Source of the DNA: Gallionella sp.
GTDB lineage: Bacteria > Pseudomonadota > Gammaproteobacteria > Burkholderiales > Gallionellaceae
Direction of reading: 5' to 3'
Assembly: GCA_028688275.1 (NCBI GenBank)
Contig: JAQTYN010000003.1
Span: 1,358-65,357, forward strand
Length of the DNA stretch: 64,000 nucleotides
Both the position numbers and the translations under genes were made by a program. The stretch's first letter is position 1. Every line of letters starts with the position of its first letter. The notes under the pieces are model-generated. The model ran no database searches. It was given only the letters and a program-made list of their open reading frames with translations, and had not been told where the DNA came from. This document shows, one piece after another, positions 1-64,000 of this stretch.

Positions 1-2
1 GG

Positions 3-266
3 ATGGAACTGGCGGAGGTGCGGCAAGCCTTGTCCGAAGCCAGCGCGGGGATTGGGCGGGTCACGACACCTGCGCAAACGTTGGTGCGGGCAGCACGGGT
101 AAAAACAGGTTTGTCGCAACAGGCTTTTGCCGATCGCATCGCCACCCCCGTGGCAACCTTGCGCGATTGGGAACAAGGTCGATTTTCACCACCTGGTGGG
201 ATTCTCTGTCTGCTGCGGTTACTTGAGCGACATCCTGATTTAAGCGATGAATTGGCGTTGGCGTAA
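3..266 (+). CDS. XRE-family helix-turn-helix protein (HigA/NadS-like antitoxin), probably 5'-truncated by the window edge
   Basis: LSQQAFADRIATPVATLRDWEQGRFSP matches the XRE HTH 'WEQGR' signature. The frame is open to the window start. Confidence 0.8.
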   Translation: MELAEVRQALSEASAGIGRVTTPAQTLVRAARVKTGLSQQAFADRIATPVATLRDWEQGRFSPPGGILCLLRLLERHPDLSDELALA

Positions 267-306
267 GACATTCGCGTCAGCAATCTGCCTTTTTTCGCCC
301 CAATCA

Positions 307-331
307 GCGGGTTGCTCAACAGCGAACCCGC
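307..331. terminator. Hairpin between convergent TA genes, possible terminator
   Basis: GCGGGTT..AACCCGC stem with a T-run at 290-295. Confidence 0.4.
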
Positions 332-336
332 CCACC

Positions 337-423
337 TCAAGCCAACATCTCCAACCCATTCCGTTCCACAATATTCAGCAATTTCAAAGCAATACCGCTA
401 GGACTTTTCTCGCCGACTTCCCA
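337..423 (-). pseudogene. C-terminal remnant of a second XRE/HigA-type antitoxin
   Basis: The minus strand reads WEVGEKSPSGIALKLLNIVERNGLEMLA*, the typical HigA-like tail. There is an in-frame stop four codons upstream and no start codon. Confidence 0.65.
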
Positions 424-452
424 TTCAAGGCTTTATATTTGGGCGAATCAGC

Positions 453-1130
453 TTATTCAATCTGCTCAAAAATCAGCAATGCACACGCCACGCAAGTGGA
501 TTTGACGGTTTCCCAGTCATGCCAACGGGGGGCTAGGTTTTTGTATTCGGACAAATTAACGTCTTCTAAATCGTATGGCAGCGGATTGGCAAGCTGGATT
601 TGCAATTGTTGCAAGGCAGATTCACCGTTGGTTTGAGGATACAAACGGTCGAAATTTTGTAATGCTTGCACCAATGCGGCATCACCAATATGTGCCGCCA
701 GAGCAACAAAATCGAGATAATCGCGGGTGGCGTTGCGTTTGAGTATTAACACGCCTTTGATGCGCAAAATTTCCGCTTGTGTCGGCACGGTGATGGTTTT
801 GCCAAAACATTCGACTTGTGTGATTTCCAGCGGCTGTTCGCGAATCAGTTGTCGTATGCCCGTTTCAATGCCGTCCAAGCTCCCCAAAATTTGCACGGGG
901 CGTTGGACGCGGGCGGTTTTCCAGCCTGCAATGGATTCCAACTCTGCCAATATCGCATCGAAGCGCGGGCGTAGATCGGTTAAAACATGATCTGCATCCA
1001 CGGATAAGCGGTGTTCCGCATACAAAGCCGATGCCGTGCCGCCAACCAACACAGCGTCAGGCAAAATGCGTTGCAAACGCGCGGCAGAGGACAGCACTCG
1101 CTCCCAATCAGGCAAGTTGTTGTTCGACAT
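453..1130 (-). CDS. Nucleotidyltransferase, AbiEii/MenT-like (Pol-beta superfamily) putative toxin
   Basis: LVGGTASALYAEHRLSVDADH (GG..DxD) and K..KRNATRDYLD motifs. The ATG at 1130 overlaps the end of the upstream small ORF. Confidence 0.75.
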   Translation of the reverse strand: MSNNNLPDWERVLSSAARLQRILPDAVLVGGTASALYAEHRLSVDADHVLTDLRPRFDAILAELESIAGWKTARVQRPVQILGSLDGIETGIRQLIREQPLEITQVECFGKTITVPTQAEILRIKGVLILKRNATRDYLDFVALAAHIGDAALVQALQNFDRLYPQTNGESALQQLQIQLANPLPYDLEDVNLSEYKNLAPRWHDWETVKSTCVACALLIFEQIE

Positions 1131-1329
1131 AGTGTTTCCAAAGATGGTATCGCTGGGCGTAAGGGTCGTGGGTATGCGCGCCGCATACGCGGAGAATCTT
1201 TTCCAGCAACAGCGGGTTGTCCAGCACCGCATGGCGCAAGCCTGACCAGTCTTGTCGTTGACCACGCCCAATCACGTCGTCAATGGCTGCGAGGGTGAAA
1301 TTTTGGTGGTTTAGGTGGCGGTGTTGCAT
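1108..1329 (-). CDS. 73-aa hypothetical protein, putative cognate antitoxin of the nucleotidyltransferase
   Basis: ATG-started ORF overlapping the NTase start by 23 nt, the usual antitoxin-toxin layout. Confidence 0.7.
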   Translation of the reverse strand: MQHRHLNHQNFTLAAIDDVIGRGQRQDWSGLRHAVLDNPLLLEKILRVCGAHTHDPYAQRYHLWKHYVEQQLA

Positions 1330-1543
1330 GATTTTGGGGTAAAAAGTGAGGAGGTCGAATTATATACCGTTGCCTTATTTTTTTACCCATCACCTTCTCA
1401 ACACTCGCATCGGTTTAAACGCACACCTTAGTCAAATTGCGCTTAAGATAAGCACTTGCATCCAAAGTATAAGCAACTGGGTGTGATGCAAATATCCGTA
1501 ACTTCCCTTGCGCCTTGAAAAGCGCGTCCAACAGGAGATAATC

Positions 1544-2560
1544 ATGACGATTGCAGATGAACTACAAAGTACGATAGACCAGATGGTGCAGCGCGGCAAA
1601 GGCATACTGGCGGCGGATGAGAGCCAGCCGACTATTGCCAAACGCTTTGCTGCGATTGGGGTGGAAGCGACGGCGGAGCATTGTCGAACTTACCGTAGCC
1701 TGTTGTTTGCCGCACCTGGGATTGAGGAGTACATCAGCGGTGTGATTGAATTCGAGGACACTCTCGCGCAGACTGATGATGCTGGCGTGTTGCTACCTAT
1801 GGTGTTGGCGCAGCGCGGCATTGTGCCAGGGGTGAAGGTCGATAAAGGCAAAGGAGCGTTGGCACTGTCACCTGACGATTCGATTACTTACGGTTTGGAT
1901 GGATTGGCGGAACGCTTGGCGCACTATAAAAGCCAAGGCGCGTGCTTTGCCAAGTGGCGAGAAGTGTATGCGATTGGTGAACATTTCCCTTCCGCACTGG
2001 GCATCACTGCCAACGCCGAAATGCTGGCACGTTATGCAGCCGTTTGTCAGGAACAAGGTATCGTGCCCATCGTCGAGCCAGAGGTGCTGATTGACGGCAA
2101 TCACAGCATGGCGCGCTGCGCCGAGGTGACCGAAGCGGTGCAAAAGGAGATTTTTCACGCGCTGCACCGCCATCATGTGGTGCTGGAACACATCATCCTC
2201 AAACCCAATATGGTGCTGCCAGGCAAAGATCATCCCGTGCGCGCCAGTGCCGAAGCCATCGCAGCCGCCACATTGCAAGTTTTCCGCCGCACCGTTCCCA
2301 TGGCAGTCCCTAGCATCAATTTCCTGTCAGGGGGCTTGAGTCCAGAAGCGGCAACCGCCAACCTCAACGCCATGAATGTCGCCATGCCGAATGCCCCTTG
2401 GCTGCTGTCATTTTCTTATGGTCGCGCCCTGCAAGAGACCGTGTTGCAAGCGTGGCAGGGCAAAGCCGAAAACATCGCCGCCGCCCAACAAGCCTTGTTG
2501 AAACGCGCAAGACTGAATGGCGCAGCGCAACGGGGTGAGTATTCATCGGCGATGGAGTGA
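1544..2560 (+). CDS. fba: Class I fructose-bisphosphate aldolase (eukaryote-like family)
   Basis: GKGILAADES, FAKWR, PIVEPEV, LKPNMV, FLSGG and FSYGRALQ motifs. AGGAG RBS precedes the ATG at 1544. Confidence 0.95.
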   Translation: MTIADELQSTIDQMVQRGKGILAADESQPTIAKRFAAIGVEATAEHCRTYRSLLFAAPGIEEYISGVIEFEDTLAQTDDAGVLLPMVLAQRGIVPGVKVDKGKGALALSPDDSITYGLDGLAERLAHYKSQGACFAKWREVYAIGEHFPSALGITANAEMLARYAAVCQEQGIVPIVEPEVLIDGNHSMARCAEVTEAVQKEIFHALHRHHVVLEHIILKPNMVLPGKDHPVRASAEAIAAATLQVFRRTVPMAVPSINFLSGGLSPEAATANLNAMNVAMPNAPWLLSFSYGRALQETVLQAWQGKAENIAAAQQALLKRARLNGAAQRGEYSSAME

Positions 2561-2577
2561 TTTTTGTTGAGTGAATT

Positions 2578-2677
2578 GTAGGGGCGGATGCGTGGGCGCA
2601 TGTTTTGCAGCAGCTTGTTAAGGTAAAATCAGTCGCAAATCATTTTATCTTCTTTGTGTGCTACATCGTGCCCACGC
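2578..2677. repeat. Degenerate GTAG-type REP doublet
   Basis: GTAGGGG..GCGTGGGCGCATG pairs imperfectly with CATCGTGCCCACGC. Confidence 0.4.
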
Positions 2678-2694
2678 TTTAATTCCTAATCTAC

Positions 2695-3990
2695 ATGAAT
2701 CTAAATCAAAAAATAGCCATAATCGGCGGTGGCTACGCGGGCATGGCGGCGGCGGTGACACTGGCGCAGCGCGGCGTTGCCGTCACCGTGTTTGAAAGTG
2801 CCAAGCAACTCGGCGGACGGGCGCGGGGTGTGAGCTATCAAGACACGCAATTGGATAACGGGCAGCATTTGTTGCTGGGCTGTTATCGGGAAACTTTGCG
2901 CCTGATTGAGTTAGTCGGCGGCAATATCGAACAAGACTTTGTGCGCTTCCCGCTGCAATTGGAGTTGCATGAACAGTTTTCCTTAAAAGCCCCCAACTTG
3001 CCCGCACCGCTGCATTTGTTGGTGGCGTTTGTGCAGGCGCAAGGGCTGACGTGGGCGGATCGTTTGAAGGCGGCGGGGTTTATGGTGCGCTTGCAACTGG
3101 CGAAGTTTCGTTTGGATCAGTTGCAACGCGGCATGACGGATTGCACCGTGGAGGAACTGATGACCCGTTATGGGCAAACAGGCGATCTGACCTTAAAGCT
3201 GTGGGAACCGCTGTGCATCGCCGCTTTGAATACGCCCATTGCACAGGCTTCGGCGCAAGTGTTGCTGAATGTGCTGCGTGATTCGCTGAATCAAACCCGT
3301 GCCGACAGCGATATGTTGTTGCCGCGTATGAATTTCACCGCCTTGTTTCCGCAACGCGCCGCGCAATATGTGGAGGCGCAGGGCGGAAAAGTGCATCTTG
3401 TGTGTGGTGTTGAAACGCTACGGCAAGTCGAGCATGGTTTTGAGCTGACTACGCCGCAAGGCACGGAATTGTTCGATAAAGTCATCTGCGCCACCTCGCC
3501 CAGCGTCGCCGCGCGCTTGCTACGTGACACGTTGGACGTGAGTTTAATTGCCGCTTTGCCGCAACAACCGATTTACACCGTGTATTTGCAATACCCCGCC
3601 GAATGCCGTTTGCCCACGCCGATGTTGGGCTTGCATCAGTGCACTAGCCAATGGCTATTCGACAAAGGACAAATCGCGGGGCAGCACGGCTTAATCGCCT
3701 CGGTGATTAGCGCGGAAGGCTTGCACCAAGAGTTAAGCCAAGACCAGCTCGCACTCGCGGTTGCAGCTGAACTCCAACAAAAATTTGCCTTCCCCGAAGC
3801 CCCCGTTTGGTACAAAGTCATCGCCGAAAAGCGCGCCACCTTCTCCTGCAACGCTCACCTCGTCCGCCCCGACCAATGCACCAGCGTGTCAAATTTATGG
3901 CTGGCGGGCGATTACACCGCAGGCGATTATCCTGCCACCTTGGAAGGCGCGGTGATGAGTGGGGTCAAGTGCGCGAGGGAAATTTCGTAG
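2695..3990 (+). CDS. hpnE: Hydroxysqualene dehydroxylase (FAD-dependent oxidoreductase)
   Basis: IAIIGGGYAG FAD motif, LGGRAR, DNGQHLLLGCY, EKRATF and AGDYT..YPATLEGAV. Confidence 0.85.
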   Translation: MNLNQKIAIIGGGYAGMAAAVTLAQRGVAVTVFESAKQLGGRARGVSYQDTQLDNGQHLLLGCYRETLRLIELVGGNIEQDFVRFPLQLELHEQFSLKAPNLPAPLHLLVAFVQAQGLTWADRLKAAGFMVRLQLAKFRLDQLQRGMTDCTVEELMTRYGQTGDLTLKLWEPLCIAALNTPIAQASAQVLLNVLRDSLNQTRADSDMLLPRMNFTALFPQRAAQYVEAQGGKVHLVCGVETLRQVEHGFELTTPQGTELFDKVICATSPSVAARLLRDTLDVSLIAALPQQPIYTVYLQYPAECRLPTPMLGLHQCTSQWLFDKGQIAGQHGLIASVISAEGLHQELSQDQLALAVAAELQQKFAFPEAPVWYKVIAEKRATFSCNAHLVRPDQCTSVSNLWLAGDYTAGDYPATLEGAVMSGVKCAREIS

Positions 3991-4020
3991 GTCGAGTAAG
4001 GTGATTGCACCGTACCCGAC
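3987..4020 (+). repeat. GTAG-type REP hairpin overlapping the hpnE stop
   Basis: GTAG followed by GTCGAGTAAGGTG-ATTG-CACCGTACCCGAC imperfect palindrome. Confidence 0.6.
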
Positions 4021-4145
4021 TTTTTTGAGGTTCTTGTTGGGCTGCGTTATAAAACCACAAACACGACCAGAGTTTATACGTTGCATTCATACTTTGAATA
4101 CGCTACATTATTCTCCATTAACTTCCTACTTTTTAGGAGACTATT

Positions 4146-4370
4146 ATGTATGCGGAAAAACTGTCTGTTTCGATTCCTGCGGGACTCGTTGGATTTATTG
4201 AACAATATCGCGCCACGCACGCGCTCAAAAGCCGTTCTCAAGTGATCGGGGCTGCGCTGGAATTGCTGCGTCAGCGCGAATTGGAAACGGCGTATCTCGC
4301 CGCCAGCCAAGAAGTCGATGCCGATTGGGAGCAAACCACAGCGGATGGGTTGAATCATGAAACGTGGTGA
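4146..4370 (+). CDS. Ribbon-helix-helix (CopG/MazE-type) antitoxin
   Basis: KLSVSIP..SRSQVI..AL RHH pattern and acidic tail. It overlaps the toxin start and has an AGGAG RBS. Confidence 0.85.
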   Translation: MYAEKLSVSIPAGLVGFIEQYRATHALKSRSQVIGAALELLRQRELETAYLAASQEVDADWEQTTADGLNHETW

Positions 4371-4692
4371 AATTTGGTTTGCCGATTTAAATCCTACACG
4401 AGGCTCGGAAATCGCCAAATGCCGCCCCGTGCTGATCGTCAGTAACGATGCAAACAACCGCGCCGCCAGCACCATCACCATCCTGCCGCTGACTTCCAAT
4501 GTGGCAAAGGTCTATCCCTTTGAAGTCCTGCTCACCGCCGCCGAATCAGGCTTACCCAAAGACTCCAAAATCCAAGCCCAACAAATCCGCACCATTACCA
4601 AAGAACGCATCACGGGCAACGCGGTCGGGAGTGTGTCAAAACCAACGCTACAATTGGTTGACGCGGCGATTCGGTTGCATTTGGGGGTGTAA
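4357..4692 (+). CDS. mazF: PemK/MazF-family endoribonuclease toxin
   Basis: MKRGEIWFADLNPTRGSEIAKCRPVLIVSND..ILPLTS..SKIQAQQIRTI. Confidence 0.92.
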   Translation: MKRGEIWFADLNPTRGSEIAKCRPVLIVSNDANNRAASTITILPLTSNVAKVYPFEVLLTAAESGLPKDSKIQAQQIRTITKERITGNAVGSVSKPTLQLVDAAIRLHLGV

Positions 4693-4706
4693 AAATAACA
4701 TGGAGA

Positions 4707-4925
4707 ATGCAGATGAATACTTTGATTCGCCCAACTGATAACGAAAACGCAGCTATCACAACGGCGGCATTATCCGATCCCGACGCGCTGCTGCTGACCG
4801 ATATCGAACGGGTGCAAGTTTGTCTTTCGGGCAGTGATTTTGCCCAAAGCATTCACAAGCACTTTGCCGATCTTGGCTTAGATGAACTACCGATTCCACC
4901 GCGTCAGGTTTGGCAAGTGCGTTAA
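4707..4925 (+). pseudogene. 72-aa chimeric antitoxin-like ORF (BrnA-like N-terminus, FitA/StbC-like C-terminus)
   Basis: GGAGA RBS. PTDNENAAITTAALSDPDALLLTD resembles the BrnA N-terminus and SIHKHFADLGLDELPIPPR resembles the FitA-like tail (recognised from memory). Confidence 0.45.
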
Positions 4926-4986
4926 TGGTAAACTTGCCCCCGCGTGCTTCAATTTAAGTTAGCAAATTTTCAGCACATAGCTTTAA

Positions 4987-5088
4987 CTCCCCTCGCCCAC
5001 TTGTGGGAGAGGGGCTGGGGGAGAGGGAATGCACCCGAAAATCAAAACGCCCCTCTCCCTAACCCTCTCCCGCAAGCGTGAGAGGGAA
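4987..5088. repeat. CCCTCTCCC/GGGAGAGGG palindromic repeat, copy A
   Basis: Two nested hairpins, closely similar to 29376-29473. Confidence 0.85.
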
Positions 5089-5158
5089 TTGCCGCATTAG
5101 TGATGGATAGGGTGGATGGTAAAATTGCCCCTCGCAAGAAAGGAAGCGGTCGATTGAT

Positions 5159-5350
5159 ATGAAAGCAAATGAGTTTGAACAACGATTTGAGGCGGGGAAG
5201 ATATTTTGGATGCGCTTGATCTTTCCAAAGCCCGTCGAGTTGCACAGGGTCAAAAACGGGTCAACGTGGATCTCCCTGCTTGGATGGTGGAGTCTTTGGA
5301 TAGAGAGGCCAGCCGCGTCGGGGTGAGCCGACATCCATTATCAAAGTTTC
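5159..5350 (+). pseudogene. Frameshifted CopG/BrnA-type antitoxin preceded by a BrnT-like 3' remnant
   Basis: Restoring two 1-nt deletions gives MKANEFEQRFEAG-EDILDALDLSKARRVAQGQKRVNVDLPAWMVESLDREASRVGVSR-SIIKV. Confidence 0.7.
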
Positions 5351-5392
5351 GTAAGGCAGTTTCGCGCAGCAACCCACCAAAATAGGACGAAT

Positions 5393-6277
5393 TTGAATAT
5401 GAATACCTTTAATCCTCTACTTGATTATCTGCATCAGTCTTTGTGCATAGACTATTTTAGTCCTTATAATTGTTATTATTATTATGATGGAGAGAAAAAA
5501 CTCGAAGGGAGGGCTACTTTTTTCATGCGTCCTTCTAATTACTCCCCTTGTGCGCCTTTACAGCTACAAATAATGATCGCATTTACTATTCTTGACGGAC
5601 TTATTGATGAAGCCAATCCCGACCTTGTTGATTATAGCTTCGATAAAAAATATAAGGCGTTGCCAGTATCAACAAACATCGAAAAAATTAAACAATCTAT
5701 TTATCGTATTATTCGGTTGATTCGGAACAAGATAACGCATTCCCCAACAGAAATAGGCTATTCGGATGAGGAATTAACAATTAAGGAATTCAAAATATCT
5801 AGACACGCATTAACTGCGCTAATAGAGTTGATACTTGTATTTGTTGAATATAAAACCGTTACGGATAAATACTTTGAGTTAATCGTCAGTAGCTACTACA
5901 GGAGTATTCAACGTGGCATTTCTGGCTCCCCAGACACTCACACACCCTCACTTCATAATGTCTCCGTGGAAAATAAAAACTTCTATCACAAACAACGACA
6001 TTTATTTTGCATTAAAAATGTTGATTTAAACCTAAATAATTGTGTTTCTATTAAGCGCTCCCATTGTGACTATGAAATTATCGACTCTGATGGACAAAAA
6101 TTTCGAGTGAAAGATCGGGATGATTATTTAATAAAGATCAAAGATGATGGTCTATTTCTTATTCCTGGGTTTCAGATTGCAGATAGGGAGCTGATTGAAT
6201 ATGAGTTGCTAAATCAATGGCGCATTGAGGAAAATTGGTTTGGCAAATTGAAAATTCTTACGCAAATAGAGATATAG
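5393..6277 (+). CDS. AT-rich hypothetical protein with an RxxxxH (HEPN-like) motif
   Basis: 294-aa ORF with an AGGA RBS and a helical segment ending RLIRNKITH. Confidence 0.7.
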   Translation: MNMNTFNPLLDYLHQSLCIDYFSPYNCYYYYDGEKKLEGRATFFMRPSNYSPCAPLQLQIMIAFTILDGLIDEANPDLVDYSFDKKYKALPVSTNIEKIKQSIYRIIRLIRNKITHSPTEIGYSDEELTIKEFKISRHALTALIELILVFVEYKTVTDKYFELIVSSYYRSIQRGISGSPDTHTPSLHNVSVENKNFYHKQRHLFCIKNVDLNLNNCVSIKRSHCDYEIIDSDGQKFRVKDRDDYLIKIKDDGLFLIPGFQIADRELIEYELLNQWRIEENWFGKLKILTQIEI

Positions 6278-6284
6278 TTCACCG

Positions 6285-6362
6285 TTGTGGCTTAAGCGCG
6301 AAGCCCAACATTCCCCCGCGTTAATTTGTTTGTTGGGCTTCACTTCGTTCAACCCAACCTAC
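6285..6362. repeat. GTAG-type REP doublet (AAGCCCAACA/TGTTGGGCTT family)
   Basis: Ends in CAACCCAACCTAC (reverse complement GTAGGTTGGGTTG). Homologous to 27311-27388. Confidence 0.8.
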
Positions 6363-6367
6363 TAACA

Positions 6368-6395
6368 TTTCACCTTTCCCGTTTCACTTTTCACC
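6368..6395. repeat. Degenerate heptamer tandem repeat (TTTCACC)4
   Basis: TTTCACC TTTCCCG TTTCACT TTTCACC directly upstream of uvrB. Confidence 0.6.
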
Positions 6396-6402
6396 ATCAT
6401 AA

Positions 6403-8421
6403 ATGTCAATAAAAACCTTCCCCAACAGCCCGTACCGCCTACATCAACCCTTTGAACCTGCTGGCGATCAGCCGACGGCGATTGCGCAGTTGATCGAGGG
6501 GATTAACGACGGGTTGGCGTTTCAGACTTTGTTGGGGGTGACGGGGTCGGGCAAGACGTTCACAATGGCGAATGTGATTGCGCGGACGGGGAGGCCTGCG
6601 ATGGTGATGGCACCGAATAAGACGTTGGCGGCGCAATTGTATTCCGAGATGCGTGAGTTTTTCCCTGAAAATGCGGTGGAATACTTTGTTTCCTACTACG
6701 ATTATTACCAGCCCGAAGCCTACGTGCCGTCGCGGGATATGTTTATCGAAAAGGATTCGAGCATTAACGAGCAAATCGAGCAGATGCGGCTGTCGGCGAC
6801 TAAGGCGATTTTGGAACGGCAAGATTGCATTATCGTGGCGACGGTGTCGGCGATTTATGGCATTGGCGATCCTGTGGATTATCACGGCATGATTTTGCAT
6901 TTGCGGGCACAGGAAAAAACCAGCCAGCGCGACATGATTAAACGCTTGATTGATATGCAATATGAGCGCAATGAGCTGGATTTTTCACGTGGCAAGTTTC
7001 GGGTGCGCGGCGATGTGATTGATATTTTTCCTGCGGAAAGCAACGAATTCGCGCTGCGTGTCACGCTATTTGATGACGAAGTGGAAACACTCGCGCTGTT
7101 TGACCCACTGACGGGGCATATTTTGCAAAAAATGCCGCGCTACACGGTGTATCCGTCCAGCCATTATGTGACCCCGCGCAGCACGGTGTTGGGCGCGATT
7201 GAAACCATTAAGACTGAACTTGCGTCCCGCATTGCGTTTTATCAACGCGAAAATCAATTGGTGGAAGCCCAGCGTATTGAGCAGCGCACGCGGCACGACT
7301 TGGAAATGCTGAATGAAATCGGCTTTTGCAAAGGCATTGAAAATTATTCGCGGCATTTGTCGGGACGACCCGAAGGAGCTGCGCCACCAACCTTATTGGA
7401 CTATCTGCCGCCCGACGCGCTGATGTTTCTGGACGAAAGCCATGTGATGATTCCGCAAATCGGCGGGATGTACAAAGGGGATCGTGCCCGTAAAGAAAAT
7501 CTGGTGAATTACGGCTTTCGGTTGCCGTCGGCGATGGATAACCGCCCGCTGCGCTTTGATGAATTTGAAGGGATGATGCGCCAAAGCGTGTTTATTTCTG
7601 CCACGCCTGCGGTGTATGAAGCCGAACATGCAGGGCAAGTGGTGGAGCAAGTGGTGCGCCCGACGGGGTTGATTGATCCTGTGATTGAAGTGCGTCCTGC
7701 CGTTAATCAAGTCGATGATTTAATGTCTGAAATTCGCTTACGTATCAAAGCGGGTGAACGGGTGTTGGTGACTACCTTGACCAAGCGCATGTCGGAAGAT
7801 TTGACCGACTATCTTTCCGAACACGGCATCAAAGTGCGTTATTTGCATTCCGACATCGAAACGGTGGAGCGCGTGGAAATCATCCGCGATTTGCGCCTTG
7901 GGATGTTCGATGTGCTGATTGGGATTAACCTGCTGCGCGAAGGGCTGGACATTCCCGAAGTGTCGCTGGTGGCGATTTTAGATGCGGACAAAGAAGGCTT
8001 TTTGCGCTCGGAACGCTCGCTGATTCAAACCATCGGACGCGCTGCCCGTCATTTGCACGGCAAAGCCTTGTTGTATGGTGACAAAATTACCCGCTCCATG
8101 CAGGCGGCAATTAGCGAAACCGACCGCCGCCGCGAAAAACAAATCGCCCACAACCTCGCCCACGGCATTACCCCTGTTGGTGTGCAAAAACGCATCAAAG
8201 ACATTATCGAAGGCGGCTATGAGTCCGATGTGGCGCGCAGCGATCTCAAAATGGCGCAAAGCAAGGCAAAATATCAAGCGATGAGCGAGAAGGAAATCTC
8301 CAAAGAAATCACCAAGCTGGAAAAATCCATGCTCGAAGCTGCCAAGAATCTGGAATTTGAAAAAGCCAGCGAATTCCGCGACCAATTACGCAAGCTGCGG
8401 GATAGTGTGTTGTTGGGGTAA
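6403..8421 (+). CDS. uvrB: Excinuclease ABC subunit B
   Basis: [35 protein letters not shown] and C-terminal UVR motif. Confidence 0.99.
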
Positions 8422-8506
8422 AACTTGGTAGGGCAGGGGGGGGGGTAGGATAGGCAGTTTAACGCGGTTAGGGACGTGTGCTGACTCAGTCTTCCCTTCG
8501 CGGTGG

Positions 8507-8573
8507 CCTTGAGCTTGCCGAAGCTGGCACTAGGATTATTTCGCTCACCCTTCGACAGGCTCAGGGCGAGCGG
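8507..8573. repeat. CCCTTCGACAGGCTCAGGG-family palindromic repeat
   Basis: CCTTGAGCTTGCCGAAG pairs with CTTCGACAGGCTCAGG. Confidence 0.7.
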
Positions 8574-8590
8574 ATTCAATCTGTGCTGCT

Positions 8591-9970
8591 TTAGTATTCT
8601 ACGTGTAAGCGAACCGCATATACCTTTATGGGTCCGCGATCTGCGTTATAGGCAGGATTTTGGATATGCTGATAATCGGTCGTCAACCAAGCCCCACGGA
8701 ATAAGTTAAAGCTGTAATAACCCTCGACGATGGTTTCGGGTTGATAGCGCAAGCCTTTATCACCAATAAAGAAGGAAATTCCACCTGCCTCAAGAAATTG
8801 CCGGCGTTCAGTGGAAAGTGTGTTGCGCATCAAGGCGATGCCTGCGCCATCTTCGCTACGCCCCCAAACGTTGCCTTTGAGGGTAAGACCCGTCGCCAAC
8901 GAGCCGTCGACTTCGGTAAATGCCAAGGTTTCTGTTCGTCCATCTGCTTGCATGACGCGCAAGAAATAGCCGATACCATCAGTCATTTCTTGTTCCACAT
9001 TGATGCCTAGACCGTACTTAATTTTTTCTGTGCCTCGAACGGCCAATAGTGCGTCTGGACCTGTGTACTGCCCAGGATGTCCTTTTAACCATGTGAGCGC
9101 ATCGTTAAAGCTTGCCATTTTGGCGCGATTTCGCCAGCCCAGCATCCTGATTTTTCCAGGATGACCTTGCCATTGATGTGCGTGTTCAAGTTCAATTTGG
9201 TCGCCATAGTGATTACCTAATGCATAATCGGTGGGCAGCCCATTAGGGTCTTTCGGACCTGACATGCGTCCGAAACGTAATACCCAATCCTGTTGATACC
9301 ATTCTGCGGCAAAGCCAAACCCAAAGCCACGTGCATCTGCGGCATAGTCGTAAGAGGCGTAGGTCCATCCTCCCCAGTTCATAAATTGTGTATGAGGATC
9401 TTTCGCGTATAGATTGGGATCGAACACATCGAGGGTAGAGAAATTGCCTACCGTTAAAACGAAGCGATTTTTATCGACCATGCCTGCCAGTTGATTTTGG
9501 TTGGAATCTAGTTGCTGGGAGTCACCCCCTTGATTCCAAGTTTGTCTCAAAAATAGGCGTTGGCGATACAGTACAGGATTGGTGCCTGCTGCGCGCGTAA
9601 TTTCACCATTGGTAAAACTACCCAGTCCCACTAAGTTGGTCGAGAATGGCACGCCCTGAGAAATTTCTGGATTAAAATATATTTCCCCATTATCCCAAGG
9701 TCGAAATCCAAAAAATCCCGTCGTTGTGAAGGTGTACATCTTCTCCGCACCCGAAATAATGCTGTTGGGACCAGAATAGGCTGCTGAATAAGCGGGATGC
9801 TTTTGCCAGTTATAGGTAAGTTGTAGTCTAGCAGTATTTTCCTCTATGAGAGGTGCAGTGTGCGCCTGACAACTAAACGAAAAAGATAAGCCCAGCAACA
9901 GCATGGACAGGTGCGAGACGGAGAAGCCTCCTCCACGAGAGGCGGCAGATTGCAGTTTCATGATTGACAT
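8591..9970 (-). CDS. Carbohydrate-selective porin family protein (OprB / MnoP-like)
   Basis: Signal peptide, EIYFNPEISQG, DPHTQFMNW..YDYAADARG and C-terminal YAVRLHVEY beta-signal. Confidence 0.75.
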   Translation of the reverse strand: MSIMKLQSAASRGGGFSVSHLSMLLLGLSFSFSCQAHTAPLIEENTARLQLTYNWQKHPAYSAAYSGPNSIISGAEKMYTFTTTGFFGFRPWDNGEIYFNPEISQGVPFSTNLVGLGSFTNGEITRAAGTNPVLYRQRLFLRQTWNQGGDSQQLDSNQNQLAGMVDKNRFVLTVGNFSTLDVFDPNLYAKDPHTQFMNWGGWTYASYDYAADARGFGFGFAAEWYQQDWVLRFGRMSGPKDPNGLPTDYALGNHYGDQIELEHAHQWQGHPGKIRMLGWRNRAKMASFNDALTWLKGHPGQYTGPDALLAVRGTEKIKYGLGINVEQEMTDGIGYFLRVMQADGRTETLAFTEVDGSLATGLTLKGNVWGRSEDGAGIALMRNTLSTERRQFLEAGGISFFIGDKGLRYQPETIVEGYYSFNLFRGAWLTTDYQHIQNPAYNADRGPIKVYAVRLHVEY

Positions 9971-10178
9971 CCTTTAGTTATTGTTCTTAATTTTTTATTT
10001 CTTGGCCAAAGAAATATACAATACAGGCCGCTAGGTTTATTGTTATAGATTATAATAACAAGTTAAAACAACAACCTAGATTATTGCATCTCAGGAATAG
10101 TGGTCAATCAACCTTTCCAGATCAACATCGTTCAAACGCGGTTTCAAAGGGCGTGAAGATGCATAAAACAGATTGCAA

Positions 10179-13100
10179 TTACTGCTGTTCGTACCCTCTC
10201 CGCGCTTCATCCGCAAATTTAGGGAATAACATAGGTAATAGCAATAAGGTAAAGATCGTACCTGACACAATCCCGCCCACAATCACCACTGCAAACGGAC
10301 GTTGTGTTTCAGAGCCTGCACCATGGGACAGCGCGGCGGGCAACAACCCTAAACCAGCCATCAAGGCAGTCATCAGGATGGCGCGCAAACGAGTCACAGC
10401 ACCATCCAGCACGGCTTCGATCACTGATTTGCCTTTCATGATTTCAAGCATAAATTCTTCGACCATGATGACCCCGTTTTGCACAGAAATCCCGGCCACT
10501 GCGATAAAACCGACCGCAGCGGAGACGGACATATGCAATCCTGCCAAGCCTAAGCCCGCGAATCCACCGATAAAGGTAAAAGGCACCATCAGCAGCACCA
10601 GCACCGCTTTACTCGTGGAACGGAATGCCCAGAACAACAGCACGAAAATCAGCATCACTGATATAGGGACAATGATTTTTAAGCGAGCGACCGCACGTTG
10701 TTGATTCTCGAACTGACCGCCCCATGTTATTTCATACCCTGGTGGCAGTTTCACTTGTTCATTCACTTTCGCCATGGCTTCTTCGACGAATCCACCTTGG
10801 TCTCGATTGACTAAGTTAGCCTTGACTGCAACTAATCGTCCACCATTTTCCCGACTAATCCGCCCCGCGCCCTGCTTGACCTGAATATCTGCAATAGAGC
10901 CTAAAGGAATCGTCGGTGTCGTATCGACAGGCGCATTGTCCGCATTTGGATGATTTTGATCTGATGGCGGTAGGGGGGGTAAATTAATTGGCAAATCTGC
11001 TACATCATCTACCGCATCACGGAAACCACTACTTAATCGTAAGGTCACATCAAATCGTCTATCCCCTTCATAAAACACATTGACGCCATCGCCCGCCAGC
11101 GCGGTTTGTATGGTGCTGTTGACATCGGCCACATTGAGACCATAGCGCGCCATCTGTTCACGATTCAAAATGATATTTAACTCGGTTTGACCGCCAATTT
11201 TAATTGCCGCGACATCAGTTGCGCCTTTAATACTACGCAATACATCTGCAATTTGTTCGCTTTTATCTTCCAAAATTTCCAAATCTGGCCCATAAATTTT
11301 GACTGCAATTTCCCCTTTTACGCCCGACAAAGCTTCCTCCAAATTATCTTGAATAACTTGTGAGAAATTGGTTGGCACCCCTGGCATTTTGTGTATCTCT
11401 GCCTCCATGGCTGCAATAAGACTTTCCTTATCATGGAACTGTGGTCGCCAAGTGCTTTTATCATTTAAGTCGGCCATGACTTCTAAATTGTTGAAACCCT
11501 TGGGATCGGTTCCATCGTCAGGTCGTCCCACTTGGGTAATGACATTATTAATTTCGGGATAGGAAGTTAATATCGTGCGAACGCGTTGTTCCACTTCTTT
11601 GGTTTTTTCAAGTGCGGTAGCGGGTGGTAAAGTAATGGTGAGCCAGATATTGCCCTCATCCAACTTTGGCAAAAACTCACTGCCCAAGCGAGGTGAGAGA
11701 AGCAAGGTGATTACTAGCAATCCAACGGAGAAGCTTACGACCCAACGACGTTTATCTTGCGACCACATTAACAGGCGCAGGTAGCTGACTTGTAACGAGT
11801 GCATCCAATCGCTATGTTTTTCGGCGAGGTCACCGTTCTTGATGGCATAGCTCATGAGCACGGGTATTAAGGTCAGCGTCAACAGCACTGCACCTAATAG
11901 TGCAAAAGTTAACGTAAATGCCATAGGGGAAAAAATTTTCCCTTCCACGCGCTGAAACGTGAAAATGGGCATGAACGCTAAAATAATGATGCCTTTGGAA
12001 AAGAGAATCGGTGTACCCAATTCAATGGCTGTCTTTTTCAACGCGTGAATACGCCAAGGATAGTGCCCCTGCTGTGGGAATCTTTCTGGATTGGCGGTTG
12101 CTAATCTCACCATCAGTGCTTCAACCAACACCACTGCACTGTCGATAATAATCCCAAAATCCACCCCCCCTAGTGATATCAAGTTAGCAGATACCCCTCG
12201 CAAATCCATCAAAATAAAGGCGAATAAAAGCGACAAGGGGATAACCGTGGCGACTGCCAATGCGGCTTGCCAACTACGTAGGAATACGATCAGAATGGCC
12301 ACCACGAGTAGGGCACCCACTAACAGATTTTCGACTACCGTATGTACCGTGTGGTCAACCAGTAACGTTCGATCATAATAAGGAACGAGCCGAACCCCTT
12401 CAGGGAGTTTATGATCGAGATCTTCAATTTCTTTTTTGAGCTTACCAACTACTGTCGTGGCATTTTGTCCTTTAGTCATCTGAACAATGCCTTGCACGAC
12501 ATTGCCGCGCTCGTTAAATGCAACCATGCCCGATAAAGGGCGTGGACCAATGGCTACTTCAGCCACATCGCTGACTAAAATTCCCCGTCCTTGGCGTGTT
12601 TCAATCACTACGCGACCAATGTCGTCCAAGCTTTGAAAGAGTCCAATGCCACGAATGACCAATGCCTCATCCCCGCGCCGCATCACACCGCCGCCACTAT
12701 TGGCACTGTTTGAGGTTAACACCTTGGCGACCTGATCTATCGTCACGTTATACTTGCGCAATAAATAGGGTTTAATGCGAACTTGATACTCTTTAACTTC
12801 CCCACCGAAACCGATGACATCTGCAATTCCTGGCACCGTACGCAATGCAGGACGTATGACCCAGTCTTGTAGTGCGCGCACTTCTCTTGCGGGCATGGTG
12901 GCGGGTGCTTCGATTACATATCGAAAAACCTCACCAACCGCATTCGTGAGTGGCGCAATGCTGGCATTGATGCCAGGCGGGAGGTTTACATTTTGTAATT
13001 TTTCTAAGGTTTGTTGGCGGGCAAAGTAGTCATCGGTACCATCTAAAAATGTCAGGGTAACTATAGACAAGCCCATGATAGAAACGGAACGTAGTTGTGT

Positions 13101-13337
13101 CATTCTTGCGACACCGCTCATTTCTCGTTCAATCGGTAATGTAATGGCTCGCTCAACTTCCTCAGGGGCAAGTCCAAGGGCTTGTGTGACCACTTGCACT
13201 TGGACATCCTGCACGTCAGGTGAGGCTTCGATAGGCAGATTGCTCCATGCGACTGAACCTGCTAACACAAGAGCCGCCGTTGCGATCAAGACAAAAACGC
13301 GCTGTTGCAGCGCAAAAGTAATAAGTTTTTCTAGCAT
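10179..13337 (-). CDS. CusA/CzcA-family heavy-metal efflux RND transporter
   Basis: LPIEASPDV, DFGIIIDSAVVLVE proton-relay motif, RLRAILMT and SETQRPFA. Confidence 0.95.
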   Translation of the reverse strand: MLEKLITFALQQRVFVLIATAALVLAGSVAWSNLPIEASPDVQDVQVQVVTQALGLAPEEVERAITLPIEREMSGVARMTQLRSVSIMGLSIVTLTFLDGTDDYFARQQTLEKLQNVNLPPGINASIAPLTNAVGEVFRYVIEAPATMPAREVRALQDWVIRPALRTVPGIADVIGFGGEVKEYQVRIKPYLLRKYNVTIDQVAKVLTSNSANSGGGVMRRGDEALVIRGIGLFQSLDDIGRVVIETRQGRGILVSDVAEVAIGPRPLSGMVAFNERGNVVQGIVQMTKGQNATTVVGKLKKEIEDLDHKLPEGVRLVPYYDRTLLVDHTVHTVVENLLVGALLVVAILIVFLRSWQAALAVATVIPLSLLFAFILMDLRGVSANLISLGGVDFGIIIDSAVVLVEALMVRLATANPERFPQQGHYPWRIHALKKTAIELGTPILFSKGIIILAFMPIFTFQRVEGKIFSPMAFTLTFALLGAVLLTLTLIPVLMSYAIKNGDLAEKHSDWMHSLQVSYLRLLMWSQDKRRWVVSFSVGLLVITLLLSPRLGSEFLPKLDEGNIWLTITLPPATALEKTKEVEQRVRTILTSYPEINNVITQVGRPDDGTDPKGFNNLEVMADLNDKSTWRPQFHDKESLIAAMEAEIHKMPGVPTNFSQVIQDNLEEALSGVKGEIAVKIYGPDLEILEDKSEQIADVLRSIKGATDVAAIKIGGQTELNIILNREQMARYGLNVADVNSTIQTALAGDGVNVFYEGDRRFDVTLRLSSGFRDAVDDVADLPINLPPLPPSDQNHPNADNAPVDTTPTIPLGSIADIQVKQGAGRISRENGGRLVAVKANLVNRDQGGFVEEAMAKVNEQVKLPPGYEITWGGQFENQQRAVARLKIIVPISVMLIFVLLFWAFRSTSKAVLVLLMVPFTFIGGFAGLGLAGLHMSVSAAVGFIAVAGISVQNGVIMVEEFMLEIMKGKSVIEAVLDGAVTRLRAILMTALMAGLGLLPAALSHGAGSETQRPFAVVIVGGIVSGTIFTLLLLPMLFPKFADEARRGYEQQ

Positions 13338-13338
13338 A

Positions 13339-14496
13339 TCAAATAACGCCAGATAATTCAGAGTTCAACAACAACGCGCCTGTTGTAACGACTCGCTCAT
13401 TGATACGTAGTCCTGTTTTGACGAAGCTGTATTCTCGTCCTTGTATACTGAGCGACACTCGTCGGCGTTGAAATACCCCAGGAGATAACTCCACGAATAG
13501 GTAGCTGGAAACCCCTTGGGTAAAGATGGCGGAGTTCGGTACTCTAGGTAATTCAGAGGCGCGCTCAGAAATAGGCGTTACACGCGCAAACATTTCAGCC
13601 TTCAATTTATTTGGCTTGTCGTTGACTAATTCACAGCGCACCTGGATACGTCGTGTTTGTGGATCAAGCACATCCGCAATCACCGTCACTTTGCTATCAA
13701 AGAACTCGTTAGGATAAGCATCTACTTCGACCCGCATGGTTTGTCCAACTTTTACTTTATCGAGATATTGTTCGGGCAAGTCTACGATGACCCACAAGTT
13801 TTTGGGGTCGGTAATGACGAAAAGGGGATGCGTGGCATCTGGACGAACTTCTGTACCCGCATTTACTTGACGTTCACTCACTACTCCAGAAATAGGGGAG
13901 CGTAAAATAAAATGCCGATCAACCCCATTGAGTCCTAAATTTTGCAATCGTGCTCTTGTTCGTTCCGCCTCTGCTTGGGCTTGTTGGAGATCCGCATTAG
14001 CGGTATCAAGTTCACGTTGCGCAATACCTTTGCTTTTAATGAGCAACAAGTCACGTTCATAAACCTGTTCTCGATTCGCTAAATCTGCTTCTGCCTTAGC
14101 AAGCTCAGCTTCAGCTGTAGCAAACTCAGGGGAATCAATTTCAACCAAAGGTGCACCCGCTTTCACGAACTGTCCTAGTTCGGCAATAATGTTAGTGACA
14201 CGCCCTGCCAAAGGTGTATAAATATCCGCCGTGTGATTGTCATCGTAATCAAGACGCGCATTTAACGAGTCAATCGCTGGCTCAGGAAAGGCTTCGGCGA
14301 CTTGCACCTTCAAAAAGGCTAACTGGGGCGCGGTATAGGGATAAGTAATGGTGTCTGACTTCGCTGCCTTAACTGGTTCCACCGTGGCAGGGGGAGGCGC
14401 AGTGAGGGTAACATAGGCTTTCCAGCCCAAAAAACCGCCCACGACCAATAAAGGTACAGCGATTAACCAAGTCTTCTTTGTTGTTATTGTAATCAT
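13339..14496 (-). CDS. RND periplasmic adaptor (CzcB-like)
   Basis: N-terminal anchor, SPISGVV lipoyl halves and LDPQTRRIQVR. Confidence 0.92.
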   Translation of the reverse strand: MITITTKKTWLIAVPLLVVGGFLGWKAYVTLTAPPPATVEPVKAAKSDTITYPYTAPQLAFLKVQVAEAFPEPAIDSLNARLDYDDNHTADIYTPLAGRVTNIIAELGQFVKAGAPLVEIDSPEFATAEAELAKAEADLANREQVYERDLLLIKSKGIAQRELDTANADLQQAQAEAERTRARLQNLGLNGVDRHFILRSPISGVVSERQVNAGTEVRPDATHPLFVITDPKNLWVIVDLPEQYLDKVKVGQTMRVEVDAYPNEFFDSKVTVIADVLDPQTRRIQVRCELVNDKPNKLKAEMFARVTPISERASELPRVPNSAIFTQGVSSYLFVELSPGVFQRRRVSLSIQGREYSFVKTGLRINERVVTTGALLLNSELSGVI

Positions 14497-16109
14497 TGAA
14501 TTGACTCTCCAGAAACAGGTACAGGTACGACATTTGAAACAACAGGAGACAAAGCTGATACAGACACACCGTCTCCATCAGTACGATTCCACCATCCCCC
14601 ACCTAATGCTTGATACAAGGCTGCTGTGTCACCTAATCGATTGGTTTTTGCTTGAATCAAATTGATTTCAGATAATTGATATGCTTGCTCAGCTGCAAGC
14701 TGAGTTTGATAGTTTACCTGACCAAGCTGATATTGCTGACGTGTTAATTCGAGTGCATGTTGCGCGGCTTGCGTTGACTTACTCGCAGCGTGCAGTGCGT
14801 CAGCATCCGACTGTATGGTGTATAGCGCATTGGCAACATCTTGCAAAGCAACCATGACAGTGCTGCGATATTGGGCATCGGCCAGAATGACAGCTTGTTG
14901 CGCTGCGCGTGATTTTGCTTTTAAAGTGCCTCCATCAAAAATTGTGGCGGCGACATTGCCCGCTATATTGAAAAACCCACCCCCATGTTTGAACATCCAG
15001 TCTGGCGAGGTCGCCATTCCGCCTATGCCAGCCACTAATGCGAATTGAGGAAAGCGATTGGCCTCTGCGACACCAGCTTGTGCACTGGCAACATGAAGTT
15101 GAGCCTCTGCTGCCCGCACATCGGGACGCTGTTTAACCAGCTTAGAGGGCAAGGTTAAGGGGAGTTCTTGAGGTAGCTGTAGATCTGCTAATTCAAATTT
15201 TTCGGTTAACTCAGCATTGGGAGCCTCTCCTGCTAAAGTGCGCAGTAGGTTGCGGGTCAGTTCCAGTTGTCTTTTTAGTGGGATTAATGACTGCTCGGCA
15301 ATCGCCAAGGCGGATTCTTGTGCGGCAACTTCCATTCCCGATGTATAGCCTAATTTTAATTGGGTATTCTGGATGCTCAGATACTCTTGATTCACTTGAA
15401 CCACTTTTTCTGCGGCGGCTATTTGTGCGCGCAATGAAGCTTCTTGTAGGGCTGCAGCAACGACATTATTGCTCAGACTAAGATAAGCCGCTTCTAGTTG
15501 CAGTTTTTGCACTTCAATCTGCGCCTCAGCAGATTCCATCATGCGCCGATTTAAACCAAATACATCTGGCACATAACCCACCGTCAATTGCGCGACATGA
15601 AAGCTGTAATAAGCAGGGGCATTAAACACAGGACCGTTGGGGTTGTTATAGACTTGAATGTTTTGACCATTCGCCTGTACGCCAGGGGAGTTTCCCCCCA
15701 TATTCCCTGCCAACTTATTACGCGAAGGGGTATAGCTCACCCCTACCGTAGGGTAAAAGAATCCTTGTTGCGCATTGGCATACTCTTGCGCCTGGTTTAA
15801 CGCGGCTTGAGCTGATTCAATTGAAGGGTTGTTTTTGAGGGCGCGCTGAATCAAAGAATTGAGCTGCGGAGAACGAAACAGCGTCCACCAATCATGGGGT
15901 ATATCGATTGCGGTATTAAAGTGTTGTGACTCACCCAAGTGCCCTGATGTGGTGATGGTTTTTTCGGGGGCAGCGGTGTCGGCATATCGATCACTCTTGG
16001 GTGCTTCGGGTCGCTTAAAGTCTGTTCCAACCGCGCAACCTGTCAGCGCAGTCAACATGATCCAACTGGACAGTGATAATTTGAAGTTTTTTGTTCGTGC
16101 AATAGCCAC
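14493..16109 (-). CDS. Outer-membrane efflux channel, NodT family lipoprotein
   Basis: Lipobox LTGC, WWTLFRSPQL, LVKQRPDVRAAE and LYQALGGGW. Confidence 0.93.
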   Translation of the reverse strand: MAIARTKNFKLSLSSWIMLTALTGCAVGTDFKRPEAPKSDRYADTAAPEKTITTSGHLGESQHFNTAIDIPHDWWTLFRSPQLNSLIQRALKNNPSIESAQAALNQAQEYANAQQGFFYPTVGVSYTPSRNKLAGNMGGNSPGVQANGQNIQVYNNPNGPVFNAPAYYSFHVAQLTVGYVPDVFGLNRRMMESAEAQIEVQKLQLEAAYLSLSNNVVAAALQEASLRAQIAAAEKVVQVNQEYLSIQNTQLKLGYTSGMEVAAQESALAIAEQSLIPLKRQLELTRNLLRTLAGEAPNAELTEKFELADLQLPQELPLTLPSKLVKQRPDVRAAEAQLHVASAQAGVAEANRFPQFALVAGIGGMATSPDWMFKHGGGFFNIAGNVAATIFDGGTLKAKSRAAQQAVILADAQYRSTVMVALQDVANALYTIQSDADALHAASKSTQAAQHALELTRQQYQLGQVNYQTQLAAEQAYQLSEINLIQAKTNRLGDTAALYQALGGGWWNRTDGDGVSVSALSPVVSNVVPVPVSGESIQ

Positions 16110-16392
16110 TGAGATGGGATCCTAGATTTCAATAAATAACAAGCCAAACTTCCATAATCGACTATTTAGATTGTCAACCAAAACAGCCATCATGGTTCGT
16201 TTTGGTAAAGTATCTTGATTTTAACCGTATCTCATTGCAATCACAAACCTAATTTAATTTTAAAAATTCAGAATATCTAACCCTCTCGTGATATCCATAG
16301 ATATTCTTCTAGCGAAAAATGTTGTTTCATTGCAAAATGAAATCTTGCGGTCTTGAGTCCAAGATTGATTTACATATTTTACTTTAAAAGCC

Positions 16393-17067
16393 ATGCGAAT
16401 ACTCCTTATTGAAGATGATCCTGTTTTGGTCGATGGGCTGATGCGTATTTTGAGTCAGTCGAAACATGCTATGACGCATGAAAGTAATGGGCTGCGAGCA
16501 GACGAGCTTTTGTCAACACAGGAATACGATCTTGTTATATTGGATATGGGATTGCCTGGCTTGGATGGGGGCGAAATTTTGCGTCGCTTGCGATATCGAA
16601 ATAACCAAACTCCCGTGCTGATTCTAACCGCGCATGACAAGGTGAGTGATCGTGTTGCAGGCTTAGATTTGGGTGCAGACGATTACATGACCAAGCCTTT
16701 TGATTTGCCAGAGCTGGAGGCGCGTATTCGAGCCTTATTGCGTCGAGGACACTCAGCGAGTGGTGTAAATTTACGAATAGGCGATTTGCACCTCGATACG
16801 ATAGGACACCGCGCCACTTTGCTGGGTACAACCTTGGAGTTGTCTGCTCGAGAAATTAGTGTACTGGAAATTTTAATGCTGCGAGCTGGGCGTATTGTTA
16901 GCAAAGAGCAAATAAGCCAACAACTTTCTAGTCTTAATGAGGAAATTAGCAATAATGCCATTGAAGTTTACGTTCATCGTTTACGTAAGAAGCTTGAAAT
17001 AGGCCACATCGATATTCGTACTTTACGCGGGTTAGGGTACTTGCTCGAAAAAACGGAAACAGTATGA
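16393..17067 (+). CDS. OmpR-family response regulator (TctD/QseB-like)
   Basis: LLIEDD, ILDMGLPG, ADDYMTKPF and winged helix IRTLRGLGY. Confidence 0.95.
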   Translation: MRILLIEDDPVLVDGLMRILSQSKHAMTHESNGLRADELLSTQEYDLVILDMGLPGLDGGEILRRLRYRNNQTPVLILTAHDKVSDRVAGLDLGADDYMTKPFDLPELEARIRALLRRGHSASGVNLRIGDLHLDTIGHRATLLGTTLELSAREISVLEILMLRAGRIVSKEQISQQLSSLNEEISNNAIEVYVHRLRKKLEIGHIDIRTLRGLGYLLEKTETV

Positions 17068-18479
17068 CCCCCTCACCGCCAACGCTTCGTCGTCAACTGC
17101 TGTTGTGGCTCACCGTTCCGCTTTCTGCTTTATGGCTGATTAGCAGCACGATTGATTATAACGTTGCGATGGAGGCTGCAAATCATGCTTACGATCAAAG
17201 CCTATTGAGTAAGTTGATTGGTTTGGTTAAACAGGTTGTGGTCGAGAATGGACAACTTGTGGTCAAACTCCCGCCTGAAGCCGTGGCAATCTTGAGGTCT
17301 TCGGATCAAGATAAAATTTATTTTCAAGTGCAGGATGCGCACAATCAATTTATTTTTGGTTATATTGATTTGCCCATGCCGATGAGTGCCATCACCCAAG
17401 GCGTGCCGTTTTATCGTGATGAAACTTATCGGGGAGGGAATGTTCGTATTATTTCGCTCAATACCCAAATTGAGGGGCGAAACGTGCTGATACAGCTTGC
17501 TCGAACAACCAATAAGCGAGAAGAAACCATCGCCGAAATGTTAGTTAGCATGATCATTCCACAAATTGTGCTGGTTTTAATGGCGATGCTCTCAGTATGG
17601 TATGCCGTTGGTCGGAGTTTAACGCCCTTGATGCAAATTCGTGATGAAATTATTCATCGTTCCCATTTAGATTTGAGTCCTGTGTCTCATGCTAATGTAC
17701 CTTTAGAAATTCAGCCTTTGATTCAGGGATTCAATGAATTGATCGCAAGATTGAGTGGATTATTGAATGCACAGCAGCGTTTTGTAGCAGATGCGGCACA
17801 TCAGCTACGCACGCCACTTGCTGGATTGAAGGCACAAACAGAATTGGCTTTGCGTTTAGAGAATCCAGTCGAAATTCATCATTCCTTGCAGCAAATGCAC
17901 ACCGCAGCCAAGCAAGCTAACCATTTAATTCAACAATTATTAGTGCTAGCCAGAGCTGAGCCTGACGCGCAGCAAGAGAGTTTAATGAGATCATTTGATT
18001 TAGCAGAACTTGCTAAGAAAATTACAATGACATGGATACCACGCGCTCTCCACAAAAAAATAGATCTGGGATTTGAAGGCGATGACTCAAGTGCCACAGT
18101 GCATGGTAATGCTACGCTCATTGGTGAATTACTTAACAATCTTATTGATAATGCCTTGCGCTATACGCCTGAAAATGGTGTTGTAACCGTACGTATTGTT
18201 TCTCAGCTAGATGACCTCATATTGGAAGTGGAGGACAATGGCACTGGCATTCCGATTGAAATGCACGATCTTGTCTTTAATCGATTTTTCCGTATATTAG
18301 GCAGCAATCAAGAGGGGTGCGGCTTAGGGCTTGCTATCGTTAGAGAAATTGCGAATGGACACGATACGGATGTACAGCTTTTGTCGGGTGGAAACAATCA
18401 AGGCACCCTGATGAGGGTGCCCTTTAAGCGAATAAAATCCGAATTTAACCCGCTTAATACGCAAACTCTCAAACAATAG
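17064..18479 (+). CDS. Sensor histidine kinase (TctE/QseC-like)
   Basis: Two TM segments, FVADAAHQLRTPL H-box, NLIDNALRY and GCGLGLAIV. Confidence 0.95.
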   Translation: MTPSPPTLRRQLLLWLTVPLSALWLISSTIDYNVAMEAANHAYDQSLLSKLIGLVKQVVVENGQLVVKLPPEAVAILRSSDQDKIYFQVQDAHNQFIFGYIDLPMPMSAITQGVPFYRDETYRGGNVRIISLNTQIEGRNVLIQLARTTNKREETIAEMLVSMIIPQIVLVLMAMLSVWYAVGRSLTPLMQIRDEIIHRSHLDLSPVSHANVPLEIQPLIQGFNELIARLSGLLNAQQRFVADAAHQLRTPLAGLKAQTELALRLENPVEIHHSLQQMHTAAKQANHLIQQLLVLARAEPDAQQESLMRSFDLAELAKKITMTWIPRALHKKIDLGFEGDDSSATVHGNATLIGELLNNLIDNALRYTPENGVVTVRIVSQLDDLILEVEDNGTGIPIEMHDLVFNRFFRILGSNQEGCGLGLAIVREIANGHDTDVQLLSGGNNQGTLMRVPFKRIKSEFNPLNTQTLKQ

Positions 18480-18715
18480 CTGTCGTAAATTCGTTTAATC
18501 ATGTCAGCTTCCTTTTACAGTGGGCTATTTAAGAACTCGCTGTATTCGCTTATTAGTTTGTTTTTGCCTTTGCTTTAACGCCATGATTAAGCTATGATTT
18601 TCACATCGTGTATCAGTGTTAATTACATGGATTTATATCGGGGCAGCGGACGTGCCGCTGCGTGGTAACGCTTGACAACTTTGTTGCTATTAAGCGTAAT
18701 TGAAATAGAGGTGAC

Positions 18716-19366
18716 GTGATGAAAAAAATGAAGAAACTTTTACCTTGGGCATTGGCATTGGGTATGGCAAACGTGGTATTTGCAGCTGATTTTCATCCCC
18801 CGATGCGGGGTGCGCCAGATTTGCGCGTAGGCGGTGGCAGTCGGGCTGTGACCATGCAAATTGCAAAAATCAATTTGTACGCGCCAAAATCTGCTGGGCT
18901 TACCATGACGGAAAGTCCTGTTTTGTATTGGCACCTTTCTAAAGCACTTTTTGTACCTGTTGAAATTCAGTTGATTACAACTGGGAGCGATAAATCCGTA
19001 TTGACGGTTTCGATGTCAACTGTGGCAGCGGGTGTGCATAAATTTAATTTGGCAGAATATGGCGTTAAGCTACAAACGGGGGTGGATTACCGCTGGCAAA
19101 CGACGATAATTTGGGATGCGACGCAGCGTGCTAAAGATACCGTGAATAGTGCAGCCATCCAATACGCGCTCCCTGCCTCGAATGCAGTTTTGAGCGGGGC
19201 TCGTCCGCGTGAGTTGGTTGAACAAGGTTTTGCTTATGATGGTATCGCATCCATTTCGGCACAAATCGAAGCAAACCCCAGCAATACAGCCTTACGCGAG
19301 GAAAGAGCCGCTTTATTAGAGCAAATCGGACAAACAGATGCGGCGAAAGCGGATCGTACCAAGTAA
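18716..19366 (+). CDS. DUF928 domain-containing exported protein
   Basis: Signal peptide, PPMRGAP..RVGGGSR, P....GLT..ESPVLYW and C-terminal GFAYDG. Confidence 0.8.
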   Translation: MMKKMKKLLPWALALGMANVVFAADFHPPMRGAPDLRVGGGSRAVTMQIAKINLYAPKSAGLTMTESPVLYWHLSKALFVPVEIQLITTGSDKSVLTVSMSTVAAGVHKFNLAEYGVKLQTGVDYRWQTTIIWDATQRAKDTVNSAAIQYALPASNAVLSGARPRELVEQGFAYDGIASISAQIEANPSNTALREERAALLEQIGQTDAAKADRTK

Positions 19367-19482
19367 GCGTGCTTTAATCCGCTAAGTGGGGAAGAGAGGA
19401 GAGGTAAGGGAAAGACCAAATATCTCTTCCTTGTTAGAATAGAATTTTTTGCCCTTTACCCTGCGCTTTCCCTCTTGTCCGT

Positions 19483-19520
19483 AAAAAAAGCCATCCCATT
19501 GATTGGGGATGGCTTTTTTA
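19483..19520. terminator. Bidirectional intrinsic terminator
   Basis: AAAAAAAGCCATCCC..GGGATGGCTTTTTT between convergent genes. Confidence 0.85.
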
Positions 19521-21452
19521 CAAGGCGAGTGTGGGATTGTCGTCATAGTCATCGACCTGAAAAACAGTGATGGGCTGTTCTTTACCTTTGAGTTGAATGG
19601 AGCCAACCAAGTGGGTGCGATAACGGTTATTGAGACAGTGTAAAGTTCGTTCTCCAATCAAAATACGGCAGGCTTCGTGGTCTTCTACCCCTTTGTAGCT
19701 TTCTAAGCGTGAAGCGACATTCACCGTGTCGCCGATGACGGTATACTCCACCCGTTGTGCACTGCCCAAGGTGCCCGCTGCGAGTTGACCAGTGAAAATG
19801 CCAATACGCATTCCGAGTGGCGGCGCATCAGGGTGTTCTGCGTTCATTTTTTCAATGGCGGCGCGCATGGCCAAGGCACAATCCACGGCGGAAGTGGCAT
19901 CACGGGCGATTTCGGCTTCTGTGGTGCGGGGAATGGGGACACCAAACAATGCCATGACGGCATCGCCTATGTATTTGTTAATCATACCGTGATGTACCAG
20001 TACGATTTGTGACATGACCTCCATATAGCTATTGAGCCAGTCAAATAAAGCAGGGGGATCTAACTTTTCGGAGATGGTGGTAAACCCTCGGATATCAGTG
20101 AACATCACTGTCGCGGTGATTTGCTGTGGACGTGGGCGGTGACCATCCAAAAATTGATCCCGTTCACGCCACATGGCTTCAGCCACATCATTGGAAACAT
20201 GACTTGAAAAAATTTGCATCAACTGCTTGCGTTGATTTCTCTCTTGCCCAGACAAATACGCAACAGTGGTGCTGGCTGAAATAACCCAACCGAATAACGC
20301 TGGGAGTATGGGTATCCACCAGTTGTAGCCTATACTGACGAAAGCGAGCGTGCCCAAGCCGACAATACCCAGCACAACAGTAGCACCAAATAGCCAAAGT
20401 GATCGCATTCTAAAGCCGATGAGTGCACTCAGTGTACATGCCAACCAAAGTAGCAAGCCTTCATCACGTTCTGACAAGCTATGAATATGACGCTCCCCCT
20501 TAAGTGCCATTTCGATCAATTGATTGACGATTTGAGCATGAAGTTCAAACCCCGCAATACGTTGATGTATACCTGTTCCGCCACTATATGGCGTATAGAA
20601 ATGATCATTCAGGCTTTTGGCTGTAGTACCGATAATGACAATTTTGCCTTTTATAGCATCAGCAGGCACTTTGCCATCCAATACATCCGAAAAAGTATAA
20701 ATTGGCAATCGAGACGGCATCGTGCGATAGTCGATTAAAAACTGGTAGCCAGCTGCATCTTCATCCACATATCCTCCCTCATTGGACTCAAAAGGGGGTA
20801 ATGTTGTGTTGCCGATTTTGACGAAATCAGGATTTTTGTCATCACCCTGTAGATTGATGCCGTATTGTTCCAAATAACGCAACGCGATGACCAATGCAAA
20901 TGCATAACTGGTTTCTTTGCCGTCATCCATAAACAATGCCCCGCGTCGTATTACGCCGCCCGCATCATCAGTGAGATCATTGAAGCCTACTTGATCCGTC
21001 CCTTTCAATTCAGGAGGCGGGGGAACCCGCAGACTACTGGATTTACCAAATTTACTAATCCAAATGATATTGCGATGTTTTCGTAGTACTTCGGAGAGTT
21101 GTTCTTGGCCAGGTGCCACAGAAATGTCACGATACTTGTCAACGCCAATGACCTGAGCACCACCGTCTTCCAAGCGTTGTAGGATCGTGGAGAGAGTGCC
21201 ATCTGGCACGGGAAATCCCCAGCGGCGCAAGTCATCTTCCGTTTGGTCTACGAGTATGATGCGTGAATCCGCTGACAGGATTGTACGGGAGCGTAAAGTC
21301 CAGTCGTATACCATCAAATCCAGCGACTCCAATGTGCCAACTTGCTTCAATCCCAAAATCACTAGAAAAATAATCTGCCCTAAAAGGATCGTTATCAATA
21401 GAGGTTGATTAAGTTTATGCAACAAAGTACGAAGGGAAACCATGGTATACAT
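19518..21452 (-). CDS. CHASE2-domain class III adenylate/guanylate cyclase
   Basis: CHASE2 (DDAGGVIRR, GKIVIIG..LNDHFYTP), 3 TM, MFTDIRGFT, NKYIGDAVMA and YTVIGDTVNVASRLE. Confidence 0.95.
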   Translation of the reverse strand: MYTMVSLRTLLHKLNQPLLITILLGQIIFLVILGLKQVGTLESLDLMVYDWTLRSRTILSADSRIILVDQTEDDLRRWGFPVPDGTLSTILQRLEDGGAQVIGVDKYRDISVAPGQEQLSEVLRKHRNIIWISKFGKSSSLRVPPPPELKGTDQVGFNDLTDDAGGVIRRGALFMDDGKETSYAFALVIALRYLEQYGINLQGDDKNPDFVKIGNTTLPPFESNEGGYVDEDAAGYQFLIDYRTMPSRLPIYTFSDVLDGKVPADAIKGKIVIIGTTAKSLNDHFYTPYSGGTGIHQRIAGFELHAQIVNQLIEMALKGERHIHSLSERDEGLLLWLACTLSALIGFRMRSLWLFGATVVLGIVGLGTLAFVSIGYNWWIPILPALFGWVISASTTVAYLSGQERNQRKQLMQIFSSHVSNDVAEAMWRERDQFLDGHRPRPQQITATVMFTDIRGFTTISEKLDPPALFDWLNSYMEVMSQIVLVHHGMINKYIGDAVMALFGVPIPRTTEAEIARDATSAVDCALAMRAAIEKMNAEHPDAPPLGMRIGIFTGQLAAGTLGSAQRVEYTVIGDTVNVASRLESYKGVEDHEACRILIGERTLHCLNNRYRTHLVGSIQLKGKEQPITVFQVDDYDDNPTLAL

Positions 21453-21805
21453 CCTGACTAATAATTGATGTCGGTGATTAGTAATATGGGCATGCTTAAT
21501 CGTATTACAAAATCATAAGCGGCATATTGCCACTACCATTGCATTTTGCCTGTTAGCATGAATATTAACCGAGATTTTCCATTAGGAAAAATCATGACAA
21601 ATAACATTGGGATTGCTTACGTTGACAGTACAAAATTCAAGATCGATTTTTGACTTTCAGTCTAGAAATCAACATATCTAGCAAAGAGCTTGAATAGCAA
21701 GGTTTGGAGGGGTTGCGTGTGTTGGTTACTGTTGCCAAAAAGTGCTTTATTTGCATACGAAATCATACGTTATTGCTTGATTCGGTTTTGGCTTTGAGAA
21801 TGCGT

Positions 21806-21846
21806 AAAAAAATGACTTACAACTAAAAGCTGTAAGTCATTTATTT
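21806..21846 (-). terminator. Intrinsic terminator downstream of tRNA-Pro
   Basis: 12-bp stem AAATGACTTACA/TGTAAGTCATTT with a U-tract on the minus strand. Confidence 0.85.
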
Positions 21847-21847
21847 G

Positions 21848-21926
<79 letters not shown>

Positions 21927-22336
21927 AAAAGGAGCGGCATTATAGCAGAGCAAAAAATTTATGCAGCGGGTTTTTTAGATTAACGAAAATAGTTCATAAC
22001 TGACCTCAATTGTCTGTTTATAAAATATATATTGATATTTCGGATTGGAATAATGGGTATATTTAGTTCGAGCAAACAAAATTTTAGTAGAAATTTAGAT
22101 AAAAAATCGCTGTACACACACTTAAACATGTATATTTTTAAGCGGCATTGCTATGATGTGGCTGGTGTTTAGACGGCTGCAATCTTAGGAATACTGACAA
22201 ATCCTTCGTGTTCTATGAATGTGTGTAGATTCGAAAGAGGCACCTCATCAGATTGGGAGCGTGTTGAATATCGATTTAATGGTTTGCGGATATTGCCCGT
22301 ACTTTAATAATTGTTTGTTTAATAAGGATATAAATA

Positions 22337-23038
22337 ATGCGTTACATTATCTTAGGACTGCTGTTTATTTGTCAGAGCGTTTTTGCTTTGGATACTTCTG
22401 AATCTGCACAAACACGTTATGGGCAACTGGAAGTTAAAGTAAACGATAAAGGTCAACGAGAACTACGACTTGATACGCGGGTGTTGTATGTTGAAGCGGG
22501 CTATTTTGGTATGTATAAAATTATTCCCTTGGGTGAAGCGGATGTGATTCTGGTTAAGAAAACCCCTAGCACTACTGCCCCCGCTGAGTTTTTCTTCATT
22601 ACTTTGTTGGATGGCACGGTACCAATGACTTCAGAGTCATTTGTTGCGGGTGAAAAAGCACTCCGCCCCGTGGTTGATGAAAACAAAATTGTGGTTAATT
22701 TGGGATTGCGTCATGGAAATTTAGAGATCGCTACTTATCAAGCAGGTAAGGTGTCGGTAGAGAAGACCGCAGTTGTGGGCAAAAAGGCAAAAGAGGAGTA
22801 TTGCGATTATCTGTATCAACAGATTTATCGGCCTTATTCACAAGGAAAACAGTGCGTTGGTGCGCCTGAAGAAACCGTGTTGGCAGAAGGTGAGTCGCCA
22901 GCAGAAGTTTATCGTCGCTTGATGGATAACGATCCACGCTTGGATGAAGTACAATTCCAGAAGTTGGCAAAGTCTTCTTGCTTGCGGGGTAAAGCGGTTC
23001 AATATTCCGCATTCCAAAAGCAAGTTTGTGGTTGGTAA
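22337..23038 (+). CDS. Hypothetical exported protein with a Cys-containing C-terminal domain
   Basis: 233-aa ORF, signal peptide ending VFA, four C-terminal cysteines. Confidence 0.75.
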   Translation: MRYIILGLLFICQSVFALDTSESAQTRYGQLEVKVNDKGQRELRLDTRVLYVEAGYFGMYKIIPLGEADVILVKKTPSTTAPAEFFFITLLDGTVPMTSESFVAGEKALRPVVDENKIVVNLGLRHGNLEIATYQAGKVSVEKTAVVGKKAKEEYCDYLYQQIYRPYSQGKQCVGAPEETVLAEGESPAEVYRRLMDNDPRLDEVQFQKLAKSSCLRGKAVQYSAFQKQVCGW

Positions 23039-23071
23039 GTCTCGCTTAGTTTCTCAATGGGAGGTGTTGCG

Positions 23072-23506
23072 ATGAAAAAATTATGGATAGGTATATTGGT
23101 GACACCCTTGCTCGCGTCACATGCTGTATGGGCGGCAGATTCAGCTAAGGCCGTTGGTGATTCTGTACAAGCTGGGAAAAAAGCCGCAGAGAGCGGTGGT
23201 CGTCCCGTGCAGGTACTTAAAAAGGCCAATAGCGTGAGAGGATCAGCCCAATCCGTAAGCAATGCGATGGGGAGTACGGGGCATGTTATTTCAGGTACAT
23301 CGGCGATTCCTTTGTCGGTGGGTGCGGTGGTACTCAGTGCGGGCGCAACGATGAGTGCGGGTGCTGCTCAGGGTTCAGCTCAGGCAGCGGCAGCTCCTAT
23401 TGGCACACCCCTAGCCATTACCAGTGAAACGATTACCGTGATGCCACCTAATCAGGCTTTGCAGAAAAAGCCTGATACGCAACTGGAAGGTAAGCCAGAC
23501 AAATAG
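23072..23506 (+). CDS. Hypothetical exported Ala/Ser/Gly-rich protein (DUF2145-associated)
   Basis: GGAGG RBS before the ATG at 23072, signal peptide, C-terminal PLAITSETIT..PPNQAL. Confidence 0.75.
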   Translation: MKKLWIGILVTPLLASHAVWAADSAKAVGDSVQAGKKAAESGGRPVQVLKKANSVRGSAQSVSNAMGSTGHVISGTSAIPLSVGAVVLSAGATMSAGAAQGSAQAAAAPIGTPLAITSETITVMPPNQALQKKPDTQLEGKPDK

Positions 23507-23617
23507 GAAAAGGGGTAAGGGTGCAACGAAGTGACGTTTCTACGTTTCACCACGCTCACCACCTTTCACGGTGAGAGCTGGTTTTACCCTTCTCCCTTTC
23601 CTATTCACCCTTCACCC
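23507..23617. repeat. Purine/pyrimidine heptamer-repeat segment (TTTCACC-like)
   Basis: Runs of TTTCACC/TTCACCC units with an AAGGG-rich left arm. Similar segments lie at 19389-19480 and 52735-52790. Confidence 0.5.
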
Positions 23618-23653
23618 TAAAGTTTGAGTTATTTTGACAAGGAGAGCTGCATC

Positions 23654-24484
23654 ATGCGATTTTTTTTAAAAGGTATGCTGGCGATTGTGTGGGCGATGGC
23701 TATTTCCTTGCCTGTGCAAGCCGATAGTAGTCAAGCAGGCGGAGAGACACATTTTAGCGGGGAACAGATTGCCGCTTTTGCTAAGAAAGTAGAACGTACT
23801 TTGGCAAGTAAAGGGGCGTATGTGGCGATCTTGTCGCGCATGGGGAGACCCGCTTCCGAATTGCCTGAAGGCATGCATTACACGCATGTCGCTTTCGCCG
23901 TGTATTCGCAAATTACCACGGCAGATGGGCGCAATGTGCCTGGCTATGCAATTTACAATCTATACCAAAATGATGAAGCACCCGATACCAGCTCTTTGGT
24001 GAAAGATTTCCCTGTTGACTTTTTTAACGGTGTGGCAGTGTTGGAAGCGGGGGTATTGATTCCGTCCATCGAATTGCAAAAGCGTTTGTTAGACGTGATT
24101 CGCTCCCCAACTTATCAGGCTTTGCACGATCCTAATTATTCGTTGATCGCTAACCCTTACAACTTGGGCAAGCAAAATTGCACAGAACATACGCTGGATG
24201 TGATTAACGCCGCGATTTATGAAACCAGCGACATTCGCGTGATTAAGGCAAATGAAAATGCTTTTTTCAAAGCGCAGCGCGTTAATGTCAGTCCGCTTAA
24301 ACTCTTCTTTGGTTCGGTCTTTAGCGCGCAAATTTCCACCGCCGATCAAACTGGCACGCCTGTGACTGCGACATTTGAAACAATTACCCAGTATTTACAG
24401 CAATACGATCAGGGTTCTGAAGTGATGACGCTGTTGCCCGATGCACCCGTCGAGCAAGTCGAAACCCCCGCTGTACAGCCGTAA
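23654..24484 (+). CDS. DUF2145 domain-containing exported protein
   Basis: GAYVAILSRMGR, YTHVAFAVY, YNLYQ, YSLIANPY...QNCTE. Confidence 0.8.
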   Translation: MRFFLKGMLAIVWAMAISLPVQADSSQAGGETHFSGEQIAAFAKKVERTLASKGAYVAILSRMGRPASELPEGMHYTHVAFAVYSQITTADGRNVPGYAIYNLYQNDEAPDTSSLVKDFPVDFFNGVAVLEAGVLIPSIELQKRLLDVIRSPTYQALHDPNYSLIANPYNLGKQNCTEHTLDVINAAIYETSDIRVIKANENAFFKAQRVNVSPLKLFFGSVFSAQISTADQTGTPVTATFETITQYLQQYDQGSEVMTLLPDAPVEQVETPAVQP

Positions 24485-24589
24485 CCTGTTCCCTCGCCCG
24501 CTTGCGGGCGTAGTATTGTTTTTTCGTGTTTCACCTCGTTTTGCCAAGTGATCGTTCTCGTAGTTCAGATGTATTTTTGATTGGAGAAA

Positions 24590-26629
24590 ATGATGTCAAC
24601 AGGTTTAGTGATTGCGTTGCTGTGTGCCCTGACAGGGATTTTATATGGGGTGTTTGCCATACGCTGGATTTTGGCGCAGCCCACAGGTAACGAGAAAATG
24701 CAGGCGATTGCCGCTGCCATTCAAGAGGGCGCATCGGCGTATCTCAATCGCCAGTACGCGGCCATTGCCATGGTTGGGGCGGTATTGTTGGTTGCCATTT
24801 TTTTTACTTTGGATGGTAAAACTGCGGTGGGGTTTTTGCTGGGTGCGCTGCTCTCAGGCATGGCGGGCTTTATTGGCATGAACGTGTCCGTGCGTGCCAA
24901 CATTCGTACCGCAGAGGCCGCACGGGTTAGCTTAAATACCGCACTCAATGTGTCCTTCAAGGGCGGCGCGGTCACAGGGATGTTTGTGGTTGGGCTGGGT
25001 TTGTTGGGCGTGGCAGGTTATTACGCGGTGCTGGTCGGCATGGGGTCATCCCAAGCTGAGGCGACGCGCGCGCTAATTGGGCTGGCGTTTGGCGGTTCGT
25101 TGATTTCAATCTTTGCCCGCTTGGGCGGCGGCATTTTCACCAAAGGCGCGGATGTCGGGGCGGATTTGGTGGGCAAAGTCGAAGCGGGTATTCCTGAAGA
25201 CGATCCACGAAACCCAGCGGTGATTGCTGATAACGTGGGCGACAATGTCGGCGATTGTGCAGGCATGGCGGCGGATTTGTTTGAAACCTATGCGGTCACT
25301 TTGATTGCCACTATGTTGCTGGGTGGGCTGCTGTTATCGCATGTCGGTGAAAATGCGGTGATGTATCCGCTGGTCTTGGGCGGTTTTTCCATTATCGCGT
25401 CCATTATCGGCACTTGGTTTGTCAAAGCGCGACCCAATGGCAAAATTATGAATGCCTTGTATCGCGGGCTGGCAGTGGCAGGGGGCTTGGCATTGGTGGC
25501 GTTTTATCCCATCACGCGTTGGATGTTCGGTGACGGGGTGGTGATGACCGACGGCACAACCGTCAGCAGCTTGGCGTTGTACGGCACGACCGTCATTGGG
25601 CTGGTACTGACTGCCGCCTTGGTGTGGATTACCGAGTATTACACCGCGACAGAATATGCCCCTGTACGGCATATTGCCGAAGCCTCGACCACGGGACACG
25701 GCACCAACATTATCGCTGGGCTGGGCGTGTCGATGAAATCCACCGCAGCCCCTGTGTTAGCTGTCTGTGCCGCCATTTGGGGTGCACAGGAACTGGCTGG
25801 CTTATATGGTATAGCCATTGCCGCCACGTCCATGTTGTCGATGGCGGGGATTGTTGTGGCGTTGGATGCGTATGGCCCGATCACCGATAACGCGGGCGGT
25901 ATCGCCGAAATGGCACATTTGCCTGACGAGGTGCGGGTAATTACCGATGCGTTGGATGCGGTGGGTAATACCACCAAAGCCGTTACCAAAGGGTATGCCA
26001 TCGGTTCGGCAGGGCTGGCAGCCTTGGTGTTGTTTGCCGACTATACCCACGCGCTTTCCGCCAGTGGCAAGGTGCTGAACTTCGACTTATCCAATCATCT
26101 GGTCATTATTGGCTTGTTTATCGGCGGTATGGTGCCGTATTTATTTGCCGCGATGGGTATGGAAGCAGTGGGACGCGCAGCGGGGGCGGTGGTGGTGGAA
26201 GTGCGCCGTCAGTTCCGCGACATCCCTGGCATCATGGCAGGTACGGCAAAACCAGAGTATGGTACTTGCGTCAGCATGTTGACTAAAGCGGCGATCAAAG
26301 AAATGATAGTCCCATCTTTGTTGCCAGTTGCCGTACCTGTGGTGGTGGGATTGACTTTGGGTGCGCAAGCCCTGGGCGGCGTGTTGGTGGGGACGATTGT
26401 CACAGGGATTTTCGTGGCAATTTCCATGACCACAGGCGGTGGCGCATGGGATAACGCCAAGAAATACATCGAAGAAGGTCACTTCGGCGGCAAAGGTTCC
26501 GAAACGCACAAAGCTGCCGTTACAGGCGATACTGTCGGAGATCCCTACAAAGATACCGCAGGTCCTGCCATTAACCCATTGATTAAAATCATTAACATTG
26601 TTGCCTTGTTGATTGTGCCGCTACTGTAG
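24590..26629 (+). CDS. hppA: Membrane-bound H+-translocating pyrophosphatase (K+-independent type)
   Basis: [37 protein letters not shown] and [16 protein letters not shown] carries the Lys that marks K+-independent enzymes. Confidence 0.96.
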
Positions 26630-26745
26630 ATTGGTTCTATCTTATCTACCCAAAGAACCTGACATCCTCTCGCCATCACGAGGTGGGAGGGTAGCGGGTT
26701 CACTTTCTTTCATCGCTCCCCGCGCGGGTAATCAGCCGCACCAAA

Positions 26746-27234
26746 CTATTTCAAAAATGCGTTAATCACCCCGCCAAAAGTGGAGATGACCAGCATTGCG
26801 AACAACGCGAAAAGTGAAAAGATAAACCAACTGATAAACGGCGTGATCGACCTATCATTGCCCTTTTCCAGCACGATGACCAATGTCGCCACGCACAACA
26901 TCGCCACTTCCGCGCTGCCGTAATATAGCCACCACTTGCCCAGCCAACCCAGCGATTGATACCACGTTGAAAATGACCAAGGTGTTGCCGAGCCTGAACC
27001 CAGAAAGTGCGCGAAAAAGGACAGTACCCAATCGCCCAGCCACCATAACAAAGACAGCAAACCCAATACCCACGACACCGTCATCACCGCCATGGCAAGC
27101 ATTTTCATTGCGCGCAGTATCGGATGGGGTTTTCCATCCACAAACTCCGTCAATATGCCCACCCCCACGATGCCAAATAGCCAGAAATACCAAAGTTCTT
27201 TAATCCAGCTAATGTAATGTATCCAATCCGACAT
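26746..27234 (-). CDS. Hypothetical Trp-rich membrane protein
   Basis: 162-aa ORF with about 4 hydrophobic segments and a GGAG RBS. Confidence 0.6.
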   Translation of the reverse strand: MSDWIHYISWIKELWYFWLFGIVGVGILTEFVDGKPHPILRAMKMLAMAVMTVSWVLGLLSLLWWLGDWVLSFFAHFLGSGSATPWSFSTWYQSLGWLGKWWLYYGSAEVAMLCVATLVIVLEKGNDRSITPFISWFIFSLFALFAMLVISTFGGVINAFLK

Positions 27235-27310
27235 TGAGGTTCAACTCCGTGTTAAGTTAAGCGTGCCATGAGATATGGCGGATGAGTCGGGTTAAGTCTG
27301 TGGTGGCTGG

Positions 27311-27388
27311 GTAGGGTGTCAATCAGCGTAGCGAAGCCCAACAAATTCACACGGTAAACGTTGGGCTTCGTGCCTCAGCCCAACCTAC
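27311..27388. repeat. GTAG-type REP doublet
   Basis: GTAGGG..GCGAAGCCCAACA..GTTGGGCTTCG..CCCAACCTAC, same family as 6285-6362. Confidence 0.8.
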
Positions 27389-27660
27389 GGGCTGATATGA
27401 GTATGAATTAGGGTATATGACAGAACCAAAGAAATAATGGTTACGACAATCATTGCAGTTTTCAAGCTACGACGCTTGTCCAAAATAATCAATACTCCCC
27501 AAAAAATACTCCAAATTCCAGCACCGAGAGCTTTCGCAAGATATATTGAGATGAGATACCAAAAAGGTACGTCAAGTGTCGGTGAAGTTATAACGACGCT
27601 AGGAATGGACAAAATTATCCCAAACAACACAATCCATCCAATTCTTTTAAGCATATACAT
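27385..27660 (-). CDS. Hypothetical small membrane protein
   Basis: 91-aa AT-rich ORF with three hydrophobic segments and an AGGA RBS. Confidence 0.6.
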   Translation of the reverse strand: MYMLKRIGWIVLFGIILSIPSVVITSPTLDVPFWYLISIYLAKALGAGIWSIFWGVLIILDKRRSLKTAMIVVTIISLVLSYTLIHTHISP

Positions 27661-27757
27661 GCAGGATTTCCTTGTTTTATGAGGTGGTCTTCAACGCTCT
27701 CCAGTCACAATTGAGTGAAGATTAACAAAATTTACGAGGTAAAACTGAGGTTGACTC

Positions 27758-28075
27758 CTACGTTGGTTTCGCAGTAGGTGAAAAATCAACGTAGGTATTG
27801 CCTTTATGTTGGGCAATGCTTAAGACTGAGTATGCGTGACACAATTCGCATCCGAAATAGATGTTTAAACCGTGTCGTCTCATACTCGGATTGCCAGTAA
27901 GATTTTGGTCGATAGTTGCACTACCCTTTTCCACGATAATGTGAACCCCTGTGTCTTGATCTTCGTCTCGTTCAAATACTTCAATGCGATAATGATGCTG
28001 GTATTGACCACCGCAGCTGGGACACAGAAGTTCCGCATAGTGACCATTTTCTGGAGGATTAAAGGCTGGTTGCAT
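27758..28075 (-). CDS. Hypothetical protein with two CxxC motifs (possible Zn-binding)
   Basis: CPSC..HH, GNPSMRRHG, CELC and QHKGNT motifs, with a GGAG RBS. Confidence 0.7.
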   Translation of the reverse strand: MQPAFNPPENGHYAELLCPSCGGQYQHHYRIEVFERDEDQDTGVHIIVEKGSATIDQNLTGNPSMRRHGLNIYFGCELCHAYSVLSIAQHKGNTYVDFSPTAKPT

Positions 28076-28170
28076 TGAGTTTACTCCTTAAGATTGATGA
28101 AGTTGTGCGGACTGAAGCATGGCGCAATACTTTTGTGCCGCATGTTTTGTTTTGCGCGATGCGCTCGCTT

Positions 28171-29337
28171 TTACATCCCCAATCCCCGCAAATCCGCCTG
28201 AATATCCTCCACCGCTTCCAACCCCACGGCAATGCGAATCAGCCCATCGCTAATCCCCGCCGCTGCTCGCGCTTCGGGGGTGATGCGGGCGTGGGTGGTG
28301 GTGGCGGGGTGGGTGATGGTGGTGCGGGTGTCGCCGAGGTTGGCGGTGATGGACAGCATCCGCGTGTTGTCGATGACGCGCCACGCGGCTGCTTTGCCGC
28401 CTTTGACTTCAAATGACACGATGCCGCCGCCTGTTTTTTGTTGGCGCATGGCGAGTGCGTGTTGCGGGTGCGAGGGCAAGCCAGGGTAGAACACGCGGGC
28501 GACGTTGGGTTGTTGTTCCAGCCACGTTGCGAGGGCTAAGGCGTTGGCACTGTGCGCGTCCATGCGCAGCTTCAGCGTTTCCAATCCTTTCAAAAACACC
28601 CACGCGTTGAACGCGCTCATGGTCGGGCCCGTGGTGCGCAAAAAGCCGTACACGCCTTCAAGCAATTTTTTGTTGCCCAACACCGCACCCCCCAGCACGC
28701 GACCTTGTCCGTCGATGTATTTGGTGGCGGAGTGAATCACGATGTCCGCGCCCAGTTCCAGCGGGCGTTGCAGGATGGGTGTGCAGAAGCAGTTATCGAC
28801 CGCCAACAATGCGCCGCAGGCTTTTGCCACGGCGGCAATGGCGCGGATGTCGGAGATTTCGGTCAGCGGATTAGACGGGGTTTCCAAGAAAAACAGCTTG
28901 GTGTTGGGGCGTACGGCGGCTTGCCATTGCGCCACATCGGTGGCGGAAACGTAAGTGGTTTCCACGCCGAATTTTTTGATGACGTTGTTAAACAGGTTGA
29001 CGCTCGAGCCGAACAAACTTTGCGATGCGACGATGTGGTCGCCCGCCTGCAACACGCCCATCACGCACGACAAAATTGCCGCCATCCCCGACGCGGTGGC
29101 AACGCAGAATTCCGCACCTTCCAAGGCAGCGAGGCGTTCTTCAAACATGGTGACCGTGGGATTGGTGAAGCGCGAATAAATGTTGCCCGCCTCTTCGCCA
29201 ATAAAACGCGCAGCGGCTTGCGCGGCGTTTTCAAACACAAAGCTAGAGGTCAAAAACATCGCTTCGGAATGTTCGCCAAATTGGCTACGCGCCGTGCCAG
29301 CACGGACGGCGAGGGTTTCGGGTTGAAAGTCGGTCAT
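28171..29337 (-). CDS. metZ: O-succinylhomoserine sulfhydrylase
   Basis: EHSEAMFLTSSF, YSRFTNPT, HSATKYIDGQGR (PLP lysine) and NLGDTRTTITHPATTTH. Confidence 0.95.
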   Translation of the reverse strand: MTDFQPETLAVRAGTARSQFGEHSEAMFLTSSFVFENAAQAAARFIGEEAGNIYSRFTNPTVTMFEERLAALEGAEFCVATASGMAAILSCVMGVLQAGDHIVASQSLFGSSVNLFNNVIKKFGVETTYVSATDVAQWQAAVRPNTKLFFLETPSNPLTEISDIRAIAAVAKACGALLAVDNCFCTPILQRPLELGADIVIHSATKYIDGQGRVLGGAVLGNKKLLEGVYGFLRTTGPTMSAFNAWVFLKGLETLKLRMDAHSANALALATWLEQQPNVARVFYPGLPSHPQHALAMRQQKTGGGIVSFEVKGGKAAAWRVIDNTRMLSITANLGDTRTTITHPATTTHARITPEARAAAGISDGLIRIAVGLEAVEDIQADLRGLGM

Positions 29338-29375
29338 GGTTTTTCCATTTCACTGAAGTAATGATAGGTAGGAAA

Positions 29376-29473
29376 CTCCCCTCGCCCACGAGTGGGAAAG
29401 GGGGGAGAGGGAAAAATTCAGTCAATCAAGCGACTTCCCTCTCCCTAGCCCTCTCCCGCAGGCGGCGAGGGAA
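29376..29473. repeat. CCCTCTCCC/GGGAGAGGG palindromic repeat, copy B
   Basis: Closely similar to 4987-5088. Confidence 0.85.
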
Positions 29474-29514
29474 TCTACGCACGAGTGAGTTATGCGTGAT
29501 GGGCAAAAAGGAGC

Positions 29515-31029
29515 TTATTCGTCCTCTAAATCCAACGCCAGCTGGTTCTTATCTTCTTTGACATTGGCTTTGCCGTTGCTGCGGCGTGCTTCGATGGCAT
29601 CCAGATAGGCGGGGGTAATATCACCCGTGATGTAAATGCCATCAAAACACGATGCGTCAAAGCTGGTTACTTTAGGATTGGCTTTGCGTATAGCGGCTTT
29701 TAAATCGTCCAAATCTTGATAAATGATATTGTCCGCGCCAATTTCGCGGCAGATTTCGGCATCCGTGCGTCCCGTGGCAATCAGTTCTTGTGGGCTGGGC
29801 ATGTCAATACCATAGACATTGGGATAACGCACGGGCGGCGCGGCAGAGGCGAAATAGACTTTACGTGCACCTGCGTCACGGGCCATTTGCACGATTTCGC
29901 GGCTGGTGGTGCCGCGCACGATGGAGTCATCCACCAGCAACACGTTTTTGCCTTTGAATTCCACGCCTATTGGATTGAGCTTTTGGCGGACTGATTTTTT
30001 ACGCATCGCTTGCCCTGGCATGATAAAGGTGCGACCGATGTAGCGATTTTTAACAAAGCCTTCGCGGAAGCTCAAGCCTAGGTGATTCGCTAATTGCAAG
30101 GCACTGGGGCGGCTGGAATCGGGGATGGGAATGACCACGTCAATATCAACAGCTTGCCACGTGCGCTTCATTTTTTCCGCGAGGTATTCGCCCATGTACA
30201 AACGGGTTTCATATACAGATACGCCGTCGATGACCGAATCAGGACGGGCGAGATAGACATATTCAAAGATGCAGGGATTTAAACTGGCATGATCGCTGCA
30301 TAGTTGGCTGTGCAGCTTGCCTGCGAAATCTACAAAAACTGCTTCACCAGGGGCGATGTCGCGCATAAATTTGAAACCCAGCGTGTCGAGTGCAACACTT
30401 TCGGAGGCGACCAGATATTCGGTACCAGTCGGGGTGGTATTGCTGCCAATAACCAGCGGGCGTATGCCGTAAATATCTCGAAATGCCAGCAGACCATAGC
30501 CTGCAATCATGGCGACCACGGCATATGCACCCTTGCAACGGCGATGTACGCCCGCAACCGCCGCGAAGATACCTTGTTCAGTCAGACGCTCGATTTTCGA
30601 TTGTCGTTGTAATTCATTGGCTAAGACATTGAGCAAGACTTCGGAGTCTGAGTTGGTGTTGACATGACGCAAGTCTTCATCAAATAGCTGCTTTTTGAGT
30701 TCGTCGGTATTGGTCAAATTGCCGTTGTGTCCCAGCATAATGCCGAACGGGGAGTTAACGTAAAACGGTTGCGCTTCGTTGTGATCGACCGCTGAACCTG
30801 CCGTGGGATAGCGCACGTGGGCGATACCTGAATTGCCAAGTAGCGCACGCATATTGCGTGTCCGAAACACGTCGCGCACCATGCCATTGCCTTTGTGCAA
30901 ATGGAAGGTGTTGCCGTTGATGGTTGCAATGCCCGCCGCATCTTGTCCGCGATGTTGCAAAACTTGTAAGCCGTCATACAACAATTGGTTGACGGGGGTT
31001 TGTGAAATAACGCCGAGAATGCCACACAT
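29515..31029 (-). CDS. purF: Amidophosphoribosyltransferase
   Basis: N-terminal MCG, QHRGQD, HVRYPTAG and VDDSIVRGTT. Confidence 0.99.
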   Translation of the reverse strand: MCGILGVISQTPVNQLLYDGLQVLQHRGQDAAGIATINGNTFHLHKGNGMVRDVFRTRNMRALLGNSGIAHVRYPTAGSAVDHNEAQPFYVNSPFGIMLGHNGNLTNTDELKKQLFDEDLRHVNTNSDSEVLLNVLANELQRQSKIERLTEQGIFAAVAGVHRRCKGAYAVVAMIAGYGLLAFRDIYGIRPLVIGSNTTPTGTEYLVASESVALDTLGFKFMRDIAPGEAVFVDFAGKLHSQLCSDHASLNPCIFEYVYLARPDSVIDGVSVYETRLYMGEYLAEKMKRTWQAVDIDVVIPIPDSSRPSALQLANHLGLSFREGFVKNRYIGRTFIMPGQAMRKKSVRQKLNPIGVEFKGKNVLLVDDSIVRGTTSREIVQMARDAGARKVYFASAAPPVRYPNVYGIDMPSPQELIATGRTDAEICREIGADNIIYQDLDDLKAAIRKANPKVTSFDASCFDGIYITGDITPAYLDAIEARRSNGKANVKEDKNQLALDLEDE

Positions 31030-31045
31030 GTTGTGATCCTAGTAA

Positions 31046-31540
31046 TTAGTAACGATTTTTGTAATGAATATGCTGCGCAACAGTTTGAGGCAGGTAAGGT
31101 TTGTTTTGTAAGGCCATATCTTCTGCAAAAGGGGTGACAACGGCCTCTGTCCACACAGCTTGTTCGGGTAAGTTGGATAAACCACAAAGCAAGACTAATG
31201 CCAATAGGACTATCACCGCACGTATCAGTCCGAAAGCCATACCCAAAGCTTTGTCCACCCTGCCGAGTCCAACGGCTCTGACCAGTTTGAAAAATCCCAG
31301 AATAATTAGTCCCCAGACGATGAGTGTGACGATAAAAATGATGGAATAGGTAACTGGCATTAACAGCAAATCTAGATTATTGGGTAATTGTGCGGCGACG
31401 TTATTGGCGTAGGTTTTACTCATGAAATAGGCAATCGGCCAGCCAAACATCGACAATAACTCATACACAAAGCCGCGCATCCATCCTATGCCGACGGACA
31501 GGCCAATAATCACAATAACGGCAGCATCAATGAGGTTCAT
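31046..31540 (-). CDS. cvpA: CvpA family membrane protein
   Basis: RGFVYE and DKALGMAFGLIRA motifs, conserved position upstream of purF. Confidence 0.92.
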   Translation of the reverse strand: MNLIDAAVIVIIGLSVGIGWMRGFVYELLSMFGWPIAYFMSKTYANNVAAQLPNNLDLLLMPVTYSIIFIVTLIVWGLIILGFFKLVRAVGLGRVDKALGMAFGLIRAVIVLLALVLLCGLSNLPEQAVWTEAVVTPFAEDMALQNKPYLPQTVAQHIHYKNRY

Positions 31541-32160
31541 TTGGAAATAACGAGCGTTGAACGCGTACCTTGCTTTTGTAGGAGTTGACGAGCCTTGTCA
31601 GCTTGCTCACGATCCGTAAACGGCCCTACATGGATGCGCGTTTTGTTGTTAGATTTTTCAATGGTGACATTCAGGTTATTTTGCTTTAACTTTTCCGCCA
31701 CTTGCGCTGCTTTTGCAGGATTGCTGTAGTTCCCGACATGGAGCAGATAACGTTTATTATCCGTGCGCTCGGTTCGGCTCCTCACGGGGGGAATCACCAT
31801 GACGGGGTGAGTTGACTCCGCGTTCGTGCTTGAAAGTTTGTTTTTGGCTGGCGCAGTGTCATTGCGACGGGGAGCGACTGGGGTGTCGCCCGCATTGCTA
31901 TCTATAATGGCAGGCGATGTGGCTGGTGTTTCTGGTGTAGGTGCAATTGTTTCAGCGGATGGCGTGGGTGATGTAAATTCGCTGATTTTCTCAGGCGAAG
32001 GGATATCCAGACTGATATTAGTCCCAGCTTGTTTGGGTTCGTTATCCAAAAACATGGGCAATGCCACGACGATGAATAACGTCAGCGCGCCCGCACCCAA
32101 TAAACGATGACGGGTTTTGCGCTTCAGAGCTTGTTCATCAACGCTAAGTTCTTTGGTCAT
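31537..32160 (-). CDS. dedD: SPOR-domain cell division protein
   Basis: RHRLLGA..L...ALPMFLD N-terminus, C-terminal SPOR (RIHVGPF), position between folC and cvpA. Confidence 0.88.
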   Translation of the reverse strand: MTKELSVDEQALKRKTRHRLLGAGALTLFIVVALPMFLDNEPKQAGTNISLDIPSPEKISEFTSPTPSAETIAPTPETPATSPAIIDSNAGDTPVAPRRNDTAPAKNKLSSTNAESTHPVMVIPPVRSRTERTDNKRYLLHVGNYSNPAKAAQVAEKLKQNNLNVTIEKSNNKTRIHVGPFTDREQADKARQLLQKQGTRSTLVISK

Positions 32161-32206
32161 GATTGACTGTTATTCCTGAAAAATTCTGACAGCTACGTTC
32201 AATTTA

Positions 32207-32346
32207 AGCTGTTAGTCGTTAGTTTTTAGTTGATAGTTTAAGTCGGTTGGGATGTGAAATCACAGCATCCCCATATTTTTTGCTATATATTTAAATAGAT
32301 ACGCTCATGTTTTTACTCTCCCAACTAAAAGCTAACGACTAGCGAC
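32207..32346. repeat. Inverted heptamer-repeat element (TTAGTCG/CTAACGA family)
   Basis: Left arm AGCTGTTAGTCGTTAGTTTTTAGTTG is complementary to right arm CAACTAAAAGCTAACGACTAGC, with a spacer of about 90 nt. Confidence 0.75.
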
Positions 32347-32388
32347 AAGTGACTAATATCAAAATATACGTTGATTTGTGTGCACACC

Positions 32389-33795
32389 TTATCTATGCAA
32401 ACGGTGTGCTTGCAGCACCTCCGCCACGGTGTAGAACGAGCCAAAGGCGGTGATTCTATCATTTTCGCCCGCGACATTACAGGCATGAACGAAAGCAGCC
32501 GTCGGATCGTCAAATTTTTGAATGTCGCCGTGCACGTGGCAAGCCTGTAGGGCGGAACTGACTTCATCAGCGGTTGCGCCGCGCGGGGCGTGTATGCTGG
32601 CGACTAACCACACATCCACTTGGTCTTGCAGCGCGGTAATCACGCCCGCCATATCTTTGTCTTTCAGCATGGCAAATACGGCGTATCGGCGGGGAACAGG
32701 CGGTAAGCTCGTCCAGTTTTGCGCCAAACTGCGAGCCGCATGGGGATTATGGGCAACATCTAAAATGACAGTGGGCTTGCCTGGCAAAGTTTGAAAACGC
32801 CCTGTGAGCGAAACTTCTACCAAGCCACACCGCACGGCTGCCATATTGACGGGCAATTTTTCTTTCAGTACGTCCAACGCTGCCAGCACGGCACTGGCAT
32901 TACCCAGTTGGAATGCACCGCGTAAAGCAGGGTAGGGCAGTGACGCACGCGCCCCGATTGGACTGTAAAAATCCCATTGTTGCGGTGATGCAGCGGGGGT
33001 TGCAATAGATAACGGGTCATGGGCGCGCGCCGTGAGGGATACTTCATTAAAACCAAAGTCCGTGCCAATTTGCCACAAAGTCGCGCCGATGTCCTGTGCG
33101 TGCTTCACTAAAGTATCAGGCACATTGGGTTCCGCGCAAATCGCCACCTTACCGCTGCGGAAAATGCCTGCTTTTTCAAAGCCGATCAATTCCCGCGTGT
33201 CGCCTAAATAGTCGATGTGGTCTATGTCGATGCTGGTGACGATGGCGCAATCGCTATCAAACACATTCACGGCATCCAACCTACCACCTAGCCCCACTTC
33301 CAAAATTGCCACATCGACTTGTTGTTCGATAAACAACTGCATTGCCGCCAAAGTGCCGAACTCAAAATAGGTCAACGCGATGTCGGTGTTGCGTAGGTCG
33401 GGATTCATCCCGACATCTCTCTCATTTTTCTCCCTCTGGGAGAGGGCTGGGGTGAGGGCAACTCCTTGACGTGCCAGCTCAATCGCCGTAAAGGACGCGC
33501 ATAAATCCGCATCACTCACGGGTTGTTTGTCGATGCGCACCCGTTCGTTGTACTCCAGCAAATGCGGCGAGGTATAGCAACCGACGCGGTACCCCGCCGC
33601 AAACAAAATGCTTTCCAGCATGGCACAAACTGACCCTTTACCATTCGTCCCGCCCACCACAATCACAGGAAAATCAGGCGACAAATTCATGCGCTGCTTC
33701 ACTTCCGTCACACGTGATAAACCTAGGGAAATGGTTTTAGGGTTTAAAGATTCAAGATGGGTGAGCCAAGCGGGGAGATTTTTATGTACGTTCAT
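32389..33795 (-). CDS. folC: Bifunctional folylpolyglutamate synthase/dihydrofolate synthase, with two in-frame insertions
   Basis: VGGTNGKGS, YTSPHL, TYFEFGTLA, EVGLGGRLDAVN and DVAHNPHAA. Confidence 0.97.
   Translation of the reverse strand: MNVHKNLPAWLTHLESLNPKTISLGLSRVTEVKQRMNLSPDFPVIVVGGTNGKGSVCAMLESILFAAGYRVGCYTSPHLLEYNERVRIDKQPVSDADLCASFTAIELARQGVALTPALSQREKNERDVGMNPDLRNTDIALTYFEFGTLAAMQLFIEQQVDVAILEVGLGGRLDAVNVFDSDCAIVTSIDIDHIDYLGDTRELIGFEKAGIFRSGKVAICAEPNVPDTLVKHAQDIGATLWQIGTDFGFNEVSLTARAHDPLSIATPAASPQQWDFYSPIGARASLPYPALRGAFQLGNASAVLAALDVLKEKLPVNMAAVRCGLVEVSLTGRFQTLPGKPTVILDVAHNPHAARSLAQNWTSLPPVPRRYAVFAMLKDKDMAGVITALQDQVDVWLVASIHAPRGATADEVSSALQACHVHGDIQKFDDPTAAFVHACNVAGENDRITAFGSFYTVAEVLQAHRLHR
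33379..33459. repeat. GTAG-REP plus CCCTCTCCC-family repeat inserted in frame within folC
   Basis: GTAGGTCGGGATTCATCCCGAC (33393-33414) abuts TCTCCCTCTGGGAGAGGGCTGGGGTGAGGG (33429-33458). Confidence 0.85.
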
Positions 33796-33800
33796 TATGG

Positions 33801-34550
33801 TTAGTAATCGCTGAAAGCGGTGAGGCAATGTTGCCAAGCGTCGGGTTGCTGTGATTTTAGTGCCGAAAAGGGAGCCTCATTTTGTCCCGTGCCTTTAAAG
33901 CACCAGCCTAATAAACCGTGGTCGTCGGCTTCTAACAAATGGTCAACCAAGTCGTCCTGTGTTGCGGAGGGAGTTTCCAAGTAGTTGCTAATACATTGCT
34001 TGAGACGTTTATAGGTTCTCTTATAACTTTCGGCCAATCCTTCACGGCGATCTAGTTGCAGTATTTCAACGGTTTTTAATCCCTTGTTTGAATAATCATT
34101 GAGTTGCAAAATATATCGAGCAGACATTCTGCCCGTTTCAATTTCAAAATCCAGATAATCCCAAGGATCTTCTACGCAAGGATCAATTAGCAAGGGCTGT
34201 TGGTCATCGTGCAGTGGAAACTTACTACCTTTAAGGCGACCGCATTCTGTGCAACACAATAGTAAGTTTTGCCACTGAAACATCCATTCAGGAAAGGGCG
34301 ATTTAGGGCGGAAGTGTTCAATATCGCAACCATGAGAATCCACGCAATACATACAGCGTCCGCGCTTGCCCATCATGGATTGCAAGGCATTCAGCACGCT
34401 GGTCATCGATTGGGTTTGACGTGCGGATTTCCACTTGCTGGTTATATCAGGGTTTTCTCCCCGCGCCCGTGCGGTGTCGATTTCCTGTTGTTTATCATTC
34501 AGATAAGTGTGCAGGTCAGGGGCAAGGGCTGCTCGCCGAACGCGTTGCAT
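33801..34550 (-). CDS. HNH endonuclease, PtuB/TIGR02646-like
   Basis: RCMYC..DIEHFRPKS..WQNLLLCCTECGRLKG..PLLIDP. Confidence 0.88.
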   Translation of the reverse strand: MQRVRRAALAPDLHTYLNDKQQEIDTARARGENPDITSKWKSARQTQSMTSVLNALQSMMGKRGRCMYCVDSHGCDIEHFRPKSPFPEWMFQWQNLLLCCTECGRLKGSKFPLHDDQQPLLIDPCVEDPWDYLDFEIETGRMSARYILQLNDYSNKGLKTVEILQLDRREGLAESYKRTYKRLKQCISNYLETPSATQDDLVDHLLEADDHGLLGWCFKGTGQNEAPFSALKSQQPDAWQHCLTAFSDY

Positions 34551-34553
34551 GGT

Positions 34554-36191
34554 TTACAGTTCTTTATCCGCGTGGATAAAGTTGTCCAATTCAGCCAAAC
34601 GTGTTGATTCGGCTGCTGTCAGTGTCGCCCCTGCACGTTGTTTGCTACGAAGTTTGGTAAATTCGGCTAAATTTTCAACCGCCAATTCGGAGCGCGTATT
34701 TTGCAAACCAAACGCAGGCGAACGCAGTACGGCATCACTTTTGGAGGCGCGGACTTCTTGTAGTTGCGCATCGGATAATGCATAAGGTAATTCATCGCTA
34801 CCAGGTTCAGGCAATACAAAAATTTTATCCGCCGCTTGGCAAATCAACGGGCTATGCGTCGTCACCAAAAATTGAATATGCGGGAAATGGCGTTTTAACC
34901 AGCCGCTGATTTCACGTTGCCATTCGGGATGCAAATGCGCATCGACTTCATCAATCAACACCACGCCGCTGCGGGTAATGTACAAGCGACCTTCGGCATT
35001 GCGCGCTGCCAACCCTTCCACGCCAAATTTGCGAATCAATTGACGCAAAATATCCGATAACAACGCCAATGCAGCGCGATAGCCATCGCTCATATCGCGC
35101 CAAGCCAGTCGCAAACCATTGCGATCTTCTAGCCACAAACCATCTGAATTGACATCTTTTAGCGTGATTTGATTCGGCATAAACTCATCACGCAACAATT
35201 CCAACACGATTTCTAACTGTGCTTTTGCTGATTCGTTGCCTTCTAGGGTTTTATACTTTAGGTCACGCAACCAACGATCTGCTTCGTAAAGCGAGGCAGC
35301 TTCTTGAAACAAGGTGGCAAAACGCTCTACCACTTCACCCGTCATCAGTTGCGTCGCTTCTTGGGATGCGCCGAATACTCGACGGAAAGGGCCGTAACCG
35401 CAGGAGAACCAACCTTGAGAATTTTCTGACAAAAGACCATCACCTGCCATCATCGCGCTCAACATCGTAGAGATTAGCATTCGTCCCTCTAAGCTGCTTT
35501 GTATCAGCGTGGCAAATTCCTCTTCTAGAGCATTTCGTTCCGTTTCAGATAACTTGGCAATGTTCTCTTTTACTTGATTAAGCGTAGCTTTTAGTTCATG
35601 AAATTCAATCTCAACATCGTCAAAATTAGCAACCATTGATTTGGCTCGCAAGTATGAGCGGCTCTTTTCGTAAAAAGTCGTGACATCTATTGATGTCCAA
35701 TCTGGAATTGTCAATGCTTGAAGCAGATAAACCCCAAAATTCTTAGCAAAATTTTCTAAGGAGCTATTATCTTTTTTGTCTAGAGAATCCACGATGGCAT
35801 CCATAGATTCGGTTGCAGAGTTGCTAAGGCTAACATCTCGCACAGGAAGAAAATAATCCATAACTGGCGCAACTTCTTGCGGATATTCTTTATTTTGCTC
35901 AAAGAAATCGTCTTCAAGATTGCGCACAAAAGAAAGCGAAGCGTGAGCCTCTTTTTCACCATGACGAACCCATGCGTCAATCTTGGGTTCGAGTGTTAAG
36001 GCATATTGTCCTCTCACCAACCCCGCCGCAATAGCCTTTAACAGTGTGCTTTTCCCCGCGCCATTACCCCCCGTAAAAACAATCCACCCTGCGTACTTGG
36101 CTTGCCCATGCTCATCCACTCCGTGCGCAAGGTCAAAATCCAGCTCTTTGAATCCACGAATGTTTTTCAGTTTAATACGGCTGATGTGCAT
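34554..36191 (-). CDS. ABC/SMC-type ATPase, PtuA-like (AAA_21)
   Basis: LKNIRGF, Walker A GGNGAGKS, signature MSDGY, Walker B VLIDEVDAHLHP and H-loop TTHSP. Confidence 0.9.
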   Translation of the reverse strand: MHISRIKLKNIRGFKELDFDLAHGVDEHGQAKYAGWIVFTGGNGAGKSTLLKAIAAGLVRGQYALTLEPKIDAWVRHGEKEAHASLSFVRNLEDDFFEQNKEYPQEVAPVMDYFLPVRDVSLSNSATESMDAIVDSLDKKDNSSLENFAKNFGVYLLQALTIPDWTSIDVTTFYEKSRSYLRAKSMVANFDDVEIEFHELKATLNQVKENIAKLSETERNALEEEFATLIQSSLEGRMLISTMLSAMMAGDGLLSENSQGWFSCGYGPFRRVFGASQEATQLMTGEVVERFATLFQEAASLYEADRWLRDLKYKTLEGNESAKAQLEIVLELLRDEFMPNQITLKDVNSDGLWLEDRNGLRLAWRDMSDGYRAALALLSDILRQLIRKFGVEGLAARNAEGRLYITRSGVVLIDEVDAHLHPEWQREISGWLKRHFPHIQFLVTTHSPLICQAADKIFVLPEPGSDELPYALSDAQLQEVRASKSDAVLRSPAFGLQNTRSELAVENLAEFTKLRSKQRAGATLTAAESTRLAELDNFIHADKEL

Positions 36192-36212
36192 GATGTTCTC
36201 GCTCGAAGTAGC

Positions 36213-37094
36213 TTACGCCGCCTCAATCTCCGCTACAGCATCTTGTTTGTTGAGTAATGCCATCAATTTTGCCAGTTGATCCCGCATTTCGCGTCTGTCC
36301 ACAATCATATCGACTGCGCCGTGTTCCAACAGGAATTCAGCGCGTTGGAAGCCATCTGGCAGGGTTTCGCGAACGGTTTGTTGGATCACGCGTGCGCCTG
36401 CGAAGCCGATTAACGCGCCTGGTTCGGCGATGACCACGTCACCCATAAAGGCGAAGCTGGCGGATACGCCGCCCATGGTCGGGTCGGTTAATACTGAGAT
36501 AAAGGGTAATTTGGCTTCACTCAACTGCGTGAGTGCAGCACACGTTTTGGTCATTTGCATCAAGGACAGCAAGCCTTCTTGCATCCGTGCGCCACCGCTG
36601 GCAGCGAAACAGACGAACGGGCATTTTTGATCTAGGGCGACTTGCACCCCGCGCACAAAGCGTTCGCCGACCACCGAGCCCATGGAGCCGCCCATAAAAG
36701 TGAATTCAAATGCCGCTGCAACCACAGGTTGGGCGTGGATGCTGCCTTGCATGACAATCAGCGCGTCATCTTCGTCCGTCGCTTCTTTGGAGGCTAATAA
36801 ACGATCTGAGTATTTGCGGCTGTCTTTGAATTTCAACGGGTCAATCGGCAAGACTTCCGCGCCGATTTCAAAGCGACCTTCGCCGTCCAGTAGCCAATCC
36901 AGTCGGGTGCGGGCAGTGATGCGGTGGTGATGCAGGCACTTTGGGCAGACGCTGTTGTTTTTTTCCAAGTCGGCGTAATACAACACGGCTTGGCAAGACG
37001 GACATTTATGCCACAAGCCTTCAGGCACGTTTTTCTTAGCATCGCCTTCGCGGCGTTTCATTTTGGGGGGTAATAATTTTTGAAACCAGCTCAT
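36213..37094 (-). CDS. accD: Acetyl-CoA carboxylase carboxyltransferase beta subunit
   Basis: [15 protein letters not shown] zinc finger, [10 protein letters not shown] and SGGARMQEG. Confidence 0.99.
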
Positions 37095-37124
37095 GGTGAA
37101 CTCCTTGTATTTTCTGGGAAACTA

Positions 37125-37153
37125 GGTGGATGCACTGCGGTTATCCACCCTAC
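37125..37153 (-). repeat. GTAG-type REP (GTAGGGTGGAT..ATCCACC)
   Basis: Reverse complement GTAGGGTGGATAACCGCAGTGCATCCACC matches 48417-48445. Confidence 0.8.
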
Positions 37154-37177
37154 AACATTCAATTTCCGCCTCGTCAA

Positions 37178-37299
37178 TTCCCTCCCCCTAGCAGGGGGAG
37201 GGGTAGGGTGGGGGTTGGAATCGTCGCACGGATGGAAACTTTCAACCCCCATCCCAAAACCCCCTCGCTTCGCTCTCCCCCTCTGCTAGGGGGAAGGAG
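37178..37299. repeat. CCCTCCCCC/GGGGGAGGG palindromic repeat, copy C
   Basis: Nested hairpins, similar to 50488-50589. Confidence 0.8.
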
Positions 37300-37303
37300 C
37301 ATA

Positions 37304-38098
37304 TTAAGCCTGTTCCACTGCTTGTTTTAAACCACTGACCAACGCGCTAACATTAGCGATGACATTGGCTTCGGTTGAATCTTCAATTGCTTGCACGATG
37401 CGGCTGCCGACCACGACACCGTCGCATAATTTCGCGACTGCCAACGCGGTTTCCGCATCACGAATACCAAAACCTACGCCAATCGGCAGTTTAATATGCT
37501 GACGCAATTGTGGGATTTTATCGGCAATCGCGCTTAAATCCAAATTCCCCGCGCCCGTCACGCCTTTCAGCGACACGTAATAAACATACCCACGCGCCAA
37601 TTTCGCGACTTGTTGGATGCGCGATTCGGTGGTGGTGGGGGCAAGCAAGAAAATCGGCGCGATGTTGTAGCGTTGCAGATGGGCAAACGCGTCATGGCTT
37701 TCTTCGGGGGGAAAATCTACGGTCAGTACGCCGTCCACGCCCACTTCATCGCAGCGTTGCGCGAATACATCCCAGCCCATGGCTTCAATCGGATTGCCAT
37801 AGCCCATCAGCACCACGGGGGTGGTGGTGTTTTGTTGACGGAATTCTGCCACCATGTTCAACACGCTGCGTAGCGATACACCTTTTTTCAAGGCACGCTC
37901 GGACGCGCGTTGGATGGTCGGGCCATCCGCCATGGGATCAGAAAACGGCACGCCCAATTCCAAAATATCTGCACCCGAAGCCACCAGCGCGTGCATCAAT
38001 GGCACGGTCATTTCAGGCGACGGATCGCCCGCCGTAATAAAAGGAATCAATGCCTTACGCTGTCCCAGCGCGGCAAAAGTATTATCTATGCGACTCAT
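37304..38098 (-). CDS. trpA: Tryptophan synthase alpha chain
   Basis: [27 protein letters not shown] and VGFGI. Confidence 0.99.
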
Positions 38099-39291
38099 AA
38101 TGTAATCCCCGACAAACGTGCCACAGTGTTAATGTCCTTGTCGCCGCGACCCGATAAATTCACCAGCAACACTTGATCTTTGCGCATCGTGGGCGCGATT
38201 TTGGCGGCGTGCGCCAAGGCGTGGCTGGATTCCAACGCGGGAATAATCCCTTCAAAACGACACAAATTGTGAAAAGCCTGCATCGCTTCGTCGTCGTTAA
38301 TGGCGACATATTCCGCACGTCCCGTGTCTTTTAACCAGCAATGCTCAGGTCCGACCCCAGGGTAATCCAAGCCAGCCGAAATAGAATGCGTCTCGATAAT
38401 TTGCCCGTTTTCGTCTTGCATCAAATACACGCGGTTGCCGTGCAACACGCCAACTTTGCTGTTGGAAGTCAACGGCGCAGCATGTGAGCCGCTGTCGATG
38501 CCATGCCCGCCCGCTTCCACGCCGATCAGGCGCACGCCTTCAATTTCGATGTAAGGATGGAAAATCCCAATCGCATTCGAGCCGCCGCCCACGCAAGCAA
38601 TCACCGCATCGGGCTGACGACCGATCATTTCAGGCATTTGCACCTTGGCTTCATTGCCAATCACGCATTGAAAATCGCGCACCATCATCGGATACGGATG
38701 CGGGCCCGCTGCCGTGCCGAAAATGTAAAACGTGGACTCGACGTTGGTCACCCAATCCCGAATCGCCTCGTTGCACGCGTCTTTCAGCGTTTTCGAGCCG
38801 CTTTCCACTGGCACAACCGTCGCGCCCAACAACTTCATGCGGAACACGTTCGGGGCTTGGCGTTGAATATCCTCCGCGCCCATATACACCACGCATTCCA
38901 TGCCATAGCGCGCCGCCACCGTCGCCGTCGCCACGCCGTGCATCCCCGCGCCTGTTTCCGCAATCACGCGCTTTTTGCCCATGCGCTTCGCCAACAAGGC
39001 TTGCCCCATGGCGTTATTGATTTTGTGCGCGCCCGTGTGATTCAAATCCTCGCGCTTCAAATAAATCTGCGCGCCGCCTAAGCGATCCGACCAGTTTTTC
39101 GCATGGTAAATCGGACTAGGACGACCGACGTAATGCTTCAATTCATCCGCAAATTCGGCTTTAAATTCCGCATCCTCGCGGAAATGTAAATACGCATCGC
39201 GCAACTCTTCCACCGCAGGAATCAGCGTCTCCGCCATATAAATCCCACCAAATTTCCCAAAATGACCCGTGTTATCAGGGTAGTTGTACAT
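38095..39291 (-). CDS. trpB: Tryptophan synthase beta chain
   Basis: [24 protein letters not shown] and [15 protein letters not shown]. Confidence 0.99.
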
Positions 39292-39524
39292 GTTTAACCT
39301 CATTGATAAACGCAGCAAACTCGCCGCGTCTTTAAGTAAGAACCGCCCATCCATTGCAAAATGTAGCGCGTCGCAAATTACTGCCGCCACATCACGGCGC
39401 GCATTGTAGCAAATCGCCCCTAAGTTGACGCAGCTTGTCGTCGGTGTTGTTGCGAGATGCGTTGTGCTCGAACGAATTTAACAAGCAAAACACTTCGCGC
39501 TGCCAACATATTTCACATACCAAT

Positions 39525-39552
39525 AAATCGCATAATTTATATTATGTAAAAT
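39525..39552 (+). other. dif: dif-like XerC/XerD chromosome dimer resolution site
   Basis: AAATCGCATAA-TTTATA-TTATGTAAAAT versus E. coli GGTGCGCATAA-TGTATA-TTATGTTAAAT. It is intergenic and AT-rich. Confidence 0.85.
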
Positions 39553-39709
39553 ATCCAATAAAACCTTAAAACATTGACCTCCATCGCGGATCCGCTTTTT
39601 GTTGATCATTTTATTGATTCGGCCAAGTGAAGTTTGAAGCCTATGTAAAAGTTTCACTATATTTACATAGAGTTATCTGCGAAAAAATTCAAACATAACC
39701 TAGCCGTAT

Positions 39710-40884
<1,175 letters not shown>

Positions 40885-42087
40885 TTAGCTATAGCTCAAC
40901 CCCATCGCTTCCCGCACATCTCGCATGGTATCTGTTGCCAATTTGCGGGCTTTTTCGCAGCCGTCTGCGAGGATATTGCGGACTAAGGTGGGATCATCCA
41001 GATAGAGTTGGGCGCGTTCGCGCATGGGGCGTTGCTCCGCTAACACACCTTCAATTACGGGTTGCTTACATTCGATGCAGCCTATGCCCGCGCTGGTGCA
41101 GCCTTGGATCGCCCATTGCTTGGTCTCTTCATTGGAATACACTTGGTGCAGTTTCCAAACGGGACATTTTTCAGGATTGCCTGCATCCGTGCGACGTTGA
41201 CGCGCAGGGTCGGTGGGCATGGTGCGGATTTTCTTTGCCACGCTGGCTTCATCTTCACGCAAGGTAATAGTGTTGTTATAGGACTTAGACATTTTTTGTC
41301 CATCCAAGCCTGGCATACGCGATGCGGCGGTAAGCATGGCTTGTGGTTCAGACAAAATCATTTTGCCACTGCCTTCCAGATAGCCAAACAGGCGTTCGCG
41401 ATCCCCGTGATTCAAGCTTTGTTGCTCGTCCAACAAGGCTTTGGCGGAGGCTAGAGCCTCGTCATCGCCTTGTTCTTGATAGCGCGTGCGCAATTCGGCG
41501 TACAACTTGGCGCGCTTGCCGCCTAATTTTTTAATCGCCGCTTCAGCTTTTTCGACAAAACCGACTTCGCGTCCGTAGATGTGGTTAAAGCGGCGGGCAA
41601 TTTCACGGGTAAATTCAATATGCGGCACTTGGTCTTCGCCCACAGGCACTTGCGTGGCACGATAAATCAGAATATCCGCACTTTGTAGCAACGGATAACC
41701 CAAGAAGCCATATGTGCTTAAATCTTTGCCCGATAATTTTTCTTGTTGGTCTTTATAAGTCGGCATCCGTTCCAACCAACCCAAAGGCGTAATCATCGAC
41801 AACAGCAAATGCAGCTCGGCGTGTTCTGGTACGCGAGATTGAATAAACAAGGTCGCATGTGCAGGATCTACACCCGCCGCCAACCAATCCACCACCATGT
41901 CCCACACGCTTTGTTCAATCACTTGTGGCGTGTCGTAATGGGTGGTCAGTGCGTGCCAATCCGCCACAAAAAACAGGCACTCAAACTCGTGCTGCATTTG
42001 TACCCAATTTTTCAATACACCGTGGTAATGCCCTAAATGCAAACTCCCCGTGGGACGCATCCCCGATAACACGCGATCAGCAAACAT
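40885..42087 (-). CDS. trpS: Tryptophan--tRNA ligase
   Basis: SGMRPTGSLHLGH (HIGH), VPVGEDQ and KMSKS. Confidence 0.98.
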   Translation of the reverse strand: MFADRVLSGMRPTGSLHLGHYHGVLKNWVQMQHEFECLFFVADWHALTTHYDTPQVIEQSVWDMVVDWLAAGVDPAHATLFIQSRVPEHAELHLLLSMITPLGWLERMPTYKDQQEKLSGKDLSTYGFLGYPLLQSADILIYRATQVPVGEDQVPHIEFTREIARRFNHIYGREVGFVEKAEAAIKKLGGKRAKLYAELRTRYQEQGDDEALASAKALLDEQQSLNHGDRERLFGYLEGSGKMILSEPQAMLTAASRMPGLDGQKMSKSYNNTITLREDEASVAKKIRTMPTDPARQRRTDAGNPEKCPVWKLHQVYSNEETKQWAIQGCTSAGIGCIECKQPVIEGVLAEQRPMRERAQLYLDDPTLVRNILADGCEKARKLATDTMRDVREAMGLSYS

Positions 42088-42092
42088 AGCTC

Positions 42093-42740
42093 TTAAAGTC
42101 CAAATAACATAAAAATAAAACGTCTTACCCCATCAACTAACGGGAATAAAACCATGCCCAACACATTCGTAACCGCCAACCCAATCAGAATCCAAATACC
42201 ATAAGGCTCAATTTTTGCCAATTGAAACGCTTGGCGATGAGGCAATAAACTGACCAAAATGCGACCACCATCCAGTGGCGGTAAGGGGATTAAATTCAAT
42301 ACCAACAGGATGACATTGATATAAATACCAATTTCCGCCATCTGCAATAGGGGAGAGGCAAAATAATTTTCGGGAAATAGCCATGCCAATTTATAAAACA
42401 ACGCCCACATTAACGCCATCACCAAATTGGAGCCTGGCCCTGCCAGCGCGACCCATAACATATCTTTTTTGGGATGGCGTAAATTAGCAAAATTCACTGG
42501 CACAGGTTTTGCCCAACCAAATGGCAGATTAAACGCCCACAGAGTCAGCAGCGGCAACAGGATGGTGCCGAAGGGTTCAATATGATGTAAAGGATTGAAA
42601 CTGGTGCGACCTAATTGATACGCGGTCATGTCACCAAAATACTTGGCTGCATAAGCGTGTGCAGCCTCGTGTACGGTAATCGCAAATAAGATGGGAATCG
42701 CGGCAATACTAACGACTTGAATAAATTGGTCAATCTGCAT
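42093..42740 (-). CDS. Site-2 protease family (M50) metalloprotease
   Basis: HEAAH, GWAKPVPV, AGPGSN and NLIPLPPLDGG. Confidence 0.95.
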   Translation of the reverse strand: MQIDQFIQVVSIAAIPILFAITVHEAAHAYAAKYFGDMTAYQLGRTSFNPLHHIEPFGTILLPLLTLWAFNLPFGWAKPVPVNFANLRHPKKDMLWVALAGPGSNLVMALMWALFYKLAWLFPENYFASPLLQMAEIGIYINVILLVLNLIPLPPLDGGRILVSLLPHRQAFQLAKIEPYGIWILIGLAVTNVLGMVLFPLVDGVRRFIFMLFGL

Positions 42741-43063
42741 AATGGTGATTTGGATTTTTGGAGCGGGCTAATTCTGACAGTTGTGACGGGGATAAGCAAT
42801 GCACAATCAAATTTGGATGCCATCCCCTCCCTCAATTGCAAATCAAATCACATTGTTGGCCATATCCATTCAAAAGAGAATGCAATCTTGTTAGGAAAAT
42901 TTTCTTGGCGAGCCGTGTTAATGCAGCATTTAAGCGATTACGAAATCAACTAGGGTAGATTTTACGTCGGTGAAAGTCTGTGTAGACCACTTACTGATCC
43001 CGCAAGGTGGGCACAAAGCTATTAGCCGCACCCACAATGAGATTGTATATTTTTAAAGATATC

Positions 43064-43279
43064 TTATTTCGCTTGCTGATTTTCATGAGCAATTGCACAA
43101 GGGCTATTCATCAAGCAGCCTGCGCCGAACCCCAGCGAACCAATCGCAACAACGATAAATACCATACCAATCGCACTTGCACCGCTGCTGAATGCCAGTA
43201 TCACAGAAGCGAATGAAACTGCAAACATGATGGTAGCTCTTGAAAGCACTGTTTTCCGCGATTTAATTTGTTCTGCCAT
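43064..43279 (-). CDS. Small hypothetical membrane protein (71 aa)
   Basis: Strong GGAGGAGA RBS and two hydrophobic segments. Confidence 0.6.
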   Translation of the reverse strand: MAEQIKSRKTVLSRATIMFAVSFASVILAFSSGASAIGMVFIVVAIGSLGFGAGCLMNSPCAIAHENQQAK

Positions 43280-43516
43280 GATTTTTCTCCTCCGAGGTTT
43301 GAAATTATGTTGCGTTCTACACAACAAATTGAAATTCTACCGCAATATGTTGGTTACCTAAGGATAATTTTAGCGAAGTAATCACCGTATTTACTTTGCT
43401 ATTCAAAATTGATACTGAATGAGAGCAATTTCTCAATGACATAGAATTCCCCAGCCCAGCCTCGGCGTGGTAAACTTGCGCGCTGTTTTTTGCGCACCTT
43501 TAATCACACCGAAATC

Positions 43517-46108
43517 ATGGATCAATTCGCTAAAGAAACCCTCCCCGTTAGTTTAGAAGAAGAAATGCGCAAGTCCTACTTGGACTACGCGATGAGTGTC
43601 ATTGTTGGGCGTGCTTTGCCAGACGTGCGCGATGGCTTAAAACCCGTGCATCGACGCGTGTTATTTGCCATGCACGAATTGTCCAACGACTGGAATCGTG
43701 CCTACAAAAAATCGGCGCGTATCGTCGGTGACGTGATTGGTAAATACCATCCGCATGGCGATACCGCCGTGTATGACACCATCGTTCGGATGGCGCAGCC
43801 GTTTTCCTTGCGCTATACCTTGGTCGATGGGCAAGGTAACTTCGGCTCAGTCGATGGTGATAATGCGGCGGCGATGCGTTATACCGAAATCCGTATGTCG
43901 CGGATTGCACACGAATTATTGGCGGACTTGGATAAAGAAACCGTCAACTTCGGACCGAACTATGATGGCTCGGAACATGAGCCGCTGGTTTTCCCTGCGC
44001 GTTTCCCCAATTTGCTGGTCAATGGTTCATCTGGGATTGCTGTGGGTATGGCGACCAATATTCCGCCGCACAATATGGGCGAAGTGGTCGATGCTTGCTT
44101 GGCGTTGCTGCAAAATCCAGAGATGGATATTGAGCAACTGATTGAGCTGGTGCCAGCCCCCGACTTCCCTACGGGTGGCTTTATTTATGGTTTGACGGGT
44201 GTCAAAGAAGGTTATCGCACGGGACGTGGTCGCGTAGTAATGCGTGGACGCACTCACTTTGAAGACATCGGCAAAGGCGGCGATCGCCAAGCGATTATCA
44301 TTGACGAGCTGCCTTACCAAGTGAACAAAGCGAACTTGCTGATTAAAGTCGGCGAGTTGGTACGCGAAAAACGTCTGGAAGGTATTTCTGAAATCCGTGA
44401 TGAATCGGATAAATCAGGGATGCGCGCCGTCATTGAACTGAAACGCGGCGAAAACGCGGAAGTCGTGCTCAACAAGCTGTACAAAGACACCCAGTTGCAA
44501 GACAGTTTTGGCATCAATATGGTGGCGATTGTCGATGGTCAGCCTAAGCTGCTGAATCTTAAACAGGTAATAGATGCGTTCTTGCGTCATCGTCGCGAAG
44601 TGGTCACCCGCCGTACGATTTTTGAATTGCGCAAAGCGCGTGATCGCGGTCATATTCTGGAAGGGCTGGCAGTCGCTTTATCTAATGTCGATGAAATCAT
44701 CGCGCTGATTAAAGCGGCTCCTACACCAGCAGATGCGAAACGCGAATTGATGGCGCGTACTTGGCGTTCTGCCTTGGTGGAAGAAATGTTGAGCCGTGTC
44801 AGCGATGCTTCCCGCCCTGAAAACCTGTTGGCAATTTACGGCATGGTGGGCGAAGGCGAAAATCGCGCCTATCGTTTGTCGGATATTCAAGCACAAGCGA
44901 TTTTGGAATTGCGTTTGCAACGGCTGACTGGGCTGGAACAAGACAAAATCGTCGGCGAATATCGCGATGTGATGGATAAGATCGCGGATTTGTTGGATAT
45001 TTTGGCGACACCTGCCCGCGTCACGCAAATTATTCAAGATGAGCTGATCGCCGTTAAAACCCAATTTGGCGACAAACGCCGCAGCGAAATTATCACGCAC
45101 ACGCATGATATGAGCATGGAAGACCTGATCGCACCTGAAGACGTGGTGGTCACTTTGTCGCACAGCGGCTATATGAAGGCGCAAAAGCTGGACGAATATC
45201 GCGCGCAAAAACGTGGCGGTCGCGGCAAGCAAGCCACGGCGACCAAAGAAGATGATTTCATTGATAATTTGTTTATCGCTAACACGCACAACTTTATTTT
45301 GTGCTTCTCCAACAAAGGGCGCGTGTATTGGTTGAAAGTGTATGAAGTGCCGCAAGGTAGTCGTGCTGCACGCGGCAAGCCGATTGTGAATCTGCTGCCT
45401 TTGGATGCGGATGAAAAAATCAATGCAATTCTGCCTGTAACGGAATTTGTCGAAGATAAATTTATTTTCTTCGCGACTTCTAGCGGCACAGTGAAGAAAA
45501 CAGCCTTGTCGCAGTTCGCCAACCCCCGTAAAGCGGGCATCATTGCTATTTCGCTGGATGAAAATGACTTCCTGATAGGCGTGGCGTTGACCGACGGCAA
45601 ACATGATGTGATGTTGTTCTCCGACAGTGGCAAGGCCGTGCGCTTTGATGAAAACGATGTGCGCTCCATGGGTCGTGATACCCGTGGCGTGCGTGGTATG
45701 AAATTGATGGAAGGACAAAGCGTCATTTCCTTGTTGGTCGCTGAAAATGAACAACAAAGCGTGTTGACCGCCACTGAAAATGGTTTCGGTAAACGCAGCC
45801 CTATCGTGGAATACACCCGTCATGGACGCGGCACACAAGGCATGATTGCGATTTCAACCAGCAAACGCAATGGCAAAGTGGTTGCGGCAACCTTGGTGAA
45901 TCCTGAAGATGAAATCATGCTGATCGGCACCAGCGGCGTATTGATCCGTACTCGCGTGAAAGAAATCCGCGAAATGGGTCGTGCCGCGCAAGGTGTGACG
46001 CTGATGAATATGGATAAGGGTGAGAAGTTGGCTGGTTTGAGCCGCATTGCCGAAGCGGGCGATGAGGATGATGAAGATGCAACACCACAAGCGTCGCTGA
46101 CCCTATAA
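43517..46108 (+). CDS. gyrA: DNA gyrase subunit A
   Basis: [19 protein letters not shown] (catalytic Tyr) and GyrA-box QKRGGRG. Confidence 0.99.
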
Positions 46109-46135
46109 CGAATTGACAACTCTGGAGTACACAAC

Positions 46136-47215
46136 ATGACGATTTACAACTTTAGTGCAGGTCCTGCGGTATTACCAAAAGAAGTGTTGCAACAAGCGCA
46201 AGCTGAAATGATGGATTGGAACGGCAGCGGTATGTCGGTGATGGAAATGTCCCATCGCGGCAAAGAGTTTATGGGTATCGCGGCACAAGCTGAAGCAGAT
46301 TTGCGCGAATTGATGGGTATTCCTGCCAATTACAAAGTGTTGTTTTTGCAAGGCGGCGCGAGTCAGCAATTTGCCATGATCCCTATGAATCTATTGCGTG
46401 GCAAAGCTTCGGCGGATTTCTTAAATACGGGGGAATGGTCGAAAAAAGCGATTTCCGAAGCCAAAAAATTCGGTGCGGTGAATGTGGTCGCGACCAGTGC
46501 TGACAAAAACTTCTCGTATGTGCCTGAATTTGCTACATGGAAATGCGACCCGAATGCAGCGTATTTGCATTTCACCCCGAACGAAACCATCGGCGGCGTA
46601 GAGTTTGCTTGGTTGCCAACGGTTGATGTGCCGCTGGTGGCGGATATGTCGTCCTGTATCTTGTCGCGTCCAGTGGATGTGTCGAAATATGGCTTGATTT
46701 ACGCAGGCGCGCAAAAGAACATTGGGCCAGCGGGCTTGACCATCGTCATCGTTCGCGAAGATTTGATCGGGCAAACCGTGGCAGGTACGCCGACGATGTT
46801 GGACTATAAAACCCACGCCGACAATGATTCGATGTACAACACGCCGCCGACTTACGGCATCTACATCGCGGGGCTGGTGTTCCAATTGCTGAAACGCAAA
46901 GGCGGCATCGCGGCGATGGAGCAAACCAATATTGCCAAAGCGAATTTGTTGTACGCAGCAATTGATGGCAGCAACGGCTTCTACAACTGCCCAACTGCGT
47001 TGGAAAATCGTTCACGGATGAACATTCCGTTTACCTTGAAAGACAGCAGTCTAGACGGCGCATTTGTGAAACAAGCCGAAGCCGCAGGGCTGTTGCAATT
47101 GAAGGGTCACCGTTCCGTTGGCGGGATGCGTGCCTCGATTTACAACGCCATGCCGTTGGAAGGCGTGCAAGCCTTGGTCACTTTTATGCAGGCTTTCGCT
47201 GCCCAACACGCTTAA
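46136..47215 (+). CDS. serC: Phosphoserine aminotransferase
   Basis: [20 protein letters not shown] and [15 protein letters not shown]. Confidence 0.99.
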
Positions 47216-47233
47216 ACCACGGAGCGCGCTGCC

Positions 47234-48412
47234 ATGACTTATCGCATCCTCACCTTAAACAAAATTTCCAGCCTAGGCTTGAAACGTTTTCCTGCTGAAT
47301 CGTATCAAGTCGGCACGAACATCACCGAACCCGATGCGATTTTGGTGCGTTCGCAAGGTATGCACGACATGGAAATTCCCGCCAGCGTCAAAGCGATTGC
47401 GCGTGCGGGTGCGGGTACGAACAATGTGCCTGTCGCCAAGATGACTGCGCGTGGTATTCCTGTGTTTAATGCGGCAGGTGCGAATGCCAATGCAGTCAAA
47501 GAGTTAGTGTTGGCAGGCATGTTATTGGCGGCGCGCAACATTGTGCCCGCACTGCAATTTACCGCTGGGCTGCAAGGTGATGACGCGTCTATGCACAAAC
47601 AGGTCGAGGACGGCAAAAAGCATTTTGCAGGAACAGAATTGCGTGGCAGAACCTTGGGCATTGTCGGGCTGGGTGCGATTGGGCGATTGGTAGCCGATAC
47701 AGCCTTGGGGCTGGGCATGCATGTATATGGCTTTGATCCCGCGCTGACCGTGGATGCAGCATGGAGTTTGTCTTCGCAAGTGAAGAAAGCTCACACGGTA
47801 GAAGAGCTGTTGAAACACAGCGATTTCGTCACCCTACATGTGCCGCTACTGGATGCCACGCGTGGCTTAATCAATACCACACGCATACAAGGTATGAAGT
47901 CAGGCAGCGTGTTGTTGAATTTCTCTCGCGATGCCATTGTCGATAGTGACGCGGTATTGGCAAGTTTGGCAGCGAAACATCTGCGCAGCTATGTCTGTGA
48001 TTTCCCTGCACAAAATCTGCAAAATCAAGCCAATGTCATCACATTGCCGCATCTGGGTGCTTCCACCGAAGAAGCGGAAGAAAATTGCGCCGTGATGGTG
48101 GTGGATCAAGTGCGCGAGTATTTGGAACATGGCAATATTACCAATACGGTGAATTTTCCGACGGTGGTGATGCCGCGTGAATCCTCGCATCGCTTGGCGA
48201 TTGCCAATGCCAATGTGCCGAATATGTTGGGGCAAATTTCCACCGCTTTGGCGAACGCGGGCATTAACATTCACAATATGATGAACAAATCGCGGGGCGA
48301 TATGGCTTACACCTTGGTCGATAGCGACAGCGCGTTGCCAGCCGAGCTGCTTGCCCATATTGCCGCGATTTCGGGTGTGCTGATGGTGCGCGCTTTGCCT
48401 TTGCCTGAATAA
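47234..48412 (+). CDS. serA: D-3-phosphoglycerate dehydrogenase with C-terminal ACT domain
   Basis: ARAGAGTNN, GIVGLGAIG, LHVPL and PHLGASTEEAE. Confidence 0.92.
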   Translation: MTYRILTLNKISSLGLKRFPAESYQVGTNITEPDAILVRSQGMHDMEIPASVKAIARAGAGTNNVPVAKMTARGIPVFNAAGANANAVKELVLAGMLLAARNIVPALQFTAGLQGDDASMHKQVEDGKKHFAGTELRGRTLGIVGLGAIGRLVADTALGLGMHVYGFDPALTVDAAWSLSSQVKKAHTVEELLKHSDFVTLHVPLLDATRGLINTTRIQGMKSGSVLLNFSRDAIVDSDAVLASLAAKHLRSYVCDFPAQNLQNQANVITLPHLGASTEEAEENCAVMVVDQVREYLEHGNITNTVNFPTVVMPRESSHRLAIANANVPNMLGQISTALANAGINIHNMMNKSRGDMAYTLVDSDSALPAELLAHIAAISGVLMVRALPLPE

Positions 48413-48416
48413 ACGA

Positions 48417-48445
48417 GTAGGGTGGATAAGTGCAACGCATCCACC
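48417..48445 (+). repeat. GTAG-type REP
   Basis: GTAGGGTGGATAAGTGCAACGCATCCACC. Confidence 0.8.
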
Positions 48446-48515
48446 ATTTTTGCAATAAGCACCTATTCCTAAAGTTTTCGTGGATTGTCCACTACGCAAA
48501 ATTAAAGCGGATAAC

Positions 48516-48577
48516 GTAGGAGCGCAATTTATTGCGCGAGCTTTGACGTGAAATCGCGCAATAAATTGCGCTCCTAC
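48516..48577. repeat. Perfect GTAG REP doublet (REPIN-like)
   Basis: GTAGGAGCGCAATTTATTGCGCG..CGCGCAATAAATTGCGCTCCTAC, a 23-bp perfect inverted repeat. Confidence 0.9.
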
Positions 48578-48581
48578 ACCC

Positions 48582-48610
48582 CTAACGACTAGCAACTAAC
48601 GACTAACGAC
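48582..48610. repeat. Heptamer tandem repeat (CTAACGA family)
   Basis: CTAACGA CTAGCAA CTAACGA CTAACGA. Confidence 0.75.
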
Positions 48611-48621
48611 CACCACCGCTT

Positions 48622-49686
48622 ATGAGCGATAACTTGAAAGAATGCCGCGATCACATTGATCGCATTGATGCCGACATGTTGGCATTGTTAAACCAGCGTG
48701 CGACTTGGGCGCAGCGCATTGGGCATCTAAAAAATAGCGATGTGGTATTGCGCCCTGAGCGCGAAGCCCAAGTAATCCGCCGTTTGCAAGGTTTGAATGC
48801 AGGCCCGCTAAGCAATGCTGCCATTTCTGCTTTGTTTATCGAAGTCATGTCGCAATGTCGTGCTTTGGAAGCCCCAATGACCGTTGCGTATCTCGGCCCC
48901 GCAGGAACCTTTAGTGAAGCAGCGGCGTTCAAACGCTTTGGAACCGCCATCAAAGGCGAGTTATGCAGCACTTTTGACGAAGTGTTCCGCGCGGTGGAAG
49001 CGGGTGAAGTCAATTACGGGATTGTCCCTGTGGAAAACTCCACCGAAGGTGCTGTTGGGCATACTTTGGATTTATTGCTCAACAGTCCTTTGCAGGTGTG
49101 TGGCGAAGTGATGTTGCCCATTCACCAATGTTTAATGGCGAAAGATGGCGACATCAGTGCGATTCAAACCGTGTATTCCCACCCGCAATCCTTGGGACAA
49201 TGCCAAACGTGGCTCAATACCCATTTGCCCCACGCGCAACGCTTGACTGTTAGCAGCAATGCCGAAGCGGCTCGTTTAGTGGCGCAACAACCCAATTGCG
49301 CGGCAATTGCGGGGAAACAAGCGGCGGAATTATTTGGACTGGATGTGGTCGTGGAAAATATAGAAGACGATCCGCGCAATACCACGCGCTTTTTAGTCTT
49401 GGGCAATCAAAATATTGCCTCCTCTGGCAAAGACAAAACTTCGTTAGTGCTATCCGCTGCCAACCGCCCTGGTGCCGTGCATGAACTACTGATGCCATTG
49501 GCAAAGTATGGGGTAAGCATGACCAAACTCGAATCTCGTCCCGCAGGTTCGGGACTGTGGGAATATGTCTTTTACATGGACATTGAAGGTCATCAAGCGG
49601 ACGAATCCGTTGCCCCCGCATTGGCAGAGTTGAAACAATCTGCCGCGTTCGTCAAAATTTTAGGTTCATACCCTGTCGCAGTTTAA
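48622..49686 (+). CDS. pheA: Chorismate mutase/prephenate dehydratase
   Basis: RDHIDRID, YLGPAGTFSE, PVENSTEG, NTTRF and LESRP. Confidence 0.98.
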   Translation: MSDNLKECRDHIDRIDADMLALLNQRATWAQRIGHLKNSDVVLRPEREAQVIRRLQGLNAGPLSNAAISALFIEVMSQCRALEAPMTVAYLGPAGTFSEAAAFKRFGTAIKGELCSTFDEVFRAVEAGEVNYGIVPVENSTEGAVGHTLDLLLNSPLQVCGEVMLPIHQCLMAKDGDISAIQTVYSHPQSLGQCQTWLNTHLPHAQRLTVSSNAEAARLVAQQPNCAAIAGKQAAELFGLDVVVENIEDDPRNTTRFLVLGNQNIASSGKDKTSLVLSAANRPGAVHELLMPLAKYGVSMTKLESRPAGSGLWEYVFYMDIEGHQADESVAPALAELKQSAAFVKILGSYPVAV

Positions 49687-49708
49687 GCGACTTTTCTGGA
49701 GTGCAATC

Positions 49709-50482
49709 ATGGCAATGCCACAACTAGACTGGGACGTTGAGTTCCTCAAAAACAATCCTATATTGCAGGATGAAAACTATGGCATTCCGCCTGAATCAAA
49801 ACATATTGCTTATCCTATTCGCCTCGTACGCTATTGGTTTATTTACCATTTTCTGCGCGAAGACGCGGCGCGTAAGGGGCCATTGGATGTATGTGAAATT
49901 GGCGTGGATGTCGGGCAAATGCACGGTTTCATGGATGCTGCCGCAAAAAATGGTGGCGATAAAGTGTCTTTGTCCAGCTGGGATGCGGTAGATGCGTTTA
50001 TCCGCGAAGACATTTTGCGCCGTGCAGGCTATGGCAAATTCTACGAAGTCGATTTGGAAAGTCCTGAATTTACTTTGGATGAGAAAAAATACGACGCGAT
50101 GATTTTGTTGCACGTGTTAGAACACTTGTATGAACCCGAAGTACTGATGAGCAAAATTGTCGGCAATCTCAAGCCTGGTGGCATGATGATAGGAGGATTT
50201 CCTTCTTTACCTAACAGCATGGTCGCTAGCCGAGAAGCCACGCTGCGCGCTACTCGACGTAAATTTGCCCACGTCAGCGTGTTTTCACCAGAACGTGTGC
50301 GTGCGATGGCAAAATCCAATGGTTTGGAAGTTGAGTTTTTGTCTGGTGCATTCTTTATGCGCAAAAAAGGCTTCTTCTTAGAAAACAGCAAACTCTGGTT
50401 CCGTTTTAACTTGTGGTTCGGTGCCCTCTTCCCGAGCTGGCCAGGCGAAACTTATTGGATTTTGCGTAAACCTGCTAAATAA
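49709..50482 (+). CDS. Class I SAM-dependent methyltransferase
   Basis: Motif I-like CEIGVDVG, YDAMILLHVLEHL and LKPGG. Confidence 0.85.
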   Translation: MAMPQLDWDVEFLKNNPILQDENYGIPPESKHIAYPIRLVRYWFIYHFLREDAARKGPLDVCEIGVDVGQMHGFMDAAAKNGGDKVSLSSWDAVDAFIREDILRRAGYGKFYEVDLESPEFTLDEKKYDAMILLHVLEHLYEPEVLMSKIVGNLKPGGMMIGGFPSLPNSMVASREATLRATRRKFAHVSVFSPERVRAMAKSNGLEVEFLSGAFFMRKKGFFLENSKLWFRFNLWFGALFPSWPGETYWILRKPAK

Positions 50483-50487
50483 GTAAG

Positions 50488-50589
50488 CTCCTTCCCCCTC
50501 GCAGGGAGAAGGCTGGGATGGGGGTTGACGGGTTGCATGAGTTGAATTTTTCTACCCCCACCCTAGCCCTCCCCCTGCAAGGGGGTGGG
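50488..50589. repeat. CCCTCCCCC-family palindromic repeat, copy D
   Basis: Nested hairpins similar to 37178-37299. Confidence 0.8.
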
Positions 50590-50617
50590 TAAGTACACCA
50601 CCTCATTTATGATCACC

Positions 50618-51721
50618 ATGAACTACACCGAATTAGCTCCTGCATACATCCGCGCTATTGCGCCGTATCAACCTGGCAAGCCCATTTCTGAATTAGAACG
50701 AGAATTGGGTATTACAGGCATCGTCAAGTTAGCGTCCAATGAAAATCCGTTGGGTGCCAGTCCAAAAGCCATTGCCGCCGCCCGTGCTGCGTTAGATGAA
50801 ATTGGCTTGTATCCAGATGGCAACGGTTTTGCGCTAAAAGACGCGTTGGTGCAACGCTATGGCGTAGCGCACAACCAAGTTGTGTTGGGTAATGGCTCCA
50901 ATGATGTGTTGGAATTGGTCGCCCACGCCTTTTTGACCATCGGCGATAAAGCCGTGTTTTCCGATCATGCTTTTGCCGTGTATCCACTGGCAACGCAAGC
51001 CGTGGGCGCGACGGGTATCAGTGTTCCCGCAATAGACTTTGGTCATGATTTGGATGCAATGCGTATCGCGGCGGTGGACAACGGCGCGAAGGTGATTTTT
51101 ATTGCCAATCCCAATAATCCCACGGGCACGTTTTTGACGGGCGAGGCGTTGCATCAATTCTTGCGTGATTTACCTAGCCATATTTTAGTGGTGCTGGACG
51201 AAGCTTATAACGAATATCTGCCGATCGAATGCCGTTATGACAGCGTCAGTTGGTTAGCAGAATTTCCCAATTTGTTGATTTCGCGAACTTTCTCCAAGGC
51301 TTATGGCTTGGCTTCGTTGCGAGTTGGGTATGGTTTGGGTAATGCGCAAGTGATTGACATGATTAACCGTGTGCGTCAGCCGTTCAACGTCAATGCCATG
51401 GCGCAAGCTGCTGCGGTTGCCGCGCTTAATGATGCGGATTTTGTGCAGCGCACTTTTGCGTTGAATCAACAAGGTATGGCACAAATTACCCAAGGATTGA
51501 ATGCGTTAGGGCTGAACTACATTCCGTCTTACGGCAATTTCGTCGCCTTTCATGTCCCCAACGCAGCGGGTATTTACCGCCGTTTATTGGAGCTCGGCGT
51601 GATTGTGCGCCCCATTGGAAACTACGCGATGCCCGACTATTTGCGGGTCAGTATCGGATTAGCAACACAGAATGAAAAATTTTTAGCTGTCTTGAAAACA
51701 GCATTAGGAGAAACAGCATGA
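50618..51721 (+). CDS. hisC: Histidinol-phosphate aminotransferase
   Basis: KLASNENP, NPNNPTG, LDEAY and RTFSKAYGLASLRVGY. Confidence 0.98.
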   Translation: MNYTELAPAYIRAIAPYQPGKPISELERELGITGIVKLASNENPLGASPKAIAAARAALDEIGLYPDGNGFALKDALVQRYGVAHNQVVLGNGSNDVLELVAHAFLTIGDKAVFSDHAFAVYPLATQAVGATGISVPAIDFGHDLDAMRIAAVDNGAKVIFIANPNNPTGTFLTGEALHQFLRDLPSHILVVLDEAYNEYLPIECRYDSVSWLAEFPNLLISRTFSKAYGLASLRVGYGLGNAQVIDMINRVRQPFNVNAMAQAAAVAALNDADFVQRTFALNQQGMAQITQGLNALGLNYIPSYGNFVAFHVPNAAGIYRRLLELGVIVRPIGNYAMPDYLRVSIGLATQNEKFLAVLKTALGETA

Positions 51722-52734
51722 TTATTGTGATGGGTAAGGACGTAACGGATGAACAAATCGGCGCGGTAGTGAAGCGTCTGGAAGTTGCAGGACTGAAGGC
51801 AAACATTTCACGTGGTATCGAACGCACCGTGATTGGTGCCATTGGCGACGAACGCCAATTGACCGAAGATATGTTTACCCCGCTGGAAGGCGTGGAGTCG
51901 GCGATGCACATCGCCAAACAATACAAAATCGTGTCGCGTGAATCCCACCGCGAAAACACGGTGATCGACATTGGCGGTATTCCCTTGGGCGGCAATCAAA
52001 TTCAAGTGATTGCAGGTCCTTGCTCAGTCGAGACGCAATCCCAAATGGACTTGTCTGCACAATTTGTGCACGAAGCAGGTTGCCGTTTGATGCGCGGTGG
52101 CGCGTTCAAACCCCGCACCAGCCCTTATGCGTTCCAAGGTCACGGTGCAGAAGGCTTGGACATGTTCCGCAAAGCGGCTTCCCAATACAAATTGCCTATC
52201 GTCACCGAGCTAATGGACGCGCGTCAGTTGGATACCTTTATGGAATACGACGTGGATGTGATCCAAATCGGCACGCGCAATATGCAAAACTTTGATTTAT
52301 TGAAAGAAGTGGGGCGTATCAACAAACCCGTTATTCTCAAACGCGGCATGTCCGCCACGATTTCAGAATGGTTGATGGCGGCGGAATACATCGCGGCGGG
52401 CGGCAATCACAACATTATTTTTTGCGAACGCGGCATTCGCACCTTTGAAACCTACTACCGCAATGTGCTGGATGTAACGGCGATTCCCGTGTTGAAAAAA
52501 GAAACGCATCTTCCCGTGATTGTTGATCCTTCCCACGCGGGTGGCAAGGCGTGGATGGTGGCTGCATTGTCCCAAGCCGCCGTCGCAGCAGGTGCGGATG
52601 GCTTGTTAGTCGAAATGCACCCTAGCCCATGCGAAGCGTGGTGTGATGCCGATCAAGCTCTGACCCCACAAGAACTGAAAAAGCTGATGGGAACGCTGGG
52701 CGCGATTGCAGGAGCCATTGGACGGACGGTGTAA
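51718..52734 (+). CDS. aroF: DAHP synthase, type I-beta with N-terminal regulatory domain
   Basis: IAGPCSVE, RGGAFKPRTSPY, CERGIRTF and VDPSH. Confidence 0.95.
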   Translation: MIIVMGKDVTDEQIGAVVKRLEVAGLKANISRGIERTVIGAIGDERQLTEDMFTPLEGVESAMHIAKQYKIVSRESHRENTVIDIGGIPLGGNQIQVIAGPCSVETQSQMDLSAQFVHEAGCRLMRGGAFKPRTSPYAFQGHGAEGLDMFRKAASQYKLPIVTELMDARQLDTFMEYDVDVIQIGTRNMQNFDLLKEVGRINKPVILKRGMSATISEWLMAAEYIAAGGNHNIIFCERGIRTFETYYRNVLDVTAIPVLKKETHLPVIVDPSHAGGKAWMVAALSQAAVAAGADGLLVEMHPSPCEAWCDADQALTPQELKKLMGTLGAIAGAIGRTV

Positions 52735-52790
52735 GGACTGAGAAACGTAAAGAGGGAAGGGAGAAGGGGGTACTTTCCTCTATTCACACG

Positions 52791-53417
52791 ATGACACGCA
52801 TTAAAATTTGCGGGATTACCCGTCTAGTAGACTTGCAATCGGTTGCACATCATGGTGCGGATGCGATTGGCTTGGTGTTTTATCCGCCCAGCCCACGCAA
52901 CGTCAGCATAGATCAAGCAGTTGAATTGTTGGTACATTTACCGCCATTTGTCACCGTCGTGGGCTTGTTTGTTAATGCCAATGCAGAAACCGTGCGTGAA
53001 GTGTTGAGTCGTGTGAACTTGGACGTGCTGCAATTCCACGGTGATGAGTCTCCCGAGTACTGTGAACAGTTCGGTAAGCCTTATCTCAAAGCTATTCGTG
53101 TCAAAGCGGGGGTGGATTTGCAACAATGCGCAACGCGTTTTCACCGCGCGCAAGGGCTGCTGCTTGATGCTTATGTCGAAGGCATCCCTGGTGGCACGGG
53201 AGCATCATTTGACTGGGGGTTGATTCCAAAGGATTTGCCCCTCCCCATCATTTTATCGGGTGGATTAGATGGCGAAAATGTCGCCGCCGCCATCCAACAA
53301 GTACAGCCCTACGCGGTGGATGTCTCCAGTGGCGTGGAAGCATCAAAAGGCATTAAAGACGAGGCGAAGGTCACATCGTTCATTCATGAAATTCACAAAA
53401 CCGACGTAAGTCGATAG
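52791..53417 (+). CDS. trpF: Phosphoribosylanthranilate isomerase
   Basis: RIKICGIT, QFHGDE, PGGTG, LSGGL and VDVSSGVE. Confidence 0.98.
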   Translation: MTRIKICGITRLVDLQSVAHHGADAIGLVFYPPSPRNVSIDQAVELLVHLPPFVTVVGLFVNANAETVREVLSRVNLDVLQFHGDESPEYCEQFGKPYLKAIRVKAGVDLQQCATRFHRAQGLLLDAYVEGIPGGTGASFDWGLIPKDLPLPIILSGGLDGENVAAAIQQVQPYAVDVSSGVEASKGIKDEAKVTSFIHEIHKTDVSR

Positions 53418-53590
53418 CACTGCCTTCCCAAAACAACGTTTTGCGCAGAGTTTTTTCTGCCAAGAGCCGTGCGCAACAACACATTATCACACAATTTATC
53501 AGCCATCCTCACGTCCCCTCGCAGGGGTGGTGCGACTTTTATGGTTAGGAATTTTATGTGCCCCAAAAACTTTTCAAATATTAACTCAAT

Positions 53591-54109
53591 ATACTCGGCA
53601 ACTTAACGGTTTCTATCTCCTAGGTTCCCAAAGTCACCGCCTTCGCACTGGTCACGCATGTCCATCCTTTAATCTGTTTGTACGCTGCATTTATGGTCAG
53701 CTTGATTACCTCGCTCATCGGTGGTCGTCTTGGCATGATTTCAGGTGCAACAGGCGCGTTAGCCGTGGTCATGGTGGCACTGGTGGTGCAACACGGAGTG
53801 GAATATCTTTTCGCGACCGTGGTATTGATGGGCATATTGCAAATTGTATTTGGTTTGGCAAAGTTTGGTAAATTTATCCGCATGGTGCCACATCCCGTGA
53901 TGTTGGGTTTCGTCAACGGACTCGCCATTGTGATCTTCCTAGCACAACTGGGACACTTTAAAGTACCCGCTGCTGACGGCTCTAGCCATTGGATGGAAGG
54001 TGCGGCTTTGCTCACCATGCTGGGGCTGATTGCCCTAACCATGGCAACTGTTTATCTGCTCACAAAAGTCAACAGGGCAAAAACTACACCTGCCCATTGT
54101 ACTTGCTAA
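53591..54109 (+). pseudogene. Truncated SulP-family anion transporter
   Basis: LYAAFM..GGRLGMISGATGALAVVM and PHPVMLGFVNGLAIVIF motifs. There is an in-frame TAG at 53621-53623 and the gene ends after about 170 codons. Confidence 0.88.
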
Positions 54110-54237
54110 TTACTGTCATGATAATGACAATAATTGCTAGTCATATGACGTTTTTTGGACGTAAGATTACTGTAAGTAATATGCAAGGTTTCGTAAGAAT
54201 ATGTATTATTAATTTGACATCAATAGGTTAACCACTT

Positions 54238-54253
54238 TGGCACGATCTATGCT
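54238..54253 (+). promoter_or_regulatory. Sigma-54 (-24/-12) promoter of the pilin gene
   Basis: TGGCAC-GATCT-ATGCT matches the TGGCAC-N5-TTGC consensus, 63 nt upstream of the pilin ATG. Confidence 0.75.
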
Positions 54254-54316
54254 TAAAGACATACAAGCGTATTTAATGTGAATGCGCTTAACTTTCACTA
54301 AATTAGGAGCGTTAAA

Positions 54317-54793
54317 ATGAAAAACGTACAAAAAGGTTTTACCTTGATCGAACTGATGATTGTAGTCGCTATTATCGGTATTTTGGCTGCGGTTGCTATC
54401 CCTGCTTACGGTGATTACACGGCACGCGCCCAAGCTGCAGAAGCGATGACGTTAATGGATGGGCTGAAAACACCGATGACCGAAGCCTACACTACAGACG
54501 GCAGCTGGGATATAACTAAAATCAGCGCGGTCACAAAAGGTAAATATGTATCGGGCATTGTTGCAATCGCTGCTAAATCGACGATCAATGCACAGTTCAA
54601 TACCACTGGTGTGAGCAGCAAAATTGCGGGTTTGTGGGTACACATGAACTATAATACTCTGACAGGTAGCTGGTATTGTGCGAATGGAACAGATTCTGCG
54701 GAAGCAACAACTGCGGCAACCACCGCTGCACAAACGGCGGTTGTAGGTACGCTAGGCTTACCTCTTACTTTGTTGCCAAAATCTTGCCAATAA
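54317..54793 (+). CDS. pilA: Type IVa major pilin
   Basis: [27 protein letters not shown] prepilin motif and C-terminal disulfide pair. Confidence 0.95.
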
Positions 54794-54906
54794 GCCTCTA
54801 ATACCTAGCTGATTGGTTTCAATGTTTACGATTTTTCTCAAACAAGTTGCGATATAAAAGTAAATAAAGACGATCTTAAGTCACGCGCTATTTGAAGCAT
54901 TTGTCT

Positions 54907-54944
54907 ACACAAAACACCTCGTCAGAGGTGTTTTGTGTTTTTTT
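54907..54944 (+). terminator. Intrinsic terminator of the pilin gene
   Basis: 14-bp stem ACACAAAACACCTC/GAGGTGTTTTGTGT followed by a T-run. Confidence 0.9.
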
Positions 54945-54964
54945 AAATATAAAGGATAGTCGTT

Positions 54965-56344
54965 ATGATCACCCCACCCCATCCGTATCTGATCAAAATT
55001 CGAAATGCCTTGGCATATCGTTTTAGCCTGCACGCGGATCAATCAAGTTTTGTGGAAATTGATCGGAATATTCGTGATGGCGTAGAGATTAAAGGCACGA
55101 ATTTATGGTTATTGATGCTGGCAATCTTTATCGCCTCCGTTGGGCTGAATGTCAATTCAACAGCCGTCATTATTGGTGCGATGCTTATATCTCCACTCAT
55201 GGGGCCAATTATGGGGGTGGGATATGGTGCGGGGATTAATGACAGCATATTGATTCGGCGCAGCATAGGTAACCTGCTAGTATCTATCGGCATCGCTCTA
55301 TTTACATCAACATTGTATTTTTTGGTCAGTCCCTTGTCGGTAGCGCAATCAGAATTATTGGCTCGAACCACGCCCAGCATTTGGGATGTGTTAATTGCGT
55401 TGTTTGGCGGATTAGCGGGCATTATTGCTTCGACACGTAAAGAAAAATCAAATGTGATTCCAGGGGTGGCGATTGCCACGGCGTTGATGCCTCCCTTGTG
55501 TACGGCGGGATACGGTATCGCCAATGGTTCGTTGGAAATGTTTTTTGGGGCGTTCTACCTGTTTTTTATTAACAGCGTCTTTATCGCTTTTGCCACCTTG
55601 ATTGTGATTAGCTATATCCATCCACCGCACAAGCGTTTTGTCAGCAAGGAGTTAGAAGGCAGGGTCAGGAAATATATCTACATTGTCGTGGTCGTGACTA
55701 TTTTGCCCAGTATTTACTTAGCATATGGCTTGGTGACGAGAGAGATGTTCAATGCGAGAGCGAACGAATTTATCAAGAAAGAAGTTGTCTTTGAGAATAG
55801 CTTTATCGCTAAACAAACCATTTTGCCTGACCAGAAAATCATTGAGCTTTCCGTGGTTGGGCAAAAAATTGACAGTCAACGATTAAAAGCTCTCAAGAAT
55901 AAATTAGGGGGTTACCGTATCCCGAATGCAAATTTAATTGTGCATCAAACGGTGATTAAGGAACTAGATGAAGCGACATTACGGAAATCATTATTGTCTG
56001 ATGTGCTCAGCAATAATCAAGAGGTTTTTGATGCCAAAAATCATCAAATACTAGATTTAAAACAACAGCTTGCTAACTTTCAAGTACAAAAAATACAGCA
56101 AACCAGCAATCTAGCCGATCAGCAGAAAATTTTTGACGAGTTTTTGGCACAGTATCCGCAGGTTCAAAAATTAGCGATTGCAAAAACGACTGAATATCAA
56201 CCCAGTTCAGCAGTGCAAGCCACTGTTTTATTGGTGAATGTCACCACCAATAAAGCATTTAGCAAGGAAGACCGTCGCCGAAGTACTGCTTGGTTGCAAG
56301 TCAGGGCTGGCGTAGATAGCGTCAAACTCATCATTGAAAAGTAA
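54965..56344 (+). CDS. DUF389 / TIGR00341-family membrane protein
   Basis: NSTAVIIGAMLISPLMGPI, ELLARTTPSIWDVLIA and PGVAIATALMPPLC. Confidence 0.92.
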   Translation: MITPPHPYLIKIRNALAYRFSLHADQSSFVEIDRNIRDGVEIKGTNLWLLMLAIFIASVGLNVNSTAVIIGAMLISPLMGPIMGVGYGAGINDSILIRRSIGNLLVSIGIALFTSTLYFLVSPLSVAQSELLARTTPSIWDVLIALFGGLAGIIASTRKEKSNVIPGVAIATALMPPLCTAGYGIANGSLEMFFGAFYLFFINSVFIAFATLIVISYIHPPHKRFVSKELEGRVRKYIYIVVVVTILPSIYLAYGLVTREMFNARANEFIKKEVVFENSFIAKQTILPDQKIIELSVVGQKIDSQRLKALKNKLGGYRIPNANLIVHQTVIKELDEATLRKSLLSDVLSNNQEVFDAKNHQILDLKQQLANFQVQKIQQTSNLADQQKIFDEFLAQYPQVQKLAIAKTTEYQPSSAVQATVLLVNVTTNKAFSKEDRRRSTAWLQVRAGVDSVKLIIEK

Positions 56345-56436
56345 AACGTTCAAAAACTAACGCACATTTTCAACTAAACTAAGGGAATTTCGTGTCTGAT
56401 TCCATTCGTAACCCATAGCATCTCAAAGGTATCCTC

Positions 56437-57660
56437 ATGGAACTACATCAGTTTTTTCTCTTCCTCGCCATTGTGCTTATTGCAGCACGGGTGTTATCTG
56501 AAACAGTTGCTCGCTTTGGTATTCCTGCCGTCATCGGCGAGTTATTAGCTGGGCTGCTCATTGGTCCTTCATTGCTAGGTTGGGTGTCACCTGACACCAC
56601 CATGAAATTGCTGGCAGAAATTGGCATTATTTTGCTACTGTTTGAAGTGGGGATGGACACTGACTTAAGCCGTTTGGCGCGCTCTGGTCGCAAGCCCTAT
56701 ATTGTGGCAGTGGTCGGTTTCGCCTTGCCGTTCGCATTCGGCTATGGCATTAGCGTGTGGCTATTCGGTTTACCCCAACTTACTGCACTGTTTATCGCTG
56801 GTGCACTCACTGCGACCAGCATTGGTATCACCGTGCGGGTATTGAATGATCTCGGCAAACGCCATTCCGATGAGGCACAAATTGTCATTGGCGCGGCGGT
56901 ATTGGATGATATTTTGGGCGTATTGGTTTTGGCATTTCTGTATCAATTCGCTGTTGAAAAACAAGTCTCGGTGCAAGCCTTGGGCAAAGTCAGCTTGTAC
57001 ATCGTGTTGTTTATGCTCTTCACGCCTATTGTCACCAAACTTGCCGCCAAGGTCATAGACAAGCTAGACCAACGCGCCGCCTCACCTGGCTTATTGCTCA
57101 GTATGGTACTGTCTCTGATCTTGCTATTTTCTTGGCTGGCACATTTGATTGGCGCACCCGAAATTATGGGCGGCTTCGCGGCGGGATTGGCATTCAGTCA
57201 GTATTTTGGCTTTAAGTTTTCCCTAGGTAAATTTTCCCTCCATTGCGCCCCTAGCCCTAAATTAGCCCATCAACTAGAAGAGCAGATACGCCCGCTGATT
57301 CATACTTTTTCACCCTTGTTTTTTGTCATGGTGGGCGTATCACTCAATTTAAGCGATGTCAATTGGCGTACACCTGCCATTTGGGGTTTGGCTGGTTCAT
57401 TGCTGCTTGTGGCATTTATTGGGAAATTTGCAGCTGGATTTTTTATCCGTGAGCCACGGCAGAATCAAATTGCCATTGGACTTTCTATGATTCCACGCGG
57501 TGAAGTCGGATTGATTTTTGCACAACTAGGCTTTTCCCAAGGCATCTTGAACGGTGAACTTTATGCTGCGCTACTTATTGTCATAGCCATTACCACCATG
57601 ACCCCACCCTTTTTACTAAAATGGTTCTACCAACAACAAGATGCTAGCCACCCCCTTTAA
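56437..57660 (+). CDS. Cation:proton antiporter (CPA2 family)
   Basis: LAEIGIILLLFEVGMDT, TATSIGIT, AAVLDD and MIPRGEV. Confidence 0.93.
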   Translation: MELHQFFLFLAIVLIAARVLSETVARFGIPAVIGELLAGLLIGPSLLGWVSPDTTMKLLAEIGIILLLFEVGMDTDLSRLARSGRKPYIVAVVGFALPFAFGYGISVWLFGLPQLTALFIAGALTATSIGITVRVLNDLGKRHSDEAQIVIGAAVLDDILGVLVLAFLYQFAVEKQVSVQALGKVSLYIVLFMLFTPIVTKLAAKVIDKLDQRAASPGLLLSMVLSLILLFSWLAHLIGAPEIMGGFAAGLAFSQYFGFKFSLGKFSLHCAPSPKLAHQLEEQIRPLIHTFSPLFFVMVGVSLNLSDVNWRTPAIWGLAGSLLLVAFIGKFAAGFFIREPRQNQIAIGLSMIPRGEVGLIFAQLGFSQGILNGELYAALLIVIAITTMTPPFLLKWFYQQQDASHPL

Positions 57661-57668
57661 ACAGAACT

Positions 57669-58499
57669 TCAAGGATTGCCAGCAAATCGCTCGCGCAGCT
57701 CAGTCAAATTCAATGTTTCCAAAATCTGCTCTAAGCGTTCTGCGGCATTTTTGCGTAGCGTATCAGTGCGACGAGCGATAATTAGCTCGTTTTTCATGGA
57801 ATGTTCCCAGCCGACGAGTTCAGTGACCGTCAATTGATAGCCGTTGGCTTCCAATTGCAAACAACGCAGCACATTGGTGAGTTGGCTGCCAAATTCGCGC
57901 GTATGCACAGGATGTCGCCAGATTTCGGATAAAGGTGTTTTTCCAAATGATTGATTTTTATGCTTATTCAATACCTTGGCGACTTCTGCCTGACAGCAGG
58001 GCACCAGCACCATAAATTTGGCTTGTTTGCGCAGGGCAAATTGAATCGCGTCATCCGTGGCGGTGTCACATGCGTGCAATGCCGTTACAACATCAATTTG
58101 ATCGGGTAGCTCGGTACTGTGCGTTGAGGCTTCAACCGATAAATTTAAAAAGCTCATCTGTTCAAAGCCAAGCTGTGCGGCAAGATGTTGAGACTTTTGC
58201 ACCAGCTCTGCCCGCGTTTCAATGCCGTAAACATGCGCAGACGCGCGTGATTTCAAAAACAAGTCGTACAGAATAAATCCTAAATACGACTTTCCTGCAC
58301 CGTGATCCGCCAGCGTGACCCTACCCTGTTCGGCATAGACTTCGTTCAACAACGGTTCAATAAAATGGCACAGGTGATACACCTGCTTGAGCTTGCGGCG
58401 GCTATCTTGGTTAAGCTTGCCATCCCGTGTCAGGATATGCAGCTCTTTGAGTAGATCTATGGATTGGTTAGGTTTTATTTCTGGCATCAGGCTGTTCAT
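57669..58499 (-). CDS. Class I SAM-dependent methyltransferase (Methyltransf_32-like)
   Basis: [26 protein letters not shown] and HSMKNELI. Confidence 0.9.
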
Positions 58500-58951
58500 G
58501 CTGTTCGCCGCACTTTCTTCATCGCTTGTTGGGCTTCACGCTTACCTTCACGTTCCTTTTCGGTCGCGCGCTTGTCGTGTTGCTTTTTACCTTTGGCTAG
58601 CCCAATCGCCAGCTTCACCCGTCCTTCTTTGTAGTGCATATCCAGCGGCATTAAGGTATAACCCGCCCGTTGCACTTTGCCGATAATCTTTTCGATTTCA
58701 CTCTTGTGCAACAACAGCTTACGTGTCCTGATGGGGTCAGGATGAATGTGGGTAGAAGCGTTCAACAGCGGGCTAATATGCGAACCAAAAAGATACAGCT
58801 CACCGTTATTGACTGTAACATACGCTTCTTTGAGTTGCGCTCGACCCGCACGGATAGCCTTAACCTCCCAGCCTTCCAGCATAATCCCAGCTTCGTATTT
58901 GTCTTCAATGAAGTATTCATGGAAGGCTTTTTTATTTTGTATGATACTCAT
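58496..58951 (-). CDS. smpB: SsrA-binding protein
   Basis: [28 protein letters not shown] and GKKQHDKR. Confidence 0.99.
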
Positions 58952-59126
58952 CGGTAATGCTCATGCTTAATCGTTAGGCGACCATTCTACCAGCCTTTTT
59001 TGATGTCCTAGCCATTCAATGTGGTGTTAGGGTACGCACATTCGTGATGCAAACCGTGCTTGGTAAAAGCAAAAGCTCCCCGCGCTGATAAGGCTAGTAT
59101 AGAGCAACGGCTTAAATACACACGCT

Positions 59127-60311
59127 TCAAAACACCATGTCGTAGCTCGCGGTCAATAAATCGAGATGCCCCATGGGAACGGATGTATTGGGCGTGGCTA
59201 TAAAAAAAGGGATTTGTGCATTGTTTTTCCAGCGATCATATTGCAGCTTGAGCGCACTGCTGTTGTCCAATTCATAACGCAATGACAAGGAGGTTGTACT
59301 GTGCGCTTCAGCCTGCGCGGGAGCTAAATTAGCCACCACGTCTAAACGCTGCACCATGTGGTAATTGTTGTAGGTCAACATCGGCAACCATTTCCCGACG
59401 CGATAACCCAAACCATACACCTCACTAAAATCTTCACCGTAAGAGGCTTTGCGGTTGATGTACAAAAACTCAGCTCGCGCCACCCAGTGCTCTGCATCGG
59501 CATTCAAGGAAATGCCGTAAAGGTTTTGCGGTGTCTTATTATTAAATGCCAAAGGGGTGGTCGAAAAAGGATTGGTATTTTGAATATTAGATTGTAGATA
59601 CACCAAGCGCGAGGTGAACCAATCTCGATTTAATACTAAATCGGCTCCAAGAATATTGGACCAACGACTATCGGTGCGCGTGTTCCCACCGTTATAGAGC
59701 TTCCAATAACCACTGTCCTTAACGGTCTCATCACCCGCAAAAAAATTCATACTCGACGACCAGTCGCCCCAGTCATCGCGATATAACATATTGACTCCGT
59801 TGTAATTGACGATTTCCCAGCCATACATTTGCGGAGCCAAATGCACCCAAGGGTAAGACATTCCCAAGTCTTGCGATTCGGAATAATACAATAAAGGCAA
59901 ACGCTTACGCCCCACCTGCAAGGTCAGTTCATCATTCAACTTCCAATCGGCATATAACCACTCAAAATCCAGTTGACCGCCTGCGGCACCGCGCGCCACC
60001 ACTTGTCCTGTGACCGAAAAACGAGGATTAAACACCGCAGAACCTTGTAAGCCTAACTTGGTGTCAGGTCTCCATTGCACACCACCTTGTTGGTACACAC
60101 CCGTTTGTGCGAAATCAGAGACGAAGCAAGGACAGCGAAAGCTGCTGCTAGGTTGTGCCGCCCCAGCGTTAAGGGTCTTCCCTACTGCTAAGGTCAAGAA
60201 ACCAGAGCCTTCAAAATTCACCCCAGCCAGTTCAATGGCAGCACTCTGTGATGACATACCTAGCCACAACATCGCCGTTGTTAATTTGAGTATAGTTTGT
60301 AAATTCTTCAT
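59127..60311 (-). CDS. Putative outer-membrane beta-barrel porin, paralogue 1
   Basis: Signal peptide, alternating beta pattern, QVGRKRLPL and C-terminal YDMVF. Confidence 0.75.
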   Translation of the reverse strand: MKNLQTILKLTTAMLWLGMSSQSAAIELAGVNFEGSGFLTLAVGKTLNAGAAQPSSSFRCPCFVSDFAQTGVYQQGGVQWRPDTKLGLQGSAVFNPRFSVTGQVVARGAAGGQLDFEWLYADWKLNDELTLQVGRKRLPLLYYSESQDLGMSYPWVHLAPQMYGWEIVNYNGVNMLYRDDWGDWSSSMNFFAGDETVKDSGYWKLYNGGNTRTDSRWSNILGADLVLNRDWFTSRLVYLQSNIQNTNPFSTTPLAFNNKTPQNLYGISLNADAEHWVARAEFLYINRKASYGEDFSEVYGLGYRVGKWLPMLTYNNYHMVQRLDVVANLAPAQAEAHSTTSLSLRYELDNSSALKLQYDRWKNNAQIPFFIATPNTSVPMGHLDLLTASYDMVF

Positions 60312-60428
60312 ATTTTTTCTCAGAAATCGCTGATTAATTCCGAACATACCCTCGACAAGCTTTGGAAAAGCAGATTTAATCAGAGCTCCCCTCAGTTGAC
60401 AATTGCAAATATAAATACACTCGCAAGC

Positions 60429-61589
60429 TTAAAACACTTGGTCGTAACTGACCGTCAATAAATCAACATGCCCCAAAGGCGTCACCGCATTCGGATTGGC
60501 GGTAAAAAAGGCGGGATCAGCCTTGTTTTGCCAACGATCAAATTGCAACTTAACAGCACTCACGTGGGAAAGATCATAGCGCAACAAAATTGAGGTCGTA
60601 CTATGCGCTTCTGATAACAGTGCATCAGGGGCAAGTAGTGCTTGGTAATAATTATGGAAACTTATCATTGGCAGCCAATGACCTAAATGGTAGCCCAACG
60701 AGTAAGATTGACTAAAATCCTCTCCATAAGATGCACGGCGGTCAATATACATAAACTCTGTGCGTACTACCCAATGTTGGTTATCAGCATTTAGCGAGGC
60801 ACTGTAAATGTGCTGCGGCGTTTTGGCACCCAACACCAACGGATCGGGGGCAAATAGATCGGTATTCTGAATATCCGATTGGATATATGCCACACGCGCT
60901 TCAAACCAATCTTTGCTTAAACTCAAATCCGCACCGATAATGTTAGACCAGCGACTATCCGTTCGGGTATTTAGCCCATTGTACATTTGCCAAAAGCGAC
61001 TATTTTTGACCTTTTCTTCGCCCGCAAAAAAATTCATGGCAGCGTACCAGTCATTCCAATCGTCTTTGTACAAGACGTTCAGTCCGTTGTAATTCACGAT
61101 CTCCCAACCATACACTTGTTGCGCCAAATGTACCCAAGGATAAGTCCATCCCACATCTTGCGATTCGGAGTGATCAAGCAGAGGCAAACGCTTGCGTCCG
61201 ACCTGCAAAGTCAATTTGTCGTTGAGCTTCCAATCCGCATACAGCCATTCAAAATCAAGCTGCCCCCCCGCTGCCCCCCGCGCCACGATCTGCCCCGTAA
61301 CGGATAGACGTGGACTAAACACAGCGGATCCCTGCAAGCCCAACTTGGTATCGGGTTGCCATTGCACACCGCCTTGCTGGTAAACCCCACCCTGCGCTAA
61401 GTCAGACAAAAAGCAAGGGCAATGGTAAGAGCCAAAGGGCTGGGCAGCACCATGATTAAGGATAGTACCCGCCGACAAAGTTAAGAAACCCGAACCCTGA
61501 AAATCCACGCCTGCCATCTCAATCGCTGCCGTTATGGGCGAAGTTAAAACTCCAAACATGAAAAATGGGAGTGTGTATTTCAAGCGCAT
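60429..61589 (-). CDS. Putative outer-membrane beta-barrel porin, paralogue 2
   Basis: Long near-identical stretches with paralogue 1 and C-terminal YDQVF. Confidence 0.75.
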   Translation of the reverse strand: MRLKYTLPFFMFGVLTSPITAAIEMAGVDFQGSGFLTLSAGTILNHGAAQPFGSYHCPCFLSDLAQGGVYQQGGVQWQPDTKLGLQGSAVFSPRLSVTGQIVARGAAGGQLDFEWLYADWKLNDKLTLQVGRKRLPLLDHSESQDVGWTYPWVHLAQQVYGWEIVNYNGLNVLYKDDWNDWYAAMNFFAGEEKVKNSRFWQMYNGLNTRTDSRWSNIIGADLSLSKDWFEARVAYIQSDIQNTDLFAPDPLVLGAKTPQHIYSASLNADNQHWVVRTEFMYIDRRASYGEDFSQSYSLGYHLGHWLPMISFHNYYQALLAPDALLSEAHSTTSILLRYDLSHVSAVKLQFDRWQNKADPAFFTANPNAVTPLGHVDLLTVSYDQVF

Positions 61590-61694
61590 AAAAATGCTTC
61601 CATCACAAAATTGCATTGCGAGCTATTTATACAATTAAAATCAATTGATTGAATAAGAATCTTCGGAAACAAACCAAAGAGATCATCGTGTGAA

Positions 61695-62435
61695 TTACAC
61701 CGCAGCCCGCTGTCTTCGACTTTCAAATAAACAAATGCCCGCGCTGACAGAAACATTCAAACTCTCCACGCTGCCCATCATCGGGATGCGCACCAGCTCA
61801 TCGCAAGTTTCACGAGTCAGACGGCGCAAACCTTCGCCTTCCGCACCCAACACCCATGCCAGACCACCCGTATGTTTGAATTGATGCAAGTCTTGCGTCG
61901 CTTCGCCCGCCGTCCCAACCACCCAAATATCGTGTTCTTGTAACTCCCGCAAGGTACGCGCCAAGTTGGTCACGGTAATGTAAGGCACGGTTTCTGCTGC
62001 GCCACACGCTACTTTTTCAACTGTGGCAGTGATGCCCACGGCGCGATCTTTGGGCGCGATGACCGCATGTACCCCAAACGCATCGGCACTCCGTAAACAC
62101 GCGCCCAAGTTGTGCGGGTCTTGCACACCATCCAACACTAAAATCAACGGCGGTTCTTCCAAGGTTTCTAATACGTCCGACAAATGCTGCACGCGTCGCG
62201 CCGCATCCACCCGCGCTGCGATACCTTGATGCCGCGCCCCGCCCGCCATGCCATCCAAACGCGCTGCTTCAATGGGAATCATGCGCACATTGCTGTCTGC
62301 TGCCAGCTTGATGAGATCGCGCATACGCGGGTCTTGCCGCTGCGCTTGGAAATACACTTCCATCACGCCTTCAGGATTTTGGCGAATGCGCGAGGTGACG
62401 GCATGGAAACCATAAATTAAACGTAAATCAGCCAT
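61695..62435 (-). CDS. rlmB: 23S rRNA (guanosine(2251)-2'-O)-methyltransferase
   Basis: [25 protein letters not shown] and ESLNVSV. Confidence 0.98.
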
Positions 62436-62468
62436 GTTTGCTGTCTTTCTAAAGTGGGATATTTGTTT

Positions 62469-62560
62469 TTAGTCGTTAGTTATTAGCTGTTGGCTATTAG
62501 TCGTTAGTCGTTAGTCGTTAGCTATTAACAACTAACGACTAGCAGCTAGAGACTAACGAC
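62469..62560. repeat. Inverted heptamer-repeat element (TTAGTCG)n/(CTAACGA)n
   Basis: Tandem TTAGTCG units followed by complementary CTAACGA units. Confidence 0.85.
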
Positions 62561-62566
62561 CAACCA

Positions 62567-64000
62567 CTACCCCAACCTAACTTGTAAGTTTAACTTAAAC
62601 AGAAACTTATTGTTTTCTCTGTAAATTTGTCCAAAGCGATGCCGCGTACTAGAAGGCGTGTCAAAAAAAGCGTGCTGGTAAAAATAATCTTTTAATTGCT
62701 GATAGTGGTTGGTGTGGTAAAAAACCAGCTCGCCATCTTGCCGTACAACTAACGCGCCATTCGCCGACAAATTGCCGTCCCATGTTTGATTCGGGAAAAT
62801 TCCTAGCATGGAATACTGAATAAAATCACGCAATCGAATATGCACGACAGTTACGTCGTCACTTGCCGCGAGGCAAGTCTTGGGATATTCCGCCAAGTAT
62901 TTGGTGATTTTCTTTCGGAAAAACGCCAGTAGTGCGTCCGCCATCATCGAGGGCATGGCGGTATCGACTTTGCGCAAATTGGATTCGTAAGTCTTGTTTT
63001 CACAACCGTAAAAATGAAACTGCCCACCTGCGTTCAAAATAGCAAGAATACGATCTTTGATTTTTGACTTGGTTTCGATGTGGTTAATATCATCAACCGC
63101 ATCTGGATTTAATCCACTGATTTCGTAAATAAAATTGGTGGCTTGCGACGCGTTAATCAACGTCGGATTCGCGCCTAAAAAGGACTTGATACCAATACCT
63201 TGATCGGCAAATAACAGATTTCCTTCTTCAAAATCCAGATGAAAATCTGCCTTGTCGCCCGAAGTGCCTTTGGTTTTGGTGAGTTGCAACAACTCCGTTG
63301 TTTGGGTAATTTTTTCGTTAGAGAAAGTTGCTTTACCCGCTTTAATTTCTTGCGCTAAGGCACTAATTTCCTCGCTCGAAAACAAGGCACTCAGGGCAAT
63401 TTTAGTGATGGTATCTGCGTGGATAATTTCAATATCCAGCGCGTTTAAATTCAACGCCGTGTCGCCATTTTTAATCCGAATCACCCGCACCGCATCGCTG
63501 GTGGGATTGCCTTGCGCATCGCCATAATGCAGCAAACGTTGATGAATGAGTTTAATCACCGCGTACAACTCACTTAATTCGCCTTTGTTACGAGTAATCT
63601 CCATATCATTCCCCCGTAAATTTTGCTGCATATAGTGCAAAGTGCTTTTCGCCACGGCAGACACGACATCTACGCACACGCTATTGCCCAGCTGTTTCAT
63701 CGCCTGCGTTTTAGAAACAGGAAATTGATAATCGGCGGGAAAGCCCATCATTTCGGTCGCTTCTTTTAAACCAATACGGCGCACTTCGTCATTAACCCGA
63801 TAAAATTCCCAGTTGCGCCTATCATCAATGACAGAACCTTTGCCGCCGACCCGTAAAGTGAAGCCGACTTTTTTCTCGCAAGGCGCGTTAAAAATATCCG
63901 ACATAGTTTTGGTCAGAAGCAACGGTGTAGGGAAGACAAATGGACGGCGCGTATCCACGCTACAGCGATCAAATCCCACGATAAAAACCCGTGCGCGATG
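62567..64000 (-). CDS. C5-cytosine methyltransferase C-terminus in frame with an HpaII-family restriction endonuclease (5'-partial)
   Basis: Frame is open from the window edge: HRARVFIVGF (motif VIII), MMGFP, AMKQLGNSV (motif X). It continues without a stop into MEITRNKGELSELYA..GDKAD..GIKSFLGANPTLINAS..DTPSSTRHRFG (ATG at 63604). Confidence 0.88.
   Translation of the reverse strand, partial: HRARVFIVGFDRCSVDTRRPFVFPTPLLLTKTMSDIFNAPCEKKVGFTLRVGGKGSVIDDRRNWEFYRVNDEVRRIGLKEATEMMGFPADYQFPVSKTQAMKQLGNSVCVDVVSAVAKSTLHYMQQNLRGNDMEITRNKGELSELYAVIKLIHQRLLHYGDAQGNPTSDAVRVIRIKNGDTALNLNALDIEIIHADTITKIALSALFSSEEISALAQEIKAGKATFSNEKITQTTELLQLTKTKGTSGDKADFHLDFEEGNLLFADQGIGIKSFLGANPTLINASQATNFIYEISGLNPDAVDDINHIETKSKIKDRILAILNAGGQFHFYGCENKTYESNLRKVDTAMPSMMADALLAFFRKKITKYLAEYPKTCLAASDDVTVVHIRLRDFIQYSMLGIFPNQTWDGNLSANGALVVRQDGELVFYHTNHYQQLKDYFYQHAFFDTPSSTRHRFGQIYRENNKFLFKLNLQVRLG

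Follow-up and report, generated by a model that had tools for sequence, protein, structure and literature searches.

The 64,000-nt window analyzed here (contig C88, positions 1358 to 65357) belongs to the CCGG-depleted core chromosome of a genome of Gallionella, an iron-oxidizing bacterium. An exact count over the whole window found two CCGG, at positions 8801 and 10492, as the original prediction had stated. A second-order Markov model gives an expectation of 173, and 100 dinucleotide-preserving shuffles give 229.5 ± 13.9, with 0 of the 100 falling below 2; the Poisson probability of two or fewer copies is 1e-71. The figure of about 250 proposed earlier was thus slightly high, which is immaterial to the depletion. 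The neighboring tetramers ACGG, TCGG and GCGG occur 218, 245 and 392 times, respectively, again in the hundreds as predicted. Among all 256 tetramers, CCGG is the most depleted both in the window, where its observed/expected ratio (O/E) of 0.012 is nowhere near 1, and across the whole assembly. Core genes have other codons at the expected positions. In uvrB (6403 to 8421, forward strand), ACG-GGG and TCG-GGC replace ACC-GGN and TCC-GGN, and the VTGSG segment does read GTG ACG GGG TCG GGC.

Both surviving sites are located in a block of porin and RND efflux genes on the reverse strand (8591 to 16109), encoding an OprB-family porin, an AcrB-family pump, a membrane-fusion protein and an outer-membrane factor. 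The first site (8801 to 8804) lies in the porin ORF (8591 to 9970, reverse strand) in the frame xxC|CGG, where it spells CGC CGG for Arg-Arg. The second (10492 to 10495) lies in the RND pump ORF (10179 to 13337, reverse strand) in the frame xCC|GGx, as GCC GGG for Ala-Gly. It had been suggested from these positions that the block was acquired later than its surroundings. The milder depletion of GGCC in the block (10 against 24.8 expected, 0.40) than in the remaining window (35 against 215, 0.16) is in line with this, but CCGG itself is still about 85% depleted there (2 against 13.4 expected). The block may be younger than the rest of the window, though not recent.

The window as a whole is also short of GGCC (45 against 240 expected, 0.19 of expectation) and of GATC (165 against 285, 0.58), a shortage of which the original prediction made no mention.

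The loss of CCGG is genome-wide. A total of 134 copies were counted in the 3.03 Mb core genome against 8108 expected (O/E 0.017, about 98% lost), and the shortage spans 100 core contigs of an assembly of 112. On ten contigs (132 kb), among them C8, C85 and C81 described below, CCGG, GGCC and GATC all have O/E close to 1, as they do in the islands, and for GATC the ratio is 0.62 in the core versus 1.03 in foreign contigs. Mapping the leftover sites against islands placed them largely in two kinds of sequence. Recently acquired DNA carries CCGG at normal density, as seen in the only phage contig of the assembly (C8), a MobA plasmid-like contig (C85), an RND operon island with 18 copies (C107:49.2-55.6 kb) and a type I restriction-modification island with 11 copies (C106). 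Structural RNA genes also retain the site, with 25 copies at normal density in the rRNA operon on contig C81, 11 in 3.7 kb of tRNAs and two in the RNase P RNA. Outside the islands, only about 70 scattered leftovers were found in the core.

The candidate agent lies at the end of the window. A single ORF of 674 codons (C88:63924-65948, reverse strand) encodes an N-terminal C5-methyltransferase domain (PF00145) and a C-terminal HpaII-family nuclease domain (PF09561) in one frame. The PF09561 match (C88:63930-64946) has an E value of 7.7e-78 and 259.5 bits (cut-off 25) and covers profile positions 1-359 of 359. This bears out the proposal that the loss matches a resident HpaII-family nuclease. The ORF extends 591 nt beyond the window end, and the 3' part inside the window (62567 to 64000, reverse strand) contains no CCGG. 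The nuclease domain with the stop codon occupies 62567 to 63604, and the variable linker and the C-terminal part of the methyltransferase, with a short target-recognition region and motifs IX-X, occupy 63605 to 64000, both on the reverse strand and with no stop before the nuclease domain. The downstream neighbor is rlmB, which encodes a SpoU-type rRNA methylase (61695 to 62435, reverse strand).

In canonical HpaII systems, M.HpaII and R.HpaII are encoded separately, frequently in the company of a gene for Vsr repair, and the inner C of CCGG is methylated. The present gene resembles them in its full-length PF09561 nuclease, in the C5 methylase directly upstream on the same strand and in its putative CCGG target. 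However, it shows one uninterrupted frame instead of the separate R and M genes of a Type IIP organization, the identity of its nuclease domain to canonical HpaII-type proteins (about 357 aa) amounts to only 27-36%, the target-recognition region is much shorter and no Vsr accompanies it. The one-frame organization recurs in the Gallionella MAG STB_49, and over 120 protein clusters share it. Among 22 aligned family members, the C5 motifs and the nuclease core K-A-D...I-K-S are invariant or nearly so, while the linker between the halves varies and lacks any conserved internal Met. The methylase half possesses motifs I (FxGxGG), IV (PCQ), VI (ENV), VIII (QxRxR) and X (GNSV). Its closest solved relative is M.HhaI, which it resembles more than it does an M.HpaII-like enzyme, and its identity with the methylase of the congener G013 is 37%; together with the short target-recognition region, these features count against the CCGG reading. 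For the nuclease half, a PDB sequence search returned no solved relative. Homology and the depletion itself both point to CCGG as the target, an argument which is partly circular, and both halves are probably active. MnoI, a CCGG enzyme of Moraxella nonliquefaciens, may tie this family to a characterized enzyme; the papers searched made no mention of it.

Comparison with STB_49 gave dN/dS of 0.083 for the whole gene, 0.072 for the methylase part and 0.096 for the nuclease part, values which indicate purifying selection on both halves. The dS of the fused gene (0.53) is close to those of the flanking rnr (0.56) and rlmB (0.44). In seven congeners the rnr|rlmB site is empty, with rlmB immediately behind rnr; the rnr-rlmB operon has thus received the restriction-modification gene by insertion.

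Our preferred explanation, which we consider likely, is that a CCGG-specific single-polypeptide restriction-modification enzyme, long resident in this lineage, drove the purge of CCGG through the risk of self-restriction. Embedded in the rnr-rlmB operon and vertically inherited over a long residence, the enzyme would turn every chromosomal CCGG into a small, lasting risk of self-cleavage, for example during a lag of methylation behind replication, repair or recombination, or upon shifts in enzyme level. Since each site would pose this standing risk, silent variants that remove it would be favored. Over time about 98% of the sites would have disappeared from intergenic DNA and from all three frames of coding DNA, and survivors would be confined to strongly constrained sequence, such as rRNA, tRNA and RNase P RNA, or to recent arrivals; these would have to be shielded by the methylase half.

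The distribution of the depletion was examined within the genus and beyond. Of the sampled Gallionella congeners, 37 of 41 are not CCGG-depleted. An HpaII-family nuclease occurs in three of five depleted species (G013, G102 and the present genome, G000) and in no non-depleted species (Fisher p = 9e-4, with hosts counted without phylogenetic correction). In the depleted congeners G028 and G022, both incomplete MAGs, no HpaII-family gene was detected. The fused gene was also found in Moraxella, Formosimonas and metagenome hosts. Members of the family lie in housekeeping operons, at rnr|rlmB, murC|ddl, ribE|ribBA and after valS. Strong depletion marks each of the 12 fused-gene hosts sampled, with a median CCGG O/E of 0.03 and a maximum of 0.12, whereas 35 hosts of canonical two-gene HpaII systems are mostly undepleted, with a median of 0.92; these hosts were likewise counted without phylogenetic correction. 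The contrast between the two groups, which share the same Pfam family, is a clean natural one. Depletion tracks HpaII-family genes both within the genus and across unrelated hosts, in support of the original prediction, and the canonical hosts demonstrate that carriage of a CCGG enzyme alone is not sufficient. A further fused gene, L103, was considered as a counter-example because its flanks stand at 38/38 CCGG, and it was rejected and left out of the host statistics as a mosaic contig. Its rnr-RM-rlmB segment has no CCGG and is 88% identical in nucleotides to G000, while the adjoining hflX-purA segment, with all 38 copies, is only 70% identical. The contig arose either by recombination or as a chimera of the assembly.

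The same comparison bears on the possibility that the fused gene is the beneficiary and not the cause. Earlier CCGG systems of the subgroup, such as the canonical two-gene HpaII systems of G013 and G102, may have produced most of the depletion, and the fused gene would then have settled where sites were already rare. Several near relatives are indeed partly depleted (O/E 0.17 in G013, 0.13 in G028, 0.31 in G102 and 0.32 in G022), although G013, G028 and G022 have nothing inserted at rnr|rlmB, and other HpaII lineages are present: that of G013 lies between lipB and lipA, and G102 has a further one. A one-gene system arriving in a new host might also have no obvious means of holding back its nuclease. 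However, G000 and STB_49 are about tenfold more depleted than these four relatives, and the fused gene has been resident for a dS of about 0.5. The near-total purge recurs in 10 further fused-gene hosts of unrelated lineages, each of which would have needed its own pre-depletion. Nor are the depleted species resolved as one clade; a single clade was considered, but the UvrB maximum-likelihood tree is unresolved, with G000 on a long branch. We find this account improbable as the main cause.

At the codon level, the purge works through context-dependent synonymous codon choice. The frame CCG|G has 40 sites against 2727 expected, xCC|GGx has 39 against 4251 and xxC|CGG has 32 against 1166, giving O/E of 0.009-0.027 across all three frames (97-99% purged). 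The share of CCG among Pro codons is 0.3% before G versus 25-47% elsewhere, that of xCC codons is 0.2-0.7% before GG versus 28-43% elsewhere, and that of CGG is 0.4% after xxC versus 10-14% elsewhere. These equilibrium codon-context tests were used in place of a substitution spectrum at ancestral CCGG sites. The spectrum, from orthologue alignment with a non-depleted congener, was dropped since the nearest species is only about 90% identical in the UvrB protein and silent sites are saturated.

The codon data also speak to mutational decay, in which CCGG methylated to 5mC would erode to T in a cell without very-short-patch (Vsr) repair of T:G mismatches, aided by selection against hypermutable sites at constrained codons, so that restriction would be inessential. 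No Vsr homologue (PF03852) was matched in this genome or found in six other depleted genomes (G013, G102, G028, G022, G433 and G131), so unrepaired 5mC deamination could contribute. Canonical HpaII systems, with hosts mostly undepleted, often have Vsr fused to the methylase or adjacent to it, and the fused family never has an adjoining Vsr. Vsr as the sole reason for this contrast was nevertheless rejected, since many canonical hosts without Vsr are likewise undepleted (e.g. L121, L125, L127, L158 and L163). If the inner C is methylated, xxC|CGG has no synonymous C-to-T route, and if the outer C is methylated, neither CCG|G nor xCC|GGx has one; no sparing of such frames was seen. The expected C-to-T products are not in excess. 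The xCT|GG form makes up 0.172 of non-C Ser/Thr/Ala codons, versus 0.238 in non-depleted congeners and 0.252 in other contexts, and CCA before G, at 0.226, is not raised. Moreover, GATC, which carries no 5mC, gives the same contrast between core and foreign DNA, which argues that site-directed avoidance acts here independently of cytosine deamination. The original prediction left long-term selection to act through either restriction or 5mC deamination. Selection on the site is favored, because all frames are purged although each choice of C leaves at least one without a synonymous C-to-T route, and because the products are not enriched; decay as the principal cause is quite unlikely. An origin unconnected with restriction-modification, be it a quirk of composition or codon pairing or an artefact of assembly or binning, is effectively refuted. 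Mis-binning could explain the CCGG-rich contigs among the 112, which would then not be mobile elements of this cell, but one palindromic tetramer of 256 is affected while its CCGN and NCGG neighbors are abundant, the effect is present on 100 core contigs and missing in congeners of similar codon usage (37 of 41), and the cognate enzyme family accompanies it in unrelated hosts.

We infer that self-restriction by the fused enzyme was the selective agent, and the result is an extreme, real case of restriction-site avoidance, a phenomenon of a known kind. Such avoidance is textbook knowledge. It is mostly incomplete, and self-restriction, post-segregational killing and deamination are debated as causes. 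Avoidance of restriction palindromes in prokaryotic chromosomes was reportedly described by Gelfand and Koonin in 1997 and by Rocha et al. in 2001. As in chromosomal avoidance generally (PMC4687349 among the sources), the host is poor in the site that its resident Type II system recognizes, more deeply so with residence time, and foreign DNA is spared. Unlike the usual cases, a 4-bp site here falls to an O/E of 0.017 across 3 Mb, and the cognate enzyme is a one-polypeptide fusion. CCGG was treated as an outlier by Rusinov et al. 2015 (PMC4687349), being over-represented in Helicobacter despite CCGG systems. Phages purge restriction sites too, as in the T7-type avoidance of GATC and CCWGG (Rusinov et al. 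2018, PMC6286503), and the near-total loss of a short palindrome through synonymous codons is similar; in the present case, however, the purged genome is that of the enzyme's own bacterial host, and the phage contig is unpurged.

The fusion of nuclease and methylase in one polypeptide recalls Type IIC enzymes. The proven natural ones listed in PMC3039593 all have m6A methylases and most cut outside their site; unlike these gamma-class enzymes, the methylase domain here is of the m5C type. The engineered RM.Eco29kI (PMC3039593) shares an m5C methylase and a palindromic target, the latter predicted for our family, but it is artificial with the nuclease first, whereas in our family, which is natural and widespread, the methylase precedes the nuclease. 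RM.Eco29kI cut well and modified poorly in vitro, which may serve as a precedent for fusion raising the risk of self-restriction.

What is new is the consistent link of avoidance to natural single-chain m5C methylase-nuclease enzymes. CCGG density offers a simple marker by which horizontal acquisitions of these genomes can be dated, and the self-restriction hypothesis becomes directly testable in E. coli. We tentatively suggest, as a possibility more doubtful than the self-restriction reading itself, that natural fusions of m5C methylase and HpaII nuclease form a distinct class, whose hosts would be protected mainly by the near-absence of targets. Such enzymes would purge CCGG wherever they settle and would be kept vertically in housekeeping operons, unlike mobile canonical systems that leave host CCGG untouched. 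With methylase and nuclease fixed at 1:1 without separate control, each chromosomal site would be a standing hazard. If the fusion itself is the cause of the contrast between fused and canonical hosts, the degree to which a defence gene reshapes its host genome, down to context-dependent codon choice at about 8000 positions, would depend on the architecture of that gene. The family would also comprise the first single-chain restriction-modification enzymes of natural origin that combine an m5C methylase with cutting at a palindrome, and these may be of use as reagents.

An exact count in the window (64,000 nt, 48.6% G+C) confirmed the original prediction that CCGG occurs only twice, at 8801 and 10492. 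A total of 173 sites were expected from a second-order Markov model and 229.5 ± 13.9 from 100 dinucleotide-preserving shuffles, and the Poisson probability of two or fewer is about 1e-71. The observed/expected ratio (O/E) under Markov order 2, the model proposed with the prediction, is 0.012, far below 1 and the lowest among the 256 tetramers. Tetramers one base off CCGG are plentiful, including ACGG (218), TCGG (245) and GCGG (392), which had been estimated in the hundreds, and CCGC (393). GGCC (45 observed, 240 expected) and GATC (165 observed, 285 expected) are also scarce. The uvrB codons quoted with the prediction were correct on inspection. In a maximum-likelihood tree, UvrB of the source genome (window 6403-8421) has a branch about five times as long as those of its congeners (0.13 versus a median of 0.023).

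The two surviving sites are separated by 1.7 kb and are located in an OprB porin gene (8801, codons CGC-CGG) and an AcrB pump gene (10492, codons GCC-GGG). Later acquisition of this porin/RND block, as had been suggested, is only weakly borne out. GGCC is less depleted there (O/E 0.40) than across the remaining window (0.16), and the block may have entered this genome somewhat later than the rest; however, CCGG is still about 85% depleted (2 observed, 13.4 expected), and the block is not a recent arrival, unlike the RND operon of contig C107.

The window corresponds to positions 1358-65357 of contig C88. The assembly (3.16 Mb in 112 contigs, 99.99% complete, 0.36% contamination) contains 1019 CCGG sites, of which 885 are on ten contigs of 132 kb together, with O/E about 1 for CCGG, GGCC and GATC. 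The other 3.03 Mb, here termed the core, possess 134 sites against 8108 expected (O/E 0.017), so that the loss is genome-wide, as had been posited; the core ratios of GGCC and GATC are 0.20 and 0.62. The CCGG-rich contigs share the assembly and may be from another cell. They comprise a phage contig of 59 kb (C8; terminase, portal, family-A polymerase, ThyA-like protein and dCMP deaminase) with 452 sites at normal density, a plasmid-like contig of 20 kb with a MobA relaxase, a contig with an rRNA operon (C81, 25 sites), and short fragments. On the phage contig, a thymidylate-synthase-like gene lies beside a dCMP deaminase gene (e.g. 649-1949 of locus L094). Such gene pairs are known from phages making modified pyrimidines, which might be how this phage survives a CCGG nuclease, if the sequenced Gallionella is its host at all.

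Mapping of the leftover core sites against islands, also proposed with the prediction, revealed that the 134 survivors are clustered. Eighteen are found in a TetR regulator and three-gene RND efflux operon at 49.2-55.6 kb of contig C107 (49230-55646), the rest of which is CCGG-free; this operon was clearly acquired by recent horizontal transfer, and its CCGG density allows dating. Eleven belong to a type I restriction-modification island on contig C106, and smaller clusters are present on C26, C75 and C41. Another eleven lie in tRNA genes, at the normal density of 3 per kb, and two in RNase P RNA. The clustering of survivors in rRNA, tRNA and RNase P RNA, phage and islands shows that constrained sequence and young DNA have kept CCGG and that it was lost elsewhere.

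The source genome has a single match to the domain PF09561 (RE_HpaII), and it lies at the 3' end of a minus-strand ORF of 674 codons (C88:63924-65948); the 3' part of this ORF, with the match, occupies window 62567-64000. The N-terminal half is a C5 methyltransferase (PF00145), and there is no stop codon between the halves. The continuous ORF is also found in the related Gallionella MAG STB_49, the sole relative of the nuclease in the genome collection. More than 120 protein clusters (640-700 aa) share it, and their sources are Sulfuriferula, Methylotenera, Formosimonas, Moraxella, Psychrobacter and numerous metagenomes. When 22 members were aligned, the C5 motifs and the short target-recognition region proved invariant; the nuclease half retains an N-K-G-E-x-S-E helix together with a K-A-D...I-K-S core, and the linker is of variable length without conserved Met. 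The continuous frame and the variable linker lacking a conserved Met indicate that the product is a true single polypeptide. No solved relative of the nuclease half was found by PDB sequence search; the closest one of the methylase half is M.HhaI. Compared with the M.HpaII-like methylase of the congener G013, the methylase half is only 37% identical, and its recognition region is far shorter. The fused enzyme is predicted to both methylate and cleave CCGG. MnoI is the CCGG enzyme of Moraxella nonliquefaciens.

Between the source genome and STB_49, dN/dS of the fused gene is 0.083 (methylase part 0.072, nuclease part 0.096), and its dS of 0.53 is comparable to those of the flanking rnr (0.56) and rlmB (0.44), whose proteins are 98.5% and 98.8% identical. 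By these rates, the gene has been inherited vertically for a substantial time, with purifying selection on both halves. In seven other Gallionella species rlmB directly follows rnr, and the empty junction shows that the fused gene is an insertion into this operon in the lineage of the source genome and STB_49.

CCGG was further sampled in 1-100 kb from each of 41 Gallionella species, and 37 of them are normal (O/E 0.7-1.3). The depleted ones are G013 (0.17, leaving aside an odd stretch of 70% G+C), G102 (0.31), and two incomplete MAGs, G028 (0.13) and G022 (0.32). PF09561 was present in two of 80 congeners searched, G013 and G102, both with the canonical two-gene system, which in G013 sits between lipB and lipA. 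An HpaII-family nuclease is found in three of the five depleted species, including the source genome, and in none of the non-depleted ones (Fisher p = 9e-4). The UvrB tree did not show the depleted species as a single clade. The odd stretch of G013 (C1:1-20000, 20 kb) has 311 CCGG and is a foreign island or contamination; the remainder of that genome is about 50% G+C and CCGG-depleted.

In genomes and metagenomes, flanks of up to 10 kb per side were collected around HpaII nuclease genes, both fused and canonical stand-alone ones. The twelve fused-gene hosts with an expected count of at least 10 have a median O/E of 0.027 and a maximum of 0.116, versus a median of 0.92 and a minimum of 0.17 in 35 canonical hosts, eight of which are below 0.5. 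The two distributions have zero overlap (Mann-Whitney p = 1.6e-7, with kinship ignored and several loci maybe from related organisms). The fused genes follow housekeeping genes of the same orientation at a distance of a few nucleotides, and the site differs from lineage to lineage (murC-RM-ddl, valS-RM, ribE-RM-ribBA, tyrA-aroA-RM-rluB and rnr-RM-rlmB, RM being the fused gene), and the canonical systems frequently adjoin integrases, relaxases or other island genes. Very-short-patch repair protein (Vsr) is common in canonical systems, adjacent or fused to the methylase. Many of them encode a fusion of 547-560 aa (PF03852+PF00145) with the Vsr domain N-terminal (L099:8322-10004; L101:8361-10004; about 8290-8685 in L128, L129 and L131), which would place repair of 5mC deamination and methylation in one protein.

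Locus L103 (FZPY01000011.1:49747-61738) was rejected as a counter-example, because the contig is a mosaic with all its sites in a divergent neighbour of the RM-bearing segment. The rnr-RM-rlmB segment has 88% nucleotide identity to the source genome and no CCGG in 5.7 kb, and the hflX-hflK-hflC-purA segment has 70-72% identity and 38 CCGG in 6.3 kb. It is either an assembly chimera or the result of a transfer in which a non-depleted relative received the RM gene together with the housekeeping genes on its flanks. In another genome, G131, the HpaII nuclease gene is disrupted (C1:100752-102833), and the parts for residues 1-42 and 87-359 are separated by about 1.1 kb. The moderate depletion that this host still shows (40 CCGG against 131) is consistent with a lingering trace of a dying system.

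Two explanations for the stronger depletion in fused-gene hosts, not mutually exclusive, may be inferred. The first is residence time: the fused gene would be inherited vertically in core operons, and canonical systems would turn over on mobile elements. Avoidance deepens with the lifespan of a restriction-modification system (Rusinov et al. 2015, PMC4687349). The second is architecture, as a fixed 1:1 ratio of methylase to nuclease without separate control may protect less reliably; an engineered RM.Eco29kI fusion showed good cutting and poor methylation in vitro (PMC3039593). Possibly, fused genes establish only in genomes already depleted of CCGG, which is in keeping with the partly depleted relatives but would call for earlier depletion in many unrelated lineages.

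Other palindromes are also avoided. On contig C72 of the source genome (6270-8167; L096:1270-3167), outside the window, a C5 methyltransferase (329 aa) and a NERD-domain nuclease (298 aa) form an insertion into the conserved ribH-nusB-thiL-pgpA operon, between nusB and thiL; the depletion of GGCC in the core may be due to this restriction-modification-like pair. With the rnr-rlmB and lipB-lipA insertions counted in, the placement of defence genes inside housekeeping operons seems to be a recurring feature of these genomes. Among the fused-gene loci L063-L069, further palindromes are almost lost in some hosts: GCGC in L069 (1/22), which adjoins a HinP1I-type system, GCGC and CGCG in Moraxella (3-6 versus 29-65), and GATC in Formosimonas (7/74). 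Purging of multiple sites is common in these small genomes.

The route of loss was analyzed in 2305 core genes, from crude longest-ORF calls with expectation from codon usage. With the hyphen marking the codon boundary, CCGG was observed 40 times in frame CCG-G (2727 expected), 39 times in xCC-GGx (4251) and 32 times in xxC-CGG (1166); all three frames are purged (O/E 0.009-0.027), and a further 23 core sites are intergenic. CCG makes up 0.3% of Pro codons if G follows and 25-47% if A, C or T follows, xCC makes up 0.2-0.7% ahead of GG versus 28-43% in other contexts, and CGG makes up 0.4% of Arg codons following xxC versus 10-14% elsewhere. The proteins are unchanged, with alternative synonymous codons at about 8000 junctions. 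Besides selection by restriction, second-order selection might have acted against hypermutable sites if the population is very large. Unrepaired 5mC deamination is a legitimate rival, since Vsr was found neither in the source genome nor in the other depleted genomes, but it is improbable as the cause. Methylation of the inner C would leave xxC-CGG, and of the outer C would leave CCG-G and xCC-GGx, without a synonymous C-to-T route, yet these frames are purged. The flux should also enrich xCT-GG and CCA-G; CCA-G is not raised, and xCT-GG is lower (0.172 of non-C Ser/Thr/Ala codons) than in non-depleted congeners (0.238). Moreover, GATC, which is not a cytosine-methylation site, shows the same contrast between core and foreign DNA. 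These three results argue against deamination as the main driver.

The loss of CCGG is real and unusually complete restriction-site avoidance, a phenomenon of known kind. What is new is that it goes consistently with a natural family of single-chain m5C methylase-HpaII nucleases, which is widespread and apparently uncharacterised.

Follow-up and report, generated by a model that had tools for sequence, protein, structure and literature searches.

Toxins of the DUF1814 family, among them AbiEii and the MenT proteins, are some of the most widespread toxins of toxin-antitoxin (TA) and abortive-infection systems, and in current work the very different antitoxins that accompany them are all argued to make the toxin phosphorylate itself. 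In AbiE (AbiEi-AbiEii) and in MenAT3 and MenAT4 (COG5340-DUF1814) the two genes form an operon with the antitoxin first, while in SanaTA, RlegTA and SdenTA the DUF1814 toxin comes first and the antitoxin lies downstream, so that gene order is invertible in DUF1814 TA pairs. In MenAT1 of Mycobacterium tuberculosis (Rv0078B-Rv0078A) a minimal DUF1814 nucleotidyltransferase (NTase) toxin, MenT1, is encoded immediately after a very short antitoxin, MenA1, a 68-aa protein without a DNA-binding domain (PMC7450476, PMC10435456). MenA1 has been described as two alpha-helices and a disordered tail, bridging two toxins (PMC10435456, PMC11375011), and only 21 homologues of it have been reported (PMC10435456).

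The locus in this study lies in a 64,000-nt stretch of a Gallionella sp. contig (the window), and is probably a self-contained two-gene TA cassette of ~0.95 kb, consisting of a DUF1814 NTase toxin and a 73-aa antitoxin that would belong to a new family, in a MenAT1-like arrangement. The genes are laid out as follows.

1108..1329, minus strand: small partner gene (putative antitoxin), a 73-aa ORF identified by its translation and homologues
453..1130, minus strand: NTase gene (putative toxin), 225 aa plus stop, of the DUF1814/AbiEii family
1108..1130, minus strand: 23-nt overlap in which the small ORF ends and the NTase ORF begins

The coordinates, protein sizes and overlap agree exactly with those in an earlier reading made from the letters and their translations (the sequence-only reading). 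Both ORFs are far beyond chance, as evidenced by the numbers and E-values of their homologues (>7,755 for the NTase, best E=1e-138; at least 659 after 90% clustering for the small protein, best E=1e-40). Met1 of the small ORF is invariant, and its open frame extends only 10 codons further upstream. The 23-nt overlap, which probably couples translation of the two genes, recurs in 68 of 77 measured NTase-seeded metagenome loci, with a 29-nt overlap in five more, and overlaps of 23–29 nt are found in most genome loci. Because of this overlap the NTase is often truncated by gene callers; the seemingly N-terminally truncated NTase of Holophagaceae contigs was one such artefact, and the gene there is intact. 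The sequence-only reading also described the antitoxin as atypical, which is accurate in the sense of a new family, but the arrangement itself is not new given the precedent of MenA1 (PMC7450476, PMC10435456).

The NTase belongs to the DUF1814/AbiEii/MenT family, as that reading had proposed, on the evidence of a Pfam match above the gathering score, four family motifs and a MenT1-like fold. The match to PF08843 (AbiEii/DUF1814) covers residues 24–178 and scores 31.7 bits (cut-off 22.5, E=1.8e-7), or 25.6 bits in the whole-genome scan, and the more distant relatives L142 and L143 exceed the same threshold. The motifs lie in two segments.

990..1043, minus strand: Pol-beta motifs I and II, NTase codons 30–47 (G30-G31, R41, S43, D45-x-D47)
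711..758, minus strand: DUF1814 motifs III and IV, NTase codons 125–140 (K125-x6-R132; R136-D137-Y-L-D140)

Motifs I and II of DUF1814 proteins have the form hG[G/S]-x(9-15)-DhD, in which an Arg precedes the first Asp by four residues, motif III is a Lys among hydrophobic residues and then an Arg (K173/R180 in AbiEii, with D192), and motif IV is a +DxxD pentad (PMC3985639). The window's protein has V29-G30-G31, 13 residues and D45-A-D47, with R41 four residues before the first Asp, and a motif III that reads I-K125-G-V-L-I-L-K-R132, whose K-x6-R spacing equals that of AbiEii K173/R180; both the GG..DxD and the K..R..RD..D patterns read from the sequence are therefore present. Across 115 pairs, G31, S43, R132, N133, R136, D137, Y138 and D140 are found in all 115, D45 and K125 in 114 and R41 in 113, while D47 is Asp in 102 and Asn in 13. 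Since neither D69A nor D69E AbiEii is toxic (PMC3985639), the Asn at the second catalytic Asp may mean that some members are inactive, or that their chemistry differs.

Ser43 sits two residues before the first catalytic Asp (S43-V-D45), and is also present in relatives of 50% and 39% identity. The same Ser/Thr-x-Asp arrangement is found in MenT1 (T39/D41, against S43/D45 here), and the phospho-acceptors MenT1 T39, MenT3 S78 and AbiEii T65 occupy the equivalent position (PMC11375011; bioRxiv 10.64898/2026.01.19.700257), so that the conservation of this residue points towards the known auto-phosphorylation route. The toxins of AbiE, MenAT3 and MenAT4 likewise pass the Pfam AbiEii model, possess motifs I–IV and have a Ser/Thr two residues before the catalytic Asp, but the window's NTase is ~65–70 residues shorter than AbiEii and MenT3.

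The sequence-only reading had made its proposal depend on the small ORF being conserved beside NTase homologues. The pairing is obligate: the small ORF is present, with the same overlap, in 73 of 73 NTase-seeded metagenome loci that have enough upstream DNA, of which 72 are fully intact, and loci seeded with the small protein in genomes gave 39 intact pairs among 55 informative cases. The two proteins are also inherited together, their distance matrices being correlated at r=0.77 (Mantel p=0.001). Decay of the pair is one-sided. In approximately 11 loci an intact small ORF stands beside an NTase that is cut to 28–60 codons, frameshifted or gone, and the converse was seen in none of the surveyed loci. 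In the sister genome L001 a RelE/HTH pair takes the place of NTase codons 29–225, and the small ORF is 96% identical to that of the window. Furthermore, the small domain has been fused to a helix-turn-helix (HTH) domain on two independent occasions (HTH_31 in P0324 and HTH_17 in P0286), and in both cases the gene for the same NTase follows immediately, with overlaps of 26 nt and 23 nt, respectively. This is the classical architecture of an antitoxin. On the strength of the one-sided decay, the replacement in L001 and the HTH fusions, the small protein is most likely the antitoxin of the NTase, as judged from comparison of the loci.

The pair is spread, at 65–80% identity, across Proteobacteria, Chloroflexi, Acidobacteria, Nitrospirae, Planctomycetes, Verrucomicrobia and one archaeal MAG, and is found on a conjugative P. 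putida megaplasmid. It is intact in 3 of 151 genomes of the order (2%) and absent from the sampled genomes of the same genus and the same family. Other TA genes surround it, in the window and elsewhere, and it behaves as a selfish, mobile module with a patchy, horizontal spread. The sequence-only reading had offered a TA or an anti-phage module, and whilst the TA part is supported by the pairing, decay and fusions, the anti-phage part finds no support here. A mainly abortive-infection or anti-phage role of AbiE type, in which the system would be silent until phage infection lowers the level of the small protein or drives it off the NTase, which would then stop translation, is compatible with the TA reading and differs from it solely in biological role, and is considered unlikely. 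Founding members of the superfamily (lactococcal AbiE, SanaTA and RlegTA) do confer phage resistance (PMC3985639; bioRxiv 10.64898/2026.01.19.700257), although the AbiE system of S. agalactiae did not protect against any of 32 coliphages (bioRxiv 10.64898/2026.01.19.700257). The PADLOC AbiEii models match the NTase (E=0.004–0.006, 14 bits) and not its partner, but these matches are far too weak to classify the NTase. One relative of the pair adjoins HipA, DUF6036 and ART-PolyVal genes, and another adjoins a CRISPR-Cas locus, yet the neighbours in the window are an aldolase, an HpnE-like oxidase and ordinary TA pairs, and not a defence island. There is no relative of the pair in IMG/VR (2.9 million viral contigs) or in GenBank phage records, an absence that gives a defence role no support either.

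The AF2 model of the NTase (pLDDT 81, pTM 0.81) has as its best Foldseek match a putative nucleotidyltransferase from Helicobacter pylori (PDB 4OK0, E=1.8e-5, TM 0.57/0.57), which also has 225 residues but is only 16% identical. MenT1 is matched too (8AN5_B, E=2.6e-5, TM 0.50/0.60), and its free and antitoxin-bound structures are both among the closest solved folds. The fold likeness to MenT1 is moderate (TM 0.5–0.6), and there is no sequence match between the two, since sequence and profile searches of the NTase against the PDB returned chance matches only. ANT(2'')-Ia and LnuA match the fold about as well as MenT1, with TM values of only 0.5–0.6, and because antibiotic nucleotidyltransferases and MenT1 score so similarly the substrate is not readable from the fold. 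These matches, together with TM1012 among the top hits, could be taken to mean that the pair is not a TA system, with the NTase being a small-molecule or antibiotic nucleotidyltransferase (ANT, Lnu) or a housekeeping RNA-modifying enzyme, and the small protein its regulatory or specificity subunit. The charge of the proteins could be read in the same way: the NTase is acidic (pI ~5, family median 5.0) and its partner basic (pI ~8, family median 9.6), whereas most type II pairs have the opposite charges and an RNA-binding toxin would not be expected to be acidic. Motifs III and IV, however, are specific to DUF1814 (PMC3985639), all present and invariant. The presence of the pair in so few genomes of its order, the repeated loss of the enzyme gene with the partner kept, the fusion of the partner to HTH domains and the position among other TA genes also fit an addiction module rather than a useful enzyme with a subunit, and this explanation is regarded as very improbable.

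Three conserved segments can be recognized in the small protein (alignment A2).

1306..1323, minus strand: H-R-H-L-N-H motif, small ORF codons 3–8, with H3, R4, L6 and H8 invariant
1246..1296, minus strand: core motif T-L-A-A-I-D-D-V-I-x-R-G-x3-D-W, small ORF codons 12–28, with D17, I20, G23 and W28 invariant
1138..1185, minus strand: C49-x5-D55-P-Y-A-Q-R-Y-H-L-W64, small ORF codons 49–64, with Q59 and W64 invariant and C49, D55, A58 and R60 at least 90% conserved

The DPYAQRYHLW stretch of the last segment was read correctly from the sequence, but the spacing is C49-x5-D55 and not C-x6 as given there. The AF2 model (pLDDT 85) has four helices (residues 13–22, 25–37, 41–52 and 59–72), and residues 1–3 are of low confidence. 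The H-R-H-L-N-H motif is kept inside the HTH fusion P0324, and is therefore part of the domain and not an artefact of the translation start. The small-protein family is large (at least 533 clusters at 50% identity, in comparison with the 21 homologues of MenA1), and the compact four-helix domain predicted for the window's partner is unrelated to the two helices and tail of MenA1. Unlike AbiEi and the COG5340 proteins, it lacks both a winged HTH and a C-terminal AbiEi domain and has no match in Pfam or PADLOC; nor was there an NCBIfam match, and searches of Pfam, PADLOC and the PDB revealed no HTH of any kind and no likeness to AbiEi/COG5340, in agreement with what the sequence-only reading had stated. 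Sequence and profile searches against the PDB gave chance matches only. Foldseek, which that reading had recommended for both proteins and which linked the NTase to 4OK0 and MenT1, returned nothing with E <2 for the small-protein model in either the PDB library, which includes the MenAT1 entry 8AN5 and AbiEi 6Y8Q, or the viral BFVD library. The small protein therefore matches none of the described antitoxin families COG5340/AbiEi, COG4861 and MenA1 by sequence, profile or fold.

The window's small protein does not match DUF6922 (PF21956, gathering threshold 27 bits), while 3 of 53 small-family members do so at E 0.04 or weaker, and any relationship to it would be a distant one. DUF6922 is virtually absent from the order (one weak match in 151 genomes), and no mention of it was found in the literature. 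Annotation, such as that of P. putida pKF715A, lists the small partner merely as a 'hypothetical protein', and the family would merit a name and a model.

A two-gene module of an NTase and a small helical protein is also seen in HEPN/MNT (HepT-MntA) systems, where, in contrast, the NTase is the antitoxin and the toxin, HEPN, is an RNase that carries an Rx4-6H motif. A reversed polarity of this kind, with the small protein as toxin and the NTase as a modifying antitoxin, as MntA polyadenylylates HepT (PMC7641770), is the least credible of the alternatives: toxin-first TA systems exist and the small protein is basic with an invariant N-terminal R4/H8 pair, but this is its only invariant Arg/His pair and has R4-x3-H8 spacing, no HEPN is among the fold matches, the NTase motifs are those of toxin-type DUF1814 proteins and not of the minimal MNT form, and the decay pattern and HTH fusions point the opposite way, as a small toxin left intact and highly conserved without a functional NTase would be lethal and no locus has the NTase minus the small ORF.

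If the pair is indeed a TA cassette, the NTase would most likely act in the manner of MenT toxins, adding nucleotides to an essential RNA with the use of an NTP and Mg2+, which would be bound by D45 and D47 together with an Asp/Glu of the conserved strand D86-G-I-E89. The target would most probably be tRNA, whose modification at the 3' CCA end would stop aminoacylation and translation. The small four-helix protein, probably translated first and coupled to the toxin through the gene overlap, would bind the NTase directly and hold it inactive, either by occluding the active site or by a shift in the position of the bound NTP that leads the toxin to phosphorylate itself on Ser43, the kind of route demonstrated for MenA1, MenA3 and AbiEi. 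As the small protein is unlike MenA1, AbiEi or any solved antitoxin, any binding mode is a guess. A more specific proposal, put forward tentatively and with more doubt than confidence, is that the small domain is a third, structurally independent neutralizer of DUF1814 toxins, whose H-R-H-L-N-H segment, which is disordered in the model of the free protein, would enter the active site of the NTase and block or chelate the metal site, or trigger auto-phosphorylation of Ser43 from a fold unrelated to MenA1 and AbiEi. Such a domain would be modular, standing alone upstream of the toxin gene as in the window, carrying an N-terminal HTH, or lying downstream with a C-terminal HTH in Actinobacteria.

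The pair offers a large natural test set, with thousands of members, extreme conservation, a fixed 23-nt overlap, an antitoxin fold absent from solved structures, and both HTH-fused and toxin-decayed variants. Should the small domain also induce phosphorylation of Ser43, the mechanism would be general across unrelated antitoxin folds; should it not, this would be a new mode of control for DUF1814 enzymes.

Two features were noted in the DNA upstream of the small ORF.

1359..1364, minus strand: -10-like TATAAT hexamer, 30 nt upstream of the small ORF ATG, the putative cassette promoter
1337..1388, no strand assigned: perfect 9-nt inverted repeat GGGTAAAAA / TTTTTACCC, bracketing the -10-like hexamer

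Similar -10-like hexamers were seen by eye 25–40 nt upstream in many other loci, the remaining upstream DNA being unrelated. No good -35 element was found for the TATAAT hexamer, and a scan for consensus promoters gave no prediction upstream of the operon, not even at the hexamer. Neither the closest relative, L001, nor the other loci share the inverted repeat, and it is doubtful that it is functional. There is no conserved operator in the upstream DNA of the loci compared, in contrast to AbiE, MenAT3 and MenAT4, and as the window's small protein has no DNA-binding domain it probably does not repress its own expression through a specific operator.

Whereas the toxin comes first in SanaTA, RlegTA and SdenTA, the partner is upstream in the window's clade. 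Distant NTase relatives in Pseudonocardia (50% identity) and Deferribacter (39%) have a candidate partner downstream. The alignment of the small family (A2) with these downstream partners (A3) by hhalign covers 25 columns at E=0.0045 and a probability of 8%, and in hmmsearch the individual sequences had E-values between 1e-4 and 1e-2, in every case at the same motif. The only stretch that aligns is the core motif (codons 12–28), and the order and spacing of the motifs agree by eye between the small family and the downstream partners.

The best-supported reading of the gene pair is that of a MenAT1-like toxin-antitoxin system, in which the putative toxin, a nucleotidyltransferase (NTase), belongs to a known superfamily, the system type is known, and the putative antitoxin belongs to a partner family without a name, model or structure. 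No literature was found on this partner family, and toxin-antitoxin databases may list it. The two ORFs, read by ORF translation, overlap by 23 nt:

453-1130, minus strand: NTase ORF, 225 aa, 3' of the small ORF
1108-1329, minus strand: small ORF, 73 aa, ATG start

Re-reading them gave exactly the sizes, coordinates and overlap of the sequence-only reading, except in the cysteine motif of the small protein, where the spacing is C49-x5-D55 and not C-x6. Both are real protein-coding genes, judged by their relatives in a 90%-clustered protein collection, which number more than 7,755 for the NTase (the best 120 of these are all at least 75% identical) and at least 659 for the small ORF. Scanning 1.84 billion cluster representatives with the small-protein profile retrieved 533 clusters at E ≤ 1e-3 and 303 at E ≤ 1e-10, almost all of them stand-alone proteins of ~73–105 aa. 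Owing to the 23-nt overlap the module is frequently mis-called by gene callers, with the NTase begun at an internal start (155 aa rather than ~225, in Holophagaceae contigs L145 and L146) or a spurious N-terminal extension of 20–30 residues on the small ORF (several proteins in the profile scan).

The NTase matches the Pfam AbiEii/DUF1814 family (PF08843) and scores 31.7 bits, above the gathering score of 22.5; PADLOC AbiEii models match weakly and no NCBIfam model matches. By the definitions in Dy et al. (PMC3985639), it carries all four motifs, which does agree with the DUF1814/AbiEii/MenT-type motifs read earlier from the sequence. Motifs I and II comprise V29-G30-G31, 13 residues and D45-A-D47, with R41 ahead, and the R-x3-D-x-D spacing is that of AbiEii R63/D67/D69. 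Motif III, K125-x6-R132, is spaced as AbiEii K173/R180, and motif IV is the +DxxD pentad R136-D137-Y-L-D140. These residues are 99–100% conserved among 115 NTase homologues from paired loci, D47 excepted, which is replaced by Asn in 13 (11%; L063, L070, L071, L073, L075, L076, L081, L089, L096, L099, L109, L115 and L138). The 13 NTases are otherwise intact, as is the small ORF beside each; their toxicity may be reduced or lost, or else this clade may not need the second carboxylate. Single-sequence and profile searches of PDB sequences found no relative. In structure searches, the AlphaFold2 model (pLDDT 81, pTM 0.81) matched a putative H. pylori NTase (4OK0; E = 1.8e-5, TM 0.57) and MenT1, both free and in the MenAT1 complex (8AN5_B, E = 2.6e-5, TM 0.50/0.60; 8AN4), as well as phosphorylated MenT1 (8RR5), with ANT(2'')-Ia, LnuA and TM1012 matching at similar scores. 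Based on the Pfam, motif and predicted-fold matches, the NTase is a minimal member of the DUF1814 superfamily, whose nearest characterised toxin is MenT1, yet a distant one.

Pairing of the two genes is conserved. A genome collection seeded with the small protein gave 59 loci, 55 of them informative, and at 39 of the 55 an intact NTase lies directly 3' of the small ORF, with an overlap of 23–29 nt in most. At ~11 loci the small ORF is intact and the NTase is cut to 28–60 codons, frameshifted or absent, and at the remainder both genes are degraded. Seeding metagenomes with the NTase gave 80 loci, of which 73 include 200 nt or more of upstream DNA; the small ORF is present in all 73 and intact in 72, the apparent non-intact cases being contig-end cuts plus one ORF that is intact but extended at its C-terminus. 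Of 77 NTase-seeded metagenome loci, 68 show an overlap of exactly 23 nt. These counts clearly contradict the possibility, raised by the sequence-only reading against its own proposal, that the small ORF is not conserved beside NTase homologues. Additionally, pairwise distances in one protein track those in the other (matrix correlation r = 0.77, Mantel p = 0.001), so the two move as a single unit.

Identities of 65–80% extend across Beta- and Gammaproteobacteria, Desulfobacteria, Chloroflexi, Acidobacteria, Nitrospirae, Planctomycetes, Verrucomicrobia, Spirochaetes and one archaeal MAG. Within the window's order, an intact pair occurs in 3 of 151 sampled genomes and remnants in two more; sampled genomes of its genus and family lack the pair, and its own genome holds no further AbiEii-family gene. 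A small number of plasmids carry the pair, among them pKF715A, a conjugative IncP megaplasmid of P. putida, whose annotation places the NTase in the AbiEii/AbiGii family and calls the partner hypothetical. Searches of IMG/VR viral contigs and GenBank phage records did not find the pair.

Three lines of evidence point to the NTase as the toxin. Firstly, decay is one-sided: in the surveyed loci the small ORF occurs without the NTase, and the NTase never without the small ORF. The clearest case is the closest relative, the Gallionella MAG locus L001, in which the small ORF shares 96% identity with that of the window, the NTase matches only as far as codon 28, and the place of the rest is taken by a pair of RelE toxin and HTH antitoxin. 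Secondly, HTH domains are fused ahead of the small domain in two independent cases, HTH_31 in protein P0324 and HTH_17 in protein P0286, each encoded directly upstream of an NTase of the window's family; the genes overlap by 26 nt in the first case and by 23 nt in the second. The NTase beside P0324 shares 64% identity with the window's (hhalign E = 4e-94), and that beside P0286 has 229 aa and is of AbiEii type. Antitoxins are by standard design built of a DNA-binding domain and, behind it, a domain that binds the toxin, and the window's small protein is the form without a DNA-binding head, as is MenA1. Thirdly, three metagenomic proteins (P0280, P0302 and P0272) carry the small domain fused to an NTase remnant in which the catalytic N-terminal third (~75 residues) is missing and motifs III and IV are degenerate; these resemble fossil remains of detoxified modules, or else a subfamily of pseudo-enzymes.

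Some features count against a toxin-antitoxin reading or leave it open, namely the D47N replacement, the acidic pI of the NTase (~5) beside a basic partner (family median 9.6), and a fold likeness to antibiotic NTases that equals the likeness to MenT1. Among rival readings, a main role in phage defence is rather unlikely. That the NTase is an ordinary enzyme and the small protein its accessory subunit is unlikely, being opposed by the one-sided decay and the HTH fusions, and the same evidence makes a reversed polarity, with the small protein as toxin, unlikely as well.

In a MenAT1-like system, the NTase would most likely nucleotidylate RNA, tRNA 3' ends being the only established targets in the DUF1814 superfamily (PMC7450476, PMC10435456), and the small protein would neutralise it through direct binding. 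The unrelated antitoxins MenA1, MenA3 and AbiEi all induce toxin auto-phosphorylation upon binding, at MenT1 T39, MenT3 S78 and AbiEii T65 (PMC11375011; bioRxiv 10.64898/2026.01.19.700257). The equivalent position in the NTase is S43, two residues ahead of the first Asp and invariant in 115 of 115 homologues. Given this invariance and the three precedents, it is conceivable by analogy, if somewhat doubtful, that the small protein induces auto-phosphorylation of S43. The pair offers a way to ask whether auto-phosphorylation induced by the antitoxin is a general mechanism, shared by antitoxins of unrelated fold.

The small protein has no match in Pfam, NCBIfam or PADLOC, nor in the PDB by single-sequence or profile search; DUF6922 (Pfam) is matched weakly (E ~ 0.04) by 3 of 53 family members. 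Its AF2 model is confident (pLDDT 85, pTM 0.75), with four helices and a poorly ordered N-terminal tip, and has no Foldseek match at E < 2 in BFVD or in a PDB library that includes the MenAT1 complex entry and AbiEi. Across the 53 aligned sequences M1, H3, R4, L6 and H8 are invariant, followed by a core motif, T-L-A-A-I-D-D-V-I-x-R-G-x3-D-W, and a C-terminal motif, C-x5-D-P-Y-A-Q-R-Y-H-[FL]-W.

Distant NTases on a Pseudonocardia plasmid (L142, 50% identity) and a Deferribacter megaplasmid (L143, 39%) pass the Pfam AbiEii model and keep the R-x-S-x-D-x-D motif. Neither has a recognisable small ORF upstream; an overlapping or abutting gene lies downstream instead:

L142, 3177-3611: candidate downstream partner
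L143, 3321-3659: candidate downstream partner

In Actinobacteria this partner is ~146 aa long with a C-terminal XRE-type HTH, and belongs to a family of at least 551 members (90% clustering), often mis-named 'YiaG' or 'aMBF1' in automatic annotation. Its N-terminal domain reads F-R-N-L...P-T-E-A-V-Q-A-A-L-E-R-G-D-L-x-D-W...P-Y-G, in the same order and with nearly the same spacing as H-R-H-L...T-L-A-A-I-D-D-V-I-x-R-G-x3-D-W...P-Y-A in the small protein. The statistics are weak (hhalign E = 0.0045 over 25 columns; hmmsearch per-sequence E 1e-4 to 1e-2), with the same stretch matched every time, and the two domains are probably homologous.

Upstream of the small ORF, the loci have no related DNA apart from a -10-like hexamer seen by eye 25–40 nt before the start. 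In the window a 9-nt inverted repeat, which other loci do not share, brackets this hexamer:

1364-1359, minus strand: TATAAT, -10-like (sequence reading)

The loci compared share no conserved operator, in keeping with the lack of a DNA-binding domain in the partner. The region around the pair holds many toxin-antitoxin genes, with housekeeping genes between them:

3-266, plus strand: MqsA/XRE-type HTH antitoxin at the window's left edge (RelE-like partner upstream in L001)
337-425, minus strand: orphan 3' end of an XRE-HTH antitoxin gene, ~29 codons, ending ...EWEVGEKSPSGIALKLLNIVERNGLEMLA and stop (compared with L001 3989-4077)
1508-2560: class I fructose-bisphosphate aldolase
2695-3990: HpnE-like amine oxidase
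4146-4692, plus strand: small ORF and PemK/MazF toxin (PF02452, 105 bits), stop and start overlapping
5393-6277, plus strand: 294-aa ORF, no Pfam match

The orphan XRE-HTH end lies just downstream of the NTase stop; L001 has the complete gene together with its RelE toxin, and has itself lost NTase codons 29–225. It seems that an ancestral array held two toxin-antitoxin pairs, of which the window's lineage retained one half and that of L001 the other. The 294-aa ORF, apparently AT-rich from its Asn/Ile/Lys/Tyr-rich translation, is directly preceded by short antitoxin-like ORFs (4707-4925 and 5206-5385) and may be a foreign gene or an undescribed toxin or defence gene. At another locus (L147, 1-2463), an HTH-fused module adjoins genes for a HipA_C kinase, a DUF6036 nucleotidyltransferase and an ART-PolyVal ADP-ribosyltransferase, in what looks like a toxin-antitoxin or defence island.

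Follow-up and report, generated by a model that had tools for sequence, protein, structure and literature searches.

How did a block of repetitive DNA come to lie in frame inside folC, and does it do anything for the protein that now contains it? The host is an iron-oxidising Gallionella, and FolC is an essential folate enzyme. The locus was studied within a stretch of 64,000 nucleotides (the window), which belongs to a draft genome of 3.16 Mb in 112 contigs (99.99% complete). The gene, which encodes the bifunctional dihydrofolate/folylpolyglutamate synthase, occupies positions 32389..33795 on the minus strand and was assigned using the list of open reading frames, Pfam, and NCBIfam. Its start is likely the ATG at 33795, which gives a protein of 468 residues; the open frame continues to a TTG at 33837 (482 residues), and the alignments of homologues begin at residues 13–21 of this longer frame. 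Mur_ligase_M and Mur_ligase_C are the Pfam domains detected. The protein scored 317.5 bits against TIGR01499 (cut-off 162.65) and 419.7 bits against the NCBIfam equivalog NF008101 (cut-off 360), the latter match being divided into two stretches that split at the insert. The P-loop (GxxGKGS) is present as GGTNGKGS at residues 62–69, LTYFEF is intact at residues 155–160, and EVGLGGRLDA is invariant in an alignment of 34 sequences. A preliminary description of this DNA had stated that the frame and the catalytic motifs were kept, and these data, including the passing of the FolC equivalog cut-off, agree with it. The genome contains no second folC. That the gene is essential and single-copy would explain why the insert has stayed in frame.

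The boundaries of the insert were taken from DNA and protein alignments with uninserted alleles. In the DNA alignment with the closest of these (P0007), 84 nt at 33385..33468 (minus strand) stand in place of one Gly codon, for a net gain of 27 residues or 81 nt, and the junctions fall between the Arg codon and G-E-I-P. The encoded residues, Q124–T151 (QGVALTPALSQREKNERDVGMNPDLRNT), are placed between ..IELAR and DIALTYFEF. The 81-nt segment originally delineated, 33379–33459, does encode the peptide ALTPALSQREKNERDVGMNPDLRNTDI exactly (minus strand, residues 127–153 of the 482-residue frame), and the net gain of 81 nt still holds, but the edges of that segment must be shifted to those given here.

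Each half of the insert is, at the DNA level, a copy of a dispersed repeat, which supports the earlier proposal that repeats have become protein sequence. The first is a perfect GTAG-tagged REP unit (family A), GTAGGTCGGGATTCATCCCGAC, located at 33393..33414 on the plus strand, i.e. antisense to folC, and read in the protein as VGMNPDL(R). It comprises the GTAG tag and a palindromic stem-loop (GTAG-GTCGGG-ATTCAT-CCCGAC), in keeping with the definition of such REPs (GTAG at one end of a palindrome of 20–40 nt), and forms a 7-bp stem in the mRNA fold; shuffled sequences gave an expectation of 0 chance matches, and the perfect GTAG-REP reported inside folC is genuine. The second is a unit of family B (the CCCTCTCCC/GGGAGAGGG family, of the BoxC/triplex-motif type) at 33425..33459 on the plus strand, read as (A)LTPALSQRE. 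In order, it features a decayed arm (TTTTTCTCCC), the loop TCT, GGGAGAGGG, CT, the third block GGGGTGAGGG, and a C. The arrangement TCTCCC(TCT)GGGAGAGGG(CT)GGGGTGAGGG at 33429–33458 is that of a triplex motif, with a pyrimidine arm that is partly decayed here and intact in relatives. The 3' arm has gone from GGGAGAGGG to GGGAGAAAA; the B units in folC of relatives retain an intact 9-bp stem, CCCTCTCCC-NNN-GGGAGAGGG (also given as CCCTCTCCC-NGG-GGGAGAGGG). The B hairpin of the window insert has begun to decay. This portion had been called a half copy of the second family; the membership was correct, but the unit is complete (C-rich tail plus hairpin) with one decayed arm.

The loop was modeled using AlphaFold2, a check that had been proposed at the outset. 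With the 34-sequence alignment (mean pLDDT of 79), residues 130–150 had pLDDT values of <50 and no secondary structure, forming a disordered coil between helices 109–123 and 157–171. The insert is probably translated as a disordered 27-residue surface loop. It ends only 4 residues upstream of the conserved LTYFEF strand, and an effect on catalysis is therefore possible.

Both families are dispersed in the genome. A second exact copy of the family A 22-mer is found elsewhere in the 3.16 Mb, and there are 9 copies within 2 mismatches and 14 within 4; inverted doublets (REPINs) occur on contigs C27, C60, and C75. Two Y1_Tnp (RAYT) genes, on C14 and C19, are flanked by other GTAG-REP families (GTAGGAGCGCAATTC.. 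and GTAGGTGCGATTAGCG..). No RAYT flanked by family A was found in this draft genome, which may conceal another copy. For family B, the unit of which is a hairpin plus a G-rich third block, GGGAGAGGG was encountered 8 times in the window (0.12 expected), and hairpins of the form CCCTCTCCC-loop-GGGAGAGGG numbered 176 genome-wide, compared to 0 in a shuffle. Full-length palindromic elements are located between genes at 4987..5085 (hairpin and G tail, centre, C tail and hairpin) and at 29376..29470, and a motif search of the window placed the CCCTCCCCC subfamily at 37178 and 50488; all four locations previously listed for the second family hold copies of it. As judged from its sequence, family B matches the published architecture of the BoxC/PIT/G/C-rich intrastrand triplex motif. 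That motif is defined by three consecutive homopurine/homopyrimidine blocks (6–15 nt) separated by 1–6-nt loops, with C-G-G triads possible (PMC4666352). When extragenic copies were translated in six frames, family B was weakly enriched in stop-free frames (3.82 vs. 3.39 open frames), and the same test gave no enrichment for families A and C. With an enrichment that is weak or absent, no claim is made that the repeats are pre-adapted to coding.

Alignment with FolC orthologues confirmed the 27-residue gap that had been predicted. In a phmmer search of the PDB, the matches to FolC of E. coli (1W78) and Yersinia (3N2A) were split at query residues ~125–151, and most FolC matches in a six-frame search of 40 relatives were split at the insert site. 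Neither of the two structures has the insert, nor do 25 of the 29 aligned relatives, which read ..IExAR-G-D/E-x-x-LTYFEF. The compound architecture of the window allele (a B unit, then a reversed A unit) is shared by P0002/P0003, whose FolC is 82–84% identical to that of the window in protein and 81.8% in nucleotide sequence, and by P0004/P0005 (75% and 74.1%, respectively), all from independent assemblies. P0001 (88%) and P0006 have a B unit alone at the site. P0007/P0008 have no insert, though they fall within the same clade as the window allele. The recurrence of the same compound insert in independent assemblies argues against misassembly and for age; the insert is old and real, and has been in frame throughout.

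The explanation that we favor, with a probability of about 0.85, is that the FolC insert is a translated, tolerated, and functionless loop made of selfish hairpin repeats. A BoxC/triplex-type unit and an unrelated GTAG-REP unit would have landed, or been assembled by replacement, in loop codons of folC, the landing place being the loop between the helix ..IExAR and the strand LTYFEF. The enzyme would tolerate the disordered 27-residue surface loop. Across the Gallionellaceae, the site would have been hit, overwritten, trimmed, or exchanged many times, in the manner of an intragenic mosaic REP cluster (BIME). Insertions, replacements, and deletions among structured repeats would arise in large numbers and pass the filter only at the two permissive loops of the enzyme, and recombination would then spread the resulting folC alleles.

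The recurrence of insertion at this site is evident at several depths of sampling. In the set of species representatives, four congeners have different inserts at the same folC codon: G022 has a decayed REPIN, G001 a REPIN doublet, G014 only a B unit, and G006/L004 a single REP whose 22-mer is that of the window in the opposite orientation. Among the 120 best homologues plus the window protein, inserts of at least 8 extra residues were present at the site in 92 of 121, with lengths of 11–59 residues. All of the approximately 90 inserted homologues were stop-free and in frame, as drawn from a database of predicted proteins that would not show frame-broken alleles. Their contents include REPIN doublets (VGRDSSR..VGMNPDLQ), B units in two arrangements or orientations (LTPALSQGERE / IPTPTLPLKGR / LPPPCRGRAGEGVE..HPHPNLPPARGKE), a third REP family (LDSRLRGNDG; reverse, VVPAKAGIQ), an 11-residue type, and others. 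At least four repeat families are represented at the site across the Gallionellaceae. A match that bridges the site in a single alignment was taken to mean that an insert is held there; by this measure, 38 of the 115 Gallionellaceae species representatives with a FolC match have one, in at least 10 of 18 genera.

Insert type was mapped onto a 120-taxon tree from which the insert had been masked, with classes assigned by peptide regular expressions. The 64 changes required (minimum 10; shuffled mean 77) over-count independent events, since B1 and B2, though scored as separate classes, represent two subfamilies read in a single frame. Presence or absence required 19 changes, and the starred branches alone required at least 7–13 per class. 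Of four alleles with 86–94% DNA identity outside the site, one has no insert, one has a perfect 52-nt REPIN, and two have a B doublet, arranged tails-out in one and tails-in in the other. Identical 29-residue inserts were also found on different FolC backbones, which suggests that allele exchange by recombination contributes to the pattern; the tree test cannot separate this from re-insertion. The 121 proteins have two insertion sites only. The second lies after reference residue 221, and the inserts there are also B-type. In the window protein, the second variable loop comprises residues 265–282 (EVSLTARAHDPLSIATPA; 32992..33045, minus strand), where other Gallionellaceae have family B repeats; at least 8 extra residues are present in 41 of the 121 homologues (e.g. 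LPSPAGGRGAGGEG), and the AlphaFold2 pLDDT is <50 for residues 270–284.

FolC is not the only protein of this genome that contains such repeats. Hairpins of families A, B, or C were sought in frames free of stop codons for at least 60 codons to either side; 41 such frames resulted, 28 of which were confirmed by Pfam as real proteins (29 with FolC); candidates c0, c14, c18, c24, c28, c39, and c21 were left out as probably non-coding or antisense frames. The scan of open frames that the preliminary description had proposed thus places A or B hairpins in frame in at least 29 Pfam-confirmed proteins, and family B units are in frame inside at least 25 proteins of the genome. Proteins of translation and tRNA modification are among them (TilS, MetG at two sites, LeuS, ValS, CysS, GatB, and a radical-SAM enzyme), as are DNA repair and nucleic-acid enzymes (MutL, MutS, RecG, HrpA, an RNB RNase, and a SNF2 helicase). 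The metabolic proteins are Mpl, KdsB, GcvPA, GcvPB, AroA-Cmk, PurL, CobB, an AIR-synthase-like protein, a NifE/N-like protein, and a BioH-like hydrolase; transport, restriction, and other functions are represented by a CusA/AcrB pump, an ABC ATPase, a type III methylase, a TIR protein, and a DUF3683 oxidase. The loop of TilS after GASAMP is a second multi-family hot spot (120 homologues). It contains REPINs, B units, the LDSR.RG.D family, tandem VLSLSKRP units, and others, some of which are shared with FolC alleles.

A possible source of the B units was found in a gene of the DUF559 family. This genome has one DUF559 gene (C107:178-495) and a decayed copy (C112:35042-35152), each located between B units. 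In 25 congeners, B hairpins almost always bracket the gene of a high-scoring DUF559 subfamily at a distance of 20–110 nt, and the bracketing hairpins are exact reverse complements (e.g. CCCTCGCCCGTTTACGGGAGAGGG / CCCTCTCCCGTAAACGGGCGAGGG in L065); a lower-scoring subfamily in the same congeners is not bracketed by them. At five loci in relatives, the whole B-DUF559-B unit is in one open frame with a host protein. Two of the five are MetG (tRNA-synt_1g - DUF559 - tRNA_bind; L083, a closed genome, and L074), and three are MmeI-family enzymes. In MetG of the present genome, a solo B unit stands at precisely the position that the right end of the element takes in relatives. With respect to the criteria for MITEs, the full B elements are palindromic, the DUF559 genes have B units as exact inverted ends, and no target-site duplication was seen at folC. 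Full B elements look like deletion derivatives of the DUF559 element, and solo units such as that in folC look like its remnants; we infer that the DUF559 nuclease may mobilize B units. A tentative extension, to which we would not give even odds, treats the disordered loops (FolC after ..IExAR, TilS after GASAMP, and the MetG linker) as docking sites for a guild of hairpin elements. The BoxC/triplex-type unit would be the terminal repeat of a DUF559 (Vsr-like) element that lives, and is perhaps expressed, in frame in host proteins, like an intein without splicing; the B unit of folC would be its solo end, and the nuclease would be the long-sought mobility enzyme of BoxC-type repeats. Nothing relevant was found in a literature search that combined DUF559 with mobile elements and repeats.

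These data bear on what makes the folC site a hot spot. In our estimation, it mainly reflects a high supply of insertions filtered by the tolerance of the protein. A model of purely random hits plus a filter requires high insertion rates. It is conceivable, if rather doubtful, that targeting is responsible instead: units would be directed to the loop by an enzyme (a RAYT in the case of GTAG-REPs, the DUF559 nuclease in that of B units) or by the non-B DNA structure that a resident repeat adopts, and the loop would act as a docking site for cassette exchange. Such a mechanism would explain why insertion recurs, and what the insert is does not depend on it. It would account for the fixed left boundary, which lies directly after the Arg codon (..GCGCGC) in all 12 sequenced alleles, and for the composition of the window insert, which looks like a fusion of two halves, the left one from a B doublet and the right one from a REPIN. 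The recurrence of the same families in TilS is in keeping with it, as are the exact inverted B ends of the DUF559 elements and the solo B unit of MetG at the place of the whole element in relatives. Loci with triplex motifs have been reported to be locally unstable (PMC4666352), and REPs have been reported to attract insertions (PMC3733652). However, neither a target-site duplication nor a common target motif was found at the folC junctions of these 12 alleles, which were inspected by eye, and neither RAYT of the genome is flanked by family A. Only two FolC loops were ever hit, both modeled as disordered. Further, in Mpl, a Mur-ligase paralogue of FolC, a B insert stands just before FFVIEADEYD, the counterpart of LTYFEF; the equivalence of this position to that in FolC points to structural tolerance.

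Less probable still is that the insert is useful to its host, either because its mRNA hairpin adjusts the expression or stability of folC or because diversifying selection acts on it as a variable surface loop (e.g. one that evades a FolC-binding phage or toxin protein). The mRNA of the insert does fold into two hairpins (-32.4 kcal/mol, z = -2.85), and close relatives differ extremely in what the loop contains. Alleles with an overall divergence of 18% retain the REP stem intact, and the identity within the insert is close to the gene average (80.8 vs. 81.8% and 72.4 vs. 74.1%), in a sample of only ~75 nt. Strictly neutral DNA is expected to decay faster than the gene average; divergence no faster than that average means that some constraint, or gene conversion from other copies, may act. 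Nevertheless, about one-fourth of the best homologues, two-thirds of the species representatives, and all distant orthologues have no insert, and its content, length, and orientation are unconstrained. The same repeats occur between genes and in 28 or more unrelated proteins, decay of the B hairpin is under way in the window, and a scan of positions 32000–35000 against Rfam at E<=1 matched no family. The insert is probably near-neutral, consistent with a tolerated loop of selfish repeats.

An artefact of assembly (a misjoin induced by repeats in a 112-contig draft) or a dead folC (a pseudogene) is very improbable. Repeats are a classic cause of misjoins, and the genome is a draft, but the insert is flanked on both sides by colinear, in-frame folC sequence, four independent assemblies share the compound insert, other inserts occupy the same site in complete single-contig genomes (G120, G124, and G135), and the 99.99% complete genome has no other folC. 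For an ancestral origin of the segment in FolC, followed by loss from other lineages, its presence in several lineages and nothing more can be cited; this reading is refuted by the identity or near-identity of its DNA to dispersed repeats, by the short R-G-D-I-x loop common to outgroup families, E. coli, and Yersinia, and by the mutual non-homology of the inserts at the site.

If the FolC insert is a tolerated loop of selfish repeats, "extragenic" repeats, the BoxC/triplex motif included, are routinely translated in essential enzymes of a free-living bacterium, and protein loops, besides intergenic spacers, can be arenas of repeat turnover. The inserts mark naturally permissive insertion sites in FolC, TilS, and MetG, provide strain-level markers for Gallionella populations, and account for low-complexity peptides ('PSPLPQAGEG / VGLKPDL') and odd variation in length among annotations. 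With the link to DUF559, experiments can address a 30-year-old question, that of how BoxC-type repeats move.

Literature searches on palindromic repeats in Gallionella yielded nothing relevant, and searches for the exact motifs and peptides matched only Holder et al. 2015 (PMC4666352), for GGGAGAGGG. In-frame palindromic repeats as such are established, both as the RPEs of Rickettsia and as GTAG/CGTC REPs. The latter have been described in frame in genes of several species, with intragenic copies in tRNA synthetases and repair proteins and doublets that encode 20–30 residues (Di Nocera, De Gregorio & Rocco 2013, PMC3733652). The preliminary description had stressed that different families were involved and that the insert was compound; this stands, and its overall novelty is tempered by that publication. 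The family A unit resembles the published repeats in being a GTAG-tagged 22-nt palindromic unit that is multi-copy and often arranged in inverted doublets. In contrast to them, the folC REP adjoins a unit from a family that is unrelated and untagged, one codon position bears many inserts throughout the Gallionellaceae, and a cognate RAYT flanked by this REP was not found in the genome.

RPEs (Ogata et al. 2000, as cited in PMC3733652) are selfish palindromes that lie in frame in essential genes of Rickettsia, in tolerated surface loops. The likeness extends to in-frame selfish palindromic repeats in essential genes and to the many genes affected per genome, and the units differ in size (~22–35 nt in Gallionella vs. 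~100–150 nt for RPE-1). Unlike Rickettsia, the Gallionella host is a free-living, non-reduced betaproteobacterium, and several families co-occur in it with rapid turnover at one site. The analogy to RPEs that was drawn initially is apt for how the repeats work, and the resemblance is one of function only.

Holder et al. 2015 (PMC4666352) reported that the G/C-rich triplex motif of E. coli (TMECO) is always intergenic, has no associated mobility gene, and is tied to local instability; in vitro, they saw the triplex form with single-stranded DNA only. Family B shares with the BoxC/PIT/triplex motif its three consecutive blocks (CCCTCTCCC - GGGAGAGGG - GGGGTGAGGG), short loops, frequent palindromic pairs, and motif-bearing loci that differ between close strains. 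Unlike the E. coli motif, it is in frame inside at least 25 proteins in Gallionella and forms the inverted ends of a DUF559 gene. The latter recalls inteins and in-frame homing endonucleases, because the DUF559 gene of relatives, with its B ends, is in frame in MetG and in MmeI-like enzymes. However, the DUF559 element has no splicing domain, so the nuclease would stay part of the host protein, and the comparison concerns the relatives and the origin of the B units, not the folC insert.

In E. coli, BIMEs are mosaic clusters of different REP types at one intergenic site. The FolC site is like them in that one place gathers different REP types, the number and orientation of which vary between strains. 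It is unlike them in that the cluster is inside a coding loop, and each variant must therefore remain in frame and stop-free. What is new compared to all of these systems is the compound A+B insert, the translated BoxC/triplex-type unit, and the family-wide turnover of several repeat families at one codon, with its link to DUF559.

A second variable loop of FolC, residues 265-282 (window 32992-33045, minus strand), has pLDDT values below 50 in the AlphaFold2 model. B-type repeats (BoxC/triplex-motif-type hairpin units) occupied this loop in 41 of the 121 homologues, comprising the 120 best and the window protein; in the latter, the loop is an 18-residue segment lacking a recognisable repeat. 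Across 120 TilS homologues, the loop following GASAMP was a second multi-family hot spot, and its contents included tandem VLSLSKRP units. In the Gallionella genome under study (G000; contigs are denoted C), an inverted REP doublet (REPIN), VGRVSTRQNHHEDVGLKPDLR, lies in frame in the PP-loop domain of TilS, after GASAMP (tilS, G000:C60:4987-5043, outside the window). The modules MEPLAIRLSCQETP and ITSDLPACGLSRMAS were common to the TilS loop of these homologues and to some FolC alleles. Elsewhere in G000, three repeat types form a mosaic in a single loop of RecG (G000:C110:55978; ..RPELVEGQ..NVGLKPDLR..STGPGRTE..), and B-type inserts occur at three or more separate places in HrpA (G000:C73:1064-4918).

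In relatives, two metG loci, L083 (G008:C1:1213317-1213634) and L074 (G019:C6:105520-105837), each contain an entire DUF559 nuclease gene whose inverted ends are B units (B-DUF559-B). The element shares a single open frame with its host and separates the anticodon-binding region from the C-terminal tRNA_bind domain; at this site, G000 MetG has a solo B unit (G000:C6:57912). MmeI-family restriction-modification enzymes at L081, L070 and L072 (genomes G013, G008 and G022) harbor B-DUF559-B in frame within the methyltransferase domain, and these enzymes contain several additional solo B units.

Between accD and folC lies a Septu defence pair (window 33801-36191, minus strand), identified with PADLOC as a 249-aa PtuB-like HNH protein (PtuB, 1.8e-38) and a 545-aa PtuA-like ATPase (PtuA, 3.1e-136). 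In close relatives, different small cargo occupies this gap (BV97_02767 and PIN7 proteins, a 98-aa ORF or an EamA gene); the junction itself is therefore an accessory slot with variable content.

Different repeat families also cluster intergenically: a GTAG-type REP, ..GGTGGATGCACTGCGGTTATCCACCCTAC (window 37120-37150), adjoins a CCCTCCCCC-subfamily element at 37178, an arrangement that parallels the folC loop. The REPs flanking the two RAYT (Y1_Tnp) genes of G000 (G000:C14:53270-53940 and G000:C19:45190-45890) constitute two further GTAG-REP families, GTAGGAGCGCAATTCATTGCGC and GTAGGTGCGATTAGCGCAGCGTAATCGCA, and the genome thus contains at least five hairpin repeat families. Both RAYT loci are classic REPtrons.

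What the first reader, a model, noticed from the sequence alone, without database searches (positions are those of the whole stretch)
33801..36191. Septu-like ATPase+HNH pair embedded without a promoter gap inside the accD-folC operon
Gaps are 21 nt (accD to ATPase), 3 nt (ATPase to HNH) and 5 nt (HNH to folC). The pair must therefore be co-transcribed with two essential genes that are normally adjacent. PtuAB/Septu is an anti-phage ATPase-HNH system, sometimes retron-controlled (established), but no reverse transcriptase is present here. Such placement would force constitutive expression and hinder loss, unlike a typical defence island.
Basis: partly seen in the sequence, partly recalled or inferred. 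Interest (0 to 1): 0.7.

Follow-up and report, generated by a model that had tools for sequence, protein, structure and literature searches.

The report
Septu defence pair wedged between accD and folC
A known two-gene anti-phage system (Septu: PtuA ATPase plus PtuB HNH nuclease) sits without room for its own promoter between two essential genes of a Gallionella genome, in a slot that holds different cargo in almost every related species. It is a real but only moderately unusual variant of a known system.

Summary
On the minus strand the order is accD, 21 nt, a 545-aa PtuA, 3 nt, a 249-aa PtuB, 5 nt, folC. PADLOC names both proteins (PtuA E=3e-136, PtuB E=2e-38). No reverse transcriptase or retron RNA is nearby, so this is a stand-alone Septu.

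accD and folC are adjacent in other families of the order. In this genus, 22 of about 39 lineages carry same-strand cargo in the gap, of at least 14 kinds and mostly not defence genes.

Five lineages carry Septu there; the four with a complete accD form one accD clade. The closest species (AccD 99% identical) has other cargo and no PtuAB trace. The cassette is also far more alike between lineages than its flanks. The placement therefore does not prevent turnover.

These PtuAs carry an 80-115-aa helical insert that related 431-aa PtuAs lack. It has no detectable homologue, is hypervariable, and is flanked by 98-99% identical DNA, so it is a likely specificity module.

Close relatives sit in mreB|mreC (Bryobacterales) and inside restriction-modification operons. 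Septu embedding in defence operons is already published.

Verdict: new variant of a known kind, moderate interest.

The parts
36213..37094 (-). accD (acetyl-CoA carboxylase carboxyltransferase beta subunit), the upstream flank
   Evidence: Pfam Carboxyl_trans and Zn_ribbon_ACC. 80-99% identical AccD is found across the genus.
36192..36212 (-). 21-nt accD-PtuA spacer (gctacttcgagcgagaacatc) with a weak GAGcGAG Shine-Dalgarno-like stretch
   Evidence: Sequence. The spacer is identical in L032 and is 17-22 nt in the other four Septu-bearing lineages.
34554..36191 (-). ptuA, an ABC-type ATPase of 545 aa (long variant)
   Evidence: PADLOC PDLC00269 E=3.1e-136. Pfam AAA_21, AAA_15 and AAA_23. PDB PtuA chains 9e8z, 9kjx and 8ee4 match.
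36048..36071 (-). Walker A motif G41-GNGAGK-S48 of PtuA
   Evidence: G41, N43, G44, G46, K47 and S48 are invariant columns in alignment A1.
35414..36019 (-). Hypervariable, AT-rich middle module of PtuA (about residues 58-259). It contains the lineage-specific helical insert (about residues 95-258, window 35418-35909).
   Evidence: blastn does not align it to L023. Amino-acid identity is 18-36% against 74-98% in the C-terminal half. GC is 0.41 and GC3 0.35. 431-aa relatives lack the insert. The AF2 model makes it all-helical at low confidence. It has no homologue among 1.84 billion representatives. DNA that is 98-99% identical to L032 flanks it.
34929..34964 (-). Walker B / D-loop VVLIDEVDAHLH (D414, E415) of PtuA
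   Evidence: Invariant columns in A1. It aligns with the Walker B stretch of retron Ec83 PtuA.
34551..34553 (-). 3-nt PtuA-PtuB spacer (translational coupling)
   Evidence: The same 3-nt spacing occurs in nearly all close relatives across phyla.
33801..34550 (-). ptuB, an HNH nuclease of 249 aa
   Evidence: PADLOC PDLC00317 E=1.8e-38. NCBIfam TIGR02646 is above its cut-off and NF041761 PtuB scores E=6.6e-21. PDB PtuB chains 9l7p and 9kjx match.
34242..34355 (-). HNH / zinc-finger core of PtuB: C66-x2-C69, H79 (in DIEHFRP), N95, and C100-x2-C103
   Evidence: Read from the translation. It aligns to CxxC...CHIEHFRPR...W.NL of solved PtuB.
33796..33800 (-). 5-nt PtuB-folC spacer (ccata). It equals the first 5 nt of the longer PtuB-to-116-aa-gene spacer in L023.
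   Evidence: The 116-aa BV97_02767 gene of L023, L032 and L035 is missing here.
32389..33795 (-). folC (folylpolyglutamate/dihydrofolate synthase), the downstream flank. Its first 6 codons (MNVHKN) are not homologous to relatives.
   Evidence: Pfam Mur_ligase_M/C. Homology to L023 resumes at window 33777.

Best explanation
This is a stand-alone type I Septu anti-phage system: a PtuA ABC ATPase plus a PtuB HNH nuclease. It lies as a promoterless two-gene cassette in the accD-folC spacer of a Gallionella chromosome.

Shown here: the identity of both proteins, intact catalytic motifs, purifying selection, the absence of an adjacent RT, and spacers of 21, 3 and 5 nt. The same placement occurs in five lineages, and the four with a complete accD form one accD clade. 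The slot takes many kinds of cargo across the genus. The closest species lacks the pair, and the cassette has been exchanged between lineages.

Inferred: the pair is transcribed by read-through from accD (or from trpBA-accD), and it is translationally coupled to folC, so it is made constitutively at housekeeping level.

Inferred from published Septu work: PtuA oligomers hold PtuB inactive while ATP is bound. A phage protein and/or a fall in ATP frees the nuclease, which nicks DNA and/or leads to tRNA-Tyr cleavage and aborts the infection.

Inferred: the lineage-specific, hypervariable helical insert in PtuA sets which phages are sensed, and it diversifies by recombination in the near-identical DNA on either side.
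For: Identity: PADLOC PtuA E=3e-136 and PtuB E=2e-38, TIGR02646 above its cut-off, and PDB PtuA/PtuB matches.

Motifs: Walker A, Walker B, the MSDGY signature, the TTHSP H-loop and the HNH core are all kept.

Selection: dN/dS is 0.04-0.11 for the PtuA C-terminal half and 0.13-0.25 for PtuB.

No retron.

Anatomy. There is no excess of promoter-like or terminator-like sites.

Same site in L023, L032, L033/34 and L035/36. The four lineages with a complete accD form one accD clade with 100/99 support.

Slot variability.

Mosaic exchange: between the window and L032, dS is 0.08-0.35 for PtuAB against 1.14-1.26 for accD and folC. Tracts 98-99% identical flank a 37-69% identical insert.

Foreign composition: GC3 is 0.35-0.46 against 0.57-0.60 in the flanks.

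Mechanism of stand-alone Septu: PMC12819146, and the abstract of PMC13096335.
Against: Promoters inside coding sequence cannot be excluded by a consensus scan. A promoter-like site does lie inside accD at 36836-36809.

No phage or activity data exist for this clade. The PADLOC Type IV restriction models (mREase_IV) also hit both proteins, at E=1e-52 and 1e-20.

The sensor role of the insert rests only on its pattern of variation. The AF2 model of it has low confidence (pLDDT 40-70), and dN/dS there is unreliable at 18-36% identity.
Confidence: 0.75

Rival explanations
1. The pair is transcriptionally autonomous. A promoter inside the 3' part of accD drives PtuAB, and a promoter inside the 3' part of ptuB drives folC. 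The tight packing then says little about regulation.
For: One promoter-like site lies inside accD at 36836-36809 on the minus strand. In relatives without cargo the accD-folC spacer is 1-122 nt and often holds REP-like hairpins, so folC may not depend strictly on accD read-through. Other members of the PtuA clade have upstream gaps of 200-730 nt, presumably with their own promoters.
Against: The scan found no minus-strand promoter-like site between 36809 and 33796, and no terminator excess. The 3-nt and 5-nt spacers point to coupled translation of one mRNA. All five lineages keep spacers of 17-22 nt upstream and 4-18 nt downstream.
Confidence: 0.15
2. The pair does not work as an abortive-infection Septu. 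It acts as a restriction-like nuclease on incoming (for example modified) DNA, or as an accessory 'guard' of another system, as its relatives inside RM operons may do.
For: PADLOC mREase_IV models hit PtuA (E=1.4e-52) and PtuB (E=1.3e-20). Close relatives are wedged in Type III mod|res, Type I hsdS|hsdR, SNF2-helicase|MTase and polA|GmrSD arrangements. PrrC is a precedent for a guard embedded in an RM operon (PMC12707154).
Against: No RM or other defence gene flanks the pair here. The neighbours are trpBA, accD, folC, a SPOR-domain gene, cvpA and purF. The PtuA/PtuB models score far better than the mREase_IV models.
Confidence: 0.07
3. The pair is a decaying or domesticated passenger with no defence role, kept only because removing it would disturb folC expression.
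For: It lies in a slot that mostly carries non-defence cargo. folC now starts 5 nt after ptuB with a new 6-codon N-terminus.
Against: Both ORFs are intact in five lineages, with dN/dS of 0.04-0.25 and all catalytic residues kept. The closest species replaced the cassette cleanly. Localised hypervariability and allele exchange are typical of genes in an arms race.
Confidence: 0.03

Closest known systems
Stand-alone Septu type I (PtuA/PtuB; Doron et al. 2018, cited from my own knowledge; structures 8EE4, 8EE7 and 8EEA; mechanism as summarised in PMC12819146)
   Same: It has the same two proteins in the same order: an ABC ATPase followed by a TIGR02646-type HNH nuclease. There is no RT. The Walker A/B and HNH motifs are kept.
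   Different: PtuA is 545 aa, with an orphan helical insert of 80-115 aa that the 431-aa clade members lack. The location is between two essential housekeeping genes rather than in a defence island. There is no room for its own promoter.
[quoted passage not shown]
   Same: It is wedged co-directionally, with tiny gaps, between the genes of another operon. Relatives of this very clade show the published pattern (mod|PtuAB|res, hsdS|PtuAB|hsdR, helicase|PtuAB|MTase).
   Different: The host operon here is housekeeping (accD|folC). A second such case is mreB|mreC in Bryobacterales. No partner defence system is present, so no 'guard' logic is evident.
Retron type I-A (Ec78/Eco7) PtuAB effectors
   Same: PtuA and PtuB are homologous and give the best PDB sequence hits.
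   Different: There is no RT, ncRNA or msDNA locus next to the pair. The NCBIfam retron-PtuA and retron-PtuB equivalog models score far below their cut-offs (111 against 500 bits and 75 against 150 bits).
Core-gene-flanked variable hotspots of bacterial pangenomes (for example the E. coli and Pseudomonas defence hotspots; recalled from my own knowledge, not read here)
   Same: A fixed chromosomal position between conserved core genes carries different accessory cargo in different lineages, with no integrase in sight.
   Different: The slot is inside a probable operon and holds only 1-3 genes, always on the operon's strand. Its cargo is mostly non-defence: an EamA half-transporter, a cytochrome c'-like protein, an acyltransferase, an FGE-sulfatase-like protein, a PIN7 protein, a methyltransferase and unknowns.

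Membership tests
Septu type I (PtuAB) | PtuA: an ABC/AAA_15/AAA_21-type ATPase with Walker A and Walker B motifs | tested here: met
   PADLOC PDLC00269 E=3.1e-136, Pfam AAA_21 and AAA_15. G41-S48 and D414-E415 are invariant.
Septu type I (PtuAB) | PtuB: an HNH (TIGR02646-type) nuclease encoded directly downstream on the same strand | tested here: met
   PDLC00317 E=1.8e-38. TIGR02646 scores 56.6 bits, above its 52.15 cut-off. The spacer is 3 nt. The CxxC...H79...N95...CxxC core is present.
Septu type I (PtuAB) | Protects against phage, depending on the ATPase and HNH residues | not testable with these tools
Purifying selection (dN/dS 0.04-0.25) is only indirect support.
Retron type I-A (RT + ncRNA + PtuAB) | An adjacent reverse transcriptase and retron ncRNA | tested here: not met
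   RVT_1 hits are only on contigs C39 and C15, not on C88. Rfam finds nothing in 31-40 kb. The flanking ORFs are accD and folC.
Defence island | Other defence genes among the immediate neighbours | tested here: not met
   The neighbours are trpB, trpA, accD, folC, a SPOR-domain gene, cvpA and purF. Other cargo in the same slot in relatives shows no convincing PADLOC hit.
Defence system embedded in a defence operon (Hma / RM 'embedding') | The flanking genes belong to one defence system | tested here: not met
   The flanks here are housekeeping genes. The feature is met in relatives L027, L029, L053, L058 and L096.
Integron-type gene cassette | An attC-like imperfect palindrome at the cassette border and an integrase nearby | tested here: not met
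   The spacers of 21 and 5 nt hold no palindrome. Cargo borders across species share no motif.

The most novel reading that the evidence does not exclude
The accD|folC spacer of this Gallionella clade is an integrase-less cargo slot inside an operon. The Septu pair in it is an immune locus with a natural series of alleles. On this reading the orphan helical insert of PtuA is the phage-recognition module, and it is swapped like a cassette by recombination in the 98-99% identical DNA on either side. Hard-wiring to an essential operon (also seen at mreB|mreC in Bryobacterales) would be selected because it ties the level of the defence complex to host transcription, so that phage-induced host shut-off itself helps to trigger the system.
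Probability: 0.12. Interest if true: 0.7.

Novelty: new variant of a known kind. Interest (0 to 1): 0.42.

Why it matters
Septu itself is well described, so the system adds little. Three things are worth keeping.

(1) A defence cassette can live promoterless inside an essential housekeeping operon. This happened in at least two phyla with the same PtuA clade (accD|folC and mreB|mreC). Methods that look for defence islands or defence-gene enrichment would miss such loci.

(2) The five accD|folC alleles form a natural swap series. They share a nearly identical ATPase core and differ in an orphan helical insert. That gives a direct way to test which part of PtuA decides phage specificity, a point still open for stand-alone Septu.

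(3) The accD-folC spacer of Gallionella is a clean example of a small, strand-constrained cargo slot with no visible mobility genes. It is useful for studying how operons take up foreign genes.

Tried and rejected

Flanking direct or inverted repeats as insertion scars: only chance-level short repeats were found. No motif is shared at cargo borders across species.

Integron-cassette reading: rejected, with no attC-like palindrome and no integrase.

Defence-hotspot reading of the slot: rejected. Most cargo has no PADLOC hit. Pfam names an EamA transporter, an acyltransferase, an FGE-sulfatase-like protein, a PIN7 protein and a methyltransferase, plus a cytochrome c'-like hit below Pfam's cut-off (22 vs 26.5 bits).

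Carriage on a plasmid or phage: there are no close hits. The best plasmid match is 43% identity over half the protein, and phage matches cover only the ATPase core.

Origin of the PtuA insert: a full HMMER search of 1.84 billion representatives gave one spurious coiled-coil repeat hit.

Structure: the AF2 model of PtuA had a mean pLDDT of 66, with the insert at 40-70. That is too weak for a fold search, so none was run.

'Placement hinders loss': rejected after G139 was found.

Remnants of PtuAB in the G139 spacer: none by blastn with word size 7.
Full report
**1. Observation**

The minus strand of the window carries trpB (38095-39390), trpA (37304-38098), accD (36213-37094), a 545-aa ORF (34554-36191) and a 249-aa ORF (33801-34550). 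These are followed by folC (ATG at 33795, ending at 32389), a SPOR-domain gene, cvpA and purF.

**2. Identity**

- The 545-aa protein matches PADLOC PtuA model PDLC00269 at E=3.1e-136 and Pfam AAA_21, AAA_15 and AAA_23.
- The 249-aa protein matches PtuB model PDLC00317 at E=1.8e-38. It also passes the curated cut-off of NCBIfam TIGR02646, 'retron system putative HNH endonuclease'.
- The best matches among solved structures are PtuA and PtuB chains of retron Ec83/Ec78 and of stand-alone Septu 8EE4.
- The catalytic motifs are present. In PtuA these are Walker A (G41-S48), Walker B (D414-E415), the MSDGY signature and the TTHSP H-loop. In PtuB they are the C66xxC69...H79...N95...C100xxC103 core.
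- RVT_1 domains occur only on two other contigs of the genome, and Rfam finds nothing between 31 and 40 kb.

This is therefore a stand-alone Septu, not a type I-A retron.

**3. Expression signals**

The consensus scan gives as many promoter-like and terminator-like sites as shuffled sequence does. No minus-strand promoter-like site lies between 36809 and 33796. Spacers of 21, 3 and 5 nt cannot hold a promoter or an intrinsic terminator. Co-transcription with accD and folC, and translational coupling of ptuA to ptuB to folC, are the simplest readings.

**4. The site in relatives**

The closest named relative is a Gallionella MAG, L023. In 20 of 22 other families of the order, accD and folC are adjacent and co-directional. 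The gaps are roughly 0-150 nt by my arithmetic on the coordinates, and two were checked in sequence at 34 and 73 nt.

Within the genus the spacer ranges from 1 to 2017 nt. Of about 39 lineages read (plus the five Septu loci), 22 carry one to three extra genes, always on the operon's strand. Cargo identified:

- an EamA half-transporter
- a cytochrome c'-like protein
- an acyltransferase-3
- an FGE-sulfatase-like protein
- a 134-aa protein with a weak KbpA-like hit
- a PIN7 protein, with gaps of only 13 and 9 nt
- a methyltransferase
- the 116-aa membrane protein BV97_02767
- several ORFs with no family

None gives a convincing PADLOC hit. REP-like hairpins are common in the empty spacers and just upstream of folC. 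Cargo borders share no motif, and the Septu pair has no flanking repeats. The slot is a general accessory-gene slot, not a defence hotspot.

**5. Septu at this site**

Only 5 of 317 species of the family have this PtuA clade. Two of them have it at accD|folC: the window's genome and G177, which is L023. A search of 5.8 billion proteins finds thousands of relatives of about 431 aa and only five long ones of 508-545 aa. Every long one sits in accD|ptuA|ptuB|(BV97_02767 or nothing)|folC. The four lineages with a complete accD form one accD clade with 100/99 support. The fifth, L035/36, has only a partial accD and was not in the tree.

**6. Turnover**

G139 has the AccD closest to the window's (99.3% identity, dS 0.27, against 0.47 for L023). 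It is also closer in trpA, folC and cvpA. G139 has no PtuAB. Its 590-nt spacer holds a MITE-like palindrome and a 98-aa ORF, with no trace of ptuAB.

Between the window and L032, synonymous divergence is 1.14 in accD and 1.26 in folC. It is only 0.08 in the PtuA N-terminus, 0.26 in the PtuA C-terminal half and 0.35 in ptuB. The 21-nt upstream spacer is identical in the two. L033 and L035 have closely similar partial accD (dS 0.33) but PtuB only 50% identical.

The cassette has therefore been lost, replaced or re-imported by recombination. I cannot tell a loss in G139 from a recent import into the window's lineage. Either way, the idea that the placement hinders loss is not supported.

**7. The PtuA insert**

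Compared with the 431-aa relatives, the five long PtuAs have 80-115 extra residues between the N-terminal lobe and the GWFSCGYGPFRR block.

- In the window this stretch is AT-rich: GC 0.41 and GC3 0.35, against 0.53 and 0.60 in accD.
- The AF2 model makes it all-helical, at low confidence.
- It has no homologue among 1.84 billion representative proteins.
- Among the five alleles it is 18-36% identical, while the C-terminal 286 residues are 74-98% identical with dN/dS of 0.04-0.11.
- In 100-nt windows against L032, identity runs 98% (end of accD, spacer and start of ptuA), then 87%, then 37-69% across the middle module, then 99% for the next 300 nt.

A hypervariable module between near-identical flanks is the pattern expected of a specificity determinant that is exchanged by recombination. 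That reading is inference.

**8. The same clade elsewhere**

- In two Bryobacterales MAGs and one metagenome contig, the pair sits between mreB and mreC, followed by mreD, PBP2 and rodA. The gaps are 27-32, 3 and 18 nt.
- Other relatives lie in Type III mod|PtuAB|res (gaps 9 and 4 nt), Type I hsdS|PtuAB|hsdR and SNF2-helicase|PtuAB|methylase.
- Others lie in polA|PtuAB|GmrSD, between lolA and rarA (after a DUF2130 gene), or in a broken Type ISP gene.
- Some have their own upstream gap of 200-730 nt in ordinary islands.
- Among the metagenome loci with a PtuB call and a co-directional ORF (≥100 aa) found on both sides (17 loci), five have co-directional neighbours within 40 nt on both sides.

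[quoted passage not shown] PrrC in the EcoprrI operon is the classic guard precedent (PMC12707154). What is less usual here is that the host operon is a housekeeping one. Earlier notes of this scan report similar cases, such as Septu before nadD and HEC-type pairs in other housekeeping operons. I treat those as leads only.

**9. Mechanism**

By homology with stand-alone Septu (PMC12819146; abstract of PMC13096335), PtuA oligomers bind ATP and hold PtuB. Phage proteins and/or a fall in ATP release nuclease activity against DNA, and tRNA-Tyr cleavage has been reported. None of this was tested for this clade.

**10. Verdict**

This is a real, intact Septu pair in an unusual but not unprecedented setting. 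It has a new long PtuA variant and sits at a locus with high turnover. I rate it a new variant of a known kind, of moderate interest.

Noticed in passing
window 33379-33459 (folC residues about 116-140): folC carries an in-frame extra segment (ALTPALSQREKNERDVGMNPDLRNTD). tblastn matches to relatives split at residues 115/137 in most species. L023 and G139 have different versions of the segment at the same place. It looks like a REP-derived in-frame insertion, as another first-stage note says.
   Followed up: partly
window 39527-39553: A dif-like site, AATCGCATAA-TTTATA-TTATGTAAAAT, lies in the spacer upstream of trpB, about 2.4 kb from accD. The locus would then lie next to the replication terminus.
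   Followed up: partly
L133 (G139) about 3312-3465: A MITE-like imperfect palindrome of about 150 nt, with nested arms, lies directly after the accD stop. It is followed by a 98-aa ORF with a GKIYIGS motif (possibly GIY-YIG-like). Pfam gives no hit.
   Followed up: partly
L024 4943-12691; also L025 and L059: Bryobacterales carry the same PtuAB clade between mreB and mreC of the mreBCD-mrdA-rodA operon, with gaps of 27-32, 3 and 18 nt.
   Followed up: partly
L026 4959-10435: In a Chthoniobacter MAG, PtuAB lies between an N-terminal fragment (Mrr_cat_2 plus part of ResIII, 351 aa) and a protein that begins with the end of a Type_ISP_C domain. The cassette seems to have replaced the middle of a Type ISP restriction gene.
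   Followed up: no
L040 6437-8122: In a Sterolibacteriaceae genome, a DDE transposase gene on the opposite strand separates ptuA from the 240-aa ORF (no Pfam hit on record) that I take for ptuB, downstream of rng and maf.
   Followed up: no
L134 (G104), reverse strand 1021-1617: A 198-aa PIN7-domain gene is wedged between accD and folC with gaps of only 13 and 9 nt. This is a second case of very tight embedding in the same slot.
   Followed up: partly
G000:C92:48814-49281: A second, distant PtuA-like ATPase segment (31% identity) lies inside a 1001-aa open frame elsewhere in the same genome.
   Followed up: no
L053 4001-5289: In a Type III mod|PtuAB|res locus, the PtuA frame as I read it stops after 164 codons. 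This is either a frameshifted copy or a wrong start in my script.
   Followed up: no
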